From the IMG/VR virus record IMGVR_UViG_3300027736_000029, positions 40,267 to 104,266 of that record: a DNA stretch of 64,000 nt; one strand, given 5' to 3'. The stretch's first letter is position 1. Each line of letters begins with the position of its first letter. The notes beneath the pieces are model-generated. The model saw nothing but the letters and a program-made list of their open reading frames with translations. It did no database searches and was not told the DNA's origin. This stretch comes from a virus. A program made the position numbers and the translations under genes. Shown here one piece after another: positions 1 to 64,000 of the stretch.

Positions 1-96
1 GCTGCAGCTCAAAGACAACAAACTAACGAAAGTGTCAAATCAGCCATTAAAAAAACGGTTGAGAAGTACTACAACGTAAACAAAACGAGTAAGTAA
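1..96 (+). CDS. 3' end of hypothetical protein (truncated by window)
   Basis: Open frame AAAQRQQTNESVKSAIKKTVEKYYNVNKTSK* ending TAA at 94-96, followed by a terminator. Confidence 0.6.
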   Translation, partial: AAAQRQQTNESVKSAIKKTVEKYYNVNKTSK

Positions 97-122
97 TCTA
101 ACACATTTAAGAAATTAATGAG

Positions 123-148
123 GGGACAATGAAAATTGTCCCTTTTTT
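123..148 (+). terminator. Rho-independent terminator
   Basis: GGGACAAT-GAAA-ATTGTCCC stem-loop followed by TTTTTT. Confidence 0.85.
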
Positions 149-150
149 CG

Positions 151-158
151 TATTTATA
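151..158 (+). promoter_or_regulatory. putative phage promoter motif TATTTATA
   Basis: TATTTATA ends 4 nt before ATG 163; the 15-mer TATTTATATTATATG recurs exactly at 36655-36669. Confidence 0.6.
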
Positions 159-162
159 TTAT

Positions 163-1149
163 ATGGACATTAATGAATTAATAGAAAAGTTTAATGATGG
201 AGATACTGATTTTATTCAGTACTTTAACGACATTGATACATTTCTTAAGTTTGTTAATAAAAGAGGTCTAATTAATGAGTTAGACCCTGAAGGAAAACTT
301 TCCGAACATTATCAAAACGAATTACTATTATTTTATTACGAAAACGATAAACAAAAGTTTTGGGAATATGTGTTGAAGTATTTGAATGATGTTGAATTAG
401 TTGATGGAGTTCCATATCTTATTCTCGATAGTATAGGAGAACTATCCGCATTATTCTGTGATGGAAACAGATATGATATATCTCAAGATACTGTTGAAGG
501 CATATTATCAGGTGAATATGATAGAGATTTTTATTACGATTCAACTGATGATGTTTACAGAGATGTCATTCAAGAACTTACCAAAGAAAATTTAAAGAGA
601 TTAAAAGAGTATATCATTCAAACTTTAGATGGTCAACAATTATCCACAGATACGGAAGTACTTGAGTCTATCGCTCAAAGAGAAAATACTGAATATGTTA
701 CTGTAAATGAATCTAACATTGACGAAATAGTTGACGATGAGGAAACTATGAATGAATTAATGAAAGACGAATTAGGAGACCTTAAAAGTGAATTATATAT
801 TATTTATAATTCTTCATATAACTCAGCATATGAAGAAGAATTATTCGAAGATATTATGGGAGAACTTTCAAAATATTTTGGTGATGGTGAATGGGTAACA
901 AGACCTCACACTTGGAAAAATGATACTGAAGTACAAAGATATAAGGCACCAATACACAACTTTGAAAGTAACATTGTTGATTATTTAAGAGAAAACAAAA
1001 GTTATAGTTACGGGACACTTGAATATTGGGGCGATTACTTGGGTGTTATAAAAGACCAAAACGATTGTTTATCTGTAATACCTCCTGATTATCCTGACTC
1101 AAGAAAAGTAGATAAAAATATCAACTTGTACTTTAACGATTACATTTAA
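163..1149 (+). CDS. acidic hypothetical protein
   Basis: Long D/E-rich ORF; ATG 163 preferred over TTG 136, which lies inside the terminator. Confidence 0.8.
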   Translation: MDINELIEKFNDGDTDFIQYFNDIDTFLKFVNKRGLINELDPEGKLSEHYQNELLLFYYENDKQKFWEYVLKYLNDVELVDGVPYLILDSIGELSALFCDGNRYDISQDTVEGILSGEYDRDFYYDSTDDVYRDVIQELTKENLKRLKEYIIQTLDGQQLSTDTEVLESIAQRENTEYVTVNESNIDEIVDDEETMNELMKDELGDLKSELYIIYNSSYNSAYEEELFEDIMGELSKYFGDGEWVTRPHTWKNDTEVQRYKAPIHNFESNIVDYLRENKSYSYGTLEYWGDYLGVIKDQNDCLSVIPPDYPDSRKVDKNINLYFNDYI

Positions 1150-1211
1150 TATTCTTTTTACGAATTAAATTGTTTATACTTAAACAATAATAAATTCCAA
1201 AAGAAATACCA

Positions 1212-1973
1212 ATGATATTAAAATCACCAACAAGCAAACTATCAATAGTTAATTTATTTGCAGATTTCATATTAAATCAAATTCCAAAAGACGAGGAAAG
1301 TATTATCCAAGTCGCCGACTGTTTAAACTTTTATGTAATCAAAGGTAAAACAACCTATAAAGAAACTTTGGACATTGCAAAAATAAAAGATGAATTCACC
1401 TCAAAGTTTAAAGAACAATTAGTTGACCTAAAATTAACTCATACAATTGATTTAATCGATTATAATTCCAAATTGAACCCGTTAGATGAAATAACATTTT
1501 CATATCATAACAACTCAAGTAATTGCTCGTATCATAAGCATCAGTGTGATGAATATTTAATTGATGATACAAAGTCTTACGACCATAACTTTCATGTAAA
1601 ACCAATCTTGGAAGACAATAACTTAATTTTTTGTTCCGAGTTCCCTCATGGTTATTCATTGAAACAGGGAAGGTTGATGTATTACTACGGAAAACATATT
1701 TTCTATAACATCCCATACAACTATCCATTCTCAACCTTGACATTCACGATGTCAACAAAAAAAGACGAATCAGGTGATAACCAATTCTCAGTTAAAAACT
1801 CACACCAAAAAGAAGATGAAACATTAAAGTCTGCAATCTTGGATGTATTTGATTTTGATATGTCTTGGTTAGAGACAGAAATGAAAAAAGTGGATTGGTC
1901 TATTGAATTAACCAACCCACTTCAGGAATACGACCTTATTAAAAAGAAAGTAAAAGACTTTGTAATTTTTTAA
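1212..1973 (+). CDS. hypothetical protein, possibly a degenerate SAM synthetase (MetK)-fold protein
   Basis: Segments align by eye with the MetK N-domain (IVNLFADFIL..VIKGKTT) and C-domain (GRLMYYYGKHI; LKSAILDVFDFD); catalytic HPDK absent. Confidence 0.45.
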   Translation: MILKSPTSKLSIVNLFADFILNQIPKDEESIIQVADCLNFYVIKGKTTYKETLDIAKIKDEFTSKFKEQLVDLKLTHTIDLIDYNSKLNPLDEITFSYHNNSSNCSYHKHQCDEYLIDDTKSYDHNFHVKPILEDNNLIFCSEFPHGYSLKQGRLMYYYGKHIFYNIPYNYPFSTLTFTMSTKKDESGDNQFSVKNSHQKEDETLKSAILDVFDFDMSWLETEMKKVDWSIELTNPLQEYDLIKKKVKDFVIF

Positions 1974-2275
1974 ATCAGACCAAGTTTTTGTCTGTGTTCC
2001 TGAATAATTGTAACCGCTTCACTTAATTCGTTGTAATTTCTTTCAGGAGCATATAAAAATGATTCATGTTTGTCGCCATCTTCTTCAATGATTAACATTG
2101 CCGGTATCATGTCATTCTCTGTAATCTCAACAAAGATATCATACTCATCTTTATAATCATCAATATCTCGGTCAAAAAATTCAATTCCCTCATTAGTTAA
2201 CATTTCTTTAAAGTCAGTACAAAACGGACATCCGTTCATTGTATAGACAACCACATTTAAATCTTTCATACTCAT
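1970..2275 (-). CDS. glutaredoxin-like protein
   Basis: VVVYT..GCPFC motif, ~100 aa. Confidence 0.85.
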   Translation of the reverse strand: MSMKDLNVVVYTMNGCPFCTDFKEMLTNEGIEFFDRDIDDYKDEYDIFVEITENDMIPAMLIIEEDGDKHESFLYAPERNYNELSEAVTIIQEHRQKLGLI

Positions 2276-2595
2276 TAAGTAAGTAATTCAAGAACTTCTG
2301 TTGGTGACATTACACCCGCCCTTGAAAAGACTTCAGAACCTTCTTTGAATATTTTTATTGTTGGTACGCTTCTAACACCCAACTCCATCATAAATTTCAT
2401 GTCGTTATCTACATCGAATTTATAAATATTATACTTAGGTCTGTCAGTTGATTCACTAATTAATGATTCATTTACTTTACCCAAATTGCTTAACATAACT
2501 TTACATGGTCCACACCAAGTGGCATATAAATCTAATACGAAGTTTTCTCCGTTGCTAATCTTTTCTCTAAGTTCATTTGTTGTTAATTGTTCCAT
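2275..2595 (-). CDS. trxA: thioredoxin
   Basis: LDLYATWCGPCK and GVRSVPT motifs. Confidence 0.92.
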   Translation of the reverse strand: MEQLTTNELREKISNGENFVLDLYATWCGPCKVMLSNLGKVNESLISESTDRPKYNIYKFDVDNDMKFMMELGVRSVPTIKIFKEGSEVFSRAGVMSPTEVLELLT

Positions 2596-2908
2596 TCTTA
2601 TATGTTTTTAATAATTGTTTTATAAATAATTTTAATTCGTTTAATTGTTCTTCTTTATAATAAATAACCAAAGTTTTCTTATCGACACAATCTTTAAATA
2701 AATATAAATAAAATGGTTGTTTGGTTTTATATATTTTACTTTTGATTTTAATTTCATCCATTTCAAACTCCATCCAACTATCACTAAAAACTGTAGTAAA
2801 TGCACGACCATCCAAGAACTTTATAAAGTCATCAGGAACCTCAAGTTCCAACGTTGAGAATAATTTTCCATCTTCAAGTTTTTCAATATATTCTGGTTTA
2901 CTTACCAT
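2573..2908 (-). CDS. hypothetical protein
   Basis: 111 aa ORF overlapping its neighbours in the operon. Confidence 0.7.
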   Translation of the reverse strand: MVSKPEYIEKLEDGKLFSTLELEVPDDFIKFLDGRAFTTVFSDSWMEFEMDEIKIKSKIYKTKQPFYLYLFKDCVDKKTLVIYYKEEQLNELKLFIKQLLKTYKNGTINNK

Positions 2909-4554
2909 ATGTTCTCAATTTTGTCTTTATCCCAGACCAAACGGCCATCATCCCTCCAATAAGAAGTAGACTCAAGTTCCAAACCAGACTTGTGAACCTT
3001 TTTAATTTTGACTGTATCGAATTTTTCATCTTTAACATAATATAACATACGTCCATCCAATTTAAATAGAACGTCATCCCATTCTTCAGTTAATTTCTTA
3101 TTAAACCTACCCAAAGATTGAACTCGGTCAACATAAATAGTCTTGGAAACTAACGCCTGACTTAATTTATATTCAACGGTGGCTCTAACATCTGAATCAA
3201 CCCCACCCTGACGCAAAGACACAATCATTGAACCACACTTACCAATATATGTTTTAACACAATTGGATTGAATTGCACTCTCCTGATTATAGCTCTTACT
3301 GTTATCCAACAACACAGGATAATAAACTTCACCACCATGTTCAATTGGTTCACTTATGACCCGATAACTATAGTCAGGGTACTTACGATAGTAGGTACCT
3401 TCTCTATATGACTGTATTTTATCTACCCAATCCAAATGTTCACCCCTAAAATCACTTTTATCGTCATCAGATGACATCCATTTAATATTTGGTTCATACA
3501 ACTTCAAATCACAATAAAATCTCATATGGTCATAGAATGTATGAGCGTCCAATGTACCATGTATAACAACATGTCTAAACAATTTAAACACACGTTTCAA
3601 TTCTTCATTGGTGACAAATTCTTTAAAGTCTACAGGTAACGGATAATAATTAATGTTTGAATTCAAACATCCCAAAATTAACTCATAGTCTTGATTAACC
3701 CAATCGTCATTAAACATATTACGAGCCAAGGTAAGCATTGGAAGATTCAAACCTTCACAATTGTGTAAGGCTTTCTTAATCTGTTTACCCGATAACTCAT
3801 TGCGTACCATAACGGCATCAACCATTCTATTATCAGTTTTCTTAAGAATTTTTTTAATCTCAGGTCCGAACCACTCATTCGTGTAAATATGGAAATTGTT
3901 AGGAAACTTAACCCCTCGTTTATTTAAATAAAACTTAAATAACCTTTGATTATTGGTTAACACTCCAAAATTATCAATGGGGTCAATCGTTTGAATAAAA
4001 ACTTCCAAAGCTTCTTGAGTACAATCCACATCAAGATTAGAATCCACACGTCTTATACAATTCCTAATTGACAAACTCAAATTATTCAAAGGTTCGCCAA
4101 TAAAGTAATTTCTATTGATTCGTTTTTTTGATTTTCTTTTTAAGTGGTAGTTATCAATACCTCCAACATACACATCACCAGTCTTGGTGTTCACACTAAT
4201 AAATTCAACGTGTTTAATTGTCTTGAACCAAACAACACCCGGTCTTCTGTGTTTATAACCCCAGAATAATTTAATAGCAACTTTATCCCCATCTCTTTCA
4301 ACTACAATAGTTACATTATTTCTAGTAACCGAATACAATTGGTCAGCAAATCGGGTAACAAACTCTTCCTCTGTTTTATTGGTTTTTTTATAAATAAATA
4401 ATGGATGTTTTTTTGTTGGTTCAGGACCATCTTCAAGTTCAAAATTGAGGGTTTGACTTTGAATCATTCTCTTTACATAAGGGAACTCACTATAAGATTC
4501 GTGCTCAATAGTTTCATAGCTCACGAACTCTTTTTTGAATAACACCTCCTTCAT
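2902..4554 (-). CDS. PcfJ-like domain protein
   Basis: C-terminal ESAIQSNCVKTY..IVSLR..ATVEY..VQSLGRFN pattern typical of PcfJ-like domains. Confidence 0.7.
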   Translation of the reverse strand: MKEVLFKKEFVSYETIEHESYSEFPYVKRMIQSQTLNFELEDGPEPTKKHPLFIYKKTNKTEEEFVTRFADQLYSVTRNNVTIVVERDGDKVAIKLFWGYKHRRPGVVWFKTIKHVEFISVNTKTGDVYVGGIDNYHLKRKSKKRINRNYFIGEPLNNLSLSIRNCIRRVDSNLDVDCTQEALEVFIQTIDPIDNFGVLTNNQRLFKFYLNKRGVKFPNNFHIYTNEWFGPEIKKILKKTDNRMVDAVMVRNELSGKQIKKALHNCEGLNLPMLTLARNMFNDDWVNQDYELILGCLNSNINYYPLPVDFKEFVTNEELKRVFKLFRHVVIHGTLDAHTFYDHMRFYCDLKLYEPNIKWMSSDDDKSDFRGEHLDWVDKIQSYREGTYYRKYPDYSYRVISEPIEHGGEVYYPVLLDNSKSYNQESAIQSNCVKTYIGKCGSMIVSLRQGGVDSDVRATVEYKLSQALVSKTIYVDRVQSLGRFNKKLTEEWDDVLFKLDGRMLYYVKDEKFDTVKIKKVHKSGLELESTSYWRDDGRLVWDKDKIENIW

Positions 4555-4558
4555 ATTA

Positions 4559-4566
4559 CAAAGATA
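4559..4566 (-). promoter_or_regulatory. Bacteroidota-type -7 promoter element TATCTTTG
   Basis: Matches TAnnTTTG; ends 4 nt before ATG 4554. Confidence 0.7.
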
Positions 4567-4568
4567 AT

Positions 4569-4601
4569 AAAAAAAGAATGGGAGACAAAATATCTCCCAT
4601 T
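4569..4601 (-). terminator. Rho-independent terminator
   Basis: AATGGGAGA/TCTCCCATT 9-bp stem (4577-4601) followed by a T-tract on the minus strand. Confidence 0.8.
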
Positions 4602-4613
4602 ATTTTATAAACC

Positions 4614-4898
4614 TTAATTCAAGATAATATTACCAAATTTTGTTTCCATGATAAAACTTTCCAACTTCTTCTTTGGTTTTTGTGGGTCACCTCCATTAAC
4701 CACCACACAAATTTCAAGAATCTGTTTTTGAGTTAGTGACGGGTCATCACCTTTTTGAGTATTTTCTAAAGACATTAGTTTAACCTTTCGATAAAACTCA
4801 TCTTCCTTCCCTTTGGGAATAAGTGTAAATAAGTCATCTGGATTTTCCCTGAAGAACTTGATGAAGTTATTCATGTATATTTCAACATCAACATTCAT
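4614..4898 (-). CDS. hypothetical protein
   Basis: 94 aa ORF. Confidence 0.75.
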   Translation of the reverse strand: MNVDVEIYMNNFIKFFRENPDDLFTLIPKGKEDEFYRKVKLMSLENTQKGDDPSLTQKQILEICVVVNGGDPQKPKKKLESFIMETKFGNIILN

Positions 4899-4924
4899 TA
4901 TAATAAAATTTAATAGTTAAACAA

Positions 4925-6244
4925 TTAATCTTGAAGGTCCCACATTCCTGGACCCATTTCAGTGCCCTTAGCCTTGATTGATTCAGGTACTTGTACGTTA
5001 TTACTACCCTTAAGATTCAAGAAGTATAAACTTGGTAAATCTGCAATACAATCAGGAATACTTCTAAGTTTTTCGTTGTTGTTTAACGCCAAGAATCTTA
5101 ATTTAGGTAAAGTACAGATTGAATCAGGTATGCTTTCAATACAATTATCCAAGATAATACCTGTTAAATCTTTGAATCTTCCAATTTCTTCAGGGATATT
5201 AATAATAAAACCATTTTTATCTCTGTTTTGAATATGAAATTCTTTCAATGTGTTAGGTAAATTACCAATTAAATCATCCAATCCGTATAATCCAATAAAT
5301 TTACCAACCGCACCATGACTGAAACTATCAATAACTAATTTCTCACCACCAATTGTTAAACCTTTTGCAAATTCAGGTTTGAAGAAATTTTTCAACTCTG
5401 TCATTGGTCCGTTTAATAATTGAACCAAATCTTGTTGACGGTCATCCTTATCCATAAATTGATTCGATGGGAAGTGGAACTGATATCTATTTTTTGGTAA
5501 TCCTGTTTCAGCAGTAACATCAGAGTCATTTGGGTTAAATATAACATATAAAGGACCATCTTTAATGTATCGGTTAAACCATTGGTCGGTACCAGGTGTT
5601 GAAGTACACCATCTAGTTTCTACATTGTTTCCTCCATAAAAACAAGCGGCCTCTTTACCTACAGGTCCTTTGTTTTCAATTTCAATAACTCTCCATGTTG
5701 GTCCATCAAATACCAATTTAGCTCCAGGGTGAACAGGTGCTAACTTTCTTTCAGCCTTAGTTGTTGTCGCCAAAGTCAAGTCAAAGTCCTTAACCGTATC
5801 GTATAATGTGTCAGGAGTTAACTTATTGATATCTCTCATATCTTGAGGGATTTTACCTTTAAACTTTTCAAACTTTGCAAGGTCATCTGTAACCTTATAT
5901 AAATCCTCCATGAAAGTGTCTTTCACTTGTTGAACTTCACGTTCATAACCTGATTCACCAGGTTGTCTTTCGGTTTTTGGCATTAAGTATCGTTTAATCA
6001 ACCATTGAACGTATTTACCAGCTTTAACCTTCTCAAGTTCTTTTGAGTCGGCGTTAGTTAAATCAACGTTATTTAACCTTGTTGTTGGGTCAGCTTCAAC
6101 TAACTTGTTAAACTCTTCCCTGCTCATCTTAGGCTTTACCTTATTACCTTCTTTATCTTTAGATGGCTTAGTAAGTGCGTCAGACAACAATTCAAATCTT
6201 GATTGTTCTAAAATGACCTTTTTTAATATTGACGTGAATTTCAT
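4925..6244 (-). CDS. leucine-rich-repeat protein with N-terminal phage domain
   Basis: C-terminal LRRs (IPEEIGRFKDLTGIILDNC, IPDSICTLPKLRFLALNNN, IPDCIADLPSLYFLNLKGS); central AACFYG..TRWCT motif; start reassigned to ATG 6244. Confidence 0.8.
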   Translation of the reverse strand: MKFTSILKKVILEQSRFELLSDALTKPSKDKEGNKVKPKMSREEFNKLVEADPTTRLNNVDLTNADSKELEKVKAGKYVQWLIKRYLMPKTERQPGESGYEREVQQVKDTFMEDLYKVTDDLAKFEKFKGKIPQDMRDINKLTPDTLYDTVKDFDLTLATTTKAERKLAPVHPGAKLVFDGPTWRVIEIENKGPVGKEAACFYGGNNVETRWCTSTPGTDQWFNRYIKDGPLYVIFNPNDSDVTAETGLPKNRYQFHFPSNQFMDKDDRQQDLVQLLNGPMTELKNFFKPEFAKGLTIGGEKLVIDSFSHGAVGKFIGLYGLDDLIGNLPNTLKEFHIQNRDKNGFIINIPEEIGRFKDLTGIILDNCIESIPDSICTLPKLRFLALNNNEKLRSIPDCIADLPSLYFLNLKGSNNVQVPESIKAKGTEMGPGMWDLQD

Positions 6245-6261
6245 CTTTGTTATTTTATTAC

Positions 6262-6269
6262 TATAAATA
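6262..6269 (-). promoter_or_regulatory. putative phage promoter motif TATTTATA
   Basis: Intergenic, upstream of ATG 6244. Confidence 0.55.
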
Positions 6270-6290
6270 TATTGACGATACAAAAATAAC

Positions 6291-7130
6291 TCAATAATTC
6301 AAGATTAACAACTCTTCCCCCATATTTTGTTTCGTTCCCTTCTTCGCGGCTGCGGCTTTTGCAAACTCTTTTCTCTCCCAACGGTACTGTTCTTCGGGAA
6401 ACCATTCATGTAATAACTCAAAATCGTAGTAGGATAAACTAAACTTACCTTGAACATTATGTAATACATTTGCAAGTCTTTCGTGGTCTTTTCTGTCGAA
6501 GTCATGGTTATTATAATAGTTCTCAGTCTTCCAATATGGTGGGTCCAAATAGATATAGGTGGTTGGTGAATCATACTTTGTAATTACATCCGCAAAGTCC
6601 ATATTCTCGACCTCAGTTATTTTTAAGAAATGTTCAACCCAATCAGGTTTAGATAACTTATCTCTAAATGTAAGGTACTTTGATTTGTATTTACCCTTTA
6701 AGTCTATGAATGAACTTGTCTCAGGTTTACTACCGCTAAACACTTGAGTTAAAACATAAGCATATTTTGCTGCAACATTATAATCAGGATAATTGATGGT
6801 AAATCCACTACCAAATACTTCAGATTGAAACTCTACAAATTGTTCTTTATATATTGACGGTGTAGTTTCCTCACCGAATTGTTGACATGGAATTGAATTA
6901 ATTGATTCCAATAATTGTTCAGGATTCTTGATACATTGAAATAAATTGTAGTTGAGTGGGTTAAAATCATTATAGACAACTTTCTTAAGATTTGGGAATT
7001 GCGTTAAATCCATGTTGAAGAAACACCAAAACATTCCTCCGAATGTCTCAACATAAGTCTCCATATCTTTATCATAGAAAGGGACAATCCACTTTCCAAT
7101 TTTACTTTTACCTCCGATGTATGATAGCAT
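6291..7130 (-). CDS. D12-class N6-adenine DNA methyltransferase (Dam-like)
   Basis: YIGGKS, YVETFGG, YND and YLDPPY motifs; start reassigned to ATG 7130. Confidence 0.9.
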   Translation of the reverse strand: MLSYIGGKSKIGKWIVPFYDKDMETYVETFGGMFWCFFNMDLTQFPNLKKVVYNDFNPLNYNLFQCIKNPEQLLESINSIPCQQFGEETTPSIYKEQFVEFQSEVFGSGFTINYPDYNVAAKYAYVLTQVFSGSKPETSSFIDLKGKYKSKYLTFRDKLSKPDWVEHFLKITEVENMDFADVITKYDSPTTYIYLDPPYWKTENYYNNHDFDRKDHERLANVLHNVQGKFSLSYYDFELLHEWFPEEQYRWERKEFAKAAAAKKGTKQNMGEELLILNY

Positions 7131-7178
7131 ATTTTTACGTTTATACAAGTATAAGAAAAAAACATAAAAAGGCAAATT

Positions 7179-7355
7179 TTATTTGTAACAATTTTTGTAT
7201 GGTCGACAAGATGCCTTCTGAGTAAATCCCATATCTTTACATGAAGTAGATTCACAATAGGATTTACTATACTTACGAGGTTTCTTATATTCTTCTTGTT
7301 CTTTCTCGTCAAGATATTGATAAAGAACTCTTTTAATAATTTGCTCAATTAACAT
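7179..7355 (-). CDS. small Cys-rich hypothetical protein
   Basis: MLIEQIIKRVL..YCESTSCKDMGFTQKASCRPYKNCYK; TATTTATG just upstream. Confidence 0.65.
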   Translation of the reverse strand: MLIEQIIKRVLYQYLDEKEQEEYKKPRKYSKSYCESTSCKDMGFTQKASCRPYKNCYK

Positions 7356-7365
7356 ACTCATAAAT

Positions 7366-7509
7366 ATGACAGAAGGTTGTAAAACATGTAAACAAAAAGG
7401 TCCTGGTAAATTTCAGATTGGAGCTATAGTATTAGGATTCTATGTATTAGGGATGACCATATACGGAACATATACTTTAGTTAACGATATTATTAGTTAC
7501 TTTAAATAA
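7366..7509 (+). CDS. small CxxC membrane protein (47 aa, not in ORF track)
   Basis: [47 protein letters not shown]; fills the gap exactly. Confidence 0.6.
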
Positions 7510-8434
7510 CTCGATTAAACTTAACATTTAGTTTAACGTACATATCACCGTCATTGAAACCTTTACCTTTCAATCTTAAAGGTTTAGATGAATCAAAAAT
7601 AGGTAAAGCATTTATAACTAACTCTCCATTTGGATGTGGTATAGTAAATTTGTCATCCTGTATCTCTTGTAGATTTAAAAACAAATTATAAATCAAATCA
7701 TTATTCATTTTTTCAAACCCATCTTGACTAACCATCGAGATTTGGACAACCAAATCACCATACTCCCCATTTCTAAAATCACCCAAACTCGCAAGTTTTA
7801 AGTATTGACCGTCATCAACTCCAACAGGTAATTTGACAGTAATTTCATGAGTAGTTGATTTAATACCTTTACCATCACAACTAAAACATCGATGTACTAA
7901 AGTATATCCTCTACCCGCACATGTTTGACATGCGGTTCTAATTTGTTGTACCATAAATCCAGTTCCAAATGTTTTAATTTGAAATCCGGCACCTCCACAG
8001 GTTCCACATTTCTGTTGTTCACCACCACTTCCACTACAAACATCACAATGATTATCTTTCATGTAACGTATGACCTTATCAACCCCTTTAAACGACTCTA
8101 ATGGACTAACCTGAACTTTAATTATCTTATCAGGTGCGGATTTTCTTTTTTGTTCAAAAGGATTATTACCTTGATTACCAAACATTTGATTAAATATGTC
8201 CTCGTAAGACACATTTCCATTACCCCCAAAAGGATTGTTCATTTTGTTGTCGTATTGAACTCTCTTGGTTTCGTCACCAATAGTATCATAGGCGACTGAA
8301 ATCTCTTTAAACTTTTCACCACCCTCAGGATTTACGTCTGGATGGTATTGTTTACTTAGTTTTCTGTAAGCCTTCTTGATTTCATCTTGAGTGGCATCTT
8401 TACTTACGCCTAAAGTTTCGTAATAATTATTCAT
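7502..8434 (-). CDS. dnaJ: DnaJ chaperone
   Basis: J-domain with HPD, four CxxCxGxG zinc-finger repeats, C-terminal domain. Confidence 0.95.
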
Positions 8435-8436
8435 AT

Positions 8437-9084
8437 ATGGAGAACTATTTGGTAGTCTTATTTAAAAATAAAAAAAGAAAACGAATAATAAAGAAGTTTG
8501 TCACTTTATCTCGCGCCAAATCGTTTTTTAATAAACTAATCAGTGAATCTGATGAGGTAATCTTTGAAACTACCATTGAAAATGCTAAGGATTGTAAATT
8601 TGAATTGGGTATAATTGAAATGAGAACTAATCAATCCTCACCAATATATGTAACAGATGAGTATGGTAGGAACGTTAAGGTTAAGTTAGAAGATGACGGT
8701 ATGTCCATATTACAAATTAAGACCTATAAAGAAGAAGAATTGATTTATGACGTACAAAAGAAAATAAAAATAAGTTCAAAAGACCTGATTAAATCATATC
8801 TTAAAGGTGATGGTTTAAAAATGGTCTCAGTATTGAATAATAAAATTGTAATACAAAAAGATGATGACATTAAATTATTCTCATTGAAAAATGAAAAGGA
8901 GTCATCAAGATTTATTGATTGTCTTTCGTCACACTTCTTTAAAATAAAAAGAGGTGACTGTCTTTTTATTAAAGACTATTCGTCACCTCAGAGAAAATAT
9001 TTGTATAGTTTGTTAGAATCTAATGGATTTGATAAGAAAGTTCTTTACAGAAAGTTTACTACTTATCCTTCTCATCCAAAATGA
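8437..9084 (+). CDS. hypothetical basic protein
   Basis: 215 aa ORF antisense to the flanking operon. Confidence 0.7.
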
Positions 9085-9289
9085 AATGGAACTCGGTTCC
9101 TGATATATCCATTGAAAATTGTTTGTGGTGTCTGTCAACCTCTCTAAAATGACTAATAACACTGTTGTATTCACCTTTAGGTAATTCAAATATAATCGTA
9201 CCCTTACCACTGAATAAAGTTTGAACTGATTCTGCAATCAATGCCAACTTTTCTATTGTCCTAAGAGAATTATCTTTATTTTCTTCCAT
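9059..9289 (-). CDS. hypothetical protein
   Basis: 76 aa ORF in coupled operon. Confidence 0.65.
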   Translation of the reverse strand: MEENKDNSLRTIEKLALIAESVQTLFSGKGTIIFELPKGEYNSVISHFREVDRHHKQFSMDISGTEFHFILDEKDK

Positions 9290-9447
9290 ATACTTAATTT
9301 TTTTGGTTTAGGAAAAAGGTCGTCTTTATTAAGACCTTTAATCTCTTTGATTATTTTTTCTTTACCCTTATCAAGTTCCTTTTTGTCCTTCAGTTTTTCA
9401 CTGTTGAACCAATTCACTAATTGTTGACTCCTGTCCGTTTTGCTCAT
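9253..9447 (-). CDS. hypothetical basic protein
   Basis: 64 aa Lys-rich ORF. Confidence 0.6.
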   Translation of the reverse strand: MSKTDRSQQLVNWFNSEKLKDKKELDKGKEKIIKEIKGLNKDDLFPKPKKLSIWKKIKIILLGQ

Positions 9448-9859
9448 CTTCTAAATCTATTTCAGTTTCTAAATCAGTATCTAATTCATCCCCTACCTCA
9501 AAATCAAAATAAAGATTTTGTAGTTTATCTAAATCAGTTTTTTCAAAAGTTTGTTTCAACTGTTCAACAGTTTGCTTAAACAGTCTTTCTTTCAATTCTC
9601 GTTCTTTGTTCAATTTAATAATCTTACCAATTTTAACAATGATTGAAGAAACTTCTTTTTCTCCGATTGGACTAATAAAGGTAATCCCTTTCATGTTTGG
9701 GTCCTCAACTTCAAATCCAACGACTTGACCTTCATCAACAATACTTTTTGGTATTGACCACTTTGTTGGGAATTTCATATCAAAACTTAGATATGATTCC
9801 AATTTTCTAATTGAATGAATATATTCAACGAATGGTAATATTTCTTTATAAAAACTCAT
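9398..9859 (-). CDS. hypothetical protein
   Basis: 153 aa ORF with acidic tail. Confidence 0.75.
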   Translation of the reverse strand: MSFYKEILPFVEYIHSIRKLESYLSFDMKFPTKWSIPKSIVDEGQVVGFEVEDPNMKGITFISPIGEKEVSSIIVKIGKIIKLNKERELKERLFKQTVEQLKQTFEKTDLDKLQNLYFDFEVGDELDTDLETEIDLEDEQNGQESTISELVQQ

Positions 9860-10044
9860 TTTTGTAATAGATATGTTATTAAATAACTAATTGATATTCC
9901 TAAAAGGAAAAGTTCCCTGTTACTAAGAACCAATGGTTTTGGTTCTCTTTGTAACAGGGCTCTTAAAAATTTTAAGACATTAAGTAATGTCACTAATATT
10001 GTGAAAACAAATATAAAAAGATATATCGTATCAATATTATGCAT
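9856..10044 (-). CDS. small two-TM membrane protein
   Basis: Two hydrophobic segments. Confidence 0.65.
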   Translation of the reverse strand: MHNIDTIYLFIFVFTILVTLLNVLKFLRALLQREPKPLVLSNRELFLLGISISYLITYLLQK

Positions 10045-10219
10045 TCTTGTCAGTCTTGTTGTGTTCTAAAATTTCTCCTCTTAATTGTTGAAGCAAAGCT
10101 TTCAACTCTTGTGCAGATTTTCTTGCTCTTGTACCTGCGCTTTTGTTTCCTGCGAAAAATTTTGTAGTATCTACTGAAAGTAACTCAGATAATACTTTGA
10201 TTTGTTCTAATGTTTCCAT
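10037..10219 (-). CDS. histone H1-like protein (Hc1 family)
   Basis: GNKSAGTRARK..ELK..L..LR signature. Confidence 0.85.
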   Translation of the reverse strand: METLEQIKVLSELLSVDTTKFFAGNKSAGTRARKSAQELKALLQQLRGEILEHNKTDKNA

Positions 10220-10294
10220 TTTTTTAATTTTCTAATAGTTTATTTATAAACAAAATTATAAGTTTTTCCTATCTGGTGTAAATAGAATCGACAC

Positions 10295-10753
10295 TTATTC
10301 TGAATTTTTTTCAATTAATTTGTAAAGCTCGGTTAGTAAATCTAAATCAGATTTTGAATAAGTTATTCCAACGTCAAATATTTCATTTAAAAATTTTGAG
10401 ATTGATTTTTTTAGACTACTTTCCGTTTGATTATAAAAAGTATCCATAAAAAAAGATTGAAAATAATCTTTATGCTCTCCGTCAGATTTAATTATAATAT
10501 TTTCCCTTTTAAAATTTTCAATTACTTTATTCCAACACCATTCAAAATGTGAAAGATTGTCGTCATAAGATAAGGATATTTTGGTTTCAGAAGTACTGTC
10601 ACCTAAATAGGTATCCATGATAATTTGATTTAATGACTTAAAAAAATCGCCACATAAGTCAATCTTTTCATAAGTCATGTTATGAACATTAAACCAAATT
10701 ATTAATTCTTCTTTAGGTAAAGGCTTGGTCATCCAATTAAAAAAATTCTCCAT
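10295..10753 (-). CDS. hypothetical protein
   Basis: 152 aa ORF. Confidence 0.75.
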   Translation of the reverse strand: MENFFNWMTKPLPKEELIIWFNVHNMTYEKIDLCGDFFKSLNQIIMDTYLGDSTSETKISLSYDDNLSHFEWCWNKVIENFKRENIIIKSDGEHKDYFQSFFMDTFYNQTESSLKKSISKFLNEIFDVGITYSKSDLDLLTELYKLIEKNSE

Positions 10754-10775
10754 AGAGTATGAGTCTATGGAGAAT
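10739..10775 (-). terminator. terminator-like hairpin overlapping the start codon of 10295..10753
   Basis: 12-bp perfect inverted repeat ATTCTCCATAGA/TCTATGGAGAAT (10745-10775) followed by a T-tract on the minus strand. Confidence 0.7.
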
Positions 10776-10803
10776 GTAATACAATTTTAATAAATGTGAA
10801 TTT

Positions 10804-12756
10804 TTATTGAGTTTTTCTGTTGTATGAAATTAAATTTTTCATTTTTTGTAAATCCTCGTTGATAATTTTTGTTGCTTTAGCTTCAGTAGATTCTAATGTA
10901 TTAAGTATCTTAGTTGCCTTGTTGATTGAATTTGATTTGTCAGCTCCTTGTTGTTTGGATTTTAAAGACCCTTTTGTTTTACCATTACCTTCAACTTCAA
11001 TCGTTTCTTGTGGTTGTCTTTTATAAGATGCTTTCATTTGTTCAGCACCATATAAGTTTTCGTCAAAATTTTTCTTAAATCTATCACCAACTTTCTCACT
11101 TCTTTTTGAAACATTTCCTAATGCTTTACCATCTTTACCCGTAACCGCATTTCCTGTTGTGGAGTCTCCTTTTAATTGTTTACCAATTCTTTCATCTTCT
11201 GGTTTAATCTCGTCATAAACAAGATTTGTCATACCAGGATAAGAGAACGCTTCAATATATTCTTCAACAGCATCAGATGGTTGGTATTTCATCTCATTAT
11301 GTTCTTTCTCCATATCGTAATTACTTTGAGGGAAATCATCTGGATTCTCATCATATCCCTTACCACCCATGTACATATCCTTCATGTAATCTTTCATTTT
11401 CTTAACAACTTCTTTACTATAGTTGTCATTTTCTTTTTTACTTTCACCTTGAGCCTTTTCAGTCTTCTTTAACCCTTGAGGTTTATTAACACTAAAACTG
11501 TTTTTTTCTGCTGTGTCCTTAACAATCTCTTCTTTTACAATTTTTTCAATCATATCAATTAACTCATTCTCACTTAAAGATAAAGTATTTCTACTTTCAT
11601 TAAGACCACCTAAAGTCAAAGCCATGTTTACTTGTTTTAATAACTTAGAATCTGCAGCAGACAATTTCTTATCACCTTTAGCCTTTGTCATTAAATCTTT
11701 TTTAATTGCGTTTAATTTGGCTTTAGGTATTTTTTTACCTTCAGGTATTCCTAAAGCTTTATGTAATCCCCCTTTTGTCATGTTAGCCTTTTGAATAAAT
11801 TTGTCTTCAGATTCATTCATTTTTTTCTCACCTTTAACGTGATATGTTTTACCGTCAACCTCAAAAGTATCTTCACCGTCTTCTATTGCCTGAGCTCTTG
11901 CTCCTGAAAAAGCATTACCTTCTTCCATTTCTTCATCTTTCATGTCTTTTTGGTCTCTGTTAAATCTACTTTGACCAGGTTCAGGTACTTGCCAACCAAC
12001 TATATCATTAACGTATTCATAACCCGCATCCCATAAACTTGGATTTTCTTTTCTGTCTTTTTCACGAGCAACTTCAGGGTCTTCTTTTTTACCAAACATT
12101 TTCTTGAAAATGTTTTCCTCAACTTCACTCTTGTTAGATTTTTTACCTTCAAATTTATGTGTTTCTTCTAATCCTTTAACCATTCTAACTCTAAATGGTT
12201 TTCCACCAAATTTTTGTTGATATTGATTAAAGTATTTTTCACCATCATTTGGTGCAAACCATCTTTGGTTTTTACCATGTTTTGACATTAATGATGGAAA
12301 ATCTTCAAATTCTTCCTCATCATAATCAAAATCAAAATCACCAGTATGTTCTCTATCAGATTGGTCAAACCAACCGTGTTCATCATCAAATGAACCAAAC
12401 ATTTTATTTTTGATAGTATTTTTGATTTTATTGTCAGCTAAACCTCTACCAACATAAGTGGGTTCATTTTTTGATAATTCTTCAGCTTCTTCAAAATCAG
12501 AATCATCACTATAGTAAAATTCTTCAACTTCTTCTTTATGAGATTTAGCGTCTCTTAATTTTTTGAAGTCAGCAGCAGTAATCTTACCCTTAGGTTCTGC
12601 AACATCAATTTTAGATTGTCCACCTTTAAGGTCTTCATTCATTTCAATTTCTTTCCACTCACCTTTAGTTTCCATTATTTTTCTAACTTTAGAGTCAATT
12701 TCTTCACTAAGAATTTTTGAAACTAATTTATCGATATCATTTTGAAAGTCTTTCAT
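10804..12756 (-). CDS. charged modular protein, putative head-internal protein
   Basis: K/E-rich; short modules separated by hydrophobic-x-E sites; TATTTATA upstream. Confidence 0.55.
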   Translation of the reverse strand: MKDFQNDIDKLVSKILSEEIDSKVRKIMETKGEWKEIEMNEDLKGGQSKIDVAEPKGKITAADFKKLRDAKSHKEEVEEFYYSDDSDFEEAEELSKNEPTYVGRGLADNKIKNTIKNKMFGSFDDEHGWFDQSDREHTGDFDFDYDEEEFEDFPSLMSKHGKNQRWFAPNDGEKYFNQYQQKFGGKPFRVRMVKGLEETHKFEGKKSNKSEVEENIFKKMFGKKEDPEVAREKDRKENPSLWDAGYEYVNDIVGWQVPEPGQSRFNRDQKDMKDEEMEEGNAFSGARAQAIEDGEDTFEVDGKTYHVKGEKKMNESEDKFIQKANMTKGGLHKALGIPEGKKIPKAKLNAIKKDLMTKAKGDKKLSAADSKLLKQVNMALTLGGLNESRNTLSLSENELIDMIEKIVKEEIVKDTAEKNSFSVNKPQGLKKTEKAQGESKKENDNYSKEVVKKMKDYMKDMYMGGKGYDENPDDFPQSNYDMEKEHNEMKYQPSDAVEEYIEAFSYPGMTNLVYDEIKPEDERIGKQLKGDSTTGNAVTGKDGKALGNVSKRSEKVGDRFKKNFDENLYGAEQMKASYKRQPQETIEVEGNGKTKGSLKSKQQGADKSNSINKATKILNTLESTEAKATKIINEDLQKMKNLISYNRKTQ

Positions 12757-12769
12757 TTTGTATTTTTAT

Positions 12770-12777
12770 TATAAATA
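12770..12777 (-). promoter_or_regulatory. putative phage promoter motif TATTTATA
   Basis: In the short intergenic gap upstream of ATG 12756. Confidence 0.6.
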
Positions 12778-12779
12778 TC

Positions 12780-13430
12780 TTATTTTATTCTTTTGTTTAG
12801 TTTTTGGTACTCATGTTCCAAAATTGTCTTAACTACGTTAGGACTAACACCCATTTTCTTTGCAACATTATTAATCGCATCATTAACAGATTCGTTTTTA
12901 CTAATCTTTAGATTATTAATGTCTCCTTGATTACAGTATGGGAATTTAGTACATTTCTTTTTGATTTTTACAAATCCACCTCCAGGATATTGTGTTTTTC
13001 TACTTGGCCCCCAATCTTTCTTACTTGTTGACTTAGCCCACATTGAAGGTGATTCATATCCACCTACAGAACCTGACGTAGTAGCTTCTTTAGCTTCAAC
13101 CTTATCAACATCACTTTCTTTCAATCCTGGTGTTTCAGACCTACTTTTTTCCCAAAACTCATCGTCGTCACCACCACCAAATACGGGTCCCGAATAAGCT
13201 CCTGAAGAACCTGAACCTGTAGCTTCTTTAGTTTCAGATTTATTTTTTTTTACTTTTTTACTTTTATTTAAAAAAGTTTCATATTTGTTTCCATCTTCGT
13301 CAACTTCTTCAGTAAACGATGATTTATATTTTAATGCATCTCCCATAGTACTTGAGTTTAATTTAACATTTGGTTGAGTTGTATACGCCTTATCTATAGC
13401 GGTTTTAAATGTATCTTTAGAGGTTTTCAT
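12780..13430 (-). CDS. hypothetical protein with duplicated EAT(G/T)SGSxGxY motif
   Basis: KEATGSGSSGAYSGP and KEATTSGSVGGYESP. Confidence 0.7.
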   Translation of the reverse strand: MKTSKDTFKTAIDKAYTTQPNVKLNSSTMGDALKYKSSFTEEVDEDGNKYETFLNKSKKVKKNKSETKEATGSGSSGAYSGPVFGGGDDDEFWEKSRSETPGLKESDVDKVEAKEATTSGSVGGYESPSMWAKSTSKKDWGPSRKTQYPGGGFVKIKKKCTKFPYCNQGDINNLKISKNESVNDAINNVAKKMGVSPNVVKTILEHEYQKLNKRIK

Positions 13431-13432
13431 AA

Positions 13433-13678
13433 TTAAGCATTTCTAAGTTTTGGCTCCCAATAACTACGGTTCATCCACATAAATTGGTAGAATTCACGGA
13501 ACATTTTTAGGGTTATTTCTTTAACTTCACCAGTAAGTTTCCCTCTTTTAATCTCTTTTGAGATTCTATCCATCAATTTGTCTTCAAATTGTTTAAGGGT
13601 ACTATTATCCATAAAGCTTCTAATCTCTTTACGAATCATAGTTTCAATTTCTTTTTTGTCTGTTGTAGTAAGTGCCAT
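13433..13678 (-). CDS. hypothetical protein
   Basis: 81 aa helical ORF. Confidence 0.7.
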   Translation of the reverse strand: MALTTTDKKEIETMIRKEIRSFMDNSTLKQFEDKLMDRISKEIKRGKLTGEVKEITLKMFREFYQFMWMNRSYWEPKLRNA

Positions 13679-14091
13679 TATTTTATAATCAAAAATGTTC
13701 CCAATATTAATATGGCAGAGCCTGATAATATTGAAGTAAATTTATTTTTAACTTTCAACTTCTTTAAATCCCACTCAAGTTGTTTTGTGTGGTTTTCCAA
13801 AATTGAATATTTTTCATTTTGAGCCAAAATAATTGTATTATAATTTTCTTCTTTAACTCTCATTATTGAAATAACACTATCTTTCTTTTCAACTATATTT
13901 TCTGTTTTATATAATTGTTGTTCTGTTAGTTTCAATTGAGCTTTGGCTGAATCTCCACTCAATAAATCCTTTGTTATCTGTTTCACAATTGGTATTGGGA
14001 AACATTTAACAGGTTCTTTATTTGTATCTATTTGAGAAAAAGCTGTCAAACTCAGACTTAGTATACTCATCAACACGAATAATTTCTTCAT
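13678..14091 (-). CDS. exported coiled-coil protein with C-terminal TM (spanin-like partner?)
   Basis: Signal peptide ending AFS-Q, coiled coil, C-terminal hydrophobic helix; overlaps the upstream gene. Confidence 0.55.
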   Translation of the reverse strand: MKKLFVLMSILSLSLTAFSQIDTNKEPVKCFPIPIVKQITKDLLSGDSAKAQLKLTEQQLYKTENIVEKKDSVISIMRVKEENYNTIILAQNEKYSILENHTKQLEWDLKKLKVKNKFTSILSGSAILILGTFLIIK

Positions 14092-14377
14092 GGTATTTCT
14101 TTGCTACTTTAGTTTTATCCTTTTTTATTTTGGTGACATTATCTTCAATCTTATCGATTTCTTTATTGATATCAGTAATCTTGTTTTCTAATTTGTCTTG
14201 TTCTTTATACATTTCATTAACTACATTATCTAATGAGTCAATTTTCTTACTATCCGCAATAGCCATTGTATTTAATGGTGTTAAAATAAAAATAACCCAA
14301 TACAACAAAAACAATCCCACTAATACAGAGATAATTGTTTTATAGTTTTTAGTAATAAAGTTCTTAATTGTTTCCAT
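14018..14377 (-). CDS. N-terminal TM coiled-coil protein (i-spanin-like)
   Basis: Single N-terminal TM followed by a heptad-rich region; near the amidase. Confidence 0.5.
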   Translation of the reverse strand: METIKNFITKNYKTIISVLVGLFLLYWVIFILTPLNTMAIADSKKIDSLDNVVNEMYKEQDKLENKITDINKEIDKIEDNVTKIKKDKTKVAKKYHEEIIRVDEYTKSEFDSFFSNRYK

Positions 14378-14982
14378 TATTCAGGTGATTCTTTTGTTTT
14401 CTTTCTACTTGCAAGGACTTTACCCCATTTGGATTTGAACTTTTGGTAGAACTGTTGTAATTTATTAATCATTTCCAAGAAATCTTCATCAACTTTAACC
14501 ATATCACCATCGATATAGATTCCACTATCTTCACCAATTGTAAATGTAAATTCAATATCTTGGTCAATAATTTTACCTGACCAATCAACATTGTTTTGGT
14601 AAACATTTAAAGTATTAAAATCCACCAAATCGGAAACCTCTTCAACAAACTCATCCATACTTTCTTGGAAAGCAATTTTCTCATCAGTTGTAATATCCAA
14701 TTCATTTTTATCTTTACCATGTAAGGCTAAGATTCCACCTGATATTCTATACTTCTGTGTTTTATCTTTTGGAGATTGTTTACTATACTCAGTATCATCA
14801 CCATCTTCAATATCATCACCAGGTTCTCTATCACTAACCGCAGTTTCATAATCTTGGTCTTGGTCAATTCTTTGTTCAATACTCGCAGCAACATTATCTT
14901 GAGTATCTTGCTCAAGTAACATTCTTGATTTCTTTAATAACGACTTAATCTCGTCGTATCTGTTATTGTGTATATTAGTCAT
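14377..14982 (-). CDS. acidic hypothetical protein
   Basis: 201 aa ORF; N-terminal EIKSLLKKSRMLLEQ. Confidence 0.75.
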   Translation of the reverse strand: MTNIHNNRYDEIKSLLKKSRMLLEQDTQDNVAASIEQRIDQDQDYETAVSDREPGDDIEDGDDTEYSKQSPKDKTQKYRISGGILALHGKDKNELDITTDEKIAFQESMDEFVEEVSDLVDFNTLNVYQNNVDWSGKIIDQDIEFTFTIGEDSGIYIDGDMVKVDEDFLEMINKLQQFYQKFKSKWGKVLASRKKTKESPE

Positions 14983-15571
14983 TGTCTATTAATTTAATAA
15001 AGTTTTCAAAATTGAAAGATGGGTTTAGGTCAGTGTACTTTCCGTCAAAATTGCTCTTTGAGACAATCCCTTCAAAATGTTCAACACCTTCAAATCTGGT
15101 GTTATGACCTACACATCTTTTTTTAATCTTGAGTATCTCAGTTAAATGTGAACATAATTCAGCGGTAGATTTCACCTGTTCCTCTGAATATGGTTCCCAA
15201 AAAAAGAAATCTCTCCATTTTTTTTCGTAAACTTCTTGATTATAAATACTTCCTTTCCAGTTAATATAATAGTTTGTTAAAGGTTTCTTTTCTAACCATC
15301 CAAAATTCTCCAAACATACAATAATGGAGTTTCTATTAATATTATCTTCAGTGAAAAAATTGCTGTGACCTTCATCTGGAAGTAGTTGAAGGATTTTACC
15401 GTCTTTGGTAATTAAATAATTGGGAATTTTGTCATACTTGGAATTGTACCTAAACTTAAGGGAGGTCAAGTATTCCTCAACCTCCCTTGATGTATGACAT
15501 AAAATTATTTGTTTTTTCTTTTTTTGTTTACCTGTTGTTTTGAAATTTCCGTATTTTTCAATATTAAGCAT
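14975..15571 (-). CDS. N-acetylmuramoyl-L-alanine amidase-like protein (Amidase_2; putative endolysin)
   Basis: IILCHTS, NYLITKDGKILQL, NRNSIIVCLEN, YSEEQVKS, TDLNPSF. Confidence 0.8.
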   Translation of the reverse strand: MLNIEKYGNFKTTGKQKKKKQIILCHTSREVEEYLTSLKFRYNSKYDKIPNYLITKDGKILQLLPDEGHSNFFTEDNINRNSIIVCLENFGWLEKKPLTNYYINWKGSIYNQEVYEKKWRDFFFWEPYSEEQVKSTAELCSHLTEILKIKKRCVGHNTRFEGVEHFEGIVSKSNFDGKYTDLNPSFNFENFIKLIDND

Positions 15572-16262
15572 CTCGTTTACTATAACTTAACCTTCTTACT
15601 TGGTCTTCATTTATTGGGTCAGAAGTTTTCTCAGTTAAGTTACCAAATTTTTGTTCGTTAACTCGTCTCAATTCTTCCTCAAGTCTTTGTAAATCTTCTT
15701 GAGTTGGAACATACTTTTCTTTTTCAACTTCAGCTTCTTTCTTTCCTGCTTCGGTACTCAATGCTTCGATATCAATTTCAGGTTCAGGAGCGTCAGTCTT
15801 TCCCTCTTCCTCAAACTTAACTAACATGTGCAAAAAGGACAGAGAAATTATTGGTAACATACCACCAGCAAATAATGCTAAGAATCTTTTGTGTCCAATA
15901 GGGTCTCCTGAATCAACACCAAGATAACTAACAACTGGGTCAACTAATTCAACCCAATCTTTAAATGCTTTCGCATCAACATTAATATATTGATATGAAA
16001 AAAAAATATTACCGATAAATTGAATTAAAGTTACAATACCAAATGGGATATAAACTTTCTTACCCATATTTGCTGATATCGCAGCAACTGCAGATAAGGC
16101 AGCAATCTCAATACCAATAGATAGGTATACCGCCCAACTCATTGGGTTTGATAATCCATACCAAGTTGTTACGTGGGATATTGAAACACCAGCAACTGCC
16201 AAGATTGGGACCAAGAAGGCAACATAAATTATCTTCTTAAAATTTTTCTGTATCCAACTCAT
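15564..16262 (-). CDS. multi-pass membrane protein (holin candidate)
   Basis: About four TM helices plus a charged C-tail; directly upstream of the amidase. Confidence 0.55.
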   Translation of the reverse strand: MSWIQKNFKKIIYVAFLVPILAVAGVSISHVTTWYGLSNPMSWAVYLSIGIEIAALSAVAAISANMGKKVYIPFGIVTLIQFIGNIFFSYQYINVDAKAFKDWVELVDPVVSYLGVDSGDPIGHKRFLALFAGGMLPIISLSFLHMLVKFEEEGKTDAPEPEIDIEALSTEAGKKEAEVEKEKYVPTQEDLQRLEEELRRVNEQKFGNLTEKTSDPINEDQVRRLSYSKRDA

Positions 16263-16263
16263 T

Positions 16264-16545
16264 TTATTTAGATTTTAATTTTTTAATCTCCTGTTCAATT
16301 TGAGTTTGTCTTTGAACATCCAATAACTTTCTGTCAGTTGCTTGAATCATTCTTTTTTCAGACTCCAATCCCATGATTGTTAATTCAACATTCAATTCTT
16401 GTTTAGTGTAAGTTGAGTCTTTAATTGCTTCAACCTCTTTTCTCATTTTAGCAAGTTCTCTACCATCACCACATCCTTTAAAGAAGGACAATAAAGCAAT
16501 GACCAATACAATAACCACAAAGTTTTTTTCTATAAATTTTTTCAT
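16264..16545 (-). CDS. membrane-anchored/lipoprotein-like coiled-coil protein
   Basis: Hydrophobic N-terminus ending FFKGC, then coiled coil. Confidence 0.6.
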   Translation of the reverse strand: MKKFIEKNFVVIVLVIALLSFFKGCGDGRELAKMRKEVEAIKDSTYTKQELNVELTIMGLESEKRMIQATDRKLLDVQRQTQIEQEIKKLKSK

Positions 16546-16576
16546 ATTTTTTTTGTTTTTTATTTATCCCAATAAT

Positions 16577-16607
16577 AAAAGGGTGTACTAATAAATACAC
16601 CCTTTTT
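16577..16607. terminator. bidirectional terminator-like hairpin
   Basis: AAAAGGGTGTA-CTAATAAA-TACACCCTTTT, downstream of the sigma gene. Confidence 0.8.
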
Positions 16608-16613
16608 CAACTT

Positions 16614-17411
16614 TTACATATAATCGAACAAACTTGATGTCTCGTTCCTCAATTTTCGGAGAGCTTTTTCCTTAATTTGTCGAACCCTTTCTTTGGTTAA
16701 TGAGAAGTCACCACCAATATCTTCCAACGTTCTTGTGTTACCTGTCAATCCAAAATAATCTTCAATGATTACTCGTTCACGATTGTCCAACACATCCAAC
16801 ATCTCAAGAAGTTTCTTCTTCAAGGTGTCCTCAGTTGATAAATTGACATCGGCAAGTTCCGCATTTGGGTTATTCAAGATGTCCAACAGGGTATCACCTT
16901 CCTCATTCAAAGGATTGTCCAAGTTGATGGTGTATGGCAATGTCGCAAACTTTTCAGGTAGAGCAACTCCTGCGGAATCCAACTCCTTCTTAGCTCGATG
17001 TAGTTCTTGAACCACATTAACAGGGAGACGGATGGTTCTTGCATTCTCGTTCAACGATTGCAAGATTGATTGACGAACCCACCACACAGCATAAGAGATG
17101 AATCTTAACCCTTTGGTCCAATCAAAGTTTTCGATGGCTTTCATAAGACCGTAGTTCCCTTCTGCAATCAAGTCAGATAAGTCCAATCCTTGATTTTGGT
17201 ATTGTTTACTAACCGTGATGACAAAACGAAGATTACCTTCCAACAACTCTTGTTGAATCTGTTCCTTTTCTTGTTCTGTCACATCAGGAGATAACATCCT
17301 TTTTGCGAGTTCTCTCTCCCTGTCAGGTGTCATAACTCGAATTTTTCGGATGTCCTTAAGATATACCGCAATTTCTTCTTGGTTGATTGGAATTGATGAT
17401 TTTTCTTTCAT
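16614..17411 (-). CDS. RNA polymerase sigma-70 factor, Bacteroidota primary-sigma-like
   Basis: NLRFVITVSKQYQNQGL..DLIAEGN.GL..A...FD...G.RFISYAVWWVRQSI; region 4 TLEDIG..FSLTKERVRQIKEKAL; no region 1.1. Confidence 0.95.
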   Translation of the reverse strand: MKEKSSIPINQEEIAVYLKDIRKIRVMTPDRERELAKRMLSPDVTEQEKEQIQQELLEGNLRFVITVSKQYQNQGLDLSDLIAEGNYGLMKAIENFDWTKGLRFISYAVWWVRQSILQSLNENARTIRLPVNVVQELHRAKKELDSAGVALPEKFATLPYTINLDNPLNEEGDTLLDILNNPNAELADVNLSTEDTLKKKLLEMLDVLDNRERVIIEDYFGLTGNTRTLEDIGGDFSLTKERVRQIKEKALRKLRNETSSLFDYM

Positions 17412-17412
17412 A

Positions 17413-17925
17413 TTATTTTTGGCTATAGTTGTCTAATGTTGCTTTTTCGTATGGAGTAAGGGATTCAACTCCGTTATCAACTACCTTGTCCAACAATTGG
17501 TCCAATGTTGGTATCTGTAGGTTTTTCTTCACTTGGTTCATTAATGCTGTCACAATGTCATCTTCATCATCTTCATCATAAGATATGTCAAAATCATTTT
17601 TTGTTTCAAATTCAAAGGTAATCGCACCTTCAGTCTCAGTCTCCAAATCAAATAAATGTTGTTTCATATCGTCCGTCATGAATACTGATACATTATCATT
17701 ATACTCAGTCAATATGAATGAATCATACATGGGATAAGAGGTTAGTTCCACAAACTCATGAATGTCCTCCATTTGGATTTCAGATTCAAAATGGAAAATA
17801 ATAACACCACTACGGTATTGAAACTTTAAGTGAGTTGAATCAACCAACGGTTCCAAACAATGAGCAATCTCCTCACACTGTTCTGATTGAAAATTACCAA
17901 ATACGGTTAACAAGTATTTCTTCAT
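17413..17925 (-). CDS. hypothetical protein with C-terminal DUF6576-like motif
   Basis: LDQLLDKVVDNGVESLTPYEKATL. Confidence 0.7.
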   Translation of the reverse strand: MKKYLLTVFGNFQSEQCEEIAHCLEPLVDSTHLKFQYRSGVIIFHFESEIQMEDIHEFVELTSYPMYDSFILTEYNDNVSVFMTDDMKQHLFDLETETEGAITFEFETKNDFDISYDEDDEDDIVTALMNQVKKNLQIPTLDQLLDKVVDNGVESLTPYEKATLDNYSQK

Positions 17926-17939
17926 ATTTTTTTGTTTGA

Positions 17940-17947
17940 CAAAGATA
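17940..17947 (-). promoter_or_regulatory. Bacteroidota-type -7 promoter element TATCTTTG
   Basis: TAnnTTTG match upstream of ATG 17925. Confidence 0.65.
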
Positions 17948-17958
17948 AGACAATTATT

Positions 17959-18039
17959 CTAAACTCTTTTAGAATATCCAACAATTTGGTAAAAATCTTT
18001 TTTACCATCACAATAATCTTTAACCAATTCAAGTAATAT
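17959..18039 (-). pseudogene. possible 3' remnant of a disrupted gene
   Basis: Start-less, protein-like frame ILLELVKDYCDGKKDFYQIVGYSKRV* next to the R-M terminator. Confidence 0.35.
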
Positions 18040-18061
18040 AATAAAAAAGAATTAAACAGTC

Positions 18062-18092
18062 AAAAAAAAATCCCACCTTTTTAGGGGTGGGG
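18062..18092 (-). terminator. Rho-independent terminator
   Basis: CCCACC/GGTGGG stem then A and T9 on the minus strand, after the MTase stop. Confidence 0.8.
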
Positions 18093-18101
18093 TTAGTTAT
18101 A

Positions 18102-19526
18102 CTAAAAACCTTCAAGGATAGAATCTTTAGGTATTGAAAAATATTGTTTATTTAAACGTTTTTTTCTTTTAATCCACCAATCAGATTTAGAAACATATAG
18201 TAAATATTCAAAAACATCGGTAAATGGTTTTTTTGTCATAGTAGTCCAAAAAGTTTTAAATTCATCTGTTAAATTATTTTCAATATCTTCAATAGGTACT
18301 GTCCTTAATGCACCTGGTGATGAATTTCTATTAACATCGTATGTGGTATATCCAAAATAATCTGTGGATATTTTTGTTGGGTTACCTGTAAAATAAAATG
18401 ATTCTCCAGGGTTTGGATTTATTAAATAAACAAATCCATATTTTTTTAATGATTCATGTCTAAAATAAAATCTTACTTCTTGTCGATGAGTAATCACTTT
18501 ATAATTATTTATATCAGAAAATATTTCATTCGATTGTAAAAGATTATTTTTAATATCATTAATATAGGTGGTAACGGTATTAATCTTACTTTGATTATTT
18601 TTCTTAAGCTCACCCAAATGCGGTAATCCATTGTAAGATAAAAGTGATATTAAATTATCTTCAGTTACAATCGTATTTTCATTAAAAATAAGTTCCATTC
18701 TTTGTTTAAAATTTTCTAAACTTTCATTTTTACAAGATAAAAATATACTTTCAGTTGGAACTGAACCTAAGTAAGTTTTTTTAAAAATATCATTATATGT
18801 GAAAACATCGTCATACCAAATATCACTCAATAAGACCTCATCATTGTTATATTTTATAGAATAATCTTGATTATTAGGTTTTTCACAAATGAAATGACAT
18901 AAAACTAAATCTTGGTCAACATTTTCAAAGAAATTCTCAATATCTATAATTGATTTTAAAGTGACTGTTTTTTTAAAAATATCCCTAAATCCTTCAAACA
19001 CTTTAGTAGGATTTTGAAATATTGTTTTAGGTAGGATATAATATACATGACTATTTTTTGGTGAAATATCTATAGTATGTAATATAAAAAAAACCGCTTC
19101 TTCCTTTATTGCCTTTATTGAATACGTATTTTTTAATTTTTTAATGACTTTGGTATGGGTTTTGGATGATTCGTTTGGTGTCCTAAAAGGTGGATTACCA
19201 AAATAAAAAATAGGATTATTATTTTTAGAGAAATCAACATCATAAAAATTTTTAAATGATAATGTTAAATTTTTATCTCTCAACTCATCTATAACCCATT
19301 GATATTCCTCATCAATTTCAAAACCATATATATGATTAAAATTGTAATTGTTTTTAACGTATCTTAAGATATTACCACTCCCAAAACTCGGTTCAACAAA
19401 ATCATAATTGCTATAATCAAAATCAGCATTTAATCCAAACAACTTTTCTATAGTTTCAATAGGTGTATTATATTGACCTAAAAGTTGTTTTTTATTTGCG
19501 GTATTCTTAGATACAGAATTTTTCAT
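18102..19526 (-). CDS. amino-DNA methyltransferase (gamma class) of a putative R-M system
   Basis: LGQYNTP (motif X), FVEPSFGSGN (I), GFEID (II), GNPPF (IV). Confidence 0.85.
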   Translation of the reverse strand: MKNSVSKNTANKKQLLGQYNTPIETIEKLFGLNADFDYSNYDFVEPSFGSGNILRYVKNNYNFNHIYGFEIDEEYQWVIDELRDKNLTLSFKNFYDVDFSKNNNPIFYFGNPPFRTPNESSKTHTKVIKKLKNTYSIKAIKEEAVFFILHTIDISPKNSHVYYILPKTIFQNPTKVFEGFRDIFKKTVTLKSIIDIENFFENVDQDLVLCHFICEKPNNQDYSIKYNNDEVLLSDIWYDDVFTYNDIFKKTYLGSVPTESIFLSCKNESLENFKQRMELIFNENTIVTEDNLISLLSYNGLPHLGELKKNNQSKINTVTTYINDIKNNLLQSNEIFSDINNYKVITHRQEVRFYFRHESLKKYGFVYLINPNPGESFYFTGNPTKISTDYFGYTTYDVNRNSSPGALRTVPIEDIENNLTDEFKTFWTTMTKKPFTDVFEYLLYVSKSDWWIKRKKRLNKQYFSIPKDSILEGF

Positions 19527-20205
19527 TTATAATTTTTTCAATATTTTTTTTAGTAAAGATTTCACCTATCGTTTTATCACCTCTATTATAATTATAGAGG
19601 TTCTTTCCATCATTATAAATACTTAATAAATAATGGTTATTTAATACCTTGTCATTATAATTTAATTGCCCCTCATAATTATTACCTTTATGTTGCCCTG
19701 ATAAATAAGCCTTTTCAATTTCTCTGTTTTTTACTGTCTTAGAAATCATATCTGATGGTAATATGAATATATCCATACCATCTTTAAACAATACTACCGC
19801 CAATAAATACTCAAATTCTTTAGGTTTAATCTGTTGAAAGGTACTGGTTGAAATGTTTCCACCATATTGTTTTGTGTTTTCTTTATACCCTTTCTTAGAA
19901 TCTTTAATACTAATTGCCCTTTCATAATACGGTCCGTCACCCTTTACCATCATTCTAATTAATTTAGTTTCAATAGTATGTTTTTCTTCGGCAGTTAGTT
20001 GGTCATAGTTTTTACGAGAAACTCTGAACAAATCTTCAAATATCTCATTAGACAACAGTTGTTCCCCATTTTCACCAGCATTAGTTGATTTTTTAAATAT
20101 GTCTATGTAAGGAAACCCACTAAATTTTAATATGTTAGTTTTATGAGTATTTAACTCTTTTATCTTCTCGTCTATTTGTTCAATAGTTAAAAAATTGTTT
20201 TCCAT
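19507..20205 (-). CDS. putative PD-(D/E)xK restriction endonuclease
   Basis: GENGE..YD..IETK..FQQIK pattern; overlaps the MTase start; start reassigned to ATG 20205. Confidence 0.6.
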   Translation of the reverse strand: MENNFLTIEQIDEKIKELNTHKTNILKFSGFPYIDIFKKSTNAGENGEQLLSNEIFEDLFRVSRKNYDQLTAEEKHTIETKLIRMMVKGDGPYYERAISIKDSKKGYKENTKQYGGNISTSTFQQIKPKEFEYLLAVVLFKDGMDIFILPSDMISKTVKNREIEKAYLSGQHKGNNYEGQLNYNDKVLNNHYLLSIYNDGKNLYNYNRGDKTIGEIFTKKNIEKIINEKFCI

Positions 20206-20209
20206 ACTA

Positions 20210-20217
20210 CAAAGATA
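20210..20217 (-). promoter_or_regulatory. Bacteroidota-type -7 promoter element TATCTTTG
   Basis: Ends 4 nt before ATG 20205. Confidence 0.7.
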
Positions 20218-20235
20218 AGGAAAAAATCTCACATT

Positions 20236-22614
20236 TTATTGTGAGACTTTTGAAATGTTTTCAGTTTTTGTAATTCTAACCACATTGTCGGCCCAATTTG
20301 AAATTAAAGGATTGTGACTAATCACAAAGATTTTCTCAAAGTAGTCCTTCAACTTCATGAAGAAGTCCCCAACCATTTCCAAGTTTTCATTAGAAACCTT
20401 ACCCCAAGTCTCATCGTAAACCGATATGTTAGGTTTTGGAAGTGAACATACCTTTGATAGTACCGCTCTAATTGCCAACGCTCCGATTGTCTTTTCATAT
20501 CCTGAACCAGCTGTCATTGGTTTTTCAATACCTGTACCGTTATCAATCATGATAAAGTCAACCTCGTTCTTGTCGTTAATACGAATCTCTAAGTTAAAGA
20601 AACAAGAGTCCTGAAGGAGTCTTTGTAGTTCAGAGTTAATCAACGGCATCATGGTCTTCATAATCACCTTTGTAATACCGTTCTTACCAAACACCTCGAC
20701 ATACATCTTGTAAATCTTCTCACGTTCAAACTCTTCGGCAATCTTTAAGATAACCCCATTATTCTTTTCAATACGAGCATGAAGGTTTTCAATTTGATTT
20801 TGATTGGTTGATTGGATTCTTTCGTATCCACGTTTCTCGTTAATCAATTCATCAATACGTAATCCAGCCTTCACCAACTGAGCATCAATCTCGTTGTTCT
20901 TCTTAATCTTGTCTTGAACCTCTTCGTACCTCTTAAGTTTGTCTTTGGCTTGACCTAATTTCAATTCACTTGATTCCAATTGAATCTCATATTTTTCTTT
21001 GATGAGTTTGTTTCTCTCGTATTCATCAAAGTCTTTCTTAAGTTGAGTATAAGACTTTTCTTTGAAATCAAGGTCTTTCCATTGTTTGGATAACTTGTCA
21101 ACCTTCTTTTCCCAATCTCCCAACTCATCAATCTTTTTCTTTGTGAGCGCCGCTTCCATCAATTTGATTCCGCAGTGTTCACATTGAATGCCATCTCCAA
21201 ACTTCTTAACCAATTGTTCAATCTCTTCAACTTTGTTCTGAGCAAGGATGAGTTCACCGTTTGTGGTTTTCATTCCTTCTTTAACCTCATCATGTTTGTC
21301 TTCATGATAAAAATCTTTTGGTTCCACAATCTTAACCTCTTTGATTTGACCTCTAAGTCTTTCACAAGAACCATCAAAATCTGTGATGTCTGATTGTAGT
21401 TTAATTGGGTTTAGGACAATAAGTTCTTGGTCGATGTCACTATACTTTGACTTCAACAAGTTGTCTTTGTAGTCCTGACCTTTCTGTAATCTCAAATCAA
21501 CATCCTTAACTTTCACATTAGATTCTTCAATCTCGGTTTTAAATTTTTGGATTTGTTCTGATGAACTGTCGTTATCCTGTTTCAAAGATTCTGTGTTGTA
21601 AACATTTGACATCATTCCTTTTGAGAACTCAGAATAGATTTCTTTACCTGTCTCTTCTTTCTTTTTCAAGAACTCAAGACCCAAGAATCTGCTTAACACC
21701 TGACCACGAGCTGTTGGTTTTGCATCCAATAAATCTTCAAGGTTTGATGCTGTTGTTACGATTGTCATCAAGAAGTCATCCATACTACCGATGGATGTTT
21801 TCATGAAGTTCTCGGTCTCTCTACGTTGTTCACCAGTAAAGTTCTGAAGTTGTCCATCAGCTAGTTTCTTGAAGAACTCCAACTCGGTCTTAACATTCCA
21901 TTCACCTGTTTTGGATTTCTTTCTTTCAATCTTACGAGCAATGATATACTCCTCACCGTCAATGATGATGTCACCCTTAACAACTACCGTGTTTTTATCG
22001 GTAAATCGATTGAAGATTTCTTCCGCCTTCTGTGTTTTTGTTGTTGTGTTGAAGAACAAGAACAATAATAAGTCTACCGTTAATACGGTCTTACCTCCAA
22101 AGTTTGGTGGGTCTGATTCAACCACGGTAATACCATTACATTGGTCAAAGTCAATAACTTGGTTCTCACCATAAGATAAGAAGTTACTGAACTCAATTTT
22201 CTTGATGTGCCATTTCTTAAATGCAGTAACTTCAACATCGTTGGCTGTCAATCTATTTTCAACCGCAGAATCAATTCCCATTACTTGTTCGTAATATTGT
22301 TCTTGACCTTTGGATTCCAACATTGACTTGATAAGTTCTCTTTGGTAGTTCTTATCCATGATGTTAACTGATACATCAATCGTTTGTTGTGTGTCCTCTG
22401 TGGTCTTAACCTTTGTGATGACATTGATATTGGTTGAGTTATATTTCTTTTGGAAATATTGCTTAACCGATTTGATTCTTTCTTGTGTGAAGTTCTCTGG
22501 TGTGTCTTCCCATACCACTTGGATATAAGGATTCTCCAATGATTCTACGTCTAACTTTGTTGACATTGTTTTGTAATTAAATTCTGGTTTCGGATTGAAT
22601 AAATCCCATTTCAT
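20236..22614 (-). CDS. sbcC: SbcC/Rad50/gp46-like recombination ATPase with N-terminal extension
   Basis: IEFSNFLSYG, Walker A NFGGKT, zinc hook CEHC, signature GSGYEK, Walker B VYDE, ISH. Confidence 0.92.
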   Translation of the reverse strand: MKWDLFNPKPEFNYKTMSTKLDVESLENPYIQVVWEDTPENFTQERIKSVKQYFQKKYNSTNINVITKVKTTEDTQQTIDVSVNIMDKNYQRELIKSMLESKGQEQYYEQVMGIDSAVENRLTANDVEVTAFKKWHIKKIEFSNFLSYGENQVIDFDQCNGITVVESDPPNFGGKTVLTVDLLLFLFFNTTTKTQKAEEIFNRFTDKNTVVVKGDIIIDGEEYIIARKIERKKSKTGEWNVKTELEFFKKLADGQLQNFTGEQRRETENFMKTSIGSMDDFLMTIVTTASNLEDLLDAKPTARGQVLSRFLGLEFLKKKEETGKEIYSEFSKGMMSNVYNTESLKQDNDSSSEQIQKFKTEIEESNVKVKDVDLRLQKGQDYKDNLLKSKYSDIDQELIVLNPIKLQSDITDFDGSCERLRGQIKEVKIVEPKDFYHEDKHDEVKEGMKTTNGELILAQNKVEEIEQLVKKFGDGIQCEHCGIKLMEAALTKKKIDELGDWEKKVDKLSKQWKDLDFKEKSYTQLKKDFDEYERNKLIKEKYEIQLESSELKLGQAKDKLKRYEEVQDKIKKNNEIDAQLVKAGLRIDELINEKRGYERIQSTNQNQIENLHARIEKNNGVILKIAEEFEREKIYKMYVEVFGKNGITKVIMKTMMPLINSELQRLLQDSCFFNLEIRINDKNEVDFIMIDNGTGIEKPMTAGSGYEKTIGALAIRAVLSKVCSLPKPNISVYDETWGKVSNENLEMVGDFFMKLKDYFEKIFVISHNPLISNWADNVVRITKTENISKVSQ

Positions 22615-22615
22615 T

Positions 22616-22786
22616 TTATTGGTTTTGCGTGTTTCCTGACATTTCTGCCTCACGTTGTTTTGTTAATTCAGCAAGTTGTCTTTTCATTGACTCTTGGAAT
22701 AATTTTTGCATTGCACTGTCAGCGGCCTTCATTTTTTGATTTCTCGCCTCAACCTTTTTTCTGTGTTCCTTTTTTCCTTTACCCAT
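22616..22786 (-). CDS. small basic helical protein (56 aa, not in ORF track)
   Basis: MGKGKKEHRKKVEARNQKMK..NTQNQ*; fills the gap. Confidence 0.6.
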   Translation of the reverse strand: MGKGKKEHRKKVEARNQKMKAADSAMQKLFQESMKRQLAELTKQREAEMSGNTQNQ

Positions 22787-22797
22787 TGTTTTTGTTT

Positions 22798-23148
22798 TTA
22801 ATTATTTGGTGATGGTCGATTCACTTCGAACCACTCGATGATTGCGTTGATTGCCCATACTGACCCTGAAGCCAACATACCATCAAAGAACCATGAGTAA
22901 TAATTGTGAACTCCAAGTAATTCATGTACAGGTGAATATAAGAAAATTCCGTAGAAGAATCCAACCCAAACTGAACAACACATCATACAAGATAACATCT
23001 TTGATAAAAATGCTCCGAATCCGTTTAATGGGTATTTACTATCCCCCCACTTGTTAATGAAATTTCTTGGTCCGTTAAAGATTGAACCATAAACTAAGAT
23101 GTTGCTCATACCATAAGCCATAACCATCCATAATAATAATTGTACCAT
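22798..23148 (-). CDS. DUF1360-like membrane protein
   Basis: TM helices with LSCMMCCSVWVG motif. Confidence 0.65.
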   Translation of the reverse strand: MVQLLLWMVMAYGMSNILVYGSIFNGPRNFINKWGDSKYPLNGFGAFLSKMLSCMMCCSVWVGFFYGIFLYSPVHELLGVHNYYSWFFDGMLASGSVWAINAIIEWFEVNRPSPNN

Positions 23149-23151
23149 ATC

Positions 23152-23322
23152 TTATTCGAAAATTATTCCTTCTTTATCAACATACTGTTTAAAGGCTTCC
23201 ACGGCCTCTTCTTTTGTTGAGTGGTAACCAATAATCGCGTCGTGCTCTGTTGGGTCAATTGCGACAAATGACCCTGCTAATGTTTCATAGACAAATGAGT
23301 CTAAAATTTCTTGTGTTATCAT
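23152..23322 (-). CDS. small hypothetical protein (56 aa, not in ORF track)
   Basis: MITQEILDSFVYETLAG..KEEAVEAFKQYVDKEGIIFE*; fills the gap. Confidence 0.6.
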   Translation of the reverse strand: MITQEILDSFVYETLAGSFVAIDPTEHDAIIGYHSTKEEAVEAFKQYVDKEGIIFE

Positions 23323-23330
23323 ATTTCTTT

Positions 23331-24131
23331 TTATTTGTATAATTTATCGTCCAGGTTTGACCCCTTTAAGTAGACGGCTTGTTTATTTTCTTGGAACTTT
23401 TGAATCTCTTGAATCGTCTGTTCCAATTCTTTTATTTTTTTGTCTTTCTCCAAAGTCTCTTGTCTAACTTTGGCTAAAGTGTTTTGTAATGCATCAAGTT
23501 TAGACTTTGATAAATTGTCCGTTGTTTCCTTCTCTACGACCACTTCTACAGGTGGTTTAGCTAAATGTTCATCTAGAGTTCGTCTAAGTTCATCTAGTTC
23601 CTCATCCTTCTTAGACATTTTATAGTGGAAAATATTTTCGTTTTCTGTCGTTATAGTGGAAAATTCTTGTCTAATTATACCGATTTCGGTAGTTTTAGTG
23701 GAAAATTCTTGTTCCAACTGTTGTATTTTTAACAACAGTTCATTCTCACTACTGTTGTCGTAAATTGTTACAATTTTTTCGACAGGAACCTCTTTAATAA
23801 TTTCCTTAATAACTTCTTTTTCAACAATTACTTCTTTAATAACTTCAACAATTTTTTCAACAGGAACCTCAACATACTCAATTTTTACAACCTCTTTGAT
23901 GACTTCAACAGGTATTTCCACCCGTTTTTCACGGATGACCTCAATTTCCACCCGTTTTTCTTGAATCCCACCCATATTTTCCAAAAGTCCGTACTTTTCA
24001 ATACTGAACCCTTGTTTGAATGAACTCTTAATTATCTCATCAACATTAAACTTGTTAAGAGCACAATAAGACTCCAAGTCCTTCAACTCGTCTTTAGTTA
24101 AAACTATAGTCTTTTGTGTCCCGAAACTCAT
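23331..24131 (-). CDS. coiled-coil protein with V/I-E-K-P repeats
   Basis: VEIPVEVIKEVVKIEYVEVPVEKIVEVIKEV... Confidence 0.75.
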   Translation of the reverse strand: MSFGTQKTIVLTKDELKDLESYCALNKFNVDEIIKSSFKQGFSIEKYGLLENMGGIQEKRVEIEVIREKRVEIPVEVIKEVVKIEYVEVPVEKIVEVIKEVIVEKEVIKEIIKEVPVEKIVTIYDNSSENELLLKIQQLEQEFSTKTTEIGIIRQEFSTITTENENIFHYKMSKKDEELDELRRTLDEHLAKPPVEVVVEKETTDNLSKSKLDALQNTLAKVRQETLEKDKKIKELEQTIQEIQKFQENKQAVYLKGSNLDDKLYK

Positions 24132-24910
24132 TAATAGTTCATCAGTTTTTCAGTCCCATCAACAAGGTTGTCGATTGAGTTAATGTGAAACGCCAAGAAT
24201 GGTTTTGGATTAGGTAAATCAACAAAGTCATATTCATCCTTCTCAACATCATAAACACCATAACCATGTTTGGTAATCTTCTCACCAAAGTTTTGTTGGA
24301 TAGTTGAACCAATCATGTAGGCTTTCTTTTTACCAGGAATGTCGAACACTTGTCGTTTGTGAATATCACCACATAACACCAAGTCACATCCACTGAATTT
24401 GTCTACATCAAACCCATCTTCAAACTTGAATCCGATATCGGTATACAACCCTTGAATAGGTCCGTGAAATAATCCAATGTTCTTCTTGTCTGACTTTTGA
24501 ATATCAGGTGGAATGTTATGTTCCATCAAAGAGTAAACACACCAGTTCACATTATCATCTTCATAGACACCACGATTCTTCAAATAGGTAATTCCATCGT
24601 TCTTCAACGAATCAATAATGGGAGTAAGAGCATCCAACCTTGTGTTGTTGTTTTCAAGGAAATCATGGTTTCCAATAATAACTATAGTTTTGGCAATTTT
24701 AGCACATTCAGATAACACCCACGCAACGAATTCAACCAATTCAGGTGTCATTTGATTTTTAGAATGTACCAAGTCCCCCGTGAAAACAATACGGTCTGGT
24801 CGTAATGTTTCCCACTCCTTTAACGCAGTTTGAAGAATACTACGATATAACTCGTGGTCTTTAAATAATCTGACGTGTAGGTCAGAAAAGTGAACTAATC
24901 TATTAATCAT
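24131..24910 (-). CDS. sbcD: SbcD/Mre11/gp47-like metallophosphoesterase nuclease
   Basis: SDLH, TGDL, GNHD, FHG, GDIH motifs. Confidence 0.9.
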   Translation of the reverse strand: MINRLVHFSDLHVRLFKDHELYRSILQTALKEWETLRPDRIVFTGDLVHSKNQMTPELVEFVAWVLSECAKIAKTIVIIGNHDFLENNNTRLDALTPIIDSLKNDGITYLKNRGVYEDDNVNWCVYSLMEHNIPPDIQKSDKKNIGLFHGPIQGLYTDIGFKFEDGFDVDKFSGCDLVLCGDIHKRQVFDIPGKKKAYMIGSTIQQNFGEKITKHGYGVYDVEKDEYDFVDLPNPKPFLAFHINSIDNLVDGTEKLMNY

Positions 24911-25145
24911 TCAACGTAATCTTTGGTTGTTCAAAGTCATCAAAAGGATTGAATCCTTTATTCACATGACCACATGAATCACATTTGTAGATTGGGAAAG
25001 GTACGATTGTATCCTCTGCAGAACCTGTTAATAGTTTTGACACTTTCTTAATGTAAATCACCTCTCTGAAGTAGATGCTTTCACATTGTTCACATTTGAT
25101 AGTTTCACTATCTCTTAAATTAACTTTTGGTGTTAAATCGCTCAT
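24903..25145 (-). CDS. zinc-ribbon protein
   Basis: CEQC...CDSCGH. Confidence 0.75.
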   Translation of the reverse strand: MSDLTPKVNLRDSETIKCEQCESIYFREVIYIKKVSKLLTGSAEDTIVPFPIYKCDSCGHVNKGFNPFDDFEQPKITLND

Positions 25146-25177
25146 ATTTATTTTTTTATAAGTTTAATCAATTAAAG

Positions 25178-26020
25178 TTATTTTGTCAAATATTGTTTCA
25201 TATCCATATCCATTACGGTATTGATAATTTTTTGAGGTACCTTGTATTCATCATACAAAGAATCTTCCTTTAAGTGTGAAATTACACAACCATAAAGTTT
25301 AATGTTTCCATACTTACTACCTTCCAACATCTTCAATAACAACTTACCGTAAAGAGGTAACTGAAGATAGTAGTGACCCAAGGCATTGTCATGATAATCA
25401 TCAAATGGGTGTAACATTTTCTTAGTGAAATTTGTTACGGTAAAGTTCTTTGGTTTGTTAGTTTTCCAGTCCGTGATGACAATTCCATACTCAGTTTTGT
25501 CACGGTTCATCATCAACCATACTTTATCGGGTTGACCTGTGTATCCAAGTTCAGGATGACCCAGAACCATCTCAGTATCAAGCAATACCGCTCCTCGTTC
25601 TTCCATAAGGTCAAGGTATTTTTTACCCGCAACAATCATGTTATCCCCCTTCATAATTTGGGTTAAATCACAATCGAATTCAGGTTGTCTTACATCCTTA
25701 TAGCTTCCGTGTTTTTTGATAACCTCACTCTCTAAAACAAAGTGAACTCGACTACCCATATTGGTAGAGTAATCACCTGCCGCTGCCCACTCTGCAATCA
25801 ACTCTTGTTGTTTGATTGGGTCACCTTTTGCAACTTTATTGGCAACTTCTTCCGTAGCAAATTCTGTATAAAATTTCTTTAGTACTTTGGATACTGATGG
25901 GTAATCAGTTTTACCGTTCATGGTATATATGTGGTTTTCTTCCTCAAAAGTTAAACCAAGTTCATTTTGTTTTTGTGAAATAATCTCTCTTATTTCTTTA
26001 ACAATCTCTTTTAATTCCAT
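25178..26020 (-). CDS. PD-(D/E)xK (RecB/Cas4-like) exonuclease
   Basis: PSVS, GSRVH, TE, GQPDK, ITDWKT, YYLQLPLY. Confidence 0.85.
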   Translation of the reverse strand: MELKEIVKEIREIISQKQNELGLTFEEENHIYTMNGKTDYPSVSKVLKKFYTEFATEEVANKVAKGDPIKQQELIAEWAAAGDYSTNMGSRVHFVLESEVIKKHGSYKDVRQPEFDCDLTQIMKGDNMIVAGKKYLDLMEERGAVLLDTEMVLGHPELGYTGQPDKVWLMMNRDKTEYGIVITDWKTNKPKNFTVTNFTKKMLHPFDDYHDNALGHYYLQLPLYGKLLLKMLEGSKYGNIKLYGCVISHLKEDSLYDEYKVPQKIINTVMDMDMKQYLTK

Positions 26021-26023
26021 ATT

Positions 26024-26179
26024 TTAATTTTCAAATTTTGATGTTAAGTACTCTATCATATACTTTGCATAATCTGTTAATAAATCATGATTATCAAAGG
26101 TGAACACTTCTAAATTGTTCTGACGAGCTGTGTTGTAAGCCACTTTTAATCTTTGGTAGGTGTCTAATGTAAATGTCAT
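26024..26179 (-). CDS. small phage protein (51 aa, not in ORF track)
   Basis: MTFTLDTYQRLKVAYNTARQNNLEVFTFDNHDLLTDYAKYMIEYLTSKFEN*. Confidence 0.65.
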   Translation of the reverse strand: MTFTLDTYQRLKVAYNTARQNNLEVFTFDNHDLLTDYAKYMIEYLTSKFEN

Positions 26180-26242
26180 ATCCGTGTATATCGTTATATT
26201 CTTAAGCTAAAATACAACATATTTTTCATACCACCAAACTTT

Positions 26243-27157
26243 TTATTTTATTTCGACATAATATTCATCTATTTGTCCTCTTAAATCACAGATATCCTTA
26301 TCAATTGGTAATTTAATAATTTTTACTTTATTATATAATACTCCACCATTTAATTCATGATAAAGTTTTAATCCATCCTTCCACGCATCTCCATCAGGAC
26401 ATATAATCACATTACCTTTGGCATTGTTATATAAGGTTTCAAATAACAACTGACTCATCTTCTTACCTAACATCACTATTGAATTATCTAAAAAGAATCC
26501 ATCAAAGGCACCTTCAACCAAATAAACATCTTTGGACCAGTCAATTAATCCTTCGTTGAATATGATTTCATCTTTAGCTGCGGTTGGGTTTTTATATTTC
26601 ATCTTCTTTGATACCCAAGCTCGAGCAACAAAATAATTCAATGTACCTTCTTTGTTAAATGATGGAACGATTATTCGATAAGCAAATTCACCTGTTACCG
26701 TATATCCTATCTTATACTTCTTAATCATCTCATCCGTGATGCCTCTTGACTTGAGGTAGTTCATCGCTTCGATGTGTGGAATGAATCTTGCATTGGAATC
26801 TTCGAAGGTCGTATAACCTTCAGGTAATTTTAACTTTGGTTTCTTCGCGTCTTGTTGTTTTAATTCCTCAGGTTTGATGAGGTTGTATACTTTCTTTTGA
26901 GCCTTGGTTGCGTGTTTGTCAAATAGTCTCCCTAACGGTCCTTGAGTTCCGTATGTCTCACCACAAGACCAACACTTGTATACGTGTTTTGAGTAGTTAA
27001 TTTCAAGGTTACCTTTTCCGTCTCCATCGTCAAGACCTTTCTCATCAGCACAGACAGGGCAGTCAAAAGATATTTGACCTTTTGACTCGTAGTGTTGTTT
27101 CTCATGACCCAACACATCTCTAAGTAACTCCACTAAAACCTCTACCTCATCTGACAT
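26243..27157 (-). CDS. dnaG: DNA primase (Zn finger plus TOPRIM)
   Basis: CPVC..CWSC, YLKSRGI, RIIVP, KYKNP, LVEGAFD, DGD, KD. Confidence 0.9.
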   Translation of the reverse strand: MSDEVEVLVELLRDVLGHEKQHYESKGQISFDCPVCADEKGLDDGDGKGNLEINYSKHVYKCWSCGETYGTQGPLGRLFDKHATKAQKKVYNLIKPEELKQQDAKKPKLKLPEGYTTFEDSNARFIPHIEAMNYLKSRGITDEMIKKYKIGYTVTGEFAYRIIVPSFNKEGTLNYFVARAWVSKKMKYKNPTAAKDEIIFNEGLIDWSKDVYLVEGAFDGFFLDNSIVMLGKKMSQLLFETLYNNAKGNVIICPDGDAWKDGLKLYHELNGGVLYNKVKIIKLPIDKDICDLRGQIDEYYVEIK

Positions 27158-27211
27158 ACACTAAATATAGTAATTTTTTTGAGTTTAACTACACACGTGA
27201 TTGATTACTGT

Positions 27212-27346
27212 TCAAAAACCCAATAATTTCTCTCTCCACCATTTTTTGAAACGATTACCGTCTTTCAATTTTGTACTTACAATGTGTTCAATCATTACAA
27301 ATACTACCGCTACGGACATTATTAATGTCCAAATAATTAAAATCAT
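27212..27346 (-). CDS. small membrane protein (not in ORF track)
   Basis: MILIIWTLIMSVAVVFVMIEH..FKKWWREKLLGF*; ATGA-coupled to the upstream stop. Confidence 0.55.
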   Translation of the reverse strand: MILIIWTLIMSVAVVFVMIEHIVSTKLKDGNRFKKWWREKLLGF

Positions 27347-27708
27347 ATCCATGTTATTTTTTTTATACTATCAACCCATTTAACATTAATACCAAAATAA
27401 ACAGCATGACTTTTAACCTCGGTTAAAAGGCATTTTTTGATTAATTTATTAATTTTTATTTTGGAAATGTTTTTTTGACCATAAATCTCAGATGACTGCC
27501 ATCTTTTACCTTCAAGGACGCTTATCTTACCAAAAAGTTCACCTTTGAACTCAACATCAATTTCATGATGCATGGGATATTTTCTGAAGTTTGTAATTTT
27601 AAATGAACCTCTTAGAGTTCCATTCGTAAATGATATGTCGCTACCCGAAAACTTTTTGATTGCTTTCTTAATTGCTTTGGATTCATCATCATTTATCACA
27701 TGTCTCAT
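27343..27708 (-). CDS. hypothetical basic protein
   Basis: 121 aa ORF with its own TATCTTTG promoter. Confidence 0.75.
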   Translation of the reverse strand: MRHVINDDESKAIKKAIKKFSGSDISFTNGTLRGSFKITNFRKYPMHHEIDVEFKGELFGKISVLEGKRWQSSEIYGQKNISKIKINKLIKKCLLTEVKSHAVYFGINVKWVDSIKKITWI

Positions 27709-27712
27709 ACGA

Positions 27713-27720
27713 CAAAGATA
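27713..27720 (-). promoter_or_regulatory. Bacteroidota-type -7 promoter element TATCTTTG
   Basis: Ends 4 nt before ATG 27708. Confidence 0.7.
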
Positions 27721-27736
27721 ATGATAATATTTTAAT

Positions 27737-28339
27737 TTACCAAATTTCTTTGAGTTTCATATAACCAAGAGCGGCACAATAAGCATCGGTTTGGTCAAAA
27801 TTTTCTTTCTTAAGAGTATTGTTTTTGGTATACGACCAAATAATTTGTGGTTCTCGTTTTGCAACCAATTCCCATATTATAACTTTTTTGTCTGTATCTT
27901 TTGGAAGACCACCAAATAGAACATGTTTACCCTTGTCGTTTTGTTGGACAAGGTGTGGGAATGCAAATTTTCTTGAGTTATAGGTGGATATAAATTCAGG
28001 TATGATTCCAAGAACATCATAAACTTCTTTACATACCAAAGTATTAAATCTCATAAGAGTACCAACGGTATAGATATTATTAGAATTTAATAATGGTTCT
28101 TCAATGACAACATGAGTAATACCCATACCAACATAGTCTTTAATTTTTTCTTTAAAAATATGACCCTTGAGTATAAGTTCTTCGATTTTATTTTCAACCT
28201 TTGGTTTTGGTACTGGAGATACGTGAGTTAATTCTAAAAGTTCTTTTGTTTGAATGTCAAATAAACTCCACCCAATTGTTTTGGTTGAAACGTCAAGCCC
28301 AAGTACTTTAGGCGATGTTTTATTGATTGTTTTTGTCAT
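27737..28339 (-). CDS. ruvC: RuvC-like Holliday junction resolvase
   Basis: VLGLDVSTKTIGW, VVIEEP, DQTDAYCAA. Confidence 0.8.
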   Translation of the reverse strand: MTKTINKTSPKVLGLDVSTKTIGWSLFDIQTKELLELTHVSPVPKPKVENKIEELILKGHIFKEKIKDYVGMGITHVVIEEPLLNSNNIYTVGTLMRFNTLVCKEVYDVLGIIPEFISTYNSRKFAFPHLVQQNDKGKHVLFGGLPKDTDKKVIIWELVAKREPQIIWSYTKNNTLKKENFDQTDAYCAALGYMKLKEIW

Positions 28340-28342
28340 ATG

Positions 28343-30547
28343 TTAAAAATCTAATTTAACCACGTACTGCTGAATACCTTGTCTTAACTCAGGAGATTGT
28401 AGTTTAGATATAACAATAAGGTCATAATTAGAATCGTAAAGGGCAATTTCAGTAACATATGAAGTTGTTCCTGACATCCATGTTGGATTTGATGTATTGG
28501 TAAATTGGTTACGTCCAAGATTTATAAGATATCTCATCTCATAAATGGTTGCACTAATATCGGTTTCCAAGTTTCCATAAAAATAATACTCATCACCAAA
28601 GTTTAATATTTCAGGATATCCATTTTCAGGTATGTCAATATAATTAGCTAAATTATATGTTGTCGCACTATTATATAGTTCGTTAGTTATTTGGAATGTA
28701 GTACCAGTTAAACCACTAACAGTTAAATAACCATTAACACTTGAACCACTTATTTCACTTGTAAAATCAATTTCTCTCCATGCCGTTGGACTTGGTTGTG
28801 TTGTTCCACTAATAAGTTGACACAATACTTTAAATGAATTTGCAGAATATCCTGAAAGAGTACCTTCAGATAAGAATGGAAACTCATTACCGAATCTAAC
28901 AGCTACGTTTTGAGAGTCGATTGTACACCCTGTTCCCGGTCCTGTAATAACTGAATAATAGTTACAATGTAATGAATCAGTAAATCCTGTTGAATCCAAT
29001 CGATATGTTACCCACATCCTTTGAACATCATTTGTTAAAATACCTACCGAACTTTGTCCTGTATTACAAGTGTTTGGAGATATTAATGACAACTTTGGAG
29101 CGGTTAACGTCCAGTTTCTGTTTGCCTTGTAAGACATTGCGGCGATGATTTCTTCATCATCAATAACAACAATTTCTTGGTCAGGGAATACTTTACCAAT
29201 TCTATTTAAATTTCCATTAGTATCAGGATTAGTATCCCATAAATGGTAGTATCTAATACCAGGGTCATTCATATCTATATTTTCCGTAGATTTAATATAG
29301 TATGGTTTACATAAATCATATCCCGCTGGGTCAATATAAAATGTTTCACCAATAGTTGATGCGGATGATTTATGCCACATTAATGTTGGCAATGTTAACT
29401 TAAAGTGTCTTGCTAAACCTGTGTCGTCATTTGGATTTTGTGGGTCAAAAGGAACCGTTGAAAATTTTTCTCCGTATACATTATCAATATCTTGATTTGT
29501 ATAATGGATAATCGCAATCGCTTTTTGTTCTTTAGGTGTTACAATAATTTCTTCATCAAATGAATTATAATAGTAAACTAAACTTGTGTCTGTTTGAGCA
29601 CTTTCAGTTTGATATCCTAAATATTCTTTCGTACCTAAATAAGTAACCGAACCATAACTACCATATCCCTCATATTGACTTGTGAATACACCAGCTAAAT
29701 TAACCGACCAAGGAATATTCATATTCCAAATTACAGTGTTTTCACGATTTCTAACATCACAAGGTGATTCAAAATTAAGTGTGTCTGTCTGCCAATAAGG
29801 TGCTGGAGTTATAGTATCATACAATTGAGTCATCCCTGAAGGATATATCAATGCTCGAGCCATGTTACCATTAATTGCAATTGCGGAATAATCAGGGACG
29901 CTTCTATCAAGGGTTAATGTAAACACCGTTGTTCCTGTTGTACCTGTTGATGGGTCAATATCTTGGATTCTATAAGTAAGAATTGGATAGGTGCCAAAAT
30001 CACCACATCCACCATTACCATCTAATATAAGAGTCACATAATCATTAATTGATGGTGTTCCTGAAGTAATTGCACAAAAGGCTGGGTCAAGTTCAATATC
30101 AATAGTTGTTTGACCTGTTAATGTTGTCATGTCTACCCAATAATTTGAAGTAACTGTATATGCCGAACTTGTTTGAGCTGACCAATTACCTTGGGTACCT
30201 CCAGTAACAAAAAACCCTTTAGGTCCCGCAGAATTATAAACAGGTTGAATTTTATTATCTAAAAATGGAATACCGTATGTTCCTCCACTACCACCCTGAA
30301 CATAATAAGGGTATTTAACATTTTGTTTGTTTGATTGAGGCGAACCAGTATCATTCTGTGCGTTAAACGCTGGCATTAAAATATTATTATTTGTTTGATT
30401 ATAATTTGTCACAGCACTGTAACTAACTTCACTATCACCTATTTGGAAATAAGAAATTGAAAAATTTCCTTGTGAAATATTTCTTCTTCCAACATCAGTA
30501 AGTCTGGTGTTAATTAATCCTGATGTATTTTTTATAATGTATGCCAT
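28343..30547 (-). CDS. putative baseplate/tail-collar structural protein
   Basis: N-terminal LTDVGRR..ISYFQIGDS and C-terminal VTEIALYD..LIVISKL resemble the two halves of a tail-collar fibre (DUF3751-like) domain. Confidence 0.6.
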   Translation of the reverse strand: MAYIIKNTSGLINTRLTDVGRRNISQGNFSISYFQIGDSEVSYSAVTNYNQTNNNILMPAFNAQNDTGSPQSNKQNVKYPYYVQGGSGGTYGIPFLDNKIQPVYNSAGPKGFFVTGGTQGNWSAQTSSAYTVTSNYWVDMTTLTGQTTIDIELDPAFCAITSGTPSINDYVTLILDGNGGCGDFGTYPILTYRIQDIDPSTGTTGTTVFTLTLDRSVPDYSAIAINGNMARALIYPSGMTQLYDTITPAPYWQTDTLNFESPCDVRNRENTVIWNMNIPWSVNLAGVFTSQYEGYGSYGSVTYLGTKEYLGYQTESAQTDTSLVYYYNSFDEEIIVTPKEQKAIAIIHYTNQDIDNVYGEKFSTVPFDPQNPNDDTGLARHFKLTLPTLMWHKSSASTIGETFYIDPAGYDLCKPYYIKSTENIDMNDPGIRYYHLWDTNPDTNGNLNRIGKVFPDQEIVVIDDEEIIAAMSYKANRNWTLTAPKLSLISPNTCNTGQSSVGILTNDVQRMWVTYRLDSTGFTDSLHCNYYSVITGPGTGCTIDSQNVAVRFGNEFPFLSEGTLSGYSANSFKVLCQLISGTTQPSPTAWREIDFTSEISGSSVNGYLTVSGLTGTTFQITNELYNSATTYNLANYIDIPENGYPEILNFGDEYYFYGNLETDISATIYEMRYLINLGRNQFTNTSNPTWMSGTTSYVTEIALYDSNYDLIVISKLQSPELRQGIQQYVVKLDF

Positions 30548-30551
30548 TTGT

Positions 30552-30559
30552 TATAAATA
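30552..30559 (-). promoter_or_regulatory. putative phage promoter motif TATTTATA
   Basis: Ends 4 nt before ATG 30547. Confidence 0.65.
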
Positions 30560-30589
30560 TTCTTATTGTCTTTTATTTTAAATTATTAA

Positions 30590-32929
30590 TTAACATGGTC
30601 CACCGTATGTACCTATCGCATTTATTTCACCATTACCAATAACTAAATAAACCGTCGAATTAGTACTGTTTGGATATCTAAATACCACACCATCTGGCGC
30701 TAAATTTGTTAAAGAATCATTAGTATAAACCGTTGCACCATCCACAAATCCTGGTGAAGCATTTGTATATAATGTTGCAAATCCTGTTATTCCATAAACC
30801 CCAATTGTACCTCCACTACATATTGTTGTCCCTGTTAATGTCCTTAATGATATTGAATTAGTTGAAACTGCACTTGATAAAGTGTGATTAACAACTCCTT
30901 GGCCTGTTGAGTTATTCACAACAACAGAACAATCTTTACCTGAAATGGTAGGTTGTGACGTAGATACTAATATGGTTTGAACCAATTGGGTAATACAACC
31001 ATTACTTCCTGTAGCACCAGTGGTTATTAACAATTGTGATGATGAAGTTCCACTAATTACATCACCATGTCCAATTGTTAAGTTATAAACTTGTGATTTA
31101 GTAGTTTTAACTTGAGTATATGGTGAACAATTTTCTCTTGTTGATGACTGTGATGTTGAATTAACAGTTGTTTGTATTAATGAGGTACCATTTTTATTAA
31201 CGGTAGTAGTGTTGGTAATTATACCACCACCAGGTCCGTCAACGTCTTGAACCGCATTAACATTTAACTTAAATGATATTGATGTACCAACAGGAAGTGC
31301 TGGTGTAACATCAACTTTCCAAGTTGCAACTTCATTATCCGCACTATAATTAACATCATTAATTAATTGAACTTTTATATTATATGTTGTTGCGATAGAT
31401 GATGAACCAATACTTATACCTGAGTTTAAAGTGTTTCCAACTGAGTCTTGTACAATAACAGTATAATCGTTTGCACATAATCCTTGGAATATATTACTCG
31501 TTTGATATGTGTTTCCATTATTAATTGAATAACTATAAGGTGGTACTCCATTGTATGTTGCAATAGTTATTGAACCATTACAGTTTTGAGTTCCTGGACA
31601 TGAACTATCTTGTTTAGTAATCTCAACTGATAATGGTGCATATGTCGGACAAGTTCCCTGTACCACATAAACAGTTGCATTCTGACCACCATACATACTC
31701 CATCCATTATCAGGTATGTTTGTTTGGTTGGTACTAACAGGTGTTCCTGTCGTAAACGTCCATCCAATGACTTCCCATCTTGATTGTAATGAACTCCAAG
31801 CGATTGATAGATTTACCGATTGATAAGTTGCCGACCACATTGGTTTTCCATTTGAATCGCCACTAGGAACAAACTGAATTGGACCATAAGCAATTGAACC
31901 TCTTACATATGTTAAACATAAGTTTGGCCAAACAGGAGTAGGTGTAATTGTTGGAGTAGGTGTAATTGTTTGTGTTGGTGTTTGTGACGGTGCAAATAAA
32001 TTACAAATAGTCGTTGAAGAATAATCACCATAATAATCCACAACTGTAACTTGATATGAACCTTCAGGTATTCCAACTAATGTTCTAGTTCTCTGACCTC
32101 CTGACCAATAATATGAATAAGGACTTGTTCCTCCTGTTACTTTTAAAGATAATACACCATCATTAGAATATTGATTTGATGGCATTTGAATTGGGTTACA
32201 TTGAACACCCATATCAAATAATGTTAGAACATCACATTCATTCTTCAATGAATAATCTTGTTTAAGTGATGTTGTTGGCGTTTGAGTTGGAGTTGAATTT
32301 GGAGTTGTACTTGGTGTTACAGTATTTGTCACCGTAGGAGTTACTGTCGGTGTTGGTGTTTGAGTTCTTGTAGGTGTCGGTGTTAAACATGAAGTTGTTG
32401 CAGGTACATTTAATTTTGTAATACCATTATAAGGTTGTCCATAATTGAATATTACAACGGTTCCAATTGTAAGGTTAGAACTTACAAAGTTTCCACAACA
32501 ATCGGTATAATAAACACTTGAAGTTGTTGTAATACCACTACCACAAATAATTGGTGTAGTTGTTGGTGTTGGGTTTGGCGTTCTTGTTACTGTTGGAGTA
32601 ACTGTTTTTGTTGGTGTATTTGTAGGAGTAATGTTTGGCGTTCTTGTTGGAAATTGAGTTGGAGTTATACTTGGTTCAGGTACGGTTTCACAAGGAGATA
32701 TTAATATACCATTATAGTTAATATAACCAGTACCTCCATTTTCAATATACACTTCATTACTAGTTGCGTATGAACCTGACGCTTGACATCCACACACACT
32801 ATAAAATTGACCAGCGCCAACAAGTGAACTTAAAAGGGTGGTACCGTCATTACAATCGTAATAATAAAAAATCTGATTTTGACCAGATTCATTCCACACC
32901 ATCCATCTGGTACAAGTAGTACAAGCCAT
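30590..32929 (-). CDS. Cys-rich, Thr-Pro-linker protein with SprB-like repeats (putative virion appendage)
   Basis: TPT tracts; GVLSLKVTGGTSPYSYYWS..L..GSYQVTVVD and GSITI...GVPPYSYSIN..F.GL..DYTVIVQD. Confidence 0.7.
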   Translation of the reverse strand: MACTTCTRWMVWNESGQNQIFYYYDCNDGTTLLSSLVGAGQFYSVCGCQASGSYATSNEVYIENGGTGYINYNGILISPCETVPEPSITPTQFPTRTPNITPTNTPTKTVTPTVTRTPNPTPTTTPIICGSGITTTSSVYYTDCCGNFVSSNLTIGTVVIFNYGQPYNGITKLNVPATTSCLTPTPTRTQTPTPTVTPTVTNTVTPSTTPNSTPTQTPTTSLKQDYSLKNECDVLTLFDMGVQCNPIQMPSNQYSNDGVLSLKVTGGTSPYSYYWSGGQRTRTLVGIPEGSYQVTVVDYYGDYSSTTICNLFAPSQTPTQTITPTPTITPTPVWPNLCLTYVRGSIAYGPIQFVPSGDSNGKPMWSATYQSVNLSIAWSSLQSRWEVIGWTFTTGTPVSTNQTNIPDNGWSMYGGQNATVYVVQGTCPTYAPLSVEITKQDSSCPGTQNCNGSITIATYNGVPPYSYSINNGNTYQTSNIFQGLCANDYTVIVQDSVGNTLNSGISIGSSSIATTYNIKVQLINDVNYSADNEVATWKVDVTPALPVGTSISFKLNVNAVQDVDGPGGGIITNTTTVNKNGTSLIQTTVNSTSQSSTRENCSPYTQVKTTKSQVYNLTIGHGDVISGTSSSQLLITTGATGSNGCITQLVQTILVSTSQPTISGKDCSVVVNNSTGQGVVNHTLSSAVSTNSISLRTLTGTTICSGGTIGVYGITGFATLYTNASPGFVDGATVYTNDSLTNLAPDGVVFRYPNSTNSTVYLVIGNGEINAIGTYGGPC

Positions 32930-32990
32930 TTACTTTAAAGTGTTTGTGTTGTTTAGTTTATTTATCATATAAGTATAATCTCTAATATTT

Positions 32991-33638
32991 TTATGGACAT
33001 AGTTGGAATTCAACAATAGCTCCTTGAGCATTAATTTTAACCACATAAAAATTTCCTCCAAAACTCATTTTAATGTACCTATTTCCACCGTTGTATGGAT
33101 TATATAGAGTATCATTAACAACCGTTTGATAAACTATCACACCAACCACAGGTGTCAAATTTGCTTGAGCAATGTATGTGTAATAATTAGTTAATGTGAT
33201 TGTGTTGGTACAAGTAGTTGCAGATGTTGCAGATACTTGATTACCAATAGGGTGTATTGAAATTACAGGAGTTGTTGTTGGTGTTGGTGTGTTAGTCGGA
33301 GTATATGTTTGAGTCGCAGTATTTGTGGGTGTATAAGAGGGTGTATTAGTTGGTGTTGATGTGTTTGTTGTAGTAACTGTTGGCGTGTTTGTTGGTGTTG
33401 GAGTTAATGTTAATGTTGGAGTTGGTGTAATTGGAATTACATATCCATCCACACAACTTTGAGTATCAACAATCTTTATAACAATATTCTGTTCATCGTA
33501 TGGTGGAGGAACACTAAATGTATATGGAAATACAGATACAGTTGATACGTAAACACAACTTGCACTCATTGAATCACAATAGTAGATTTCAACTGGTGTG
33601 TTAGCGGTTACGGATGTTATGGTTACTTGTTGACTCAT
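32991..33638 (-). CDS. Thr-Pro-linker two-domain protein (putative virion)
   Basis: Beta-rich N-domain, ~55 aa TPT tract, C-domain ending QLCP. Confidence 0.7.
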   Translation of the reverse strand: MSQQVTITSVTANTPVEIYYCDSMSASCVYVSTVSVFPYTFSVPPPYDEQNIVIKIVDTQSCVDGYVIPITPTPTLTLTPTPTNTPTVTTTNTSTPTNTPSYTPTNTATQTYTPTNTPTPTTTPVISIHPIGNQVSATSATTCTNTITLTNYYTYIAQANLTPVVGVIVYQTVVNDTLYNPYNGGNRYIKMSFGGNFYVVKINAQGAIVEFQLCP

Positions 33639-33651
33639 TTTAATTTATAGT

Positions 33652-33876
33652 TTAACATGGGACAACATCTTCAATCCCTGTTATTATACATCCATTATTA
33701 TCAATAACTTTTAACATATATTGAGTTGATGAATCGTATGGTGAAGGGATATCAAAAACATACGGAACGGTAGATATAGTTGCCATATAAAAACAACCCG
33801 TACCATCTCCCTGACATATATAAATGTCGTATGGTGTTGCACCTGTTATATTATTTATTGTTACTTGTATTGCCAT
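33652..33876 (-). CDS. small protein paralogous to the N-domain of 32991..33638
   Basis: QVTI..IT..TP..IY.C......C.Y..T.S..PY.F..P.PYD....K..D...C shared. Confidence 0.75.
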   Translation of the reverse strand: MAIQVTINNITGATPYDIYICQGDGTGCFYMATISTVPYVFDIPSPYDSSTQYMLKVIDNNGCIITGIEDVVPC

Positions 33877-33878
33877 TA

Positions 33879-36569
33879 TTAACAAGAATTAGTATTAACG
33901 TTTTGTTTTGCGGTTATGTATCCCGAAGTATTAATTTGAACCGCAGTTCCAAGATTTGATGATGTGTTTAATTTTAATACAACCCATAAATTATTACCAT
34001 TTGTTGGTACTGATGTAAATACATCATAAACTCTAACACCAACATTAAGTATTGTAGTGTTTGTATAATATGAAGTAAATGCCTTATAATTTAAACAAGC
34101 ATCTTGTGCTGAAATAGAATTAACTTCATCACCCATATATTTAACGGCCTGACCTTGGAAATTTAAACAATCAGTACAAGTATCAAAGACATCAGACACA
34201 ATTGATTGTGAACCAAAATAATTACCAGTATAAGTTATTGGTGACACCGTTGGAGGTGCAATATAATCAGTTGTAAACTGTCCAATATATTTCCAACATC
34301 TACCTTGATTATCTTGGAATGTTTGGTCAACAGTTAAATTGGTAAATGATGTAATTTTAATTGTTTGAATAACTTGAGTATTAACCAATTGTTCACCTAT
34401 TGGCTGACAACTTTCATAAACATAAACCCAATGTGGTGTAGGTGTCGGTGTTGATGTTGGTGTTTTTGTATTTGTCGGTGTTGATGTTGGTGTTCCTGGT
34501 GGTCGACTTGGCGTATTTGTAACTGTTTGCGTTGGAGTTTGAGTTGGTGTGTGAGTAGGTGTTGACGATGGGAAAACATTACAAGTACCACAACTAGAAG
34601 AAATTGCAATAATTTCATCAACATTACAATTAGATGAAATCGTATTACTTGTACCACTATAGGTTACACACATAAGACTACCATTAATAATAACTGACAT
34701 TGTAATACCAGTTGTAACAGGTGTTCCAGAATAAATTAAATTATCACTAGTATATAATTGGTCACCTGTTTCACAATCAACCAATATCTTAACGTTAACA
34801 CACTCGAATAATTCATCCAACATAACAAATGTTGCTTGTCCTTGAACATCAACAGTTTTTGTTAATGTAATTGTTGGTGTTGTCGTAGGAGTTGGTGTTG
34901 TTGAATTATATTGACATACCGAGAATGAAACACCTGTACCACTACAAGCATAACCTGTAGGTGTTGGTGTTGGGGTCACACCTAAAGATGTAACGTCAAA
35001 ATCAACATCACCACAATTCACACTTGGGGATGGTGTTGGCAATGGTTCCCAATCACAATCAAAGTAAGCGTTGAAATCAAATGGTTCACAATTAACAGGA
35101 CTTGGTGTTGGTGTGGGACAAGGTCCTCCATTAAAATAATTGGCTGAAATATCAGGACAAGTTGAATAACATGGTGTCGCACCTTCCAATAAACAAGTAC
35201 CACCTAATGATGTACTTAAACACCAATAACTACCAGTATAATAAACCACACCAAAATTAATTCCATCACCATTATAATAGAAATTTGAATTGTAAGTACC
35301 TGTTTGAGTATAGTTCCCACTATACCCTGATAAAGATGGTAATGTTGTTCTAAAACAATAAATTGAATCACATGCACCATTACTTGGTGTCGGTGTTGGC
35401 GTAAGAGTACTTGTTGGACTAACCGTTGGTGTCTGCGTCTGAGTTTGAGTAACCGTTGGTGTTGGAGTTGGTGTTGGACATGACGGTGCTCCAGTGAAAG
35501 TACTACCCACAGATGGATATAATAACCCTGTTGCAACATATGGTACAACCGTGGCATATCCATTAAAATAAGGACCACTAATTAAATAAACATCGCCAAT
35601 AGTTAATGTTCCTGGTACATTTTCATATCTAAATTGATTTGATGAATTTCCACATTCAGCAAATAAATATATATCGTAAGGTTCAGTTTGAGTTGGAGTT
35701 TGAGTTGGAGTATTTGTTGGTGTTTCAGTATTGGTAGGAGTTTGAGTATTCGTTACAGTTGGAGTTGGTGTTTCAGTATTAGTAGAAGTTGGTGTTGGTG
35801 TTTCGGTATTAGTTGGTGTTTGTGTTGGAGTTTCACTTGGAGTGTTTGTCGGTGTTTCAGTATTGGTAGGAGTTTGTGTAGGAGTTTCACTTGGAGTATT
35901 TGTTGGTGTTTCAGTATTTGTAGGAGTTACAGTTGGAGTTTCAGTATTAGTTGGTGTTGGTGTTACTATTTCATTGCAACAATTTATACCTGTTTGGTAA
36001 TAAGTTGAATTATCTGCGAGTGCTACTGCATCATTAACATAATATTGTAAAAAAATATATGTTGGAATTGTTGATGGACTTATACATACCTCATTAGTGT
36101 ATGTTCCAGCAGTATCATAATACTTATTTGTAATGCTGTACTCACCACAAGGAATATAAATTAACTCTACCTTATTATTGAAGAATGGTTCACTAACATT
36201 ACCAGTAGCATTATCAAGGTCAATTTGAGATATTGTGATTGTAATATATTCACAATTACAAGTTGGTGTTGGTGTCGGAGTTTTAGTTGGTGTAACAGTA
36301 TTAGTAGGTGTTATTGTAGGTGTTGGCGTTGGTGTTGGAGTAGTTGCCTGACATGTCGCACAATCAGGATGTCCAATAGAAACTGTTGCAACAGTATCTA
36401 TTGGTGATGAACCTACATTACCAATATATTCGTAGCATCCACCAGGTAATGCGCCCGTAAACGTAAAGGAATAACTAATACCGCCAGTTAAACCAGCTAA
36501 GGAACTTATAGAAACTTCATAAGAAACTAATGTATCACAAGATATTATTGTTATTACTGGAAATGCCAT
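33879..36569 (-). CDS. large Cys-rich, Thr-Pro mucin-like protein (putative virion appendage)
   Basis: Several [10 protein letters not shown] tracts separating Cys-containing domains. Confidence 0.75.
35686..35965 (-). repeat. coding tandem repeat ([18 protein letters not shown]-like)
   Basis: Thr at nearly every second residue over ~95 aa; 18-aa unit duplicated. Confidence 0.8.
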
Positions 36570-36575
36570 TTGTAC

Positions 36576-36583
36576 TATAAATA
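36576..36583 (-). promoter_or_regulatory. putative phage promoter motif TATTTATA
   Basis: Ends 6 nt before ATG 36569. Confidence 0.6.
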
Positions 36584-36654
36584 ACTCGATAGTGAGTTTT
36601 TATACAATTTAAAAATAGAAATATCAAAAGATAAATAAACAGGCACTTAAACTA

Positions 36655-36662
36655 TATTTATA
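36655..36662 (+). promoter_or_regulatory. putative phage promoter motif TATTTATA
   Basis: Ends 4 nt before ATG 36667. Confidence 0.6.
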
Positions 36663-36666
36663 TTAT

Positions 36667-36840
36667 ATGAAGCTTATTAAGACAATAGAGAAAATAATCA
36701 AAGAAGCCGAGGAATTATATGTTAATGCCTTGGAGTCTGTTGTTGATGAAAAAGAACTGCAACGTCTTGAAAAGAACTATCAAGATAGTCTTAAATTGAT
36801 GAAGACCTTTAGTCAGATTAATAAAACTAAATCAGATTAA
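36667..36840 (+). CDS. small helical protein (57 aa, not in ORF track)
   Basis: MKLIKTIEKIIKEAEELYVNALESVVDEKELQRLEKNYQDSLKLMKTFSQINKTKSD*. Confidence 0.65.
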   Translation: MKLIKTIEKIIKEAEELYVNALESVVDEKELQRLEKNYQDSLKLMKTFSQINKTKSD

Positions 36841-37017
36841 ATTCTTATTTTAATCTTGGTCTTTTTTATAAAATCCGTTATTCTCAGGTTGATATTATTC
36901 ATCCAATAACTTTGGCACCTTTGGTACCATAATAATAATTGTTGTAATTAGAATTTAACGACAATAAAAACCAAACTTTCATTTATTTTTATCCAATAAA
37001 AACTATATTATTTTGAT

Positions 37018-37446
37018 ATGGGTAGTATAAAAAACGTACAATTTGGTGAAAATGTTTTTGTTGTTGAACCAACAAACCTTTATGGTTGTAAGATTGGTAA
37101 CAATGTTAAGATTGGTCCATTTGTTGAAATTCAACGAGATTCAGAAATTGGGAATGATTCTATTATTAGTTCACACTCTTTCATACCTTCAGGTGTTAAA
37201 ATAGGTAACAATGTTTTTATCGGTCACGGAGTTATGTTTACCAATGACACATTTGACTCAGATTTAATAGAAAATTGGGAAATGAAAAAAACAATTATTG
37301 GTGACCGCGTTAGAATTGGTTCCAACTCAACAATTTTACCAGTCAAGATTGGTAATAACGTAATAATAGGTGCGGGTTCAGTCGTTACAAAAGACATACC
37401 TGATAATGTAACAGTTTATGGAAATCCGGCAAGAATTAAATCATAA
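37018..37446 (+). CDS. hexapeptide-repeat sugar N-acetyltransferase (WbpD/WlbB-like)
   Basis: Left-handed beta-helix repeats; VFIGHGVMFTND; IGAGSVVTKDIP..VYGNPAR. Confidence 0.9.
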   Translation: MGSIKNVQFGENVFVVEPTNLYGCKIGNNVKIGPFVEIQRDSEIGNDSIISSHSFIPSGVKIGNNVFIGHGVMFTNDTFDSDLIENWEMKKTIIGDRVRIGSNSTILPVKIGNNVIIGAGSVVTKDIPDNVTVYGNPARIKS

Positions 37447-38260
37447 AATTTGCCTAATTGGATATGGTTATTGGGGTAAAATACTCCATAAAAATTTATT
37501 ATCATTAGGGTATAATGATATCACAATTGTTGATGTTGTTTTAGACAACTTCAATCTATTGGATGATAGTTATTCACATTATTTTGTTGTAACACCATTT
37601 ACAACACACCACGAAATATTATTGAAATTATCTGAATTTAAGAACAAAAGAATTTGGTGTGAAAAACCTTTGGTTAACACATATAAAGAATCAACCGAAA
37701 TATATTCATTAATGGAACAAAATAACAATATGTTATTTGTTGATTGGGTTTATACGTTCAATCCATGTGTTGATAAAATCAGAAAAATTGTGTCTAAGAA
37801 AAAAATTAAACAAGTCATTCTTAACAGAACCAATGACGGTCCAAAAAGATTTGACACAAGTTCAATCCACGATTTATCATCACATGATTTATCCATTTTA
37901 TATCACATATTTGGTAGAACAAATTTTGATTTTACTTGGAATGAATTTTCAGTTAAATCAAATGAAGACTTTGGTTCCAATATTAGTTGGTATTATAAAA
38001 GTGGATTGCAAGTTATAATTAATTCATCTTGGCAACATAAAACAAAAAACAGGGTATCATTATTCATTACTGAAGATGATGAAGTTATCGTTTTTGATGA
38101 TGTAAAAAAAGTAATCATTACTAATAATGGTGTTGAAGATTTTTCAGACTCTCCATCCCCAATCCATATTGGTATGAGACACTTCTTCAGTGACAATAAT
38201 TTTGATTCAAATAAAGAAATAACACTTAAAATAACAAAAAACTTAGAACATGCAATTTAA
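37418..38260 (+). CDS. Gfo/Idh/MocA oxidoreductase (WbpB/WlbA-like)
   Basis: IGYGYWG, TP..TH, CEKPL, DLSSHDLS. Confidence 0.85.
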   Translation: MEIRQELNHKICLIGYGYWGKILHKNLLSLGYNDITIVDVVLDNFNLLDDSYSHYFVVTPFTTHHEILLKLSEFKNKRIWCEKPLVNTYKESTEIYSLMEQNNNMLFVDWVYTFNPCVDKIRKIVSKKKIKQVILNRTNDGPKRFDTSSIHDLSSHDLSILYHIFGRTNFDFTWNEFSVKSNEDFGSNISWYYKSGLQVIINSSWQHKTKNRVSLFITEDDEVIVFDDVKKVIITNNGVEDFSDSPSPIHIGMRHFFSDNNFDSNKEITLKITKNLEHAI

Positions 38261-39359
38261 CGATTTAGGAAAACAATGGGAAACAATTAGAGAAGTTGTT
38301 TTAGAAAAAATAGATAAACTTGGTTATCAAGGTTCATATATTAACGGACCTGCGGTTTCAGAATTTGAATCTGAATTTGCCCAACATTATAACACAAAAT
38401 ACGCTGTTGGTGTGTCAAATGGTACTGATGGTTTAAAATTGGCTCTTCAAATGTTTGATTTAACCAATACTGATTTAGTTATTATACCATCAAACACATT
38501 TGTTGCCGATTACTTGGCAGTTAAACATTTACCACTCACAGAACCTTTTGTAGCACTTATTGACCATGACGAACATTTCACGATTGATACAAATCATTTA
38601 GAGTTGTTTTTAAAAAATCGTAGAGATAATTTTAATAAAGTGGTTGTAATACCTGTTCACTTATATGGTCACTCATGTGATATGGATACCATTATGAGAT
38701 TATCAAAGGAATATAATTTTCACGTCATTGAGGATTGTTCTCAATCACATGAAACAAAATACAAAAACAATTATTTGGGTTCATATGGTGATTTGGCAGT
38801 TTATTCATTATATCCAGGTAAGAATCTTGGCGCTTGTGGTGACGCTGGTATTATTACAACTAACAATGAAGATTTTTATAATAGATTAAAGTCAATTAGA
38901 AACTATGGTTCAAAAGTAAAATATCATTATGATGAGATTGGTTATAATAATAGATTGGATTCAATGCAAGCAATTGTATTATCTGAGAAATTAAAACACC
39001 TTAAAGAGTGGACTGATATTAAAAATAAAATTACAGAACGTTATCATAATGAAATTAACAACCCAAAAGTTGTTTTACCAAAAGTATCTGAAGATTGTAC
39101 AACACATTCATATCATATTTTTTGCGTTGAGGTTGATGACCGTAAGTCATTTGAAAAACATATGTCTGATAATAGTATTACTACAATTATTCACTATCCA
39201 ATTCCAATTCATCAAACATCAATTTTTGATAGTGAAGATATTGTATTTTCAAGTTCAAAAACAGATGAGACATGTAATAGAATAGTATCAATTCCAATTC
39301 ATCCATTTTTGACAATTGACGAAGTAAATCATATTATTAACACAATTAACAATTATTAA
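38250..39359 (+). CDS. DegT/DnrJ/EryC1/StrS PLP-dependent sugar aminotransferase
   Basis: VSNGTDGL, PVHLYG, IEDCSQSH, SLYPGKNLGACGDAG, GYNNRLD. Confidence 0.95.
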   Translation: MQFNDLGKQWETIREVVLEKIDKLGYQGSYINGPAVSEFESEFAQHYNTKYAVGVSNGTDGLKLALQMFDLTNTDLVIIPSNTFVADYLAVKHLPLTEPFVALIDHDEHFTIDTNHLELFLKNRRDNFNKVVVIPVHLYGHSCDMDTIMRLSKEYNFHVIEDCSQSHETKYKNNYLGSYGDLAVYSLYPGKNLGACGDAGIITTNNEDFYNRLKSIRNYGSKVKYHYDEIGYNNRLDSMQAIVLSEKLKHLKEWTDIKNKITERYHNEINNPKVVLPKVSEDCTTHSYHIFCVEVDDRKSFEKHMSDNSITTIIHYPIPIHQTSIFDSEDIVFSSSKTDETCNRIVSIPIHPFLTIDEVNHIINTINNY

Positions 39360-39361
39360 CC

Positions 39362-40078
39362 ATGAAAATTAAAATAGTTCACCTTTTAATAAATCCTGAA
39401 CATCAAAAAGATGTATCAGATGAGAGATGGCAATCAATCTTAAATAAACAAAAACAATCCATTGATTGTTTTGAAAAATTAAAGTGTAAATTTGATTCTT
39501 ATACTCAACAATATTCCATTATTAATAGAGAAGAATTACCTTGGAATACTTGTTGGGAAAACGCAATTATTAATGAGACTTGTGAAGGTAATGACTCGTA
39601 TTGTTTATCTTATGGTCATTACGGTGCATACATGGCACATAAACGAGCAATAACCCAAGAATTTTCAAATGATTTAGATGCATTAATTATTTTAGAGGGT
39701 GATGTAATAACGGAATTAAACCCTGATGATTTTTTTAATACAATTAAAAAAGGATATGAATTGGGTGTTGAACGTGGTTCAAAAATTTGTTCTTTTTCAG
39801 GAAATATTGTTTGGTTATCAGGAAATGATGATTATTGGGATAAAGTGATTGATTTGGGAGATTTTTACGATGTACCACATTTCTTATTAGGCTCAATGTA
39901 TATGATATATAAATCAGAAAGAAATAATATAATTAATAATCTCCAAACACATTATTGGCATTCTCCAGATGTTTGGTTGGCTTGGGTTTATGCCAATAGA
40001 GGTGGATTATTATCACATAAAGAAATGATTGGTAAACAAGTTTCAGGTTATTCAGCATTGAATAATACAATGAAATAA
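39362..40078 (+). CDS. putative GT25-like glycosyltransferase
   Basis: LSYGHYGAYMAH..A, LIILEGDV, YMI, PDVW pattern. Confidence 0.55.
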   Translation: MKIKIVHLLINPEHQKDVSDERWQSILNKQKQSIDCFEKLKCKFDSYTQQYSIINREELPWNTCWENAIINETCEGNDSYCLSYGHYGAYMAHKRAITQEFSNDLDALIILEGDVITELNPDDFFNTIKKGYELGVERGSKICSFSGNIVWLSGNDDYWDKVIDLGDFYDVPHFLLGSMYMIYKSERNNIINNLQTHYWHSPDVWLAWVYANRGGLLSHKEMIGKQVSGYSALNNTMK

Positions 40079-40093
40079 CTTATAATTCACATT

Positions 40094-41101
40094 ATGCGTA
40101 AATACTGGCACACAACAAACAAATATCTTTGGGATGCAAACATACTTGACGTAGGAGATTCAATCTTTTACGATTTAAGTGACTGCCCATCAATTGGTGA
40201 TACTTTATGTTCAACACCTACCATTAAAAAAGTAAGTGAGGCTTATAATTGTAAAGTTAATATAATTTCACAACACCCTGAAATTTTTAAAAATAATCCA
40301 TATATAGATAAAAATTACCCATCGGGTGGTATGAATATGGACTATATTAGAGAAAATTTCATAGTACACAATTCGTTTTACGATATTGGTAAACAAAATG
40401 ATAAAGGAATCCAACATAAACACGCACATACCGATATTCGTCAGTATCATGCAATGTTGTTAGGATTTCAATTGTTTCCTGAAGAAATGGAATGTATCTA
40501 TAACCCAGATGAATTTACACCAATTGAAGGATTACCTGAAAAATATGTTTTGATACACCCAGTTCAGAACTGGCCAAGTAGGACTTGGGACTCATATCAA
40601 TGGGTTAAATTAACTGAAGAATTAAATAAATCGGGTATTTCTGTTGTTTCAATAGGTAAAGATTCAAGTGAGGTTGGTTTTTGGAATATTGATAAACCAG
40701 TATTTAATTTTCATATAGAAAATGGTTTAAATTTAATGAATGAAACCAATTTATCACAAGCTTGGCATTTAATTCAAAATTCAATTGCGTTTGTTACAAT
40801 GGATTCGGGTCTTTTACACTTAGCAGGTACAACCGATGCTCATATTATACAATTAGGTTCATCAATTAATCCTCGTTGGAGGGCACCATATAGACACAAT
40901 TCTCAAGAATACAAATACCACTATGTTGGTGGTGGATGTTCAATATTTTGCGCTTCAGATATGAAGTACGGTGTTGAAGAGTGGGGAAGTGTTCAAGGAG
41001 TACCACCTTTAATTAATTGTTTGGAGAAAAAACCTACATTTGAATGTCACCCACAATACGATTCAGTATTTAATAAAATTATGGAAATATATGAAGAATA
41101 A
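40094..41101 (+). CDS. GT9-family glycosyltransferase with Cys-rich C-terminus
   Basis: IGDTLCSTPTIK, YVLIHP..SRTW, VTMDSGLLHLAG, C..FC..C..ECH. Confidence 0.85.
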   Translation: MRKYWHTTNKYLWDANILDVGDSIFYDLSDCPSIGDTLCSTPTIKKVSEAYNCKVNIISQHPEIFKNNPYIDKNYPSGGMNMDYIRENFIVHNSFYDIGKQNDKGIQHKHAHTDIRQYHAMLLGFQLFPEEMECIYNPDEFTPIEGLPEKYVLIHPVQNWPSRTWDSYQWVKLTEELNKSGISVVSIGKDSSEVGFWNIDKPVFNFHIENGLNLMNETNLSQAWHLIQNSIAFVTMDSGLLHLAGTTDAHIIQLGSSINPRWRAPYRHNSQEYKYHYVGGGCSIFCASDMKYGVEEWGSVQGVPPLINCLEKKPTFECHPQYDSVFNKIMEIYEE

Positions 41102-42287
41102 TATTGAATTAAAAATTAACTACCTTGATGGTTGTATGGTTGAAATTGTTGGTGAAAAAGGTGTTCAGTATAATGAATCAGAAACATATGAAGTATTGTT
41201 TATTAATAATCAAACAGGTAAACTATTACATCACGCAAATTTGAAACCTAATTATTGGACCAAACCAAGTATTCAGTATTTTGTTGAGTGGAAAATTGTA
41301 GTATTAAAAAACAATGTAGGTGTTATTCATGAAGAAATTATTAACCTACGAGACAAAGAAGTCTTAATTACTATTCAAAACACCCCTCTTGGTGATAACA
41401 TTGCTTGGGTGGCATATGCAAATGAATTTGCAAAAAAACATAATTGTAAAGTGACATTACAATTTAGTTTGAAGGATTTATTTGAGGACACATATCCTAA
41501 CATTAATATGGTTGATTTTGGAAATTATCAAATGGATGATGAAAAATTTTATGCCAGTTACAGAATGGTATATGGTAAAACACCTGAGGAACAATCTATA
41601 TTACTTAATGAATTATATAAAAAAAAGAAAAAGTATTTAGAAGGTTTAACGTTATGGAATACCGATTCATCCCCAAAACATCCTAATTTAGTACCACTAC
41701 AAGAATTTGGAGCAACACAAATTGGTTTAGAATACAAAGAAATAAAACCTTTAATTCAAAATATTTCAGACGAAAGACCAATTAAAAACAAATACATTTG
41801 TATTTCTGAATTTGCGTCAGGTCCAATAAAAGAATGGAATAATCCTGTTGGCTGGGAAAAATTGATTCAAATGTTAAAGTCATATGGATATGAGATTGTT
41901 TCCATATCAAAAGAAAAATCAAACCTAAAAGGTATCACTAAATTAAATGGTGACTTACCTTTATCTAACAGAGCATGGTACTTAAAACACTGTGATTTTT
42001 TTATTGGTATGAGTTCTGGTTTAGCTTGGTTAGCATGGGCTTGTAACACCAAAGTTGTTATGATATCAGGAGTAACAATTAAAGAAAACGAATTTAGTCA
42101 AGATTGTGTTAGAATTTATAATGATAATGTTTGTCATGGTTGTTGGAATTCACCAAAACATTGTGATAAATTTGTAACATTTTTAAAAGATTTTTGTCCT
42201 GAAAATAAAAGATTTGAATGTACTAGAACCATATCACCTACTATGGTTATGAATAAAATACTTGAAAATAATTTAATAAAAAACTAA
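41091..42287 (+). CDS. Aah/TibC-family (BAHT) protein O-glycosyltransferase
   Basis: N-terminal beta domain; LGDNIAW; YICI; KEWNNPVGW; FFIGMSSGLAWLAWA; iron finger CHGCWN..CP..FECTR; start at ATG 41091. Confidence 0.88.
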   Translation: MKNNIELKINYLDGCMVEIVGEKGVQYNESETYEVLFINNQTGKLLHHANLKPNYWTKPSIQYFVEWKIVVLKNNVGVIHEEIINLRDKEVLITIQNTPLGDNIAWVAYANEFAKKHNCKVTLQFSLKDLFEDTYPNINMVDFGNYQMDDEKFYASYRMVYGKTPEEQSILLNELYKKKKKYLEGLTLWNTDSSPKHPNLVPLQEFGATQIGLEYKEIKPLIQNISDERPIKNKYICISEFASGPIKEWNNPVGWEKLIQMLKSYGYEIVSISKEKSNLKGITKLNGDLPLSNRAWYLKHCDFFIGMSSGLAWLAWACNTKVVMISGVTIKENEFSQDCVRIYNDNVCHGCWNSPKHCDKFVTFLKDFCPENKRFECTRTISPTMVMNKILENNLIKN

Positions 42288-42288
42288 A

Positions 42289-42936
42289 ATGAAAGATTTC
42301 TCTAATATACCCATTAACATAAATTTTATTGGTGGAGCATTTGTTGATATTCAAGATTTATCCTCTGAAAAATATTTAATTGAATATTATGAAAACACAG
42401 GACATGGATGGTCATTGGTCTCGTATAATGTAATACACTGTTATACTTGGTTCAAATACGTTGCAAAACAATTTAGAGTTAATTGGAAGATTAAAATATA
42501 TGGTTGGTACGATAATAAAGTGGTTCAAGTAAGTGAACACACTTACAATGAAACCGATGAAAATGTTTTATTGCGACTTAAAACAGATTCTTATGAAGAA
42601 TGTTTAGAGTGGTTTAATTTATCTGTTCAATTTAAGAAAAATACTGGTTGTAATTTACACATATATTCAAAATTTAATGACAGATTAAAATTACATAACA
42701 AATTACCTGAGATTATTTTTGAAGATATTGAACCTGCGGTATCTAACTTTCCAACAAAATATTATGCAGATTACGCAATTGATAGACACCATTTATTACA
42801 TTTATCTTATGGTGAATGGGGTTCAGGTTGGGTCTTGTATCAAAACCACACGGAACCAAATGTGTCGTATAATCACAGAAATGATTGGTTAAAAATGACA
42901 TCTAAACAATTATTTAACGACATTATGAATTTATGA
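42289..42936 (+). CDS. truncated Aah/TibC-like paralog (N-terminal domain)
   Basis: INFIGGAFVDI..QFRVNWKIKI..VLLRL matches the N-domains of both BAHT genes; lacks LGD and the C-lobe. Confidence 0.6.
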   Translation: MKDFSNIPININFIGGAFVDIQDLSSEKYLIEYYENTGHGWSLVSYNVIHCYTWFKYVAKQFRVNWKIKIYGWYDNKVVQVSEHTYNETDENVLLRLKTDSYEECLEWFNLSVQFKKNTGCNLHIYSKFNDRLKLHNKLPEIIFEDIEPAVSNFPTKYYADYAIDRHHLLHLSYGEWGSGWVLYQNHTEPNVSYNHRNDWLKMTSKQLFNDIMNL

Positions 42937-44519
42937 GTAAAATTATAGGAATACACTATGGAGGACACGATTCCTCAGTAGCATACATAGAAGATGGTAA
43001 AATCATTTGTGCCATGGAAGAAGAAAAATTAACTGGTAGTAAAGCTCTCAATCATTTTTGGCAAAGACCAAACATGGGTTTAGATTTTTTAAGAGACAAT
43101 TTTAATGTAACAATTAACAATGTTGACCATGTTGTTTTTGCTCTCCCCCGACATATGGGTATCGAACATGACTTTATGGGTGTTGAACATAAATTTGATA
43201 GTTTTTCACATCAAAAATGTCACGCATTAGGTGCATATTTCACATCAGGTTTCAAAGGAAAAGTAATTGCAATGAGTCATGATGGTCAAGGACACAGAAG
43301 TAGAGGTAAAATCTACTTGTGTGACTCAGGTAGTTGTGAACAAGTACATACACTTCCAACATCATTAACAATGTCTATTGCTGGTGTTTGGGGTAAAGTA
43401 ACCCAACTATTAGGTTGGAAGATGTTTAAGGATGAAGGTAAAATTGTTGGTATGGTTTCTCATGGTCAATTTGACCAAGAAATATATGATTATTTATCAC
43501 AATGTTTAAAATATGAAGGTAATTTAATGATTGGACCAAAAAATGGTCACCCAATGTTTGATTTTATTTTTGAACATAACTTAAATAAAAATGGTTATTT
43601 TGATTCAGTTGAAAAACGTAATAATTTAGCTTTTACTTTAGAAGTATTATCGGAACAAATAATGTATCAATTTTTGAAGGACTTGAAAGACAAGTACCCT
43701 GATTATAATAAAATAACATTTGCTGGTGGTATTTTTGCAAATGTTAAATTAAACCAATTTATAAATAACACATCATTATTTGATGAAATCTTTATTCACC
43801 CATCAATGGGTGATGGTGGTTTGGCGTTGGGTGCCGCAATATGTAAATCTAATGAGTTAGGTGAATTACCAACACCAGTAAAATTAGACAATGTATTTTT
43901 TGGCTCAAAGTTTAGTAAAGAATATTGGGATAATGAACTTTTATCACATGAAAACACTTTAACAACAGAACCTGTTTCTTTTGAAAAAATTGCTTCATTA
44001 ATAAATGATGGTAAAATACTTGGAGTCTTTGTTGGTAAAACAGAGTATGGTCCAAGAGCTTTAGGTAATCGTAGTATTATTTGTAGACCAACAGATAAAG
44101 ACACTCACACATTATTGAATACAAGACTTAAAAGAACTGAAATTATGCCATTTGCACCAAGTGTGTTGGAAGAACATTTTTTTGACGTGTTTTCAAATGA
44201 CAAATCAAAGTATGCTGCAGAATTTATGACATTATGTTATAACACTAAAGATTCTTGGATTGAGATGATTCCAGCGGTTATACATCAAAAAGATGGGACA
44301 GCAAGACCTCAAAGTGTAAATAAAATAACAAACCCACACTTTCATAATATAATTTCCGAGTATTATAAATTATCAGGAATACCATTAGTCTTAAACACAT
44401 CTTTTAATTCACATGGTGAACCAATTAACAATTATCCACACCAAGTATTAAAACATCTTTTGGACAATTCTATTGACTACATTATCACTGAAGATTATAT
44501 TATTAGTAAAATAATATGA
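42933..44519 (+). CDS. O-carbamoyltransferase (NodU/CmcH/TobZ family)
   Basis: GHDSS, EEEKL, EGKIVG, AGGIFANVKLN, GDGGLALGAA, EYGPRALGNRSI, PFAPS, DGTARPQ, LNTSFN.HGEP. Confidence 0.95.
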   Translation: MSKIIGIHYGGHDSSVAYIEDGKIICAMEEEKLTGSKALNHFWQRPNMGLDFLRDNFNVTINNVDHVVFALPRHMGIEHDFMGVEHKFDSFSHQKCHALGAYFTSGFKGKVIAMSHDGQGHRSRGKIYLCDSGSCEQVHTLPTSLTMSIAGVWGKVTQLLGWKMFKDEGKIVGMVSHGQFDQEIYDYLSQCLKYEGNLMIGPKNGHPMFDFIFEHNLNKNGYFDSVEKRNNLAFTLEVLSEQIMYQFLKDLKDKYPDYNKITFAGGIFANVKLNQFINNTSLFDEIFIHPSMGDGGLALGAAICKSNELGELPTPVKLDNVFFGSKFSKEYWDNELLSHENTLTTEPVSFEKIASLINDGKILGVFVGKTEYGPRALGNRSIICRPTDKDTHTLLNTRLKRTEIMPFAPSVLEEHFFDVFSNDKSKYAAEFMTLCYNTKDSWIEMIPAVIHQKDGTARPQSVNKITNPHFHNIISEYYKLSGIPLVLNTSFNSHGEPINNYPHQVLKHLLDNSIDYIITEDYIISKII

Positions 44520-45097
44520 GCGTATTTAATATATTTGCGTACGAAGATGAACCATTTGCAGGTGATGTAATTACTGAGTATGAGTTCATTAAACTAAAAC
44601 ATAAATTTGATGTTAAAAATGTTGTTGAGACAGGTAGTTATGTTTTTAGTACAACAAAATGGTTTGGTGAAAATTTTCAAACAGTATATACCTATGAAAC
44701 TAATGAACATTTTTATAATGTCGGTATTGAAAAGACTAAAGATTTTAATAATGTAAATTCATTTTTAGAAAACAGTTTAATTGGTCTACCAAATTTACAA
44801 GGTAAATTATCAGACCCAACAATTTTCTTCTTAGATGCGCATTGGGGTGATTATTGTCCTTTATTAGATGAATTAGATATTATTTCAACATTAAACACAA
44901 CACCAATTATTGTAATTCATGATTTCAAAACAAATAATCCTGAATTAGGATATGATTCATATAATGGAAATGATTTTTGTTTTGATTGGATTGAAAATCA
45001 TATAAAAAAAATATACCCAAATGGTTTTGATTATTACTACAACACTGAGGCCGTTGGAGCTAAAAGAGGTTTAATTTATATCACACCAAAAATATAA
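44516..45097 (+). CDS. class I SAM-dependent methyltransferase-like protein
   Basis: VVETGSY, YTYE, FFLDAH, IVIHD. Confidence 0.7.
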   Translation: MSVFNIFAYEDEPFAGDVITEYEFIKLKHKFDVKNVVETGSYVFSTTKWFGENFQTVYTYETNEHFYNVGIEKTKDFNNVNSFLENSLIGLPNLQGKLSDPTIFFLDAHWGDYCPLLDELDIISTLNTTPIIVIHDFKTNNPELGYDSYNGNDFCFDWIENHIKKIYPNGFDYYYNTEAVGAKRGLIYITPKI

Positions 45098-45100
45098 TAC

Positions 45101-47044
45101 ATGAAAAAACTTTTAATTATTGCACCGCATTTGTCAACAGGAGGATGTCCTCAGGTTATTGTCAATAAAATTGAACTATTAAAAGACACATATCAAATAA
45201 AGTGTGTTGAATATTCAAACATTGCAGAAGTATTTAGAATTCAAAAAGATAGAATTATAAATTTAATTGGTCTTGATAATTTAGTTATTTTATCACAAAA
45301 TAAAGAAGAAGTCTTGATGAATTTAATTGATGAGTTTCAACCAGATTTTATTTCTTTAGAAGAAGTACCTGAGTATTTTTTAGATGAAAAAATAACAAAA
45401 AGAATTTATTCAAATGATAGAAAATATATCATTACTGAAACCACTCATGATTCTAGTTTTCCTGTTGAACGTAAAAGATGGTTTCCTGACAAATTTATTT
45501 TTGTAAGTGCATTTAGTGCTTTCAAATACTCAGGTTTTGATATCCCATATGAAATTGTTGAATATCCAGTTGATTTTAAATTACCAAGAAAAACTGAAAT
45601 GCAAACCAAACTTAATTTTGACCCATCATATAAACATGTGGTTAATGTAGGTTTATTTACACAAAGAAAAAACCAAGCTTATATCTTTGAATTGGCAAAA
45701 AGATTATTGGACTACAAAATTGTTTTTCACTTTTTGGGTAATTTGGCCGGAAACTTTCAAAGTTATTGGGAACCATTAATACAAAACAAACCTAATAACT
45801 GTATGGTTTGGGGTGAAAGAAATGATGTTTACGATTTTTTAGAAGCGTCTGATTTATTTCTTTTTACATCAAAAGGTGATAAAAACAATAAAGAATTAAA
45901 CCCAATAGCAATTAAAGAAGCATTAGAATATCAAATACCAATGATGATGCACAATTTAGATGTATATTGTGGTAAATACGATGAATATAAAAATATCACT
46001 TATTTAACTGGTGATATTGAAACCGACATAACTAACTTAAAAAAAATATTAAATATGAACACAATACAAGAAAAATTCTCCCTGTCTTTTGACGAAAATG
46101 AAAATAAAATTTATGTTAATTACAATGATAATGAACCTGTAAATTATAAAGTATCAATTAAAGATATGACATCTAAATGTCCTATGTATTGGTTTAACTT
46201 TCAAGCAACCAATTCGGTAACATGGTATGTAGTACCAATACCAACACATGTTGTTAAATTTAAACGATTATCGTCATTTAGAGGATTTGATGTTGATTTT
46301 TATAATGAAGATAACCAATTAGTTTTTTCTAAAGAATATGTTGTTAACGATATTGAACTACGTTATCCAATTTTTAATTATGATGGTTTTGATTGTAGTT
46401 GGAGAAACTATAATGAATTTTTTGTTGATGATATTTATCGTAATTTTAATATAAATAATTTAGACACTGTAATTGACATTGGAGCTAATATTGGGTTATT
46501 CGCTAAATACATGTATTCTAAAGATGCTCGCAAAGTTGTTTTGGTTGAGGCTAACCCAAACTTAGAAAATAATATTAAAAATATGTTAGATAATGATTAT
46601 AGTCGTTCATCTGTATATCTTTCACCAATTTTTTCAGAGAAAAAAACCGTAACATTTAATTATTCGGATAATAATTCAGCAATTGGTTCAATTGCTTTTG
46701 ATTCAACAAAAGGTGTTGATTATGAATCTTTAACTAATTCAATAGAACTTGAAACAATAACTTTAGACGAAATTATTGAAAAAGAAGGTATTGAACGAAT
46801 TTCATTGTTAAAATGTGATATTGAAGGTGGTGAGTATGATTTAATTCCTTCTCTTACAGACAAACAAATGTCAATGATTGATAAATTTATGATTGAAATA
46901 CATTCAAATACTGATAACCAAATACAACCTATATTAGATAAGTTAGAATCTCATGGTTTTAATTATAAAATTTATTCACCAACGTTAAATTCAATGGAGT
47001 TAGGTGATAAAACAACAGAGTATGGGATGTTAGTTACGTATTAA
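45101..47044 (+). CDS. GT4 glycosyltransferase fused to an FkbM-family methyltransferase
   Basis: PHLSTGG, VGLFTQRKNQ, ELNPIAIKEAL; C-terminal IDIGANIG, VEAN, LKCDIEGGEY, IEIH. Confidence 0.88.
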   Translation: MKKLLIIAPHLSTGGCPQVIVNKIELLKDTYQIKCVEYSNIAEVFRIQKDRIINLIGLDNLVILSQNKEEVLMNLIDEFQPDFISLEEVPEYFLDEKITKRIYSNDRKYIITETTHDSSFPVERKRWFPDKFIFVSAFSAFKYSGFDIPYEIVEYPVDFKLPRKTEMQTKLNFDPSYKHVVNVGLFTQRKNQAYIFELAKRLLDYKIVFHFLGNLAGNFQSYWEPLIQNKPNNCMVWGERNDVYDFLEASDLFLFTSKGDKNNKELNPIAIKEALEYQIPMMMHNLDVYCGKYDEYKNITYLTGDIETDITNLKKILNMNTIQEKFSLSFDENENKIYVNYNDNEPVNYKVSIKDMTSKCPMYWFNFQATNSVTWYVVPIPTHVVKFKRLSSFRGFDVDFYNEDNQLVFSKEYVVNDIELRYPIFNYDGFDCSWRNYNEFFVDDIYRNFNINNLDTVIDIGANIGLFAKYMYSKDARKVVLVEANPNLENNIKNMLDNDYSRSSVYLSPIFSEKKTVTFNYSDNNSAIGSIAFDSTKGVDYESLTNSIELETITLDEIIEKEGIERISLLKCDIEGGEYDLIPSLTDKQMSMIDKFMIEIHSNTDNQIQPILDKLESHGFNYKIYSPTLNSMELGDKTTEYGMLVTY

Positions 47045-47062
47045 AATGAAAAATATAATTGT

Positions 47063-48094
47063 ATGTCAATTGATAGTGAAAAAACTTGCGTATTAATTGG
47101 TGCTCATCCTCAGAATTCAAATGATAGTGCTTTACTATCATTAACAATTGAAGGTATTAAAAGACAAGGTTATAAAATATGTTTAGTATCTCATTCACCC
47201 GTTAATGTCGATATACAAAAATCCGTTAATTATTATGTTTATTCAGATGAAAATGAAATTTTAACATTACCATCGTACTCAGATTCTGTAATTTTCTCAA
47301 GTTATCCTAATTATTATTACCAATCTAATTTAGGTAATAGATTAGGTACCACACATTACGCTTCGTTAATTAACTTAAAAAACGGATTAAATTTACTTAA
47401 AGAAAAAGGTTTTACACATTTCATATACCACAATTACGATTATTTTATAAATCAAAAAGACCATACAGTATTAGAAACACACTTAAAAGATTTAACAAAC
47501 TTAGACTATTGGTTTATGAATGATGCTCATGACCGTAATGGTTTATTTCCAGTTTTATCAATTTTTGCTGGCAAAATATCTTATTTTATTGAGTTATTTA
47601 GTGTTGCCAATTCTCCTGAAAATTATTTAAAATATTGTGGTAATAATTATATTTTAGAATTTTTTGTAAGACAACGAATAAAAGACTGCGGTGGTTTTGG
47701 TATCATTGAAAAATTTAGAGCTTCAGATATTTTTACAAGTAAGTGGGCCGGTATTGCAGACACTAAAGGATTACACCTACCAGATTATGATGTTGTAAAC
47801 GCATATGTTGATTTAGTGAGAGATTATGATAATGAAAACCACATTTACGGTATTTTACCAATGTGTAATTCATCACATAATGTTGTTATTAATTTATATA
47901 AAAATGATGTGAAAATATTGTCAAACACCTTAAAATTAGGTAGTATGTATTGGTGGTGGTATAAAACAACCGATAATGACAAATGGAAAATTGAATGTTA
48001 TTTATCTGAAAGAATAATTAGTTCAGTTGAAAAACTTGGTAGTGAAATATTATCAAATAAACCATCATTTTTAAAATTTAAGAAAAGTGAATAA
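47063..48094 (+). CDS. uncharacterised GT-A-like protein (paralog 1 of 4)
   Basis: ICLVSHSP..IQKSVNYYVYSDEN; GFTHF..NYD. Confidence 0.55.
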   Translation: MSIDSEKTCVLIGAHPQNSNDSALLSLTIEGIKRQGYKICLVSHSPVNVDIQKSVNYYVYSDENEILTLPSYSDSVIFSSYPNYYYQSNLGNRLGTTHYASLINLKNGLNLLKEKGFTHFIYHNYDYFINQKDHTVLETHLKDLTNLDYWFMNDAHDRNGLFPVLSIFAGKISYFIELFSVANSPENYLKYCGNNYILEFFVRQRIKDCGGFGIIEKFRASDIFTSKWAGIADTKGLHLPDYDVVNAYVDLVRDYDNENHIYGILPMCNSSHNVVINLYKNDVKILSNTLKLGSMYWWWYKTTDNDKWKIECYLSERIISSVEKLGSEILSNKPSFLKFKKSE

Positions 48095-49031
48095 CAGGGT
48101 AGTATTAATAAACTCATTCTGTGATAAACAGAATAAAATTGATGTTTTAGAAAAAAACATAAAACTAATTAAATCTAATAATTTAGATGTTATATTATTA
48201 TCACCCATAAATTTACCTGAGTATATTATTGATTTATGTAATGTTTTTATTCAGACAAAAGAAAATCCTGTTACAAAATGGCCAGGAAAAACAATGTTTG
48301 AATATTGGGCTTATTGTATGGATAATAAATTTTACGAACTTCATTTAGGTAAATCAGATTATGGATGGGCGTCATTATACCAAATTAAAAAATTAAGTCA
48401 AATTGGGTTAACATATGATTATGAATATTATTTTCACATAATTTATGATACAGTAATTGACGAACATTTAATTGACACATTCTTAACTAACGAAAAATGT
48501 ATATTATTCCCAAGTAATAAAGGTTTTGAAGTTGGTGGTTTTTTTATGGGTTTTAATAAAAATGTATTAAGTTTATTTCAAGAAATAATAACTAAGGATT
48601 TATATTATAAAAACTATGATGTTGCCGAAACTTTACTATCTAACATATCAAAAGTCTTACCTTGTAAAATTGAAAAGTATGATACTAAGGATGAAATATA
48701 TTTTTTTGAAAACTTAGATTTATTTAATTATTCTATTTATGTTGATTTTAAGTTTTTCTTACATAAAAGAACATTGGCCGATGATGATACTGCTAAAATA
48801 TTTTTTTACGATTTAAATGGTTCTTATGATGTAACTGTTGAGGTAAATAACATTACTATTGATACGGTTATTAGTAATCATTATTTAATGGACCTAAATC
48901 TTCATCATGATGATGTATTTAGTTTATCAATAACATATAATGGTAATACACACAACTTAATCCATCTGTATAATAACATATCTCATAATAAAATTATAAT
49001 AACTGATGTTGATGATTGTAATAATCTTTAA
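48087..49031 (+). CDS. uncharacterised GT-A-like protein (paralog 2 of 4)
   Basis: VILLSP..LP..IIDLCN; YGWASL; YEYYFHIIYD. Confidence 0.5.
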   Translation: MNNRVVLINSFCDKQNKIDVLEKNIKLIKSNNLDVILLSPINLPEYIIDLCNVFIQTKENPVTKWPGKTMFEYWAYCMDNKFYELHLGKSDYGWASLYQIKKLSQIGLTYDYEYYFHIIYDTVIDEHLIDTFLTNEKCILFPSNKGFEVGGFFMGFNKNVLSLFQEIITKDLYYKNYDVAETLLSNISKVLPCKIEKYDTKDEIYFFENLDLFNYSIYVDFKFFLHKRTLADDDTAKIFFYDLNGSYDVTVEVNNITIDTVISNHYLMDLNLHHDDVFSLSITYNGNTHNLIHLYNNISHNKIIITDVDDCNNL

Positions 49032-49060
49032 TTTAATCAATTGTTTGTTATTATTTATTT

Positions 49061-49759
49061 ATGGATTTTAATTACTACTGCAACCAAAATAACACAGATA
49101 AAGGAGATTTATCACCACTTGGTAATCGATACGCCAATTTTTATGAAAATTGGTTTTCAAAACTAAAAAACTCAGCAACTAATATTTGTGAAATCGGTAT
49201 TGATTCTGGAGGTTCTCTAAAGTCTTATTATGATTATTTTCAAAACGCTCAAATTTTTGGATTAGATATAAATGACAAATCATTATACAATAATGATAGA
49301 ATTAAGACATTTATTTTAGACCAAAGTAAATCTCAAGATTTAGATAGTTTTGTTAATTATTGTAAATCTAATAACATCCAATTTGACTTTATATTAGATG
49401 ATGGTTCACATGATGTTGAACACCAACAATTAACTTTTGGTAAATTATTTGAATTAGTTAAACCAAACGGTTTTTATATCATTGAAGATTTGGGTAGTAG
49501 TTACTTCACATTAGGTAATAATCTTTATGGTTATATTCAAACTCAAACTAAAATTAACAATAACACGATTAAATTTTTAAATCAAAGACCATTTAGTAGT
49601 CTTTGGATTTCAGAAGAAAACTTAATACAAATCAATAACTTAGTAGATTCTGTAACCATATTTGATACATATAACAAAGATTTACCATATACTACTGATT
49701 TTACATGTGAAAATAATTACCCTATTAGGTCAATTACTTCAGTTATTAAGAAAAAATAA
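49061..49759 (+). CDS. SAM-dependent sugar O-methyltransferase (MycE/TylE-like)
   Basis: TDK, EIGI..GGSL, GLDI, DQS, ILDDGSH, GFYIIEDL. Confidence 0.85.
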   Translation: MDFNYYCNQNNTDKGDLSPLGNRYANFYENWFSKLKNSATNICEIGIDSGGSLKSYYDYFQNAQIFGLDINDKSLYNNDRIKTFILDQSKSQDLDSFVNYCKSNNIQFDFILDDGSHDVEHQQLTFGKLFELVKPNGFYIIEDLGSSYFTLGNNLYGYIQTQTKINNNTIKFLNQRPFSSLWISEENLIQINNLVDSVTIFDTYNKDLPYTTDFTCENNYPIRSITSVIKKK

Positions 49760-49761
49760 TT

Positions 49762-50778
49762 ATGAAACTTTTAACCATATTAGATTGTTACATCCATAAC
49801 AACACAATACTCAATAAATTAGATTCGTTTATTGACAAATTAAAATCAAAAAATTCTGATATTTTATTAATTTCAAATACAACTATTCCAATAGAAATTC
49901 AACAAAAAGTAGATTATTGTTTATACGATTCCAATAATCATTTTTTTTCAAGTGATTGGGAATTTTCTGAATTGTTTGTAGTTAAGACTTTAATATCTGG
50001 CGGTAATTGTCAAGATGTTTTTCCAAAATTACAACCACATGGTTTATCTGTGATGATTAATATTTTTAACGCAATTACTATTGGTAAAAGTTTAGGTTAT
50101 ACCCATTTTGAAAAATTAGAATATGACCCATTATTCTCTGACGAGTCATTTAACAATTTATCTTTATTACCTTCAAGATGTTTAGATGAAAATAAAAAAG
50201 GTTTGTACTTACTAAATAATATAACAAACCCTCCTGATGTATCCTTTCATTATTTTTTCTCTGAAATTGATTATTTTTTATCAAATGTTAAAAACATAAA
50301 ATATGAAAATGATTATCGTGATTTTATTAATCAAACAAATGGTAATAATTTCTTCATCAATGTTGAAAGATTTTTATATCAAAATTTAGAAATTTCTGGT
50401 TTAGAAAATTTTGTATTAATTAACGAAGAAGAACGAGATTTGAAATTTCCAAACACGTATTGGAATTCTGAAGTTTCACCAAATAACATACCTAAAAAAT
50501 ATAATAGCTGTACATCTCGTTTGTATTTGCCAATGGATACAAATGAGTATGTCGTATTATTATCAATGAATTATGATAATAAACATAAAGAAAGAATTAT
50601 TAAATGTTATTTTGATGATGGTTTTATTTACACATCAACACATCATATAACCAGTAAAGGTAGTTATACTTATGACAGTATAACCCCCAACATTCAGTTT
50701 ATTGAAGTATTTGAGAATGGTGAGTTACTTTATACTGAACATATCTCAGAAGTTAATAATCTAATACAAATTAGTTAA
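49762..50778 (+). CDS. uncharacterised GT-A-like protein (paralog 3 of 4)
   Basis: ILLISNT.IP..IQ..VDY..YD.NN; HGLSV; LGYTHF.KLEYD. Confidence 0.55.
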   Translation: MKLLTILDCYIHNNTILNKLDSFIDKLKSKNSDILLISNTTIPIEIQQKVDYCLYDSNNHFFSSDWEFSELFVVKTLISGGNCQDVFPKLQPHGLSVMINIFNAITIGKSLGYTHFEKLEYDPLFSDESFNNLSLLPSRCLDENKKGLYLLNNITNPPDVSFHYFFSEIDYFLSNVKNIKYENDYRDFINQTNGNNFFINVERFLYQNLEISGLENFVLINEEERDLKFPNTYWNSEVSPNNIPKKYNSCTSRLYLPMDTNEYVVLLSMNYDNKHKERIIKCYFDDGFIYTSTHHITSKGSYTYDSITPNIQFIEVFENGELLYTEHISEVNNLIQIS

Positions 50779-50780
50779 AT

Positions 50781-51911
50781 ATGAAATTCACATTTGTTAC
50801 ATCATTTTATAAAACAGAGAATTATATTAAAGAATTATATGATTCAATAAAATCACAAACCTATACCAATTGGGAATGGATTGTAACTGACGATTTTTCT
50901 GATGATAATACAAAACAAATTTTGTTAGACATTTGTTCTAATGATAAAAAAGTTAGATATATAGAACAATCCAAGAAAAAAGAAATGTTTTACAATCCAC
51001 AATGGTTTTGTAAAGAATCTGAAATTATTGTTGAACTTGGAAGTGATGATGTTATATCCCCCAAAGCTCTTGAGGTATATCTATATTATTTCACCAAATT
51101 CCCTGAAGTTATTATGATATCTTGTAGGTCCAATTCTTTTTTGGACGATGGTAGTTGGAATAACTTTGAGGTTCGTAATTTCAAGAATTGTAAAAATCTA
51201 TTGTGTGGGAATATCTTATATCTTAAAGCATGGAGAAATAAGATTACCGATGTTGATTACAACCCTGGTGATTGGATGGAGTTCTTCTATAATGATTTGG
51301 TATTCAATGCTCATTTAGAAGAGGAAGGTAAAGTATTAATCTTACCAAGAGCTTTATACAAATACAGGTATAGACCTGAATCCATCAGCAGAAAATTATA
51401 CACAATGGAAAACTTGGACAAGATGATGGATGAGAATAGAAACATTGTTTCAATGGTTAATGAACGTAGAGGTAACGAGATTGAAACGATTGACAGGTAT
51501 TTTGAGGACATTGTTGATTTATCATTACCATTTATGGATATGGAATTTTCCATGATTGATACTCAGAAAAGGATTGGGTATTTTACAACGTCAATTAACG
51601 ATAAAAAATTTGGTTTAATTAAGGAGTTATTATTTGACCAAGACGTACATTTAAACAAATTTGACCGTGAGTATGATTGGGGATTTTATTATATTAAAAC
51701 CATGACCGATGTTGTTCTTATGACGAATACAATATCCAAAATTTTTGAATTAAACCCAAACTGCAATGTTAGAATTGCCGTGGACAATATTGAAAACACT
51801 GAATTAAGAGAAAAACTTTATAATGAAATTTCTGATTTTTTATTACAAAAGTATTATTATTTCACTAACTGTTTTGAATTCTGTCTTTTTACAGTAGGAA
51901 TACCATCATGA
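50781..51911 (+). CDS. GT2 glycosyltransferase
   Basis: SIKSQTYTNWEWIVTDDFSDD, LGSDD, LYKYR. Confidence 0.9.
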   Translation: MKFTFVTSFYKTENYIKELYDSIKSQTYTNWEWIVTDDFSDDNTKQILLDICSNDKKVRYIEQSKKKEMFYNPQWFCKESEIIVELGSDDVISPKALEVYLYYFTKFPEVIMISCRSNSFLDDGSWNNFEVRNFKNCKNLLCGNILYLKAWRNKITDVDYNPGDWMEFFYNDLVFNAHLEEEGKVLILPRALYKYRYRPESISRKLYTMENLDKMMDENRNIVSMVNERRGNEIETIDRYFEDIVDLSLPFMDMEFSMIDTQKRIGYFTTSINDKKFGLIKELLFDQDVHLNKFDREYDWGFYYIKTMTDVVLMTNTISKIFELNPNCNVRIAVDNIENTELREKLYNEISDFLLQKYYYFTNCFEFCLFTVGIPS

Positions 51912-52939
51912 AAAAAATTACAATTATAGATTGCTTTATCAGTTCTGATAAAGTCTTAGAAAAATTAGAAACAATGATTTCTCAACTTAAAAATAATGGT
52001 GAGGATGTCTTTCTGTTATCTAATACAAACATACCACCACATATACAAGAATTAACAAACTATTCTTTTTACGATAAAAACAATCGTTTATTTACCGATG
52101 ATTATGAAGGTGTTAGTTTGTTGGACATTTGGAAAGGTTTTGATAAAGGTGGTATTCATGAACTTGAACCAGCGTTTCAAAGACATGGTTTGTCCGTTAT
52201 TATTAATTTATTTTTTACATTAGAATTGTGTAAAAATTTGGGATACACCCATTTTCAAAGGTTGGAAGTTGATGCGTTACTTGGAGAAAAATCATTGGAG
52301 TTCATGAAACAAATACCCCAAACTTGTTTGGAACAAAACAAAAAAGGTTGGTTTTATGTTAACAAATATGATGATGGTAAAGAAGCATCTTTTCACTACA
52401 TGTTTTGTGAAATTGATTATTTCCTAAACACCTCCCCCAAGATTAGTTGTGAAAAAGATTATCAAGATTACATCTTTAATAAATGGGGTGTTAAAAAGTT
52501 TACCCCTGTAGAGACGTTTATTTTTGATACTCTTAAATTAGAAAATAATACTGATATTATAACAAGAAATGGTAAGGACAATATGAGTTCTGATTTTGAG
52601 GGCACATATTTTAATAGTGAAACTAGTGAGGCTAACTTATCACCAAAGTATCGAGGTTGTTCAACAAGAATTTATAACTGTATCAAATGTGAAAATGAAA
52701 CGGATAAAATCATTTTAACTTTTAACTATAAAGATAAAATGGTTAAAAGAGATGTTAAAATATTTTACACTGATGGTAGTATTGATAATATAGTTCATGT
52801 TGTTGAATCTAAAGGATATTTTACTTATACTACACATTCAAAAGAAATTGAAAAGATTGAAGTTTATGAAAATGACAAATTACTATACGATGAATATAAC
52901 AAAAACATTTATAGTTACGTTGAATTTACTATATTTTAA
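51908..52939 (+). CDS. uncharacterised GT-A-like protein (paralog 4 of 4)
   Basis: VFLLSNT.IP..IQ..TNY..YD.NN; HGLSV; LGYTHF.RLEVD; collinear with 49762..50778. Confidence 0.55.
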   Translation: MKKITIIDCFISSDKVLEKLETMISQLKNNGEDVFLLSNTNIPPHIQELTNYSFYDKNNRLFTDDYEGVSLLDIWKGFDKGGIHELEPAFQRHGLSVIINLFFTLELCKNLGYTHFQRLEVDALLGEKSLEFMKQIPQTCLEQNKKGWFYVNKYDDGKEASFHYMFCEIDYFLNTSPKISCEKDYQDYIFNKWGVKKFTPVETFIFDTLKLENNTDIITRNGKDNMSSDFEGTYFNSETSEANLSPKYRGCSTRIYNCIKCENETDKIILTFNYKDKMVKRDVKIFYTDGSIDNIVHVVESKGYFTYTTHSKEIEKIEVYENDKLLYDEYNKNIYSYVEFTIF

Positions 52940-52945
52940 TAAATT

Positions 52946-55048
52946 ATGAAAATTACTCAGGTAACACCAGGTTTAATATCAATACCTCCAAAAGGTTGGG
53001 GTGCGATAGAAAAGATTATTTGGAACTATAAGATACAGTTTGAAAAAATGGGTCATGAGTGTGGTATTCAATATCTTGATGATGTTGATACCACATCTGA
53101 CATTATTCACATCCACGTTGCCAATTTGGCAATTATGGCTCAAGAAAGAGGTATACCGTATATCTTTTCATTACACGACCATCACGTTGTTCGTCATGGT
53201 AAAGATTCTCAAACTTATAAAGAAAACCTTGATGCCATTAAAGGGTCAATTATTTCTTTTACACACGCTGAAAATTTGTGTAAGTATTTTGATGAGACGG
53301 ATAAATTGTTTTATTTGAGTCATGGTGTTGATACTGAGTTATATAAAAACGACTCTCTTATTAAACCTTATACAAAATTATTGTGTGTTGCCAACAATGG
53401 ATATGCTGATAATCAAAGTGTGGATAGAAAAGGTTTTAGATATGCTATTGAAGCCGCTCGTGAGTTGAATCATCCGATTACTATTGTTGGTCCAAAAAAC
53501 AATGAGAATTTCTTTAATGTTAATAAAGATTTATTGGATTATGATAAATTACACATCATTGATACAAACCCAAATGAAGAAGAGTTAATTAAATTGTATA
53601 ATGAACATACAATATTTTTACATCCATCTGAATTAGAAGCGGGTCATCCAAATTTAACATTACTTGAGGCGATTTCATGCGGTCTTCCAATTGTTGGAAC
53701 TTATGATGGTACCAAAGAACTTAATAGTATTTACAAGATTGATAGGTCAACAAATTCTGTGGTAACAGGTATTAAACACGTTACATCAAATATTGAAACT
53801 TTTGTTAACCACACTCAAAGTGAAAAATTAAAATATGATTGGTCGGTTATTTGTAAAAGATTGTTAAACATATATAATTCAGTAAACGATATTAAAAAAG
53901 AATATAACTCTGAATTAACCAAACAACTTTACATTGATGTGTATGAAAATACCAATAAAATCGAACATGAAATATTAAATGATTATTCGTTTAATATCAA
54001 TTTTATTAAAGGTGCTTACATAGAAGTTTTAGGTTCTGCAACAAGACATTTTGATGTTGAGATTTGGAATGACAATCATTTGGATTATAAAAATAAACTC
54101 AGTTCTGGTATGTTTGCCAAAACAAATAAACAATATTTCCGTAATTGGAATATGAAAGTTTATGATGGTGATATGCCTGTTTTTGATTATAAACTTAACT
54201 TATCAGGTAAACGAGTTTATATCGCAGTTGATTCAGGTTCTTTGGGTGACAACATTGCATGGATGCCATATATTGATGAATTTAGAAAAAGACATAATTG
54301 TCATGTTATTACTTCAACATTCAAGAATGATTTGTTCAAAAATGTATATCCAAAAATTGAATTTGTAACACCTGGAAGTACAGTAAATGATTTATTTGGA
54401 ATGTACACTTTGGGTTGGTTTTATGATTTGAATAAAGAACCAACATTACCAAACATTGTTGGTTTACAAGAACATGCTAGTTTAATACTTGGTTTAGACC
54501 ACAAAGAAATTAGAACTAAAATTGATTTTACACCATCAGAAAGACCTTATGAAGAAAAATATGTGGTTATTGCAACTAGTTCAACAGCACAATGTAAATT
54601 TTGGAATAATGAAACAGGTTGGGTTGAATTGGTTGATTACTTAAAATCAAAAGGTTATAGGGTAATCAACATATCAAAAGAAGGTAACAATGTTCACAAC
54701 GCTGAAATGATTAATGATACTTCAATGTATAATACCCAAAACGTAATTTACCATAGTGAATTTATGATTGGATTATCAAGTGGTTTATCTTGGTTATCAT
54801 GGGCTTTAGGAAAACACGTTGTTATGTTATCAAACTTCACAAGTGCTGACCATGAATTTGTCGGTGATTGTACAAGAATCGTTAATTACGATGTATGTAA
54901 TGGTTGTTGGAATAAAGCTATGTTTAAGTTTGATAAAGGTGATTGGAATTGGTGTCCTGAACACAAAAATACTTCAAGACAACACGAGTGTCATAAATTA
55001 ATAACGTCAGAAATGGTAATAAATCAAATACAACATTTAATAAAATGA
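52946..55048 (+). CDS. GT4 glycosyltransferase fused to an Aah/TibC-family (BAHT) O-glycosyltransferase
   Basis: N-terminal IPPKGWGAIE, RKG, EAGHPNLTLLEAISCGLP; C-terminal SLGDNIAW, YVVIATSSTAQCKFWNN..GW, IGLSSGLSWLSWA, CNGCWN..CPEHKNT.RQHEC. Confidence 0.92.
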   Translation: MKITQVTPGLISIPPKGWGAIEKIIWNYKIQFEKMGHECGIQYLDDVDTTSDIIHIHVANLAIMAQERGIPYIFSLHDHHVVRHGKDSQTYKENLDAIKGSIISFTHAENLCKYFDETDKLFYLSHGVDTELYKNDSLIKPYTKLLCVANNGYADNQSVDRKGFRYAIEAARELNHPITIVGPKNNENFFNVNKDLLDYDKLHIIDTNPNEEELIKLYNEHTIFLHPSELEAGHPNLTLLEAISCGLPIVGTYDGTKELNSIYKIDRSTNSVVTGIKHVTSNIETFVNHTQSEKLKYDWSVICKRLLNIYNSVNDIKKEYNSELTKQLYIDVYENTNKIEHEILNDYSFNINFIKGAYIEVLGSATRHFDVEIWNDNHLDYKNKLSSGMFAKTNKQYFRNWNMKVYDGDMPVFDYKLNLSGKRVYIAVDSGSLGDNIAWMPYIDEFRKRHNCHVITSTFKNDLFKNVYPKIEFVTPGSTVNDLFGMYTLGWFYDLNKEPTLPNIVGLQEHASLILGLDHKEIRTKIDFTPSERPYEEKYVVIATSSTAQCKFWNNETGWVELVDYLKSKGYRVINISKEGNNVHNAEMINDTSMYNTQNVIYHSEFMIGLSSGLSWLSWALGKHVVMLSNFTSADHEFVGDCTRIVNYDVCNGCWNKAMFKFDKGDWNWCPEHKNTSRQHECHKLITSEMVINQIQHLIK

Positions 55049-55422
55049 ATATAGAAGTATCACACGGAGAGATTGTCGATAAGTTAACAATTCTCCAAAT
55101 TAAAAAAGAAAATATAAAAGACCCAAGTAAGTTGGATAATATTGTAAAGGAGTACAATTATTTATTATCAATCGTTGAGAATGATTTAGGTATTTTAACG
55201 TCATCTCCTGAATATTTAGAACTATTATCAATTAATAAGGACCTTTGGGTTATTGAAGATGATATTAGAGAAAAAGAAAGGCAAAAACAATTTGACGATG
55301 ATTTCGTTAAACTTGCTCGTGATGTTTACTACACCAACGATGTTCGTGCTAAAATAAAAAAAGAAATAAACCTGAAATATTCATCAGGGTTTATTGAAGA
55401 GAAAAGTTATTCTCAATATTAA
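55045..55422 (+). CDS. DUF6165-like protein
   Basis: VS.GEIVDKLTILQIK; LW.IEDDIR; LAR.VY.TND.R; EEKSY. Confidence 0.8.
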   Translation: MNIEVSHGEIVDKLTILQIKKENIKDPSKLDNIVKEYNYLLSIVENDLGILTSSPEYLELLSINKDLWVIEDDIREKERQKQFDDDFVKLARDVYYTNDVRAKIKKEINLKYSSGFIEEKSYSQY

Positions 55423-55688
55423 ATACTTGTAGGATATCCTGTAATTGTCATTCCTCTATCGGAAGCAATTGCTTGTATAATTACCTTATCATCAGTTCCC
55501 CAAGTTTGTAAGACTGATGGTGATAATTTATATGTTTCACCAAATACATATTCTCCTGAAGAATTCAAGAGGTCATATTTGACATAACATTCTGAAGCCA
55601 TTAAATCATATCTACTGATACTTGCTCTAAGATATGAGGCTTGTTTAGTTAAAATTGATACCGGTGTAATTGATGCTAATAATGCCAT
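55419..55688 (-). CDS. hypothetical protein (fibre-associated?)
   Basis: 89 aa ORF downstream of the fibre genes; TATTTATA 4 nt upstream. Confidence 0.7.
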   Translation of the reverse strand: MALLASITPVSILTKQASYLRASISRYDLMASECYVKYDLLNSSGEYVFGETYKLSPSVLQTWGTDDKVIIQAIASDRGMTITGYPTSI

Positions 55689-55692
55689 ATGT

Positions 55693-55700
55693 TATAAATA
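55693..55700 (-). promoter_or_regulatory. putative phage promoter motif TATTTATA
   Basis: Ends 4 nt before ATG 55688. Confidence 0.65.
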
Positions 55701-55713
55701 TATTAAAAGTTGT

Positions 55714-56403
55714 TTATGTTACGTATATGTCATAAAGAATTCCACTACTATTGGTAAATCCTTGTGACGCACCACCTGACTGCCAAGTAAAACTACCACC
55801 ACCGCCACCAACGTTAATTCTTGTTGTACCATTAACACTAAATGCTATATTACTTATAGTGTTACCAGGATTTGTGTTTACTTGAATACTCCAATAAACA
55901 TTATCTACTAAAGGAAAACTATTAACAGAAAAACCAGGCATTTGGGTTGCTCCTGCAGATGTTCCTCCAGGAGCATTAATATTAAAACTATTATGAACTG
56001 TATAAACACCATTATAATCATAACAGTTAACAGTAACGTTTACATCATTTATAACCGGAGGGGGTGGAAAAAATGTATTGTTTTTTGTATTATTGTAAGA
56101 ATATTTTATATCATAAGTAGTTCCATCAAAATAAAATTGGTTGTTTTGGAATTCAGCAAAAGATGTTGGGTCAGGTATTGAACCACTTAAATCAGGAAAA
56201 TTATATATAACATTACCCCCTAATGGTACTCCACCACCTGAGCCATCCATTCCATAACCATTATAGGTATAGGTAGATGAACCCAATGGTCCTTGAGCCC
56301 ATGAGTTATATGATATTCCCCCCAAACTTTCGCTTGAGGAGAAACCAGGTGTTGATTCTTGGTATATATCATCTAAACCTAAATTTGTACTTGGTAATGC
56401 CAT
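55714..56403 (-). CDS. putative fibre-tip/adhesin-like protein
   Basis: G/S/N/aromatic-rich beta-type sequence immediately downstream of the S74 fibre; MALPS..L.L.DI start. Confidence 0.5.
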   Translation of the reverse strand: MALPSTNLGLDDIYQESTPGFSSSESLGGISYNSWAQGPLGSSTYTYNGYGMDGSGGGVPLGGNVIYNFPDLSGSIPDPTSFAEFQNNQFYFDGTTYDIKYSYNNTKNNTFFPPPPVINDVNVTVNCYDYNGVYTVHNSFNINAPGGTSAGATQMPGFSVNSFPLVDNVYWSIQVNTNPGNTISNIAFSVNGTTRINVGGGGGSFTWQSGGASQGFTNSSGILYDIYVT

Positions 56404-56408
56404 ACTAA

Positions 56409-59400
56409 TTACTTTTTAAGTTCGTTAATTTGTTGTTGTAAATTATCCATTTTGTTTGATAATTCTTTAATTGCTTCAATTAACAATCCACTCATGTTAC
56501 CGTATGCCACTGACATTATTCCTGTTTCTTTATCTGTATTTACAACTTCAGGTAAAACTTCATTTACATCTTGTGCGATAACACCAGCGTATCTTCTGTC
56601 ATTGTCATTATCAATATCGGTTCTTACATAAGTAACACCGTTAATTTGTTGAATTTTACTTAAAGCTTCATCAATTACCTTAACATCTCCTTTAATTCTT
56701 GCGTCTGAGTATGCTACAATATCAGCCGATGCGTATATTGAAATACCACTCACGTTAGCATTTACGTGTAATGGATAACTTGGTGATGTTGTTGCAACAC
56801 CTAATCTACTATTTGTAATGTCTGCGTATAGGAAAGATGTTGATTGAATTGTTGAACCGTTAACTGTGTATACCAAGTAGTTAGGTTGGTTTGTGAATAC
56901 ACCACCACTGATACCACTTGTACCCGATGCTGGTGACAAACCTGATGAACCTGCGGTTCCTGATGTACCCGAAGTTCCTGAAGTTCTTGATGCTCCTGAT
57001 GTACCAGCAGCTCCTGACGAACCTGATGTTCCTGATGTTCCTGATGTTCCTGAAGTTTGTGATGCTCCTGATGCTCCCGCATTTCCTGCAGCTCCTGCCG
57101 AACCTGATGTACCACTTGTACCTGAAGTTCCTGAAGTTTGTGATGCTCCTGATGCTCCCGCATTTCCTACCGCTCCCGCAGTACCACTTGTACCCGATGT
57201 TCCTGAAGTTTGAGATACACCTGATGCTCCTGCAGTTCCCGCCGCTCCTGATGAACCTGAAGTACCTGATGTACCTGAAGTTCCTGAAGTTTGAGATACT
57301 CCTGATGCTCCTGCGTTTCCTGATGCTCCTGCCGAACCTGATGTACCTGATGTTCCTGATGTTCCTGAAGAACCACTTGAACCTGATGCTCCTGAGTTAC
57401 CTGAGTTACCTGCCGCTCCTGATGTTCCTGATGTACCTGATGTTCCTGAAGAACCACTTGAACCTGATGCTCCCGATGTACCAGCCGCTCCTGAAGCTCC
57501 TGATGTTCCACTAGTTCCTGATGTACCTGAAGTTTGTGATGCTCCTGAAGCTCCTGCAGCTCCTGCCGCTCCCGATGAACCATTTGTACCTGATGTACCT
57601 GATGTACCTGAAGTTTGTGATGCTCCTGAAGCTCCTGCAGCTCCTGCCGCTCCCGATGAACCATTTGTACCTGATGTACCTGATGTACCTGAAGTTTGTG
57701 ATGCTCCTGAAGCTCCTGCAGCACCTGCCGCTCCCGATGAACCTGACGTTCCTGATGTTCCTGAAGTTCCTGAAGTTTGAGACGCTCCTGATGTACCAAC
57801 AGCTCCCGATGCTCCCGATGTACCACTCGTACCCGATGTACCTGAAGTTTGTGATGCTCCTGATGCTCCTGCAGCTCCCGCAGTACCACTTGTACCTGAT
57901 GTTCCTGAAGTTTGAGATGCTCCTGACGCTCCTGCTGCTCCCGCAGTACCTGATGTACCTGACGTTCCTGAAGTTTGTGATGCTCCTGATGCTCCAGCCG
58001 CTCCTGATGAACCTGAAGTTCCACTTGTTCCTGAAGAACCCGACGCTCCTGATGCTCCCGATGAACCTGAAGAACCACTTGAACCTGATGTTCCTGAAGT
58101 ACCTGAAGTTTGTGACGCTCCTGAAGAACCAGCATTTCCTGACGCTCCCGCAGTACCACTAGTACCTGATGTACCTGAGGTTTGTGATGCTCCTGATGCT
58201 CCTGCCGCTCCTGATGAACCCGAAGTTCCACTTGTTCCTGAAGAACCTGACGCTCCTGATGCTCCCGATGAACCTGAAGAACCACTTGAACCAGATGTTC
58301 CTGATGTTCCACTAGTTTGTGACGCTCCTGAAGTACCAGCATTTCCTGATGCTCCTGCAGTACCACTTGTACCTGATGTACCTGAAGTTTGTGATGCTCC
58401 TGATGCTCCTGCCGCTCCTGATGAACCTGAAGTTCCACTTGTTCCTGAAGAACCTGACGCTCCTGATGCTCCCGATGAACCTGAAGAACCACTTGAACCT
58501 GATGTTCCTGATGTACCTGAAGTTTGTGACGCTCCTGAAGTACCAGCATTTCCTGATGCTCCTGCAGTACCACTTGTACCTGATGTACCTGAAGTTTGTG
58601 ATGCTCCTGAAGCTCCTGCCGCTCCTGATGAACCTGAAGTTCCACTTGTTCCTGAAGAACCTGACGCTCCTGATGCTCCCGATGAACCTGAAGAACCACT
58701 TGAACCTGATGTTCCTGATGTACCTGAAGTTTGTGACGCTCCTGAAGTACCAGCATTTCCTGATGCTCCCGCAGTACCACTTGTACCTGATGTACCTGAA
58801 GTTTGTGATGCTCCTGAAGCTCCTGCCGCTCCTGATGAACCACTTGTACCTGAAGTACCGCTAGTTCCTGAAGAACCTGATGCTCTTGAAATTCCTGATG
58901 AACCGTCAGAACCACTTGAACCTGATGTTCCTGAAGTTCCACTAGTTCCTGAAGTACGTGAAAGTCCTGAAGAACCCGCTGAACCTGAAGAACCACTTGA
59001 ACCTGATGTTCCTGATGTACCTGATGTTCCAGAAGTCTGACTCAATCCTGAAGAACCTGCCGAACCTGAAGAACCACTTGAACCTGAAGTTCCTGAAGTA
59101 CCTGAAGTTTGTGATGCTCCTGAAGCTCCTGCAGTTCCTGCCGCTCCTGATGAACCTGATGTTCCTGATGTACCTGATGTTCCTGAAGTTTGCGATACTC
59201 CTGCCGCTCCTGCTGAACCTGAAGAACCACTTGAACCTGATGTACCAGAAGTACCTGATGTTCCTGAAGAACCAGCAGAACCTGAACTTCCTGAAGAACC
59301 TGATGTTCCTGATGTACCTGAAGTTTGAGATGCTCCTGACGTACCTGCCACTCCTGATGCTCCTGATGTTCCACTAGTACCTGATGTTCCTGATGTTTGA

Positions 59401-62400
59401 GATGCTCCTGATGCTCCCGCAGAACCTGAAGAACCGCTTGAACCTGATGTTCCACTAGTTCCTGATGTTCCTGAAGTCTGACTCAATCCTGAAGAACCTG
59501 CAGAGCCGCTTGAACCTGATGTTCCGCTAGTTCCTGATGTTCCACTAGTTCCTGAAGAACCTGATGTTCCTGAAGAACCCGAAGAGCCACTTGAACCTGA
59601 TGTTCCACTAGTACCTGATGTTTGAGATGCTCCTGATGTTCCAGCTGAACCTGAAGAACCGCTTGAACCTGATGTTCCTGATGTTCCACTAGTTCCTGAA
59701 GTTTGAGAAAGTCCTGAAGAACCTGCAGAACCACTTGAACCTGATGTTCCGCTAGTTCCTGATGTTCCACTAGTTCCTGAAGAACCTGATGTTCCACTTG
59801 AACCTGAAGAACCACTTGAACCAGATGTTCCTGATGTACCTGAAGTCTTAGATGCTCCTGAAGTACCTGCTGAACCGTCAGAACCACTTGAACCTGATGT
59901 TCCTGATGTTCCACTAGTTCCTGAAGTCTTAGATGCTCCTGAAGTACCCGCTGAACCGTCAGAACCACTTGAACCTGATGTTCCACTAGTTCCTGATGTT
60001 CCTGAAGTACGTGAAAGTCCTGAAGAACCTGCCGAACCTGAAGAACCGCTTGAACCTGATGTTCCGCTAGTTCCTGATGTTCCTGAAGTCTGAGAAAGTC
60101 CTGAAGAACCCGCTGAACCTGAAGAACCGCTTGAACCTGATGTTCCTGAAGTACCGCTAGTTCCTGAAGTCTGACTCAATCCTGAAGAACCTGCTGAACC
60201 ACTTGAACCACTTGAACCTGATGTTCCTGATGTACCTGATGTTCCTGAAGTTTGTGAAAGTCCTGAAGAACCTGCAGAACCTGAAGAACCACTTGAACCT
60301 GATGTTCCTGAAGTACCGCTAGTTCCTGAAGTTTGAGAAAGTCCTGAAGAACCTGCAGAACCACTTGAACCTGATGTTCCACTAGTTCCTGATGTTCCAC
60401 TTGAACCTGCTGAACCTGAAGAACCACTTGAACCTGATGTTCCACTAGTTCCTGAAGTCTGAGATGCTCCTGATGTTCCTGCTGAACCTGAAGAACCGCT
60501 TGAGCCTGATGTTCCTGAAGTACCGCTAGTTCCTGAAGTTTGAGAAAGTCCTGAAGAACCTGCAGAACCACTTGAACCTGATGTTCCACTAGTTCCTGAT
60601 GTTCCACTTGAACCTGCTGAACCTGAAGAACCACTTGAACCTGATGTTCCACTAGTTCCTGAAGTCTGAGATGCTCCTGATGTTCCTGCTGAACCTGAAG
60701 AACCGCTTGAACCTGATGTTCCTGAAGTACCGCTAGTTCCTGAAGTTTGAGAAAGTCCTGAAGAACCTGCTGAACCTGAAGAACCACTTGAACCTGATGT
60801 TCCTGAAGTACCCGATGTTCCTGAAGAACCAGATGTTCCTGAAGAACCTGATGTTCCCGAAGAACCACTTGAACCACTTGAACCTGAAGTTCCTGATGTT
60901 CCTGAAGTTTTAGATGCTCCTGAAGTACCCGCTGAACCGTCAGAACCACTTGAACCTGATGTTCCGCTAGTTCCTGATGTTCCTGAAGTACGTGAAAGTC
61001 CTGAAGAACCTGCTGAACCTGAAGAACCACTTGAACCTGATGTTCCACTAGTTCCTGATGTTCCTGAAGTCTGACTCAATCCTGAAGAACCTGCAGAACC
61101 ACTTGAACCTGATGTTCCTGATGTTCCGCTAGTACCACTTGTTCCTGAAGAACCTGATGTTCCGCTAGTTCCTGAAGAACCTGATGTTCCTGAAGAACCT
61201 GAAGAACCACTTGAACCTGATGTTCCACTAGTTCCTGATGTTTGAGATGCTCCTGATGTTCCCGCAGAACCTGAAGAACCACTTGAACCCGATGTTCCGC
61301 TAGTACCACTTGTTCCTGAAGTTTGAGAAAGTCCTGAAGAACCTGCTGAACCACTTGAACCTGATGTTCCTGATGTTCCACTAGTTCCTGAAGAACCTGC
61401 CGAACCTGAAGAACCACTTGAACCTGATGTTCCGCTAGTTCCTGATGTTTGAGATGCTCCTGATGTTCCCGCAGAACCTGAAGAACCACTTGAACCTGAT
61501 GTTCCGCTAGTTCCTGATGTTCCTGAAGTCTGACTCAATCCTGAAGAACCTGCAGAACCACTTGAACCTGAAGTTCCACTAGTTCCTGATGTTCCACTTG
61601 AACCTGCTGAACCTGAAGAACCTGCTGAACCTGATGTTCCTGAAGTACCTGAAGTTTGAGATGCTCCTGATGTTCCTGCTGAACCTGAAGAACCACTTGA
61701 ACCTGATGTACCTGAAGTACCCGATGTTCCTGAAGTTTGAGAAAGTCCTGAAGAACCTGCTGAACCTGAAGAACCTGATGTTCCTGAAGTTCCACTAGTT
61801 CCTGAAGAACCAGATGTTCCTGATGTTCCACTTGTTCCTGAAGAACCTGATGTTCCTGAAGAACCTGAAGAACCGCTCGAACCTGATGTTCCTGAAGTAC
61901 CACTTGTTCCTGAAGTCTGACTCAACCCTGAAGAACCTGCTGAACCACTTGAACCTGATGTTCCACTAGTACCACTTGTTCCTGAAGAACCTGATGTTCC
62001 TGATGTTCCACTAGTTCCTGAAGAACCTGATGTTCCACTTGAACCTGAAGAACCACTTGAACCTGATGTTCCGCTAGTTCCTGATGTACCACTTGTTCCT
62101 GAAGAACCTGATGTTCCACTTGAACCTGAAGAACCACTTGAGCCAGATGTTCCACTTGTTCCTGATGTACCACTTGTTCCTGAAGAACCTGATGTTCCAC
62201 TTGACCCTGAAGAACCACTTGAACCAGATGTTCCACTTGTTCCTGATGTTCCTGAAGTCTTAGACGCTCCTGAAGTACCCGCAGAACCGTCAGAACCACT
62301 AGAACCTGAGGTTCCGCTAGTTCCTGATGTTCCTGAAGTTTTAGATGCTCCTGAAGTACCCGCTGAACCGTCAGAACCACTTGAACCTGATGTTCCGCTA

Positions 62401-63998
62401 GTTCCTGATGTTCCTGAAGTACGTGAAAGTCCTGAAGAACCTGCTGAACCTGAAGAACCACTTGAACCTGATGTTCCACTAGTTCCTGATGTTCCTGAAG
62501 TCTGACTCAATCCTGAAGAACCTGCAGAACCACTTGAACCTGATGTTCCTGATGTTCCGCTAGTACCACTTGTTCCTGAAGAACCTGATGTTCCGCTAGT
62601 TCCTGAAGAACCTGATGTTCCTGAAGAACCTGAAGAACCACTTGAACCTGATGTTCCACTAGTTCCTGATGTTTGAGATGCTCCTGATGTTCCCGCAGAA
62701 CCTGAAGAACCACTTGAACCCGATGTTCCGCTAGTACCACTTGTTCCTGAAGTTTGAGAAAGTCCTGAAGAACCTGCTGAACCACTTGAACCTGATGTTC
62801 CTGATGTTCCACTAGTTCCTGAAGAACCTGCCGAACCTGAAGAACCACTTGAACCTGATGTTCCGCTAGTTCCTGATGTTTGAGATGCTCCTGATGTTCC
62901 CGCAGAACCTGAAGAACCACTTGAACCTGATGTTCCGCTAGTTCCTGATGTTCCTGAAGTCTGACTCAATCCTGAAGAACCTGCAGAACCACTTGAACCT
63001 GAAGTTCCACTAGTTCCTGATGTTCCACTTGAACCTGCTGAACCTGAAGAACCTGCTGAACCTGATGTTCCTGAAGTACCTGAAGTTTGAGATGCTCCTG
63101 ATGTTCCTGCTGAACCTGAAGAACCACTTGAACCTGATGTACCTGAAGTACCCGATGTTCCTGAAGTTTGAGAAAGTCCTGAAGAACCTGCTGAACCTGA
63201 AGAACCTGATGTTCCTGAAGTTCCACTAGTTCCTGAAGAACCAGATGTTCCTGATGTTCCACTTGTTCCTGAAGAACCTGATGTTCCTGAAGAACCTGAA
63301 GAACCGCTCGAACCTGATGTTCCTGAAGTACCACTTGTTCCTGAAGTCTGACTCAACCCTGAAGAACCTGCTGAACCACTTGAACCTGATGTTCCACTAG
63401 TACCACTTGTTCCTGAAGAACCTGATGTTCCTGATGTTCCACTAGTTCCTGAAGAACCTGATGTTCCACTTGAACCTGAAGAACCACTTGAACCTGATGT
63501 TCCGCTAGTTCCTGATGTACCACTTGTTCCTGAAGAACCTGATGTTCCACTTGAACCTGAAGAACCACTTGAGCCAGATGTTCCACTTGTTCCTGATGTA
63601 CCACTTGTTCCTGAAGAACCTGATGTTCCACTTGACCCTGAAGAACCACTTGAACCAGATGTTCCACTTGTTCCTGATGTTCCTGAAGTCTTAGACGCTC
63701 CTGAAGTACCCGCAGAACCGTCAGAACCACTTGAACCAGATGTTCCACTTGTTCCTGATGTTCCTGAAGTCTTAGACGCTCCTGAAGTACCCGCAGAACC
63801 GTCAGAACCACTAGAACCTGATGTTCCGCTAGTTCCTGATGTTCCTGAAGTACGCGAAAGTCCTGAAGAACCTGCAGAACCTGAAGAACCACTTGAACCT
63901 GATGTTCCGCTAGTACCTGATGTTCCTGAAGTTTGAGAAAGTCCTGAAGAACCTGCTGAACCTGAAGAACCTGATGTTCCGCTAGTTCCTGATGTTCC
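56409..63998 (-). CDS. giant Gly-X-Y (Ser/Thr-rich) repeat fibre with C-terminal Peptidase S74 chaperone; 5' end outside window
   Basis: Frame stays open past the TTG at 63356 to the window edge (>=2529 codons); C-terminal RLGV....P..PLHV, then YSDARIK, GVIAQDV..VLPEVV, V.YGNM.GLLIEAIKEL. Confidence 0.92.
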   Translation of the reverse strand, partial: GTSGTSGTSGSSGSAGSSGLSQTSGTSGTSGTSGSSGSSGSAGSSGLSRTSGTSGTSGTSGSSGSDGSAGTSGASKTSGTSGTSGTSGSSGSDGSAGTSGASKTSGTSGTSGTSGSSGSSGSSGTSGSSGTSGTSGTSGTSGSSGSSGSSGTSGSSGTSGTSGTSGTSGSSGSSGSSGTSGSSGTSGTSGTSGSSGTSGTSGTSGSSGSAGSSGLSQTSGTSGTSGTSGSSGSSGSSGTSGSSGTSGTSGTSGSSGTSGTSGTSGSSGSAGSSGLSQTSGTSGTSGTSGSSGSSGSAGTSGASQTSGTSGTSGSAGSSGSAGSSGTSGTSGTSGSSGSAGSSGLSQTSGTSGTSGTSGSSGSSGSAGTSGASQTSGTSGTSGSSGSSGSAGSSGTSGTSGTSGSSGSAGSSGLSQTSGTSGTSGTSGSSGSSGSAGTSGASQTSGTSGTSGSSGSSGSSGTSGSSGTSGTSGSSGTSGTSGTSGTSGSSGSAGSSGLSQTSGTSGTSGTSGSSGSSGSAGSSGLSRTSGTSGTSGTSGSSGSDGSAGTSGASKTSGTSGTSGTSGSSGSDGSAGTSGASKTSGTSGTSGTSGSSGSSGSSGTSGSSGTSGTSGTSGTSGSSGSSGSSGTSGSSGTSGTSGTSGTSGSSGSSGSSGTSGSSGTSGTSGTSGSSGTSGTSGTSGSSGSAGSSGLSQTSGTSGTSGTSGSSGSSGSSGTSGSSGTSGTSGTSGSSGTSGTSGTSGSSGSAGSSGLSQTSGTSGTSGTSGSSGSSGSAGTSGASQTSGTSGTSGSAGSSGSAGSSGTSGTSGTSGSSGSAGSSGLSQTSGTSGTSGTSGSSGSSGSAGTSGASQTSGTSGTSGSSGSSGSAGSSGTSGTSGTSGSSGSAGSSGLSQTSGTSGTSGTSGSSGSSGSAGTSGASQTSGTSGTSGSSGSSGSSGTSGSSGTSGTSGSSGTSGTSGTSGTSGSSGSAGSSGLSQTSGTSGTSGTSGSSGSSGSAGSSGLSRTSGTSGTSGTSGSSGSDGSAGTSGASKTSGTSGTSGSSGSSGSSGTSGSSGTSGSSGTSGTSGTSGSSGSSGSAGSSGLSQTSGTSGTSGTSGSSGSSGSAGTSGASQTSGTSGTSGSSGSSGSAGSSGTSGTSGTSGSSGSAGSSGLSQTSGTSGTSGTSGSSGSSGSAGTSGASQTSGTSGTSGSSGSSGSAGSSGTSGTSGTSGSSGSAGSSGLSQTSGTSGTSGTSGSSGSSGSAGSSGLSQTSGTSGTSGTSGSSGSSGSAGSSGLSQTSGTSGTSGTSGSSGSSGSAGSSGLSQTSGTSGTSGTSGSSGSSGSAGSSGLSRTSGTSGTSGTSGSSGSDGSAGTSGASKTSGTSGTSGTSGSSGSDGSAGTSGASKTSGTSGTSGSSGSSGSSGTSGSSGTSGTSGTSGTSGSSGSAGSSGLSQTSGTSGTSGTSGSSGSSGSAGTSGASQTSGTSGTSGSSGSSGSSGTSGSSGTSGTSGTSGTSGSSGSAGSSGLSQTSGTSGTSGTSGSSGSSGSAGASGASQTSGTSGTSGTSGASGVAGTSGASQTSGTSGTSGSSGSSGSAGSSGTSGTSGTSGSSGSSGSAGAAGVSQTSGTSGTSGTSGSSGAAGTAGASGASQTSGTSGTSGSSGSSGSAGSSGLSQTSGTSGTSGTSGSSGSSGSAGSSGLSRTSGTSGTSGTSGSSGSDGSSGISRASGSSGTSGTSGTSGSSGAAGASGASQTSGTSGTSGTAGASGNAGTSGASQTSGTSGTSGSSGSSGSSGASGASGSSGTSGTSGSSGAAGASGASQTSGTSGTSGTAGASGNAGTSGASQTSGTSGTSGSSGSSGSSGASGASGSSGTSGTSGSSGAAGASGASQTSGTSGTSGTAGASGNAGTSGASQTSGTSGTSGSSGSSGSSGASGASGSSGTSGTSGSSGAAGASGASQTSGTSGTSGTAGASGNAGSSGASQTSGTSGTSGSSGSSGSSGASGASGSSGTSGTSGSSGAAGASGASQTSGTSGTSGTAGAAGASGASQTSGTSGTSGTAGAAGASGASQTSGTSGTSGTSGASGAVGTSGASQTSGTSGTSGTSGSSGAAGAAGASGASQTSGTSGTSGTNGSSGAAGAAGASGASQTSGTSGTSGTNGSSGAAGAAGASGASQTSGTSGTSGTSGASGAAGTSGASGSSGSSGTSGTSGTSGAAGNSGNSGASGSSGSSGTSGTSGTSGSAGASGNAGASGVSQTSGTSGTSGTSGSSGAAGTAGASGVSQTSGTSGTSGTAGAVGNAGASGASQTSGTSGTSGTSGSAGAAGNAGASGASQTSGTSGTSGTSGSSGAAGTSGASRTSGTSGTSGTAGSSGLSPASGTSGISGGVFTNQPNYLVYTVNGSTIQSTSFLYADITNSRLGVATTSPSYPLHVNANVSGISIYASADIVAYSDARIKGDVKVIDEALSKIQQINGVTYVRTDIDNDNDRRYAGVIAQDVNEVLPEVVNTDKETGIMSVAYGNMSGLLIEAIKELSNKMDNLQQQINELKK

Positions 63999-64000
63999 AC
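56905..64000 (-). repeat. coding 9-nt/triplet repeat array (SGT/SGS/AGA) with higher-order 81, 207 and 1431 bp units
   Basis: Gly at every third residue, periodically replaced by Q/R/K; near-identical blocks ~60888-62300 and ~62319-63731. Confidence 0.95.

Follow-up and report, generated by a model that had tools for sequence, protein, structure and literature searches.

What is the acceptor of the sugars that are handled by a large glycosylation island in a phage genome? The window analysed here is a stretch of 64,000 nucleotides from a large uncultured phage contig, which accounts for approximately 36% of the genome. In this window, 18 tightly packed ORFs fill positions 37018-55422 on the plus strand. 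This island is flanked by Thr-Pro-rich, Cys-rich proteins on its left and by a fibre of more than 2500 aa with an S74 domain on its right, as had been reported in a preliminary description, which counted approximately 17 island genes and proposed that the phage glycosylates its own structural proteins. This interpretation is partly supported by the present analysis. Genomic association suggests, with a probability of roughly 0.6, that the island is a cytoplasmic O-glycosylation system for the collagen-like tail fibre of the phage itself. The ORFs of the island are as follows.

37018..37446, plus: hexapeptide-repeat sugar N-acetyltransferase (Pfam Hexapep 6.7e-23; NeuD/PglB/VioB subfamily 4e-23)
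37418..38260, plus: GFO/IDH/MocA oxidoreductase (Pfam 8.8e-7)
38250..39359, plus: DegT/DnrJ/EryC1 sugar aminotransferase (Pfam 2.4e-81)
39362..40078, plus: 238-aa protein without assigned family (relatives in 12 loci)
40094..41101, plus: GT9 enzyme, 335 aa, related to BAHT and LPS heptosyltransferases (Pfam Glyco_transf_9 6e-15)
41091..42287, plus: stand-alone BAHT, 415-aa ORF (TIGR04414 246 bits)
42289..42936, plus: 215-aa protein resembling only the N-terminal part of BAHT, beta-barrel and start of the N-lobe (TIGR04414 positions 55-154, E 1.6e-9)
42933..44519, plus: NodU/CmcH-type carbamoyltransferase (Carbam_trans_C PF16861 2.3e-52; Carbam_trans_N PF02543 3e-32)
44516..45097, plus: 193-aa protein, no family
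45101..47044, plus: fusion of GT4 glycosyltransferase and FkbM methyltransferase (Pfam Glycos_transf_1 1.2e-8; Methyltransf_21 1.2e-17)
47063..48094, plus: GT-A-like paralogue, 343 aa (BLASTP 1.3e-4 and 5e-3 to paralogues)
48087..49031, plus: GT-A-like paralogue, 314 aa, most divergent of the four (BLASTP 1.4e-5 to the ORF at 51908)
49061..49759, plus: probable class-I methyltransferase, 232 aa (Pfam Methyltransf_31 6.4e-4, below cut-off)
49762..50778, plus: GT-A-like paralogue, 338 aa, with C-terminal beta-sandwich (AlphaFold model, mean pLDDT 59)
50781..51911, plus: GT2 glycosyltransferase, predicted soluble (Pfam Glycos_transf_2 7.2e-18; no hydrophobic segment)
51908..52939, plus: GT-A-like paralogue, 343 aa (38% identical to the ORF at 49762, with which it shares the basis for its fold)
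52946..55048, plus: 700-aa ORF, GT4 (residues ~1-340) fused to BAHT (~354-697) (TIGR04414 308 bits)
55045..55422, plus: DUF6165 protein, last gene of the island (Pfam DUF6165 4.9e-10)

Recognised sugar-related domains are detected in 11 of the 18 ORFs, which encode a hexapeptide acetyltransferase, a GFO/MocA oxidoreductase, a DegT aminotransferase, a GT9 enzyme, a bacterial autotransporter heptosyltransferase (BAHT), an N-terminal fragment of BAHT, a NodU-type carbamoyltransferase, a GT4-FkbM fusion, a weakly matched class-I methyltransferase, a GT2 enzyme and a GT4-BAHT fusion. The other seven are the four GT-A-like paralogues, the DUF6165 protein and two proteins without a family. The methyl-, carbamoyl- and acetamido-decorating enzymes listed in the preliminary description are thus recovered by domain matches, with the Pfam match of the methyltransferase lying below the cut-off. 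The best named relative of the oxidoreductase is UDP-GlcNAc 3-dehydrogenase (NF040723, 5.9e-15; 56 bits, with the cut-off at 450), and every NCBIfam match of the aminotransferase lies under its equivalog cut-off. The carbamoyltransferase contains both its N- and C-terminal domains and matches NodU (2.6e-41) at 142 bits, under the equivalog cut-off of 1000. The 335-aa GT9 enzyme has no N-terminal barrel; it carries an IGD motif and, at its C-terminus, a four-Cys motif, and matches WaaF (1PSW, 6.5e-7), TIGR02195 (2.3e-11) and TIGR04414 (3.9e-6). The 215-aa fragment gives BLASTP matches to both BAHT ORFs and is kept at the same position, with 45% identity, in the closest relative of the window (G036). 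Searches for families and relatives of the 193-aa protein, including those in the fetched loci, gave no match. Residues 1-245 of the 338-aa paralogue give modest VIA-align Z scores of 8-9.3 to GT-A glycosyltransferases and nucleotidyltransferases, and from this model the four paralogues probably share a GT-A-like fold. A cytidylyltransferase-like gene is located elsewhere on the contig.

None of the 18 ORFs contains a hydrophobic 19-residue stretch at the transmembrane threshold or a signal-peptide-like N-terminus, and none is a flippase, polymerase, ligase, polyprenyl-phosphate transferase or membrane protein. All products of the island are therefore predicted to be soluble, in agreement with the earlier remark that a flippase, Wzy and a membrane glycosyltransferase are missing.

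BAHT is defined here by NCBIfam TIGR04414, for which the curated equivalog cut-off is 200 bits. The 415-aa ORF, which opens at TTG 41040 and probably starts at ATG 41091, scores 246 bits over model positions 27-371, and the 700-aa ORF scores 308 bits over positions 17-373, nearly the whole model in both cases. With 26 bits, the 335-aa GT9 enzyme stays under the cut-off, as does the 215-aa fragment with 37 bits. The 415-aa ORF aligns with TibC 4RAP (E 2e-40), and the 700-aa ORF aligns with TibC 4RB4 over its residues 392-695 (E 3.4e-58). These results confirm the BAHT assignment made earlier and place both ORFs, by sequence, in the Aah/TibC family of soluble protein O-glycosyltransferases.

Residue positions were taken from HMMER alignments to 4RAP and 4RB4, and their roles from PMC4358343. 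In TibC, Asp110 acts as the catalytic base, Thr226 and Lys230 contact the beta-phosphate, Trp305 contacts O4 of the heptose, and Arg286 contacts N1 of adenine, which gives specificity for an ADP-activated sugar (PMC4358343). Asp110, Lys230 and Trp305 are kept in both window BAHTs and are invariant in 17 phage copies, as are the cysteines aligned with the iron-finger positions 339, 342, 358 and 370. The 415-aa copy keeps all five donor/catalytic residues of TibC, with Ser at position 226, where the 700-aa copy has Thr, and has Ser at position 300, as does Aah. Position 286 is Arg in the 415-aa copy and Thr in the 700-aa copy, and the Arg is replaced in most phage copies, in a part of the alignment that is of moderate quality. 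The thumb region is approximately 9 residues shorter in both window BAHTs; the gap takes in Phe265 alone in the 700-aa copy and Phe265 and Val266 in the 415-aa copy, and certain other phage BAHTs carry an insert at this position. The tip of this beta-hairpin thumb (Phe265/Val266) is required for ring assembly and activity of TibC, and the serines that BAHTs are known to modify lie in strand-loop-strand motifs of beta-helical autotransporters, which are held inside the dodecameric ring (PMC4358343). A collagen-like helix differs greatly from such a substrate. This difference, the loss of the thumb tip in both window copies and the change of Arg286 to Thr in the fused copy and most phage copies all count against glycosylation of the fibre. 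The classical BAHTs of bacteria group in a clade of their own (support 99), and fibres of the type described below are absent from their loci; in this tree, the 415-aa BAHT is placed on the viral side, at the tip of a long branch. Among the proteins flanking the island, no autotransporter Pfam family is reported and no signal peptide is seen. The gmhA gene is not found on the contig, which covers ~36% of the genome, and the first sugar may be one other than heptose.

The genes to the right of the island, from the end of the contig inwards, are as follows.

56409..63998, minus: collagen-like tail fibre, >2529 aa (Pfam Collagen E 1e-239; Peptidase_S74 9.5e-14)
55714..56403, minus: 229-aa protein encoded directly downstream of the fibre gene, no family
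55419..55688, minus: 89-aa ORF that ends the fibre operon, sharing 4 bases with the end of the island

The contig stops within the fibre gene, whose 5' end lies beyond it, so that 2529 aa is a minimum length, which is possibly affected by repeat assembly. Residues 1-2355 consist of Gly-[Thr/Ser/Ala]-[Ser/Ala] triplets and are followed by a short globular region and the S74 intramolecular chaperone domain (PF13884, 9.5e-14, residues 2431-2486). This domain begins with SDARIK, which we take to be the Ser/Lys dyad motif. Of 785 triplets, 719 begin with Gly, in a single register throughout, and the 66 breaks are one triplet long, with Gln, Lys or Arg in place of Gly. In the Gly-X-Y runs, residue counts give Thr 318, Ser 264 and Ala 93 at X, and Ser 611 and Ala 91 at Y, with Pro at neither position. 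The fibre therefore has the glycine at every third residue that is expected of a collagen, but not the richness in Pro/Hyp at X and Y. Its 2529 residues include 963 Ser and 398 Thr, and the serines are encoded by both TCN and AGY codons. The single register of Gly and the use of both classes of Ser codons suggest that the periodicity is selected at the protein level. The preliminary description was correct on the S74 domain and the length of more than 2500 aa, but its "Gly-Ser/Thr fibre" is a strict Gly-X-Y collagen-like array, rather than a protein merely rich in these residues. Matches to the last 170 aa are found in tail-fibre genes of 1735 phage records, and a sequence scan detects neither a transmembrane segment nor a signal peptide. 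The 229-aa protein has no Pfam or PHROG family and no relative in the fetched loci.

The association between BAHT and this fibre type was scored within 10 kb of BAHT at 79 viral BAHT loci, which were clustered at 70% identity. The fibre type is present at 48 of the 79 loci and in 31 of 36 clusters, or in 25 of 30 after removal of those clusters to which the fibre pattern had led. Distances between BAHT and the fibre are as short as 33 bp, and gene order and fusions vary. In the reverse test, BAHT is present at 9 of 119 loci with the fibre DNA pattern and at none of 118 loci with a Gly-Pro-X pattern; at the level of viral records, it is present in 16 of 47 with the fibre pattern and in 1 of 48 with the Gly-Pro-X pattern (p = 3e-5), and this sole positive control record also has a Gly-Ser-Ser fibre. 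The co-occurrence that the preliminary description had proposed to look for is thus observed for the Gly-Ser/Thr fibre in both directions, as compared with the Gly-Pro-X control. BAHT is not detected in about two thirds of the fibre-pattern records, most of which are fragments. Two complete genomes of this phage group are consistent with the link, one having both BAHT and the fibre pattern and the other neither. Adjacency is not obligatory; BAHT and the fibre are approximately 45 kb apart in one genome (G022), and in another (G020) the distance, counted across the record ends, is approximately 47 kb. The pairing is also found in a 735-kb phage and in the cultured Microcystis phage Mel-JY01, where the neighbouring gene carries the annotation "structural protein" and the terminase is close by. 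These results indicate that the link between BAHT and the fibre is general across many phage lineages; no paper describing such a pairing in phages was found in the literature. Other island genes recur as well. The GT4 part of the GT4-FkbM protein (residues 1-400) has relatives at 77 of the 79 loci and is a near-universal partner of phage BAHT, and DUF6165 is a frequent companion (25 of 79 loci; 87% identity in the closest relative). A segment related to the 238-aa protein is fused behind a GT4 domain in other phages, such as LR756501, and the 232-aa methyltransferase has a 58%-identical relative at one locus (L007) and a related segment fused into the BAHT protein of Mel-JY01.

If the island acts on the fibre, BAHT would add the first sugar to Ser/Thr hydroxyl groups of the triplets after translation and before virion assembly, and the 700-aa protein would combine a protein O-glycosyltransferase that initiates the glycan with an enzyme that extends it. 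The chain could then be extended by the fused GT4 domain, the GT4-FkbM enzyme, the barrel-less GT9, the GT2 and the four GT-A-like paralogues. The oxidoreductase, aminotransferase and acetyltransferase would provide a 3-acetamido sugar such as UDP-GlcNAc3NAc, and the glycan would be capped by methyl and carbamoyl groups. The product would be a fibre of up to ~0.67 micrometres with a dense glycan coat, which may stabilise a predicted proline-free triple helix, shield the fibre or mediate adhesion. In Riftia collagen, galactosyl-threonine contributes to stability (PMC10141479).

The proteins to the left of the island are alternative candidates for the acceptor.

33879..36569, minus: 896-aa protein with Thr-Pro linkers and 36 Cys (translation; no Pfam family)
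32991..33638, minus: 215-aa protein of the same conserved block (phrog_15511, function not assigned, 1.1e-11)
30590..32929, minus: 779-aa protein with long Thr-Pro linkers, 23 Cys and SprB repeats (Pfam SprB 7.4e-8)

That the Thr-Pro-linker, Cys-rich proteins (30590-36569) are additional or even the main acceptors, perhaps with one BAHT-type enzyme per class of substrate, is a tentative possibility. Neither Thr-Pro protein has a signal peptide, so that both would share a compartment with the enzymes. The 896-aa gene is transcribed away from the island, and such genes are also transcribed away from the first gene of the island at one group of loci (L008) and a further locus (L015), where relatives of the 896-aa protein adjoin BAHT. 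Thr-Pro stretches are found at 21 of 79 viral BAHT loci, as compared with 8 of 119 and 7 of 118 loci in the controls, and their median number per record is 16 in BAHT-positive records and 5.5 in the others (p = 0.008); relatives of the barrel-less GT9 are found at 10 of the 21 Thr-Pro-positive loci and 7 of the 58 other loci (p = 0.0015), all of these comparisons being uncorrected for shared descent. However, the positive loci are mostly those of the closest relatives of the window, and in the closest of these (G036) approximately 14 kb with about 10 other genes separates the relatives of these proteins from the island. The 779-aa protein belongs to a large metagenomic family (893 relatives, all unnamed), which keeps 200-aa and 734-aa neighbours at ~74 of 80 loci but has BAHT within 10 kb at only 4. 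BAHT is absent from 12 of the 22 records of this family, including a complete 322-kb genome that also does not contain the fibre pattern. The family is thus tied to the 734-aa/200-aa block rather than to BAHT, against the link to the island assumed in the preliminary description, and Pfam, PHROG and further searches gave nothing that would place these proteins in the virion or justify calling them structural.

It is unlikely that BAHTs glycosylate yet other proteins, such as small Ser/Thr-rich virion proteins or host proteins that are cytoplasmic or bound for the surface, with the fibre a mere neighbour in a tail-fibre module. Proteins with 20-28% Ser+Thr often adjoin BAHT, including the "structural protein" of Mel-JY01, and known BAHT acceptors are beta-structured, like many phage fibre tips and spikes; but the Gly-[Thr/Ser]-Ser tract is the only feature found to recur with BAHT across clusters of 35-60% identity, in varied gene orders and fusions, and Gly-Pro-X collagen fibres, which lie in similar modules, show no link to BAHT. 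Still less probable is the reading in which the fibre genes are unrelated and the island remodels the envelope of the infected host, whether the LPS core, the capsule or a further glycolipid, perhaps as a means of preventing superinfection. Statistically, BAHT is linked to a fibre type that the phages encode rather than to a host group, the characterised BAHTs covered in PMC4358343 all act on proteins, and the membrane and transfer functions named above are missing from all 18 ORFs. LPS heptosyltransferases are themselves soluble or peripheral, so that the lack of membrane segments does not exclude such enzymes; the 335-aa GT9 resembles LPS heptosyltransferase II (1PSW, TIGR02195), and GT2, GT4, aminotransferase and acetyltransferase genes are typical of O-antigen loci too. 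Hypermodification of phage DNA with sugars for restriction evasion is highly improbable, even though glucosylation of DNA is the best-known role of glycosyltransferases in phages, genes of DNA metabolism are located upstream in the window and the four GT-A-like paralogues have no assigned acceptor. We know of no DNA-modification system with so many transferase domains together with an aminotransferase and a carbamoyltransferase; here, these two enzymes accompany up to approximately eleven candidate transferase domains, several of them weakly assigned. Diverse DNA glycans have recently been reported, according to work cited in PMC12619734. BAHTs are, however, protein enzymes, a thymidylate-synthase-like hydroxymethylase is not found on the contig (~36% of the genome), and the link to the fibre type would be left unexplained.

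Glycosylation of the fibre by the island would most closely resemble the TibC-TibA and Aah-AIDA-I systems of E. coli, whose enzymes are soluble and cytoplasmic, belong to the same family by TIGR04414 and alignment, and have the same Asp, Lys, Trp and four Cys positions. In both cases, the gene for the enzyme adjoins that for a long repetitive Ser-rich protein able to take many sugars. Unlike TibC and Aah, the enzymes described here are phage-encoded, form a separate branch from the classical bacterial enzymes and are usually fused to transferases or methyltransferases, in proteins of up to ~2000 aa. Compared with TibC, the dodecamer thumb is deleted in the window copies and the adenine-reading Arg is lost in most phage copies. 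Heptose is the sole sugar described for TibC and Aah in PMC4358343, whereas many extending and decorating enzymes are encoded here. The candidate acceptor is a collagen-like fibre rather than a secreted beta-helical autotransporter.

In streptococcal serine-rich-repeat loci, clustered cytoplasmic transferases modify a very long Ser-rich repeat protein before its export; the initiator is a GT4-type GtfA/B complex that adds GlcNAc, and the loci include an accessory Sec system. This analogy was drawn in the preliminary description; the initiating enzymes differ, and nothing like accessory Sec is seen here. Glycosyltransferases of mycobacteriophages, few in number, are reported to act in the host cytoplasm on virion proteins of the phage that encodes them, at C-terminal extensions of capsid and tail-tube subunits (Freeman et al. 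2023, Cell Host Microbe; cited in PMC12619734); compared by description, the acceptor proposed here is a fibre, and the island is much larger. Pathways of the WbpB/WbpE/WbpD type lead to 2,3-diacetamido sugars. The adjacent GFO-type oxidoreductase, DegT aminotransferase and hexapeptide N-acetyltransferase at 37018-39359 match this pathway at the level of enzyme class, with all NCBIfam scores far under the equivalog cut-offs, and, unlike in that pathway, a uronic-acid dehydrogenase is not seen. Mimivirus encodes collagen-like proteins together with enzymes for their glycosylation, as well as its own pathways for rare amino and methylated sugars; its L230 protein hydroxylates lysine and then adds glucose to the hydroxylysine, and giant viruses have gene clusters for the glycosylation of their fibrils (PMC9614988). 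L230 is not a Ser/Thr O-glycosyltransferase of the GT9/BAHT type, and the host of Mimivirus is eukaryotic. The triplets of BclA from Bacillus anthracis contain proline, its sugar anthrose belongs to the amino sugars and is formed with the help of an aminotransferase, and its transferases are, to our knowledge, not of the BAHT family. BclA is a spore-surface protein, whereas the window fibre is a virus protein. In the exosporium, BclA forms a trimeric collagen-like fibre with dense O-glycosylation along its triplet region, and the capping sugar, anthrose, is made by a dedicated pathway encoded by the anthrose operon (PMC10050317).

The window takes up the final 64 kb of one IMG/VR virus record, 104,266 bp long (GC 0.33), the completeness of which is estimated by CheckV at about 36%, suggesting that the genome size is near 290 kb. 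The genes upstream of the sugar-gene island include those for a primase, an SbcC-like nuclease and a DNA methyltransferase, showing that the contig is of phage character; a calcineurin-like phosphoesterase encoded upstream is possibly the SbcD partner of the SbcC-like protein. The contig has no close cultured phage: no match is obtained when 25 kb is compared with cultured and deposited phages by megablast, or when the 734-aa neighbour of the Thr-Pro proteins is used as a query for tblastn. Neither gmhA nor a thymidylate-synthase-like gene is found on the contig, which represents about 36% of the genome. The contig end falls within the fibre gene. Circularity of the contig, which would place the fibre N-terminus at the contig start, is ruled out, because end repeats are absent and the contig start has unrelated reading frames. 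The same contig carries a further, small sugar cluster at G000:C1:10526-12832, approximately 27-30 kb before the window start, which encodes a 240-aa GT2, a 139-aa cytidylyltransferase-like protein and a 337-aa protein without assignment.

Features of the window (position, strand, description)
4925-6283, minus, leucine-rich-repeat protein
18102-19526, minus, protein with an Eco57I-like methylase domain
20236-22653, minus, SbcC-like protein
24131-24910, minus, calcineurin-like phosphoesterase
27737-30547, minus, 200-aa and 734-aa proteins, forming a conserved block with the Thr-Pro proteins at 30590-36569, minus
30590-32929, minus, 779-aa Cys-rich Thr-Pro protein
33879-36569, minus, 896-aa Cys-rich Thr-Pro protein
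37018-55422, plus, island of 18 tightly packed ORFs
40094-41101, plus, 335-aa GT9
41091-42287, plus, 415-aa BAHT (Aah/TibC-type autotransporter heptosyltransferase family, TIGR04414)
42289-42936, plus, 215-aa BAHT-N-terminal-like protein
52946-55048, plus, 700-aa GT4-BAHT fusion
56409-63998, minus, collagen-like fibre

On sequence and profile evidence, both BAHT ORFs are members of this family. They score 246 and 308 bits against TIGR04414, for which the curated equivalog cut-off is 200, and the TibC structures align to them with E values of 2e-40 and 3.4e-58. When the residue roles reported for TibC (PMC4358343) are transferred to the alignment, the catalytic Asp110, Lys230, Trp305 and the four cysteines of the iron finger are present in both copies and invariant in 17 phage homologues, and position 300 of the 415-aa copy is Ser, as in Aah. 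The beta-hairpin thumb of TibC is required for the dodecameric ring and for action on TibA, and Arg286 reads the adenine of ADP-heptose (PMC4358343). The tip of this thumb is lost within a nine-residue deletion in both window copies, and Arg286, in a stretch where the alignment is of moderate quality, is retained in the 415-aa copy, but is replaced by Thr in the fused copy and in most phage copies. The two proteins therefore belong to the family, but their oligomeric state and donor may differ from those of TibC.

The other island ORFs recognised with Pfam and NCBIfam encode a hexapeptide acetyltransferase, a GFO/MocA oxidoreductase (best named relative in NCBIfam, UDP-GlcNAc 3-dehydrogenase), a DegT aminotransferase, the 335-aa GT9, the 215-aa protein, a NodU-type carbamoyltransferase, a fusion of GT4 with an FkbM methyltransferase, a weakly matching class-I methyltransferase, a GT2 and a DUF6165 protein. 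The set of extending and decorating enzymes is unusually large. The 335-aa GT9 lacks the N-terminal barrel but has an IGD motif of catalytic type and, at its C-terminus, a four-Cys motif. The 215-aa ORF lies two genes downstream and resembles just the BAHT barrel and the start of the N-lobe. The positions of both are conserved in G036, the closest relative of the window, and they might work jointly as a split BAHT. One operon thus combines two full BAHTs with a relative that has no barrel and a fragment that has only the barrel. Four further ORFs are mutual paralogues, for which a structure model of mean pLDDT 59 gives modest matches, probably representing a GT-A-like fold followed by a C-terminal beta-sandwich; the assignment of a "GT25-like" enzyme in the preliminary description is dropped. 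Seven island ORFs and two small ORFs on the fibre side have no PHROGs match, and the 238-aa, 193-aa and 229-aa ORFs give nothing further from Pfam at E values up to 1; two of the 18 island ORFs are left without any assignment. None of the 18 ORFs contains a hydrophobic 19-residue stretch at the transmembrane threshold or a signal-peptide-like start, and therefore the earlier claim that export and membrane parts are absent from the island holds.

The candidate acceptor is the fibre, of which at least 2529 residues are encoded; this length is a minimum, and repeat assembly could distort the figure. Residues 1-2355 form 785 triplets, 719 of which start with Gly in one register throughout, with mostly Thr or Ser at X, mostly Ser at Y and no Pro at either position. 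The remaining 66 triplets start with Gln (52), Lys (7) or Arg (7), and occur singly and evenly spread, at intervals of about 36 residues. Breaks of one triplet at such regular spacing could serve as hinges or as points of recognition. The 9-bp DNA repeat is conserved to just 63% and Ser is encoded by both TCN and AGY codons, indicating that the periodicity is maintained at the protein level. The computed length of the array is about 0.67 micrometres, if it is helical as collagen is. The C-terminus is an S74 intramolecular chaperone and matches tail-fibre genes in 1735 phage records.

The preliminary description proposed that co-occurrence of the enzymes with Gly-Ser/Thr fibres be examined across related phages, and the result is positive whether the enzyme or the fibre is taken as the starting point. 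Relatives of the phage BAHT domain profile are found on at least 585 viral contigs, and the same profile, run against 1.84 billion representative proteins, matches 958 clusters at E 1e-30 for the family as a whole, where the best matches are mostly long multi-domain proteins. Among the 79 best viral BAHT loci, 48 have, at a distance of up to 10 kb, a Gly-[Thr/Ser]-Ser tract. When the enzymes are clustered at 70% identity, the tract is present in 31 of 36 clusters (25 of 30 if clusters found via the fibre pattern are excluded), and for four of the five negative clusters the contig ends beside the gene or gives less than the full 10-kb flanks. For the reverse comparison, fibre loci were chosen solely by the DNA pattern for (Gly-Thr-Ser)3(Gly-Ser/Thr-Ser/Thr)2, and control loci by that for (Gly-Pro-X)5. 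A BAHT is present in 9 of the 119 fibre-pattern loci, as compared to 0 of the 118 control loci. At the level of whole records, for which 50 loci per pattern gave 47 and 48 records respectively, the counts are 16/47 and 1/48 (Fisher p = 3e-5), and the sole positive control record also has a Gly-Ser-Ser fibre. Of two complete genomes of the window's phage group, that of 326 kb has a BAHT and a massive fibre-pattern signal, whereas that of 322 kb has neither. Two further phages with the pairing are Mel-JY01, a cultured phage of Microcystis, and a metagenomic phage of 735 kb.

The gaps between BAHT and fibre range from 33 bp to 9 kb, with variable orientations and fusions. In two whole records, however, the distance is about 45 kb (G022, behind loci L015 and L438) and about 47 kb (G020, the 326-kb complete record behind locus L424, read as circular), indicating that adjacency is common but not required. 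In 77/79 loci BAHT is accompanied by its most constant partner, the GT4 domain of the GT4-FkbM ORF, and DUF6165 is present in 25/79. Comparison of the loci marks the amino-sugar trio, the GT2 and the carbamoyltransferase as accessories of the window's lineage.

In the Mel-JY01 record (PP395634), "hypothetical" genes are annotated on the minus strand at 1-651 and 739-2298. On the plus strand of 1-3052, an unannotated frame (2-3052) stays open for at least 1016 aa and encodes a Gly-Thr/Ser-Ser collagen-like protein, which starts at the first bases of the record and contains 202 triplets, including a run of 149 Gly-periodic ones. The strand annotated at this place in the deposited record is probably the wrong one, and the gene may continue across the ends of the record. 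The BAHT fusion of this phage is encoded at 4750-8430. In IMGVR_UViG_3300046010_015054 (locus L325), a long Gly-Pro-Ile/Gln collagen ORF adjoins a Gly-Ser/Thr-Ser collagen ORF, and a BAHT is encoded elsewhere in the record.

The Thr-Pro proteins adjoin the island both in the window and in two groups related to it. BAHT loci contain Thr-Pro stretches more often than control loci do, with the positives being mostly the nearest relatives of the window. GT9 relatives and higher Thr-Pro counts both accompany BAHT presence in statistics that ignore shared descent. G036 shares with the window the gene order fibre, DUF6165, GT4-BAHT ... GT4-FkbM, carbamoyltransferase, barrel fragment, BAHT, GT9, and about ten other genes lie between the island and the Thr-Pro proteins. 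The family of the 779-aa protein has 893 unnamed relatives. Approximately 74 of 80 viral loci with such a relative keep the 734-aa and 200-aa neighbours, but just 4 of the 80 have a BAHT within 10 kb, and BAHT is absent from 12 of 22 whole records with this family, including a complete genome. The Thr-Pro proteins, which had been considered together with the fibre, are therefore not general partners of BAHT. The family and structure searches give no indication that they are virion components. The 734-aa neighbour is an all-beta multidomain protein without a recognisable fold match: its AlphaFold model (pLDDT 59) has no PDB match below E 1e-3, its sole BFVD match is an uncharacterised phage homologue, and the Atlas search is uninformative.

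In the tree, the classical BAHTs of bacteria (Burkholderiaceae, Acetobacteraceae, Selenomonadaceae, Lentisphaerota) group in a single clade with good support, and Gly-[Thr/Ser]-Ser tracts are absent from their loci. Every viral BAHT is located on the opposite side, alongside metagenome-bin contigs of mixed phyla. Two short bin contigs named Sediminibacterium and Chitinophaga (L220 and L221; binned as Chitinophagaceae) carry BAHTs that adjoin viral copies with short branches (0.03-0.06 changes per column), and these contigs are probably phage contigs within bacterial bins. Together with SprB repeats, the Chitinophagaceae-binned contigs hint at a Bacteroidota host.

To our knowledge, the only role described for BAHT enzymes is the virulence-linked modification of autotransporters in bacteria, and glycosylation of phage-particle proteins has been shown only for a few mycobacteriophages. 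The present comparison indicates that the family has a large phage branch, paired with one particular kind of fibre. A literature search joining (autotransporter) heptosyltransferases or TibC with phages and collagen-like fibres finds nothing relevant; virion glycosylation is known for mycobacteriophages (cited in PMC12619734), and giant viruses glycosylate collagen-like proteins via different chemistry (PMC9614988). The enzyme family itself is known; what appears to be new is its carrier, together with the candidate acceptor and the fusions.

Soluble BAHTs and a collagen-like fibre, statistically paired with each other, are best explained by cytoplasmic O-glycosylation of the phage's own fibre, to which we assign a probability of roughly 0.6. 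According to this mechanism, BAHT would start glycans on the Ser and Thr residues of the triplets in the cytoplasm, ahead of assembly, and the fused and neighbouring transferases would lengthen the chains. The oxidoreductase, aminotransferase and acetyltransferase trio would supply an acetamido sugar, and methyl and carbamoyl groups would cap the chains. Such glycosylation is chemically reasonable, because BclA's collagen-like region is densely glycosylated (PMC10050317) and galactosyl-threonine contributes to the stability of Riftia collagen (PMC10141479). The main weaknesses are that the known BAHT acceptors are very different in shape, that the thumb is missing and that the donor may be another than that of TibC. 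A real link would mean that glycan-coated fibres are carried by many aquatic phages, with a bearing on adsorption, host range and stability, as well as on recognition by grazers or host defences, and these fibres would provide a natural model of a proline-free collagen helix. The link is directly testable, because the enzymes are soluble and one carrier, Mel-JY01, has been cultured.

A bolder and rather unlikely reading is that the sugar of the phage fibre is structural, not decorative, with dense O-glycosylation by BAHT from a donor other than ADP-heptose doing what hydroxyproline does in animal collagen. The proline-free fibre could then fold to a stable triple helix only once it is glycosylated. 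If true, this would represent a "glyco-collagen" that is virus-encoded and widespread, and the branch of enzymes making it would belong to a family so far known only from bacterial adhesins. The role thus proposed for the sugar is similar to that reported for galactosyl-threonine in Riftia collagen.

What the first reader, a model, noticed from the sequence alone, without database searches (positions are those of the whole stretch)
56409..63998. Giant proline-free Gly-X-Y fibre made almost only of Gly/Ser/Thr/Ala
Seen: over 2300 residues of triplets (G-T-S, G-S-S, G-A-S, G-S-A) with essentially no Pro and few charges, ending in a trimerising, self-cleaving S74 domain (YS-DARIK). Known: S74 chaperones fold trimeric fibres. 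Collagen helices normally rely on Pro/Hyp or charge pairs, but glycosylated Thr stabilises vent-worm cuticle collagen. Gly-X-X repeats can also form polyglycine-II bundles. Inference: if a continuous triple helix, this would be a filament several hundred nm long, and its folding may depend on glycosylation by the adjacent island.
Basis: partly seen in the sequence, partly recalled or inferred. Interest (0 to 1): 0.82.

Follow-up and report, generated by a model that had tools for sequence, protein, structure and literature searches.

The report
Giant proline-free collagen-like phage fibre
An uncultured T4-like water phage, probably of Flavobacteria, encodes a fibre protein of more than 2,500 residues made of collagen-type three-residue repeats without proline or charge, which ends in a self-cleaving trimerising chaperone, sits beside enzymes that probably coat it with sugars, and would be 0.7 µm or longer if it folds like collagen.

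Summary
ORF 56409-63998 (-) is 2,529 aa and is cut at its 5' end by the contig end. It holds 2,365 residues (788 triplets) in one unbroken triplet register, with 1 Pro and 22 charged residues. It ends in a Peptidase_S74 domain with an intact Ser/Lys dyad (YS|DARIK).

The repeat is not continuous Gly-X-Y. Sixty-seven in-register triplets lack Gly (Q/R/K-T-S, most often every 9 triplets), and the longest clean run is 37 triplets.

The gene family is real. Independent IMG/VR contigs carry complete genes of 2,733 to 4,661 aa with the same junction, a shared ~121-aa N-terminal domain and the same periodic Gly-less triplets. These genes lie between the head-completion and tail-sheath genes of Immutovirus-like myoviruses.

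In about 21 related loci the fibre gene is followed by GT4, GT4 and a TibC-type protein O-heptosyltransferase. The window holds orthologues of all three. This supports glycosylation of the fibre. Whether folding depends on glycosylation is untested.

Both AlphaFold monomer models were uninformative.

The scan has found the same kind of system before on other DNA, in at least 8 genomes.

Verdict: a new variant of phage collagen-like fibres. The triple helix is inferred, not shown.

The parts
56409..63998 (-). Fibre gene. It is truncated at the 5' end by the contig end: 2,529 aa plus a stop codon at 56409-56411.
56904..63998 (-). Collagen-like repeat: residues 1-2365 of the partial ORF, 788 triplets in one register. 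It has 722 Gly-X-Y triplets and 67 Gly-less [Q/R/K]-T-S triplets, most often 9 triplets apart, and 1 Pro.
   Evidence: Pfam Collagen PF01391
60888..63731 (.). Exact 1,413-nt tandem duplicate (60888-62300 = 62319-63731, offset 1,431 nt = 477 aa). It is either a recent duplication or a source of assembly uncertainty.
56706..56903 (-). Junction or tip region (residues 2366-2431) that would be the mature C-terminus after cleavage. It holds the family hallmark GGVF-NQP-YLV...FLYADITNSRLG...SPSYPLHV. The Ser2431 codon is at 56706-56708.
56412..56708 (-). Peptidase_S74 intramolecular chaperone domain (Ser2431 to the end). The Ser2431/Lys2436 dyad lies in S-D-A-R-I-K, and the predicted cut is after Ser2431.
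   Evidence: Pfam; PHROG tail-fibre families; PDB 6F45 (S16 gp37) at 2.6e-8 and MYRF 7DC3; invariant S, D and K
55714..56403 (-). 229-aa ORF that starts 5 nt after the fibre stop codon. An ORF of 170-232 aa sits right after all seven S74-ending relatives examined; most share the N-terminal motif MA.P...I.F.DI..E (looser in L008/L009) and differ in the rest. It is a candidate tip-binding adhesin or assembly factor.
   Evidence: no Pfam, PHROG or PDB match; AF2 pLDDT 37
52946..55048 (+). GT4 fused to a TibC-type (BAHT) glycosyltransferase, convergent with the fibre gene. It is the orthologue of the GT4(319)+TibC(398) pair that follows the fibre gene in relatives.
   Evidence: Pfam; PDB 4RB4/4RAP TibC at E=3e-58 over 65-383 of 406 with the C-terminal 4-Cys motif; tblastn
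45101..47044 (+). GT4 plus an FkbM methyltransferase. Its N-terminal 330 aa are 46-50% identical to the 885-aa GT4 that directly follows the fibre gene in relatives.
41040..42287 (+). Second TibC-type glycosyltransferase.
   Evidence: PDB 4RAP at E=2e-40; 32% identity to the L012 TibC-like gene
37018..55422 (+). The rest of the glycan island: hexapeptide acetyltransferase, oxidoreductase, DegT aminotransferase, GT9, carbamoyltransferase, methyltransferases, GT2 and DUF6165.

Best explanation
This is the stalk-forming subunit of a very long homotrimeric virion fibre of an uncultured Immutovirus-like (T4-superfamily) myovirus, probably of Flavobacteria.

Proposed mechanism:
- Three chains are brought together at their C-termini by the S74 intramolecular chaperone, which folds the short beta-rich tip just upstream (shown by homology).
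- This nucleates C-to-N zippering of the Gly-X-Y region into a collagen-type triple helix (inferred).
- The helix is broken every 8-9 triplets by one Gly-less triplet, which acts as a local kink or joint. The product would be a flexible, jointed thread at least 0.68 µm long here and about 1.25 µm long in the longest complete relative (inferred).
- The chaperone then removes itself by Ser2431/Lys2436 autoproteolysis (inferred from the conserved dyad).
- Because the stalk has no Pro and almost no charge pairs, its many Ser and Thr are probably O-glycosylated in the cytoplasm by the co-inherited TibC-type heptosyltransferase and GT4 enzymes. This would stiffen and stabilise the PPII or triple-helical conformation (inferred from conserved gene linkage).
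- The small gene just downstream probably supplies a protein that docks on the cleaved tip, as gp38 does on T2/S16 gp37 (analogy only).
- The likely role is long-range capture of host cells or their surface structures.
For: Sequence:
- The triplet register is perfect over 788 triplets, with one Pro.
- S74 scores above the Pfam cut-off, and S, D and K are invariant in 7 relatives.
- The best solved match is the chaperone-bearing C-terminus of Salmonella phage S16 long-tail-fibre gp37 (6F45), followed by MYRF. PHROG tail-fibre families match at up to 3e-39.

Family:
- 25 IMG/VR loci share the junction.
- Complete open frames of 4,661, 4,021, 3,919, 2,757 and 2,733 aa share a ~121-aa N-terminal domain.
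- The 8-9-triplet spacing of Gly-less triplets is seen in the window and in seven of the nine relatives analysed (two shorter ones are more irregular), although the replacing residue differs (A, N, Q, R, S).

Virion context in relatives: the gene order is portal, major head protein, PhoH, head completion, fibre, GTs, tail sheath, gp19 tube, T4 baseplate. The same slot in Flavobacterium phage immuto holds annotated tail-fibre genes.

Glycosylation:
- GT4-GT4-TibC follows the fibre gene in about 21 loci at 56-100% identity, and the window holds orthologues.
- TibC homology is E=2.6e-58, 3e-58 and 2e-40.
- Among loci fetched through the TibC half alone, 13 of 18 have Pro-free Gly-X-Y ORFs within 10 kb.

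Literature: Thr glycosylation is an accepted alternative stabiliser of collagen helices, and C-to-N zipper folding is established (PMC11923368).
Against: - No structural evidence exists. The AF2 monomer of the last 240 aa had pLDDT 34.
- From host-guest peptide data as I recall them, Thr at X and Ser at Y are poor triple-helix formers.
- Gln, Arg or Lys in a Gly position cannot be accommodated in a canonical helix, and 67 such sites could prevent stable folding.
- Salt-bridge clamps, proposed as the general folding aid for long collagens (PMC11923368), are absent.
- Virion incorporation, the attachment site, cleavage and glycosylation are all unobserved.
- The N-terminal anchor has no recognisable homologue.
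- This contig lacks the sheath, capsid and portal genes, so the virion context is borrowed from relatives.
- The repeat copy number here is uncertain.
Confidence: 0.5

Rival explanations
1. Mucin-like glycosylated brush, not a triple helix. The three chains are joined only at the S74-folded tip and at the N-terminal anchor. The Gly/Ser/Thr region is an extended, heavily O-glycosylated, largely unpaired PPII-like tether that serves as a sticky or shielding glycan hair.
For: The residues have low helix propensity, with no Pro and no charge pairs. There are many Gly-less triplets. A large dedicated glycan island is present. AF2 gives no structure for the repeat.
Against: A disordered tether has no need for Gly at every third residue. 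Yet the register is kept for 788 triplets here and for 4,374 residues with a single shift in a relative. It is also conserved across divergent lineages whose X/Y residues differ.
Confidence: 0.2
2. A polyglycine-II or other non-collagen PPII bundle, or a beta-solenoid. Each 24-27-residue unit between Gly-less triplets would be one structural element that folds back on its neighbours, giving a much shorter and thicker fibre.
For: The unit length of 8-9 triplets is regular, and a conserved hydrophobic residue (L/V/I/A) sits next to each break. The nearest solved S74 relative belongs to the S16 gp37-gp38 system, whose adhesin uses a PGII sandwich (the PGII point is from my own knowledge).
Against: Gly is only 30.5%, whereas known PGII bundles need Gly on two faces. 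The breaks contain no turn-forming residues. AF2 produced no compact fold (weak evidence). A C-terminal trimeriser next to Gly-X-Y is the classical collagen arrangement.
Confidence: 0.1
3. Largely an assembly artefact. The giant length would come from mis-assembled or looped repeats at a contig end, and the true gene would be far shorter.
For: The contig ends inside the repeat. There is an exact 1,413-nt tandem duplicate. Short family members exist, for example P0135 at 268 aa with 8 triplets.
Against: Complete genes of 2,733-4,661 aa, flanked by unique sequence on both sides, occur in several independent metagenomes. Beyond the duplicate the sequence diverges rather than looping.
Confidence: 0.05

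Closest known systems
Phage and prophage collagen-like tail-fibre proteins ('Bacteriophage collagen', Smith et al. 1998, as cited in PMC1079782; E. coli O157 prophage EPclA/B, PMC3368898; cyanophage P-SSM2 orf28, PMC1079782)
   Same: These are Gly-X-Y tracts inside trimeric phage fibre proteins. The Collagen + Peptidase_S74 architecture already exists in databases (P0028 and P0120; phrog_1980).
   Different: Known examples have tens to a few hundred triplets, contain Pro and/or many charged residues, and are mostly uninterrupted. This protein has at least 788 triplets (up to about 1,458 in relatives), 1 Pro and under 1% charge. It has a Gly-less triplet every 8-9 triplets and a co-inherited glycosyltransferase set.
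S74 intramolecular chaperone fibres: K1F endosialidase, T5 pb1, and T2/S16-type gp37 with the gp38 adhesin (PDB 6F45)
   Same: All have a C-terminal S74 domain with a Ser/Lys dyad. The best solved match is S16 gp37. As with gene 38, a small gene follows immediately.
   Different: In those proteins the chaperone folds a triple beta-helix or a receptor-binding tip. Here only about 65 residues separate it from a collagen-like stalk. The downstream ORF shows no detectable homology to gp38.
TibC-TibA and Aah-AIDA-I (bacterial autotransporter heptosyltransferases, BAHT; PDB 4RAP/4RB4; PMC4358343)
   Same: The window and its relatives encode near full-length TibC homologues with the C-terminal Cys motif, placed next to a Ser-rich repetitive substrate candidate. 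BAHT enzymes hyperglycosylate Ser in repetitive passenger domains in the cytoplasm.
   Different: The presumed substrate is a phage Gly-X-Ser fibre, not a beta-helical autotransporter. The enzyme is phage-encoded, here fused to a GT4, and accompanied by further GTs and sugar-tailoring enzymes. Neither the donor sugar nor the acceptor sites are known.
Glycosylated-threonine collagens: Riftia cuticle collagen and Bacillus BclA (cited in PMC11923368)
   Same: The idea is shared: O-glycosylated Thr replaces hydroxyproline as the helix stabiliser.
   Different: Those are Gly-Pro-Thr or Gly-X-Thr, with Thr at Y and abundant Pro. Here Thr is at X, Ser is at Y and Pro is absent.
Procollagen C-propeptide
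   Same: It is a C-terminal trimerising domain that nucleates C-to-N zipper folding and is then removed by proteolysis.
   Different: It is unrelated in sequence and fold and is cut by a separate protease, whereas S74 cuts itself.

Membership tests
Peptidase_S74 / intramolecular chaperone domain (PF13884) | Profile match above the curated cut-off at the extreme C-terminus | tested here: met
   56.2 bits against a cut-off of 22, E=4e-15, starting exactly at Ser2431. PDB matches are 6F45 at 2.6e-8 and MYRF 7DC3.
Peptidase_S74 / intramolecular chaperone domain (PF13884) | Catalytic Ser and Lys five residues apart (S-x4-K) | tested here: met
   The motif is S-D-A-R-I-K. S, D and K are invariant in 7 aligned relatives and align with S-D-R-R-I-K of S16 gp37.
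Peptidase_S74 / intramolecular chaperone domain (PF13884) | Autoproteolytic release after trimer folding | not testable with these tools
   This needs expression and mass spectrometry.
Collagen triple-helix repeat (PF01391) | Profile match above the cut-off | tested here: met
   37.8 bits against 27.2 on the last 263 aa.
Collagen triple-helix repeat (PF01391) | Gly at every third residue without interruption | tested here: not met
   The register is perfect, but 67 of 789 first positions are Q, R, K or P. The longest clean run is 37 triplets. The same holds in relatives.
Collagen triple-helix repeat (PF01391) | Known stabilisers: Pro/Hyp, or Lys-Glu/Asp charge pairs | tested here: not met
   The repeat has 1 Pro and 22 charged residues in 2,365. 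The complete relative has 1 Pro and 16 charged residues in 4,374.
Collagen triple-helix repeat (PF01391) | Adjacent trimerisation domain | tested here: met
   The S74 domain lies 65 residues downstream.
Collagen triple-helix repeat (PF01391) | Forms a triple helix | not testable with these tools
   The AF2 monomer model was uninformative (pLDDT 34). No multimer prediction was available.
BAHT (TibC/Aah protein O-heptosyltransferases) for the neighbouring enzymes | Near full-length homology to TibC, including the C-terminal four-Cys motif | tested here: met
   E=3e-58 over TibC residues 65-383 with C..C...C...C aligned. The second window copy gives E=2e-40 and the relative gives E=2.6e-58.
BAHT (TibC/Aah protein O-heptosyltransferases) for the neighbouring enzymes | Paired with an autotransporter substrate and uses ADP-heptose | tested here: not met
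   No autotransporter is present in the window or the related loci. The conserved neighbour is the Gly-X-Ser fibre. The donor sugar was not tested.
T2/S16-type gp37-gp38 fibre tip | gp38-like adhesin gene immediately downstream of an S74-ending fibre gene | tested here: inconclusive
   The position and a conserved N-terminus with a variable body fit. No sequence match to any family or PDB chain was found, and the AF2 model had pLDDT 37.
Polyglycine-II bundle proteins | Very high Gly content (two of three faces) and short helices joined by turns | tested here: not met
   Gly is 30.5% and occurs only at one position of the triplet. No compact fold was predicted (weak evidence).

The most novel reading that the evidence does not exclude
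The stalk is a true collagen-type triple helix that holds together without proline, hydroxyproline or salt bridges. It would be stabilised instead by dense O-glycosylation of Ser and Thr by phage-encoded TibC-type and GT4 enzymes, and articulated by evolutionarily conserved Gly-less 'joint' triplets every 7-8 nm. That would make a jointed thread 0.7-1.25 µm long, the longest known appendage of a bacterial virus relative to its size, used as a fishing line for hosts. It would define a third way of stabilising collagen and a new substrate class for BAHT enzymes.
Probability: 0.3. Interest if true: 0.85.

Novelty: new variant of a known kind. Interest (0 to 1): 0.62.

Why it matters
Collagen stability is currently explained by imino acids, charge pairs or glycosylated Thr at the Y position. 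A natural sequence of thousands of residues that has none of the first two, and that tolerates a non-Gly residue every 8-9 triplets, would test those rules. It would also offer a proline-free, possibly sugar-tunable scaffold for biomaterials.

For phage biology, a micron-scale fibre would change ideas of encounter radius and host capture in dilute waters.

Conserved pairing with TibC-type enzymes would make virion protein glycosylation a recurrent trait of a whole group of aquatic T4-like phages. It would also widen the known substrates of the BAHT family.

Tried and rejected
- AF2 of the last 240 aa (repeat + tip + S74, 7-sequence alignment) gave pLDDT 34, so no fold search was made.
- AF2 of the 229-aa downstream ORF gave pLDDT 37.
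- ESM Atlas gave only unnamed viral clusters for the 229-aa ORF and for the relatives' N-terminal domain. It gave a weak 0.86 lead to T4 gp9/gp10_N, which I do not rely on.
- A profile search of the small ORF against the PDB found nothing.
- A word-indexed protein search with the C-terminus among 1,390-4,426-aa proteins returned 396 S74 giants, but only two of the 120 listed had collagen tracts. The giant Gly-X-Y relatives are evidently missing from that database.
- A full HMMER search with the 73-aa junction found the motif repeated in thousands of non-collagen fibre giants. It found only short or partial Gly-X-Y members.
- No cultured phage carries the N-terminal anchor domain.
- The contig is not circularly closed, so the 5' end cannot be recovered.
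- The 885-aa protein of relatives is not the counterpart of the window's 896-aa ORF.
- Literature searches for Gly-Thr-Ser or Gly-Ser-Ser collagen-like phage fibres found no description.
- I considered a secreted or host-surface protein and rejected it. The N-termini of relatives have no signal peptide, and TibC-type glycosylation is cytoplasmic.
Full report
**Observation.**
The window is the last 64 kb of a 104,266-bp IMG/VR virus record. ORF 56409-63998 on the minus strand runs off the contig end. The contig start is unrelated sequence, so the 5' end is lost rather than sitting in another window.

The translation has 2,529 residues. The first 2,365 form 788 triplets in one register with no shift. 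The composition is S 40.1%, G 30.5%, T 16.4% and A 7.9%, with one Pro and 22 charged residues. The main triplets are GTS, GSS, GAS and GSA. G+C rises from about 30% to 47% across the repeat, as its codons require.

One important exception applies: 67 of the 789 first positions are not Gly (Q 52, R 7, K 7, P 1). These always occur as G-[A/L/V/I]-S / [Q/R/K]-T-S / G-T-S, most often 9 triplets apart. The longest uninterrupted Gly-X-Y run is 37 triplets.

An exact 1,413-nt tandem duplicate (60888-62300 = 62319-63731) lies near the contig end. Beyond it the sequence diverges, so it is not a simple assembly loop, but the copy number here is uncertain.

**C-terminus.**
The last 263 aa match Peptidase_S74 (56.2 bits against a cut-off of 22) and Collagen (37.8 against 27.2). 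They also match many PHROG tail-fibre families, up to 3e-39.

The Pfam S74 match starts at Ser2431 of the motif Y-S-D-A-R-I-K. Ser, Asp and Lys (i+5) are invariant in seven aligned relatives. They align with S-D-R-R-I-K of the long-tail-fibre gp37 of Salmonella phage S16 (PDB 6F45, E=2.6e-8) and with MYRF (7DC3).

tblastn finds this domain in 1,536 phage records, best in Vibrio schizo-T4 long-tail-fibre genes at 48-55% identity.

Between the repeat and the Ser lie about 65 residues. This junction carries a motif (…RLG-x-x-T-x-S-P-S-Y-P-L-H-V…) that occurs, often in many tandem copies, in thousands of other giant fibre proteins. It would be the mature tip after cleavage.

**The family is real.**
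A viral-contig scan with the C-terminus returned 25 loci. Seven share the junction plus S74 at 62-73% identity. Others share the junction but carry different, S74-less distal domains, so the junction is a module boundary.

Following the genes to their starts gave complete open frames:
- 4,661 aa in three contigs
- 4,021 aa
- 3,919 aa
- 2,757 aa
- 2,733 aa

All begin with the same ~121-aa N-terminal domain at 79-85% identity. The longest has 4,374 residues of repeat with 1 Pro, 16 charged residues and a single register change.

The periodic Gly-less triplet is shared by the window and seven of the nine relatives analysed. Typically seven or eight Gly-X-Y triplets are followed by one x-[T/L/S]-S triplet. 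The replacing residue differs by lineage (Ala, Asn, Gln, Arg, Ser). A hydrophobic residue is usually adjacent. Two shorter members, L020 and L023, have more irregular spacing.

Short members also exist, for example a 268-aa protein with 8 triplets. The Gly-X-Y region therefore behaves as an extensible spacer. These facts argue against an assembly artefact and for selection on the triplet pattern itself.

**Genomic context.**
In relatives the gene order is portal, major head protein, PhoH, head-completion-like protein, two small ORFs, fibre, GTs, tail sheath, gp19-type tube, T4-type baseplate.

The nearest cultured phage by capsid protein (52% identity) is Flavobacterium phage immuto, a 160-kb myovirus of the genus Immutovirus. 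Its equivalent slot between head completion and sheath holds annotated tail-fibre and structural genes. CheckV estimates for the relatives (26-34% complete at 42-55 kb) also fit genomes of about 160 kb.

The gene is therefore embedded in the virion module, at the head-to-tail junction of the gene order. Whether the fibre hangs from the neck or the baseplate cannot be told, because the N-terminal domain has no recognisable relative.

The window's own contig carries replication genes (primase, exonuclease, SbcC-like) but no sheath. The virion context is therefore inferred from relatives.

**Glycosyltransferases.**
In about 21 related loci the fibre gene is followed by three genes:
- an 885-aa GT4
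- a 319-aa GT4
- a 398-aa protein that matches E. coli TibC over almost its full length (PDB 4RAP, E=2.6e-58)

These are conserved at 56-100% identity. The window has orthologues of all three:
- 45101-47044: GT4 plus FkbM methyltransferase.
- 52946-55048: GT4 fused to a TibC-type domain (E=3e-58, with the C-terminal four-Cys motif aligned).
- 41040-42287: a second TibC-type gene (E=2e-40).

In the window these sit in an 18-kb island, convergent with the fibre gene. The island also encodes an acetyltransferase, an oxidoreductase, a DegT aminotransferase, a carbamoyltransferase, methyltransferases, GT2 and GT9.

I also sampled loci through the TibC half alone. Of those 18 loci, 13 had Pro-free Gly-X-Y ORFs within 10 kb. 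Several of the five without one were truncated just before the position where sibling contigs carry it. I ran no formal control.

TibC-type enzymes hyperglycosylate Ser in repetitive adhesin domains in the cytoplasm (PMC4358343), which suits a phage protein assembled in the cytoplasm. I take glycosylation of the fibre as likely (about 0.6-0.65). Its effect on folding is open.

**The small downstream gene.**
A 229-aa ORF starts 5 nt after the fibre stop codon. An ORF of 170-232 aa sits immediately after each of the seven S74-ending relatives I examined. Most share an N-terminal motif (M-A-x-P-x-x-x-I-x-F-x-D-I-x-x-E, looser in L008/L009) and diverge in the rest: 72% identity in one relative and about 19-31% in the others.

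S74-less forms have no such gene, or an unrelated one. It has no Pfam, PHROG or PDB match, and its AF2 model is unreliable.

A conserved docking end with a variable body, plus a position like gene 38 after gene 37 in T2/S16-type phages, makes a tip-binding adhesin the best guess. This is analogy only.

**How it probably works.**
The S74 domain trimerises the C-termini and folds the tip. The Gly-X-Y chains then zip from C to N, the established direction for collagens (PMC11923368). S74 removes itself at Ser2431. This resembles procollagen and its C-propeptide.

At 0.286 nm per residue (textbook value) the partial stalk would be about 676 nm long, and the longest relative about 1.25 µm.

The conserved Gly-less triplets cannot sit in a canonical helix core. 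They should make local kinks roughly every 7-8 nm, giving a jointed thread.

The sequence lacks Pro and lacks the Lys-Glu/Asp clamps proposed as the general folding aid of long collagens (PMC11923368). From host-guest data as I recall them, Thr at X and Ser at Y have low helix propensity. Some extra stabiliser is therefore needed, and the co-inherited glycosyltransferases are the obvious candidate.

**Rivals.**
- A mucin-like glycosylated tether without chain pairing would not need Gly conserved at every third position.
- A polyglycine-II or solenoid fold is disfavoured by the 30.5% Gly content.
- An assembly artefact is excluded for the family, though not for the exact length here.

**Comparison and novelty.**
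Collagen-like tracts in phage fibres, and the Collagen + S74 architecture, are known (PMC1079782, PMC3368898). Collagen-like proteins of up to about 2,000 triplets are recorded in prokaryotes (PMC11923368).

What differs here:
- the combination of extreme length in a phage
- the near-total absence of Pro and charge
- Ser fixed at Y
- a conserved periodic Gly-less triplet
- a co-inherited TibC-type/GT4 set

I found no paper describing this.

Other readers and follow-up agents of this scan have reported the same kind of system on other DNA, in at least 8 genomes. Among them is what looks like the contig behind my L004-6 loci. My tests agree with theirs.

I class it as a new variant of a known kind, with interest 0.62.

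Noticed in passing
L012, L017, L020, L018 and L023 compared with L001-L007 (junction GGVF-NQP-YLV...FLYADITNSRLG): The same N-terminal domain, giant Gly-X-Y stalk and junction are joined to at least three different distal ends: S74 directly, a ~250-aa non-S74 domain ending ...YFTNG, and a long 'GIGTTSP' repeat domain. The junction therefore acts as a recombination or module boundary for swapping fibre tips.
   Followed up: partly
L023 N-terminus (…LPNYLVYNVNNGSIGY…) and window 56850-56900 (…QPNYLVYTVNGSTIQ…): A similar short motif (N-Y-L-V-Y-x-V-N-x-G-S) brackets the collagen-like region at both its N- and C-terminal borders in some family members. It may be a helix-capping or nucleating strand.
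   Followed up: no
window 60888-62300 and 62319-63731: There is an exact 1,413-nt tandem duplicate inside the repeat, with divergence resuming after it. It is either a very recent expansion or a sign that copy number varies in the population.
   Followed up: partly
window 28343-36569 (-): Three large ORFs (734, 779 and 896 aa) lie on the fibre's strand on the far side of the glycan island. The 779-aa one has SprB repeats and a weak 'virion structural protein' PHROG match. They could be further substrates of the island. The 896-aa ORF is not related to the 885-aa GT4 of relatives.
   Followed up: partly
window 4925-6283 (-) and G000:C1:38350-40104 (-): A leucine-rich-repeat protein and a paralogue-like protein share phrog_28193. 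LRR proteins are unusual in a phage.
   Followed up: no
window 18102-19526 (-), 20236-22653 (-), 25178-27157 (-): These are an Eco57I-like methylase domain protein, an SbcC-like nuclease subunit, an exonuclease and a DNA primase. They form the replication and recombination module of the phage.
   Followed up: no
L036 and L040 (13751-20813, minus strand): In another lineage, fetched through the TibC-type gene, two or three shorter Pro-free Gly-X-Y ORFs (about 280-1,200 aa) lie convergent to the glycosyltransferase, in the same arrangement as this window.
   Followed up: partly
protein database hits P0122-P0134: The 73-aa junction motif occurs 12-49 times in tandem in non-collagen giants of 2,800-6,100 aa. 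The fibre tip here is therefore a single unit of a very widespread fibre repeat.
   Followed up: no
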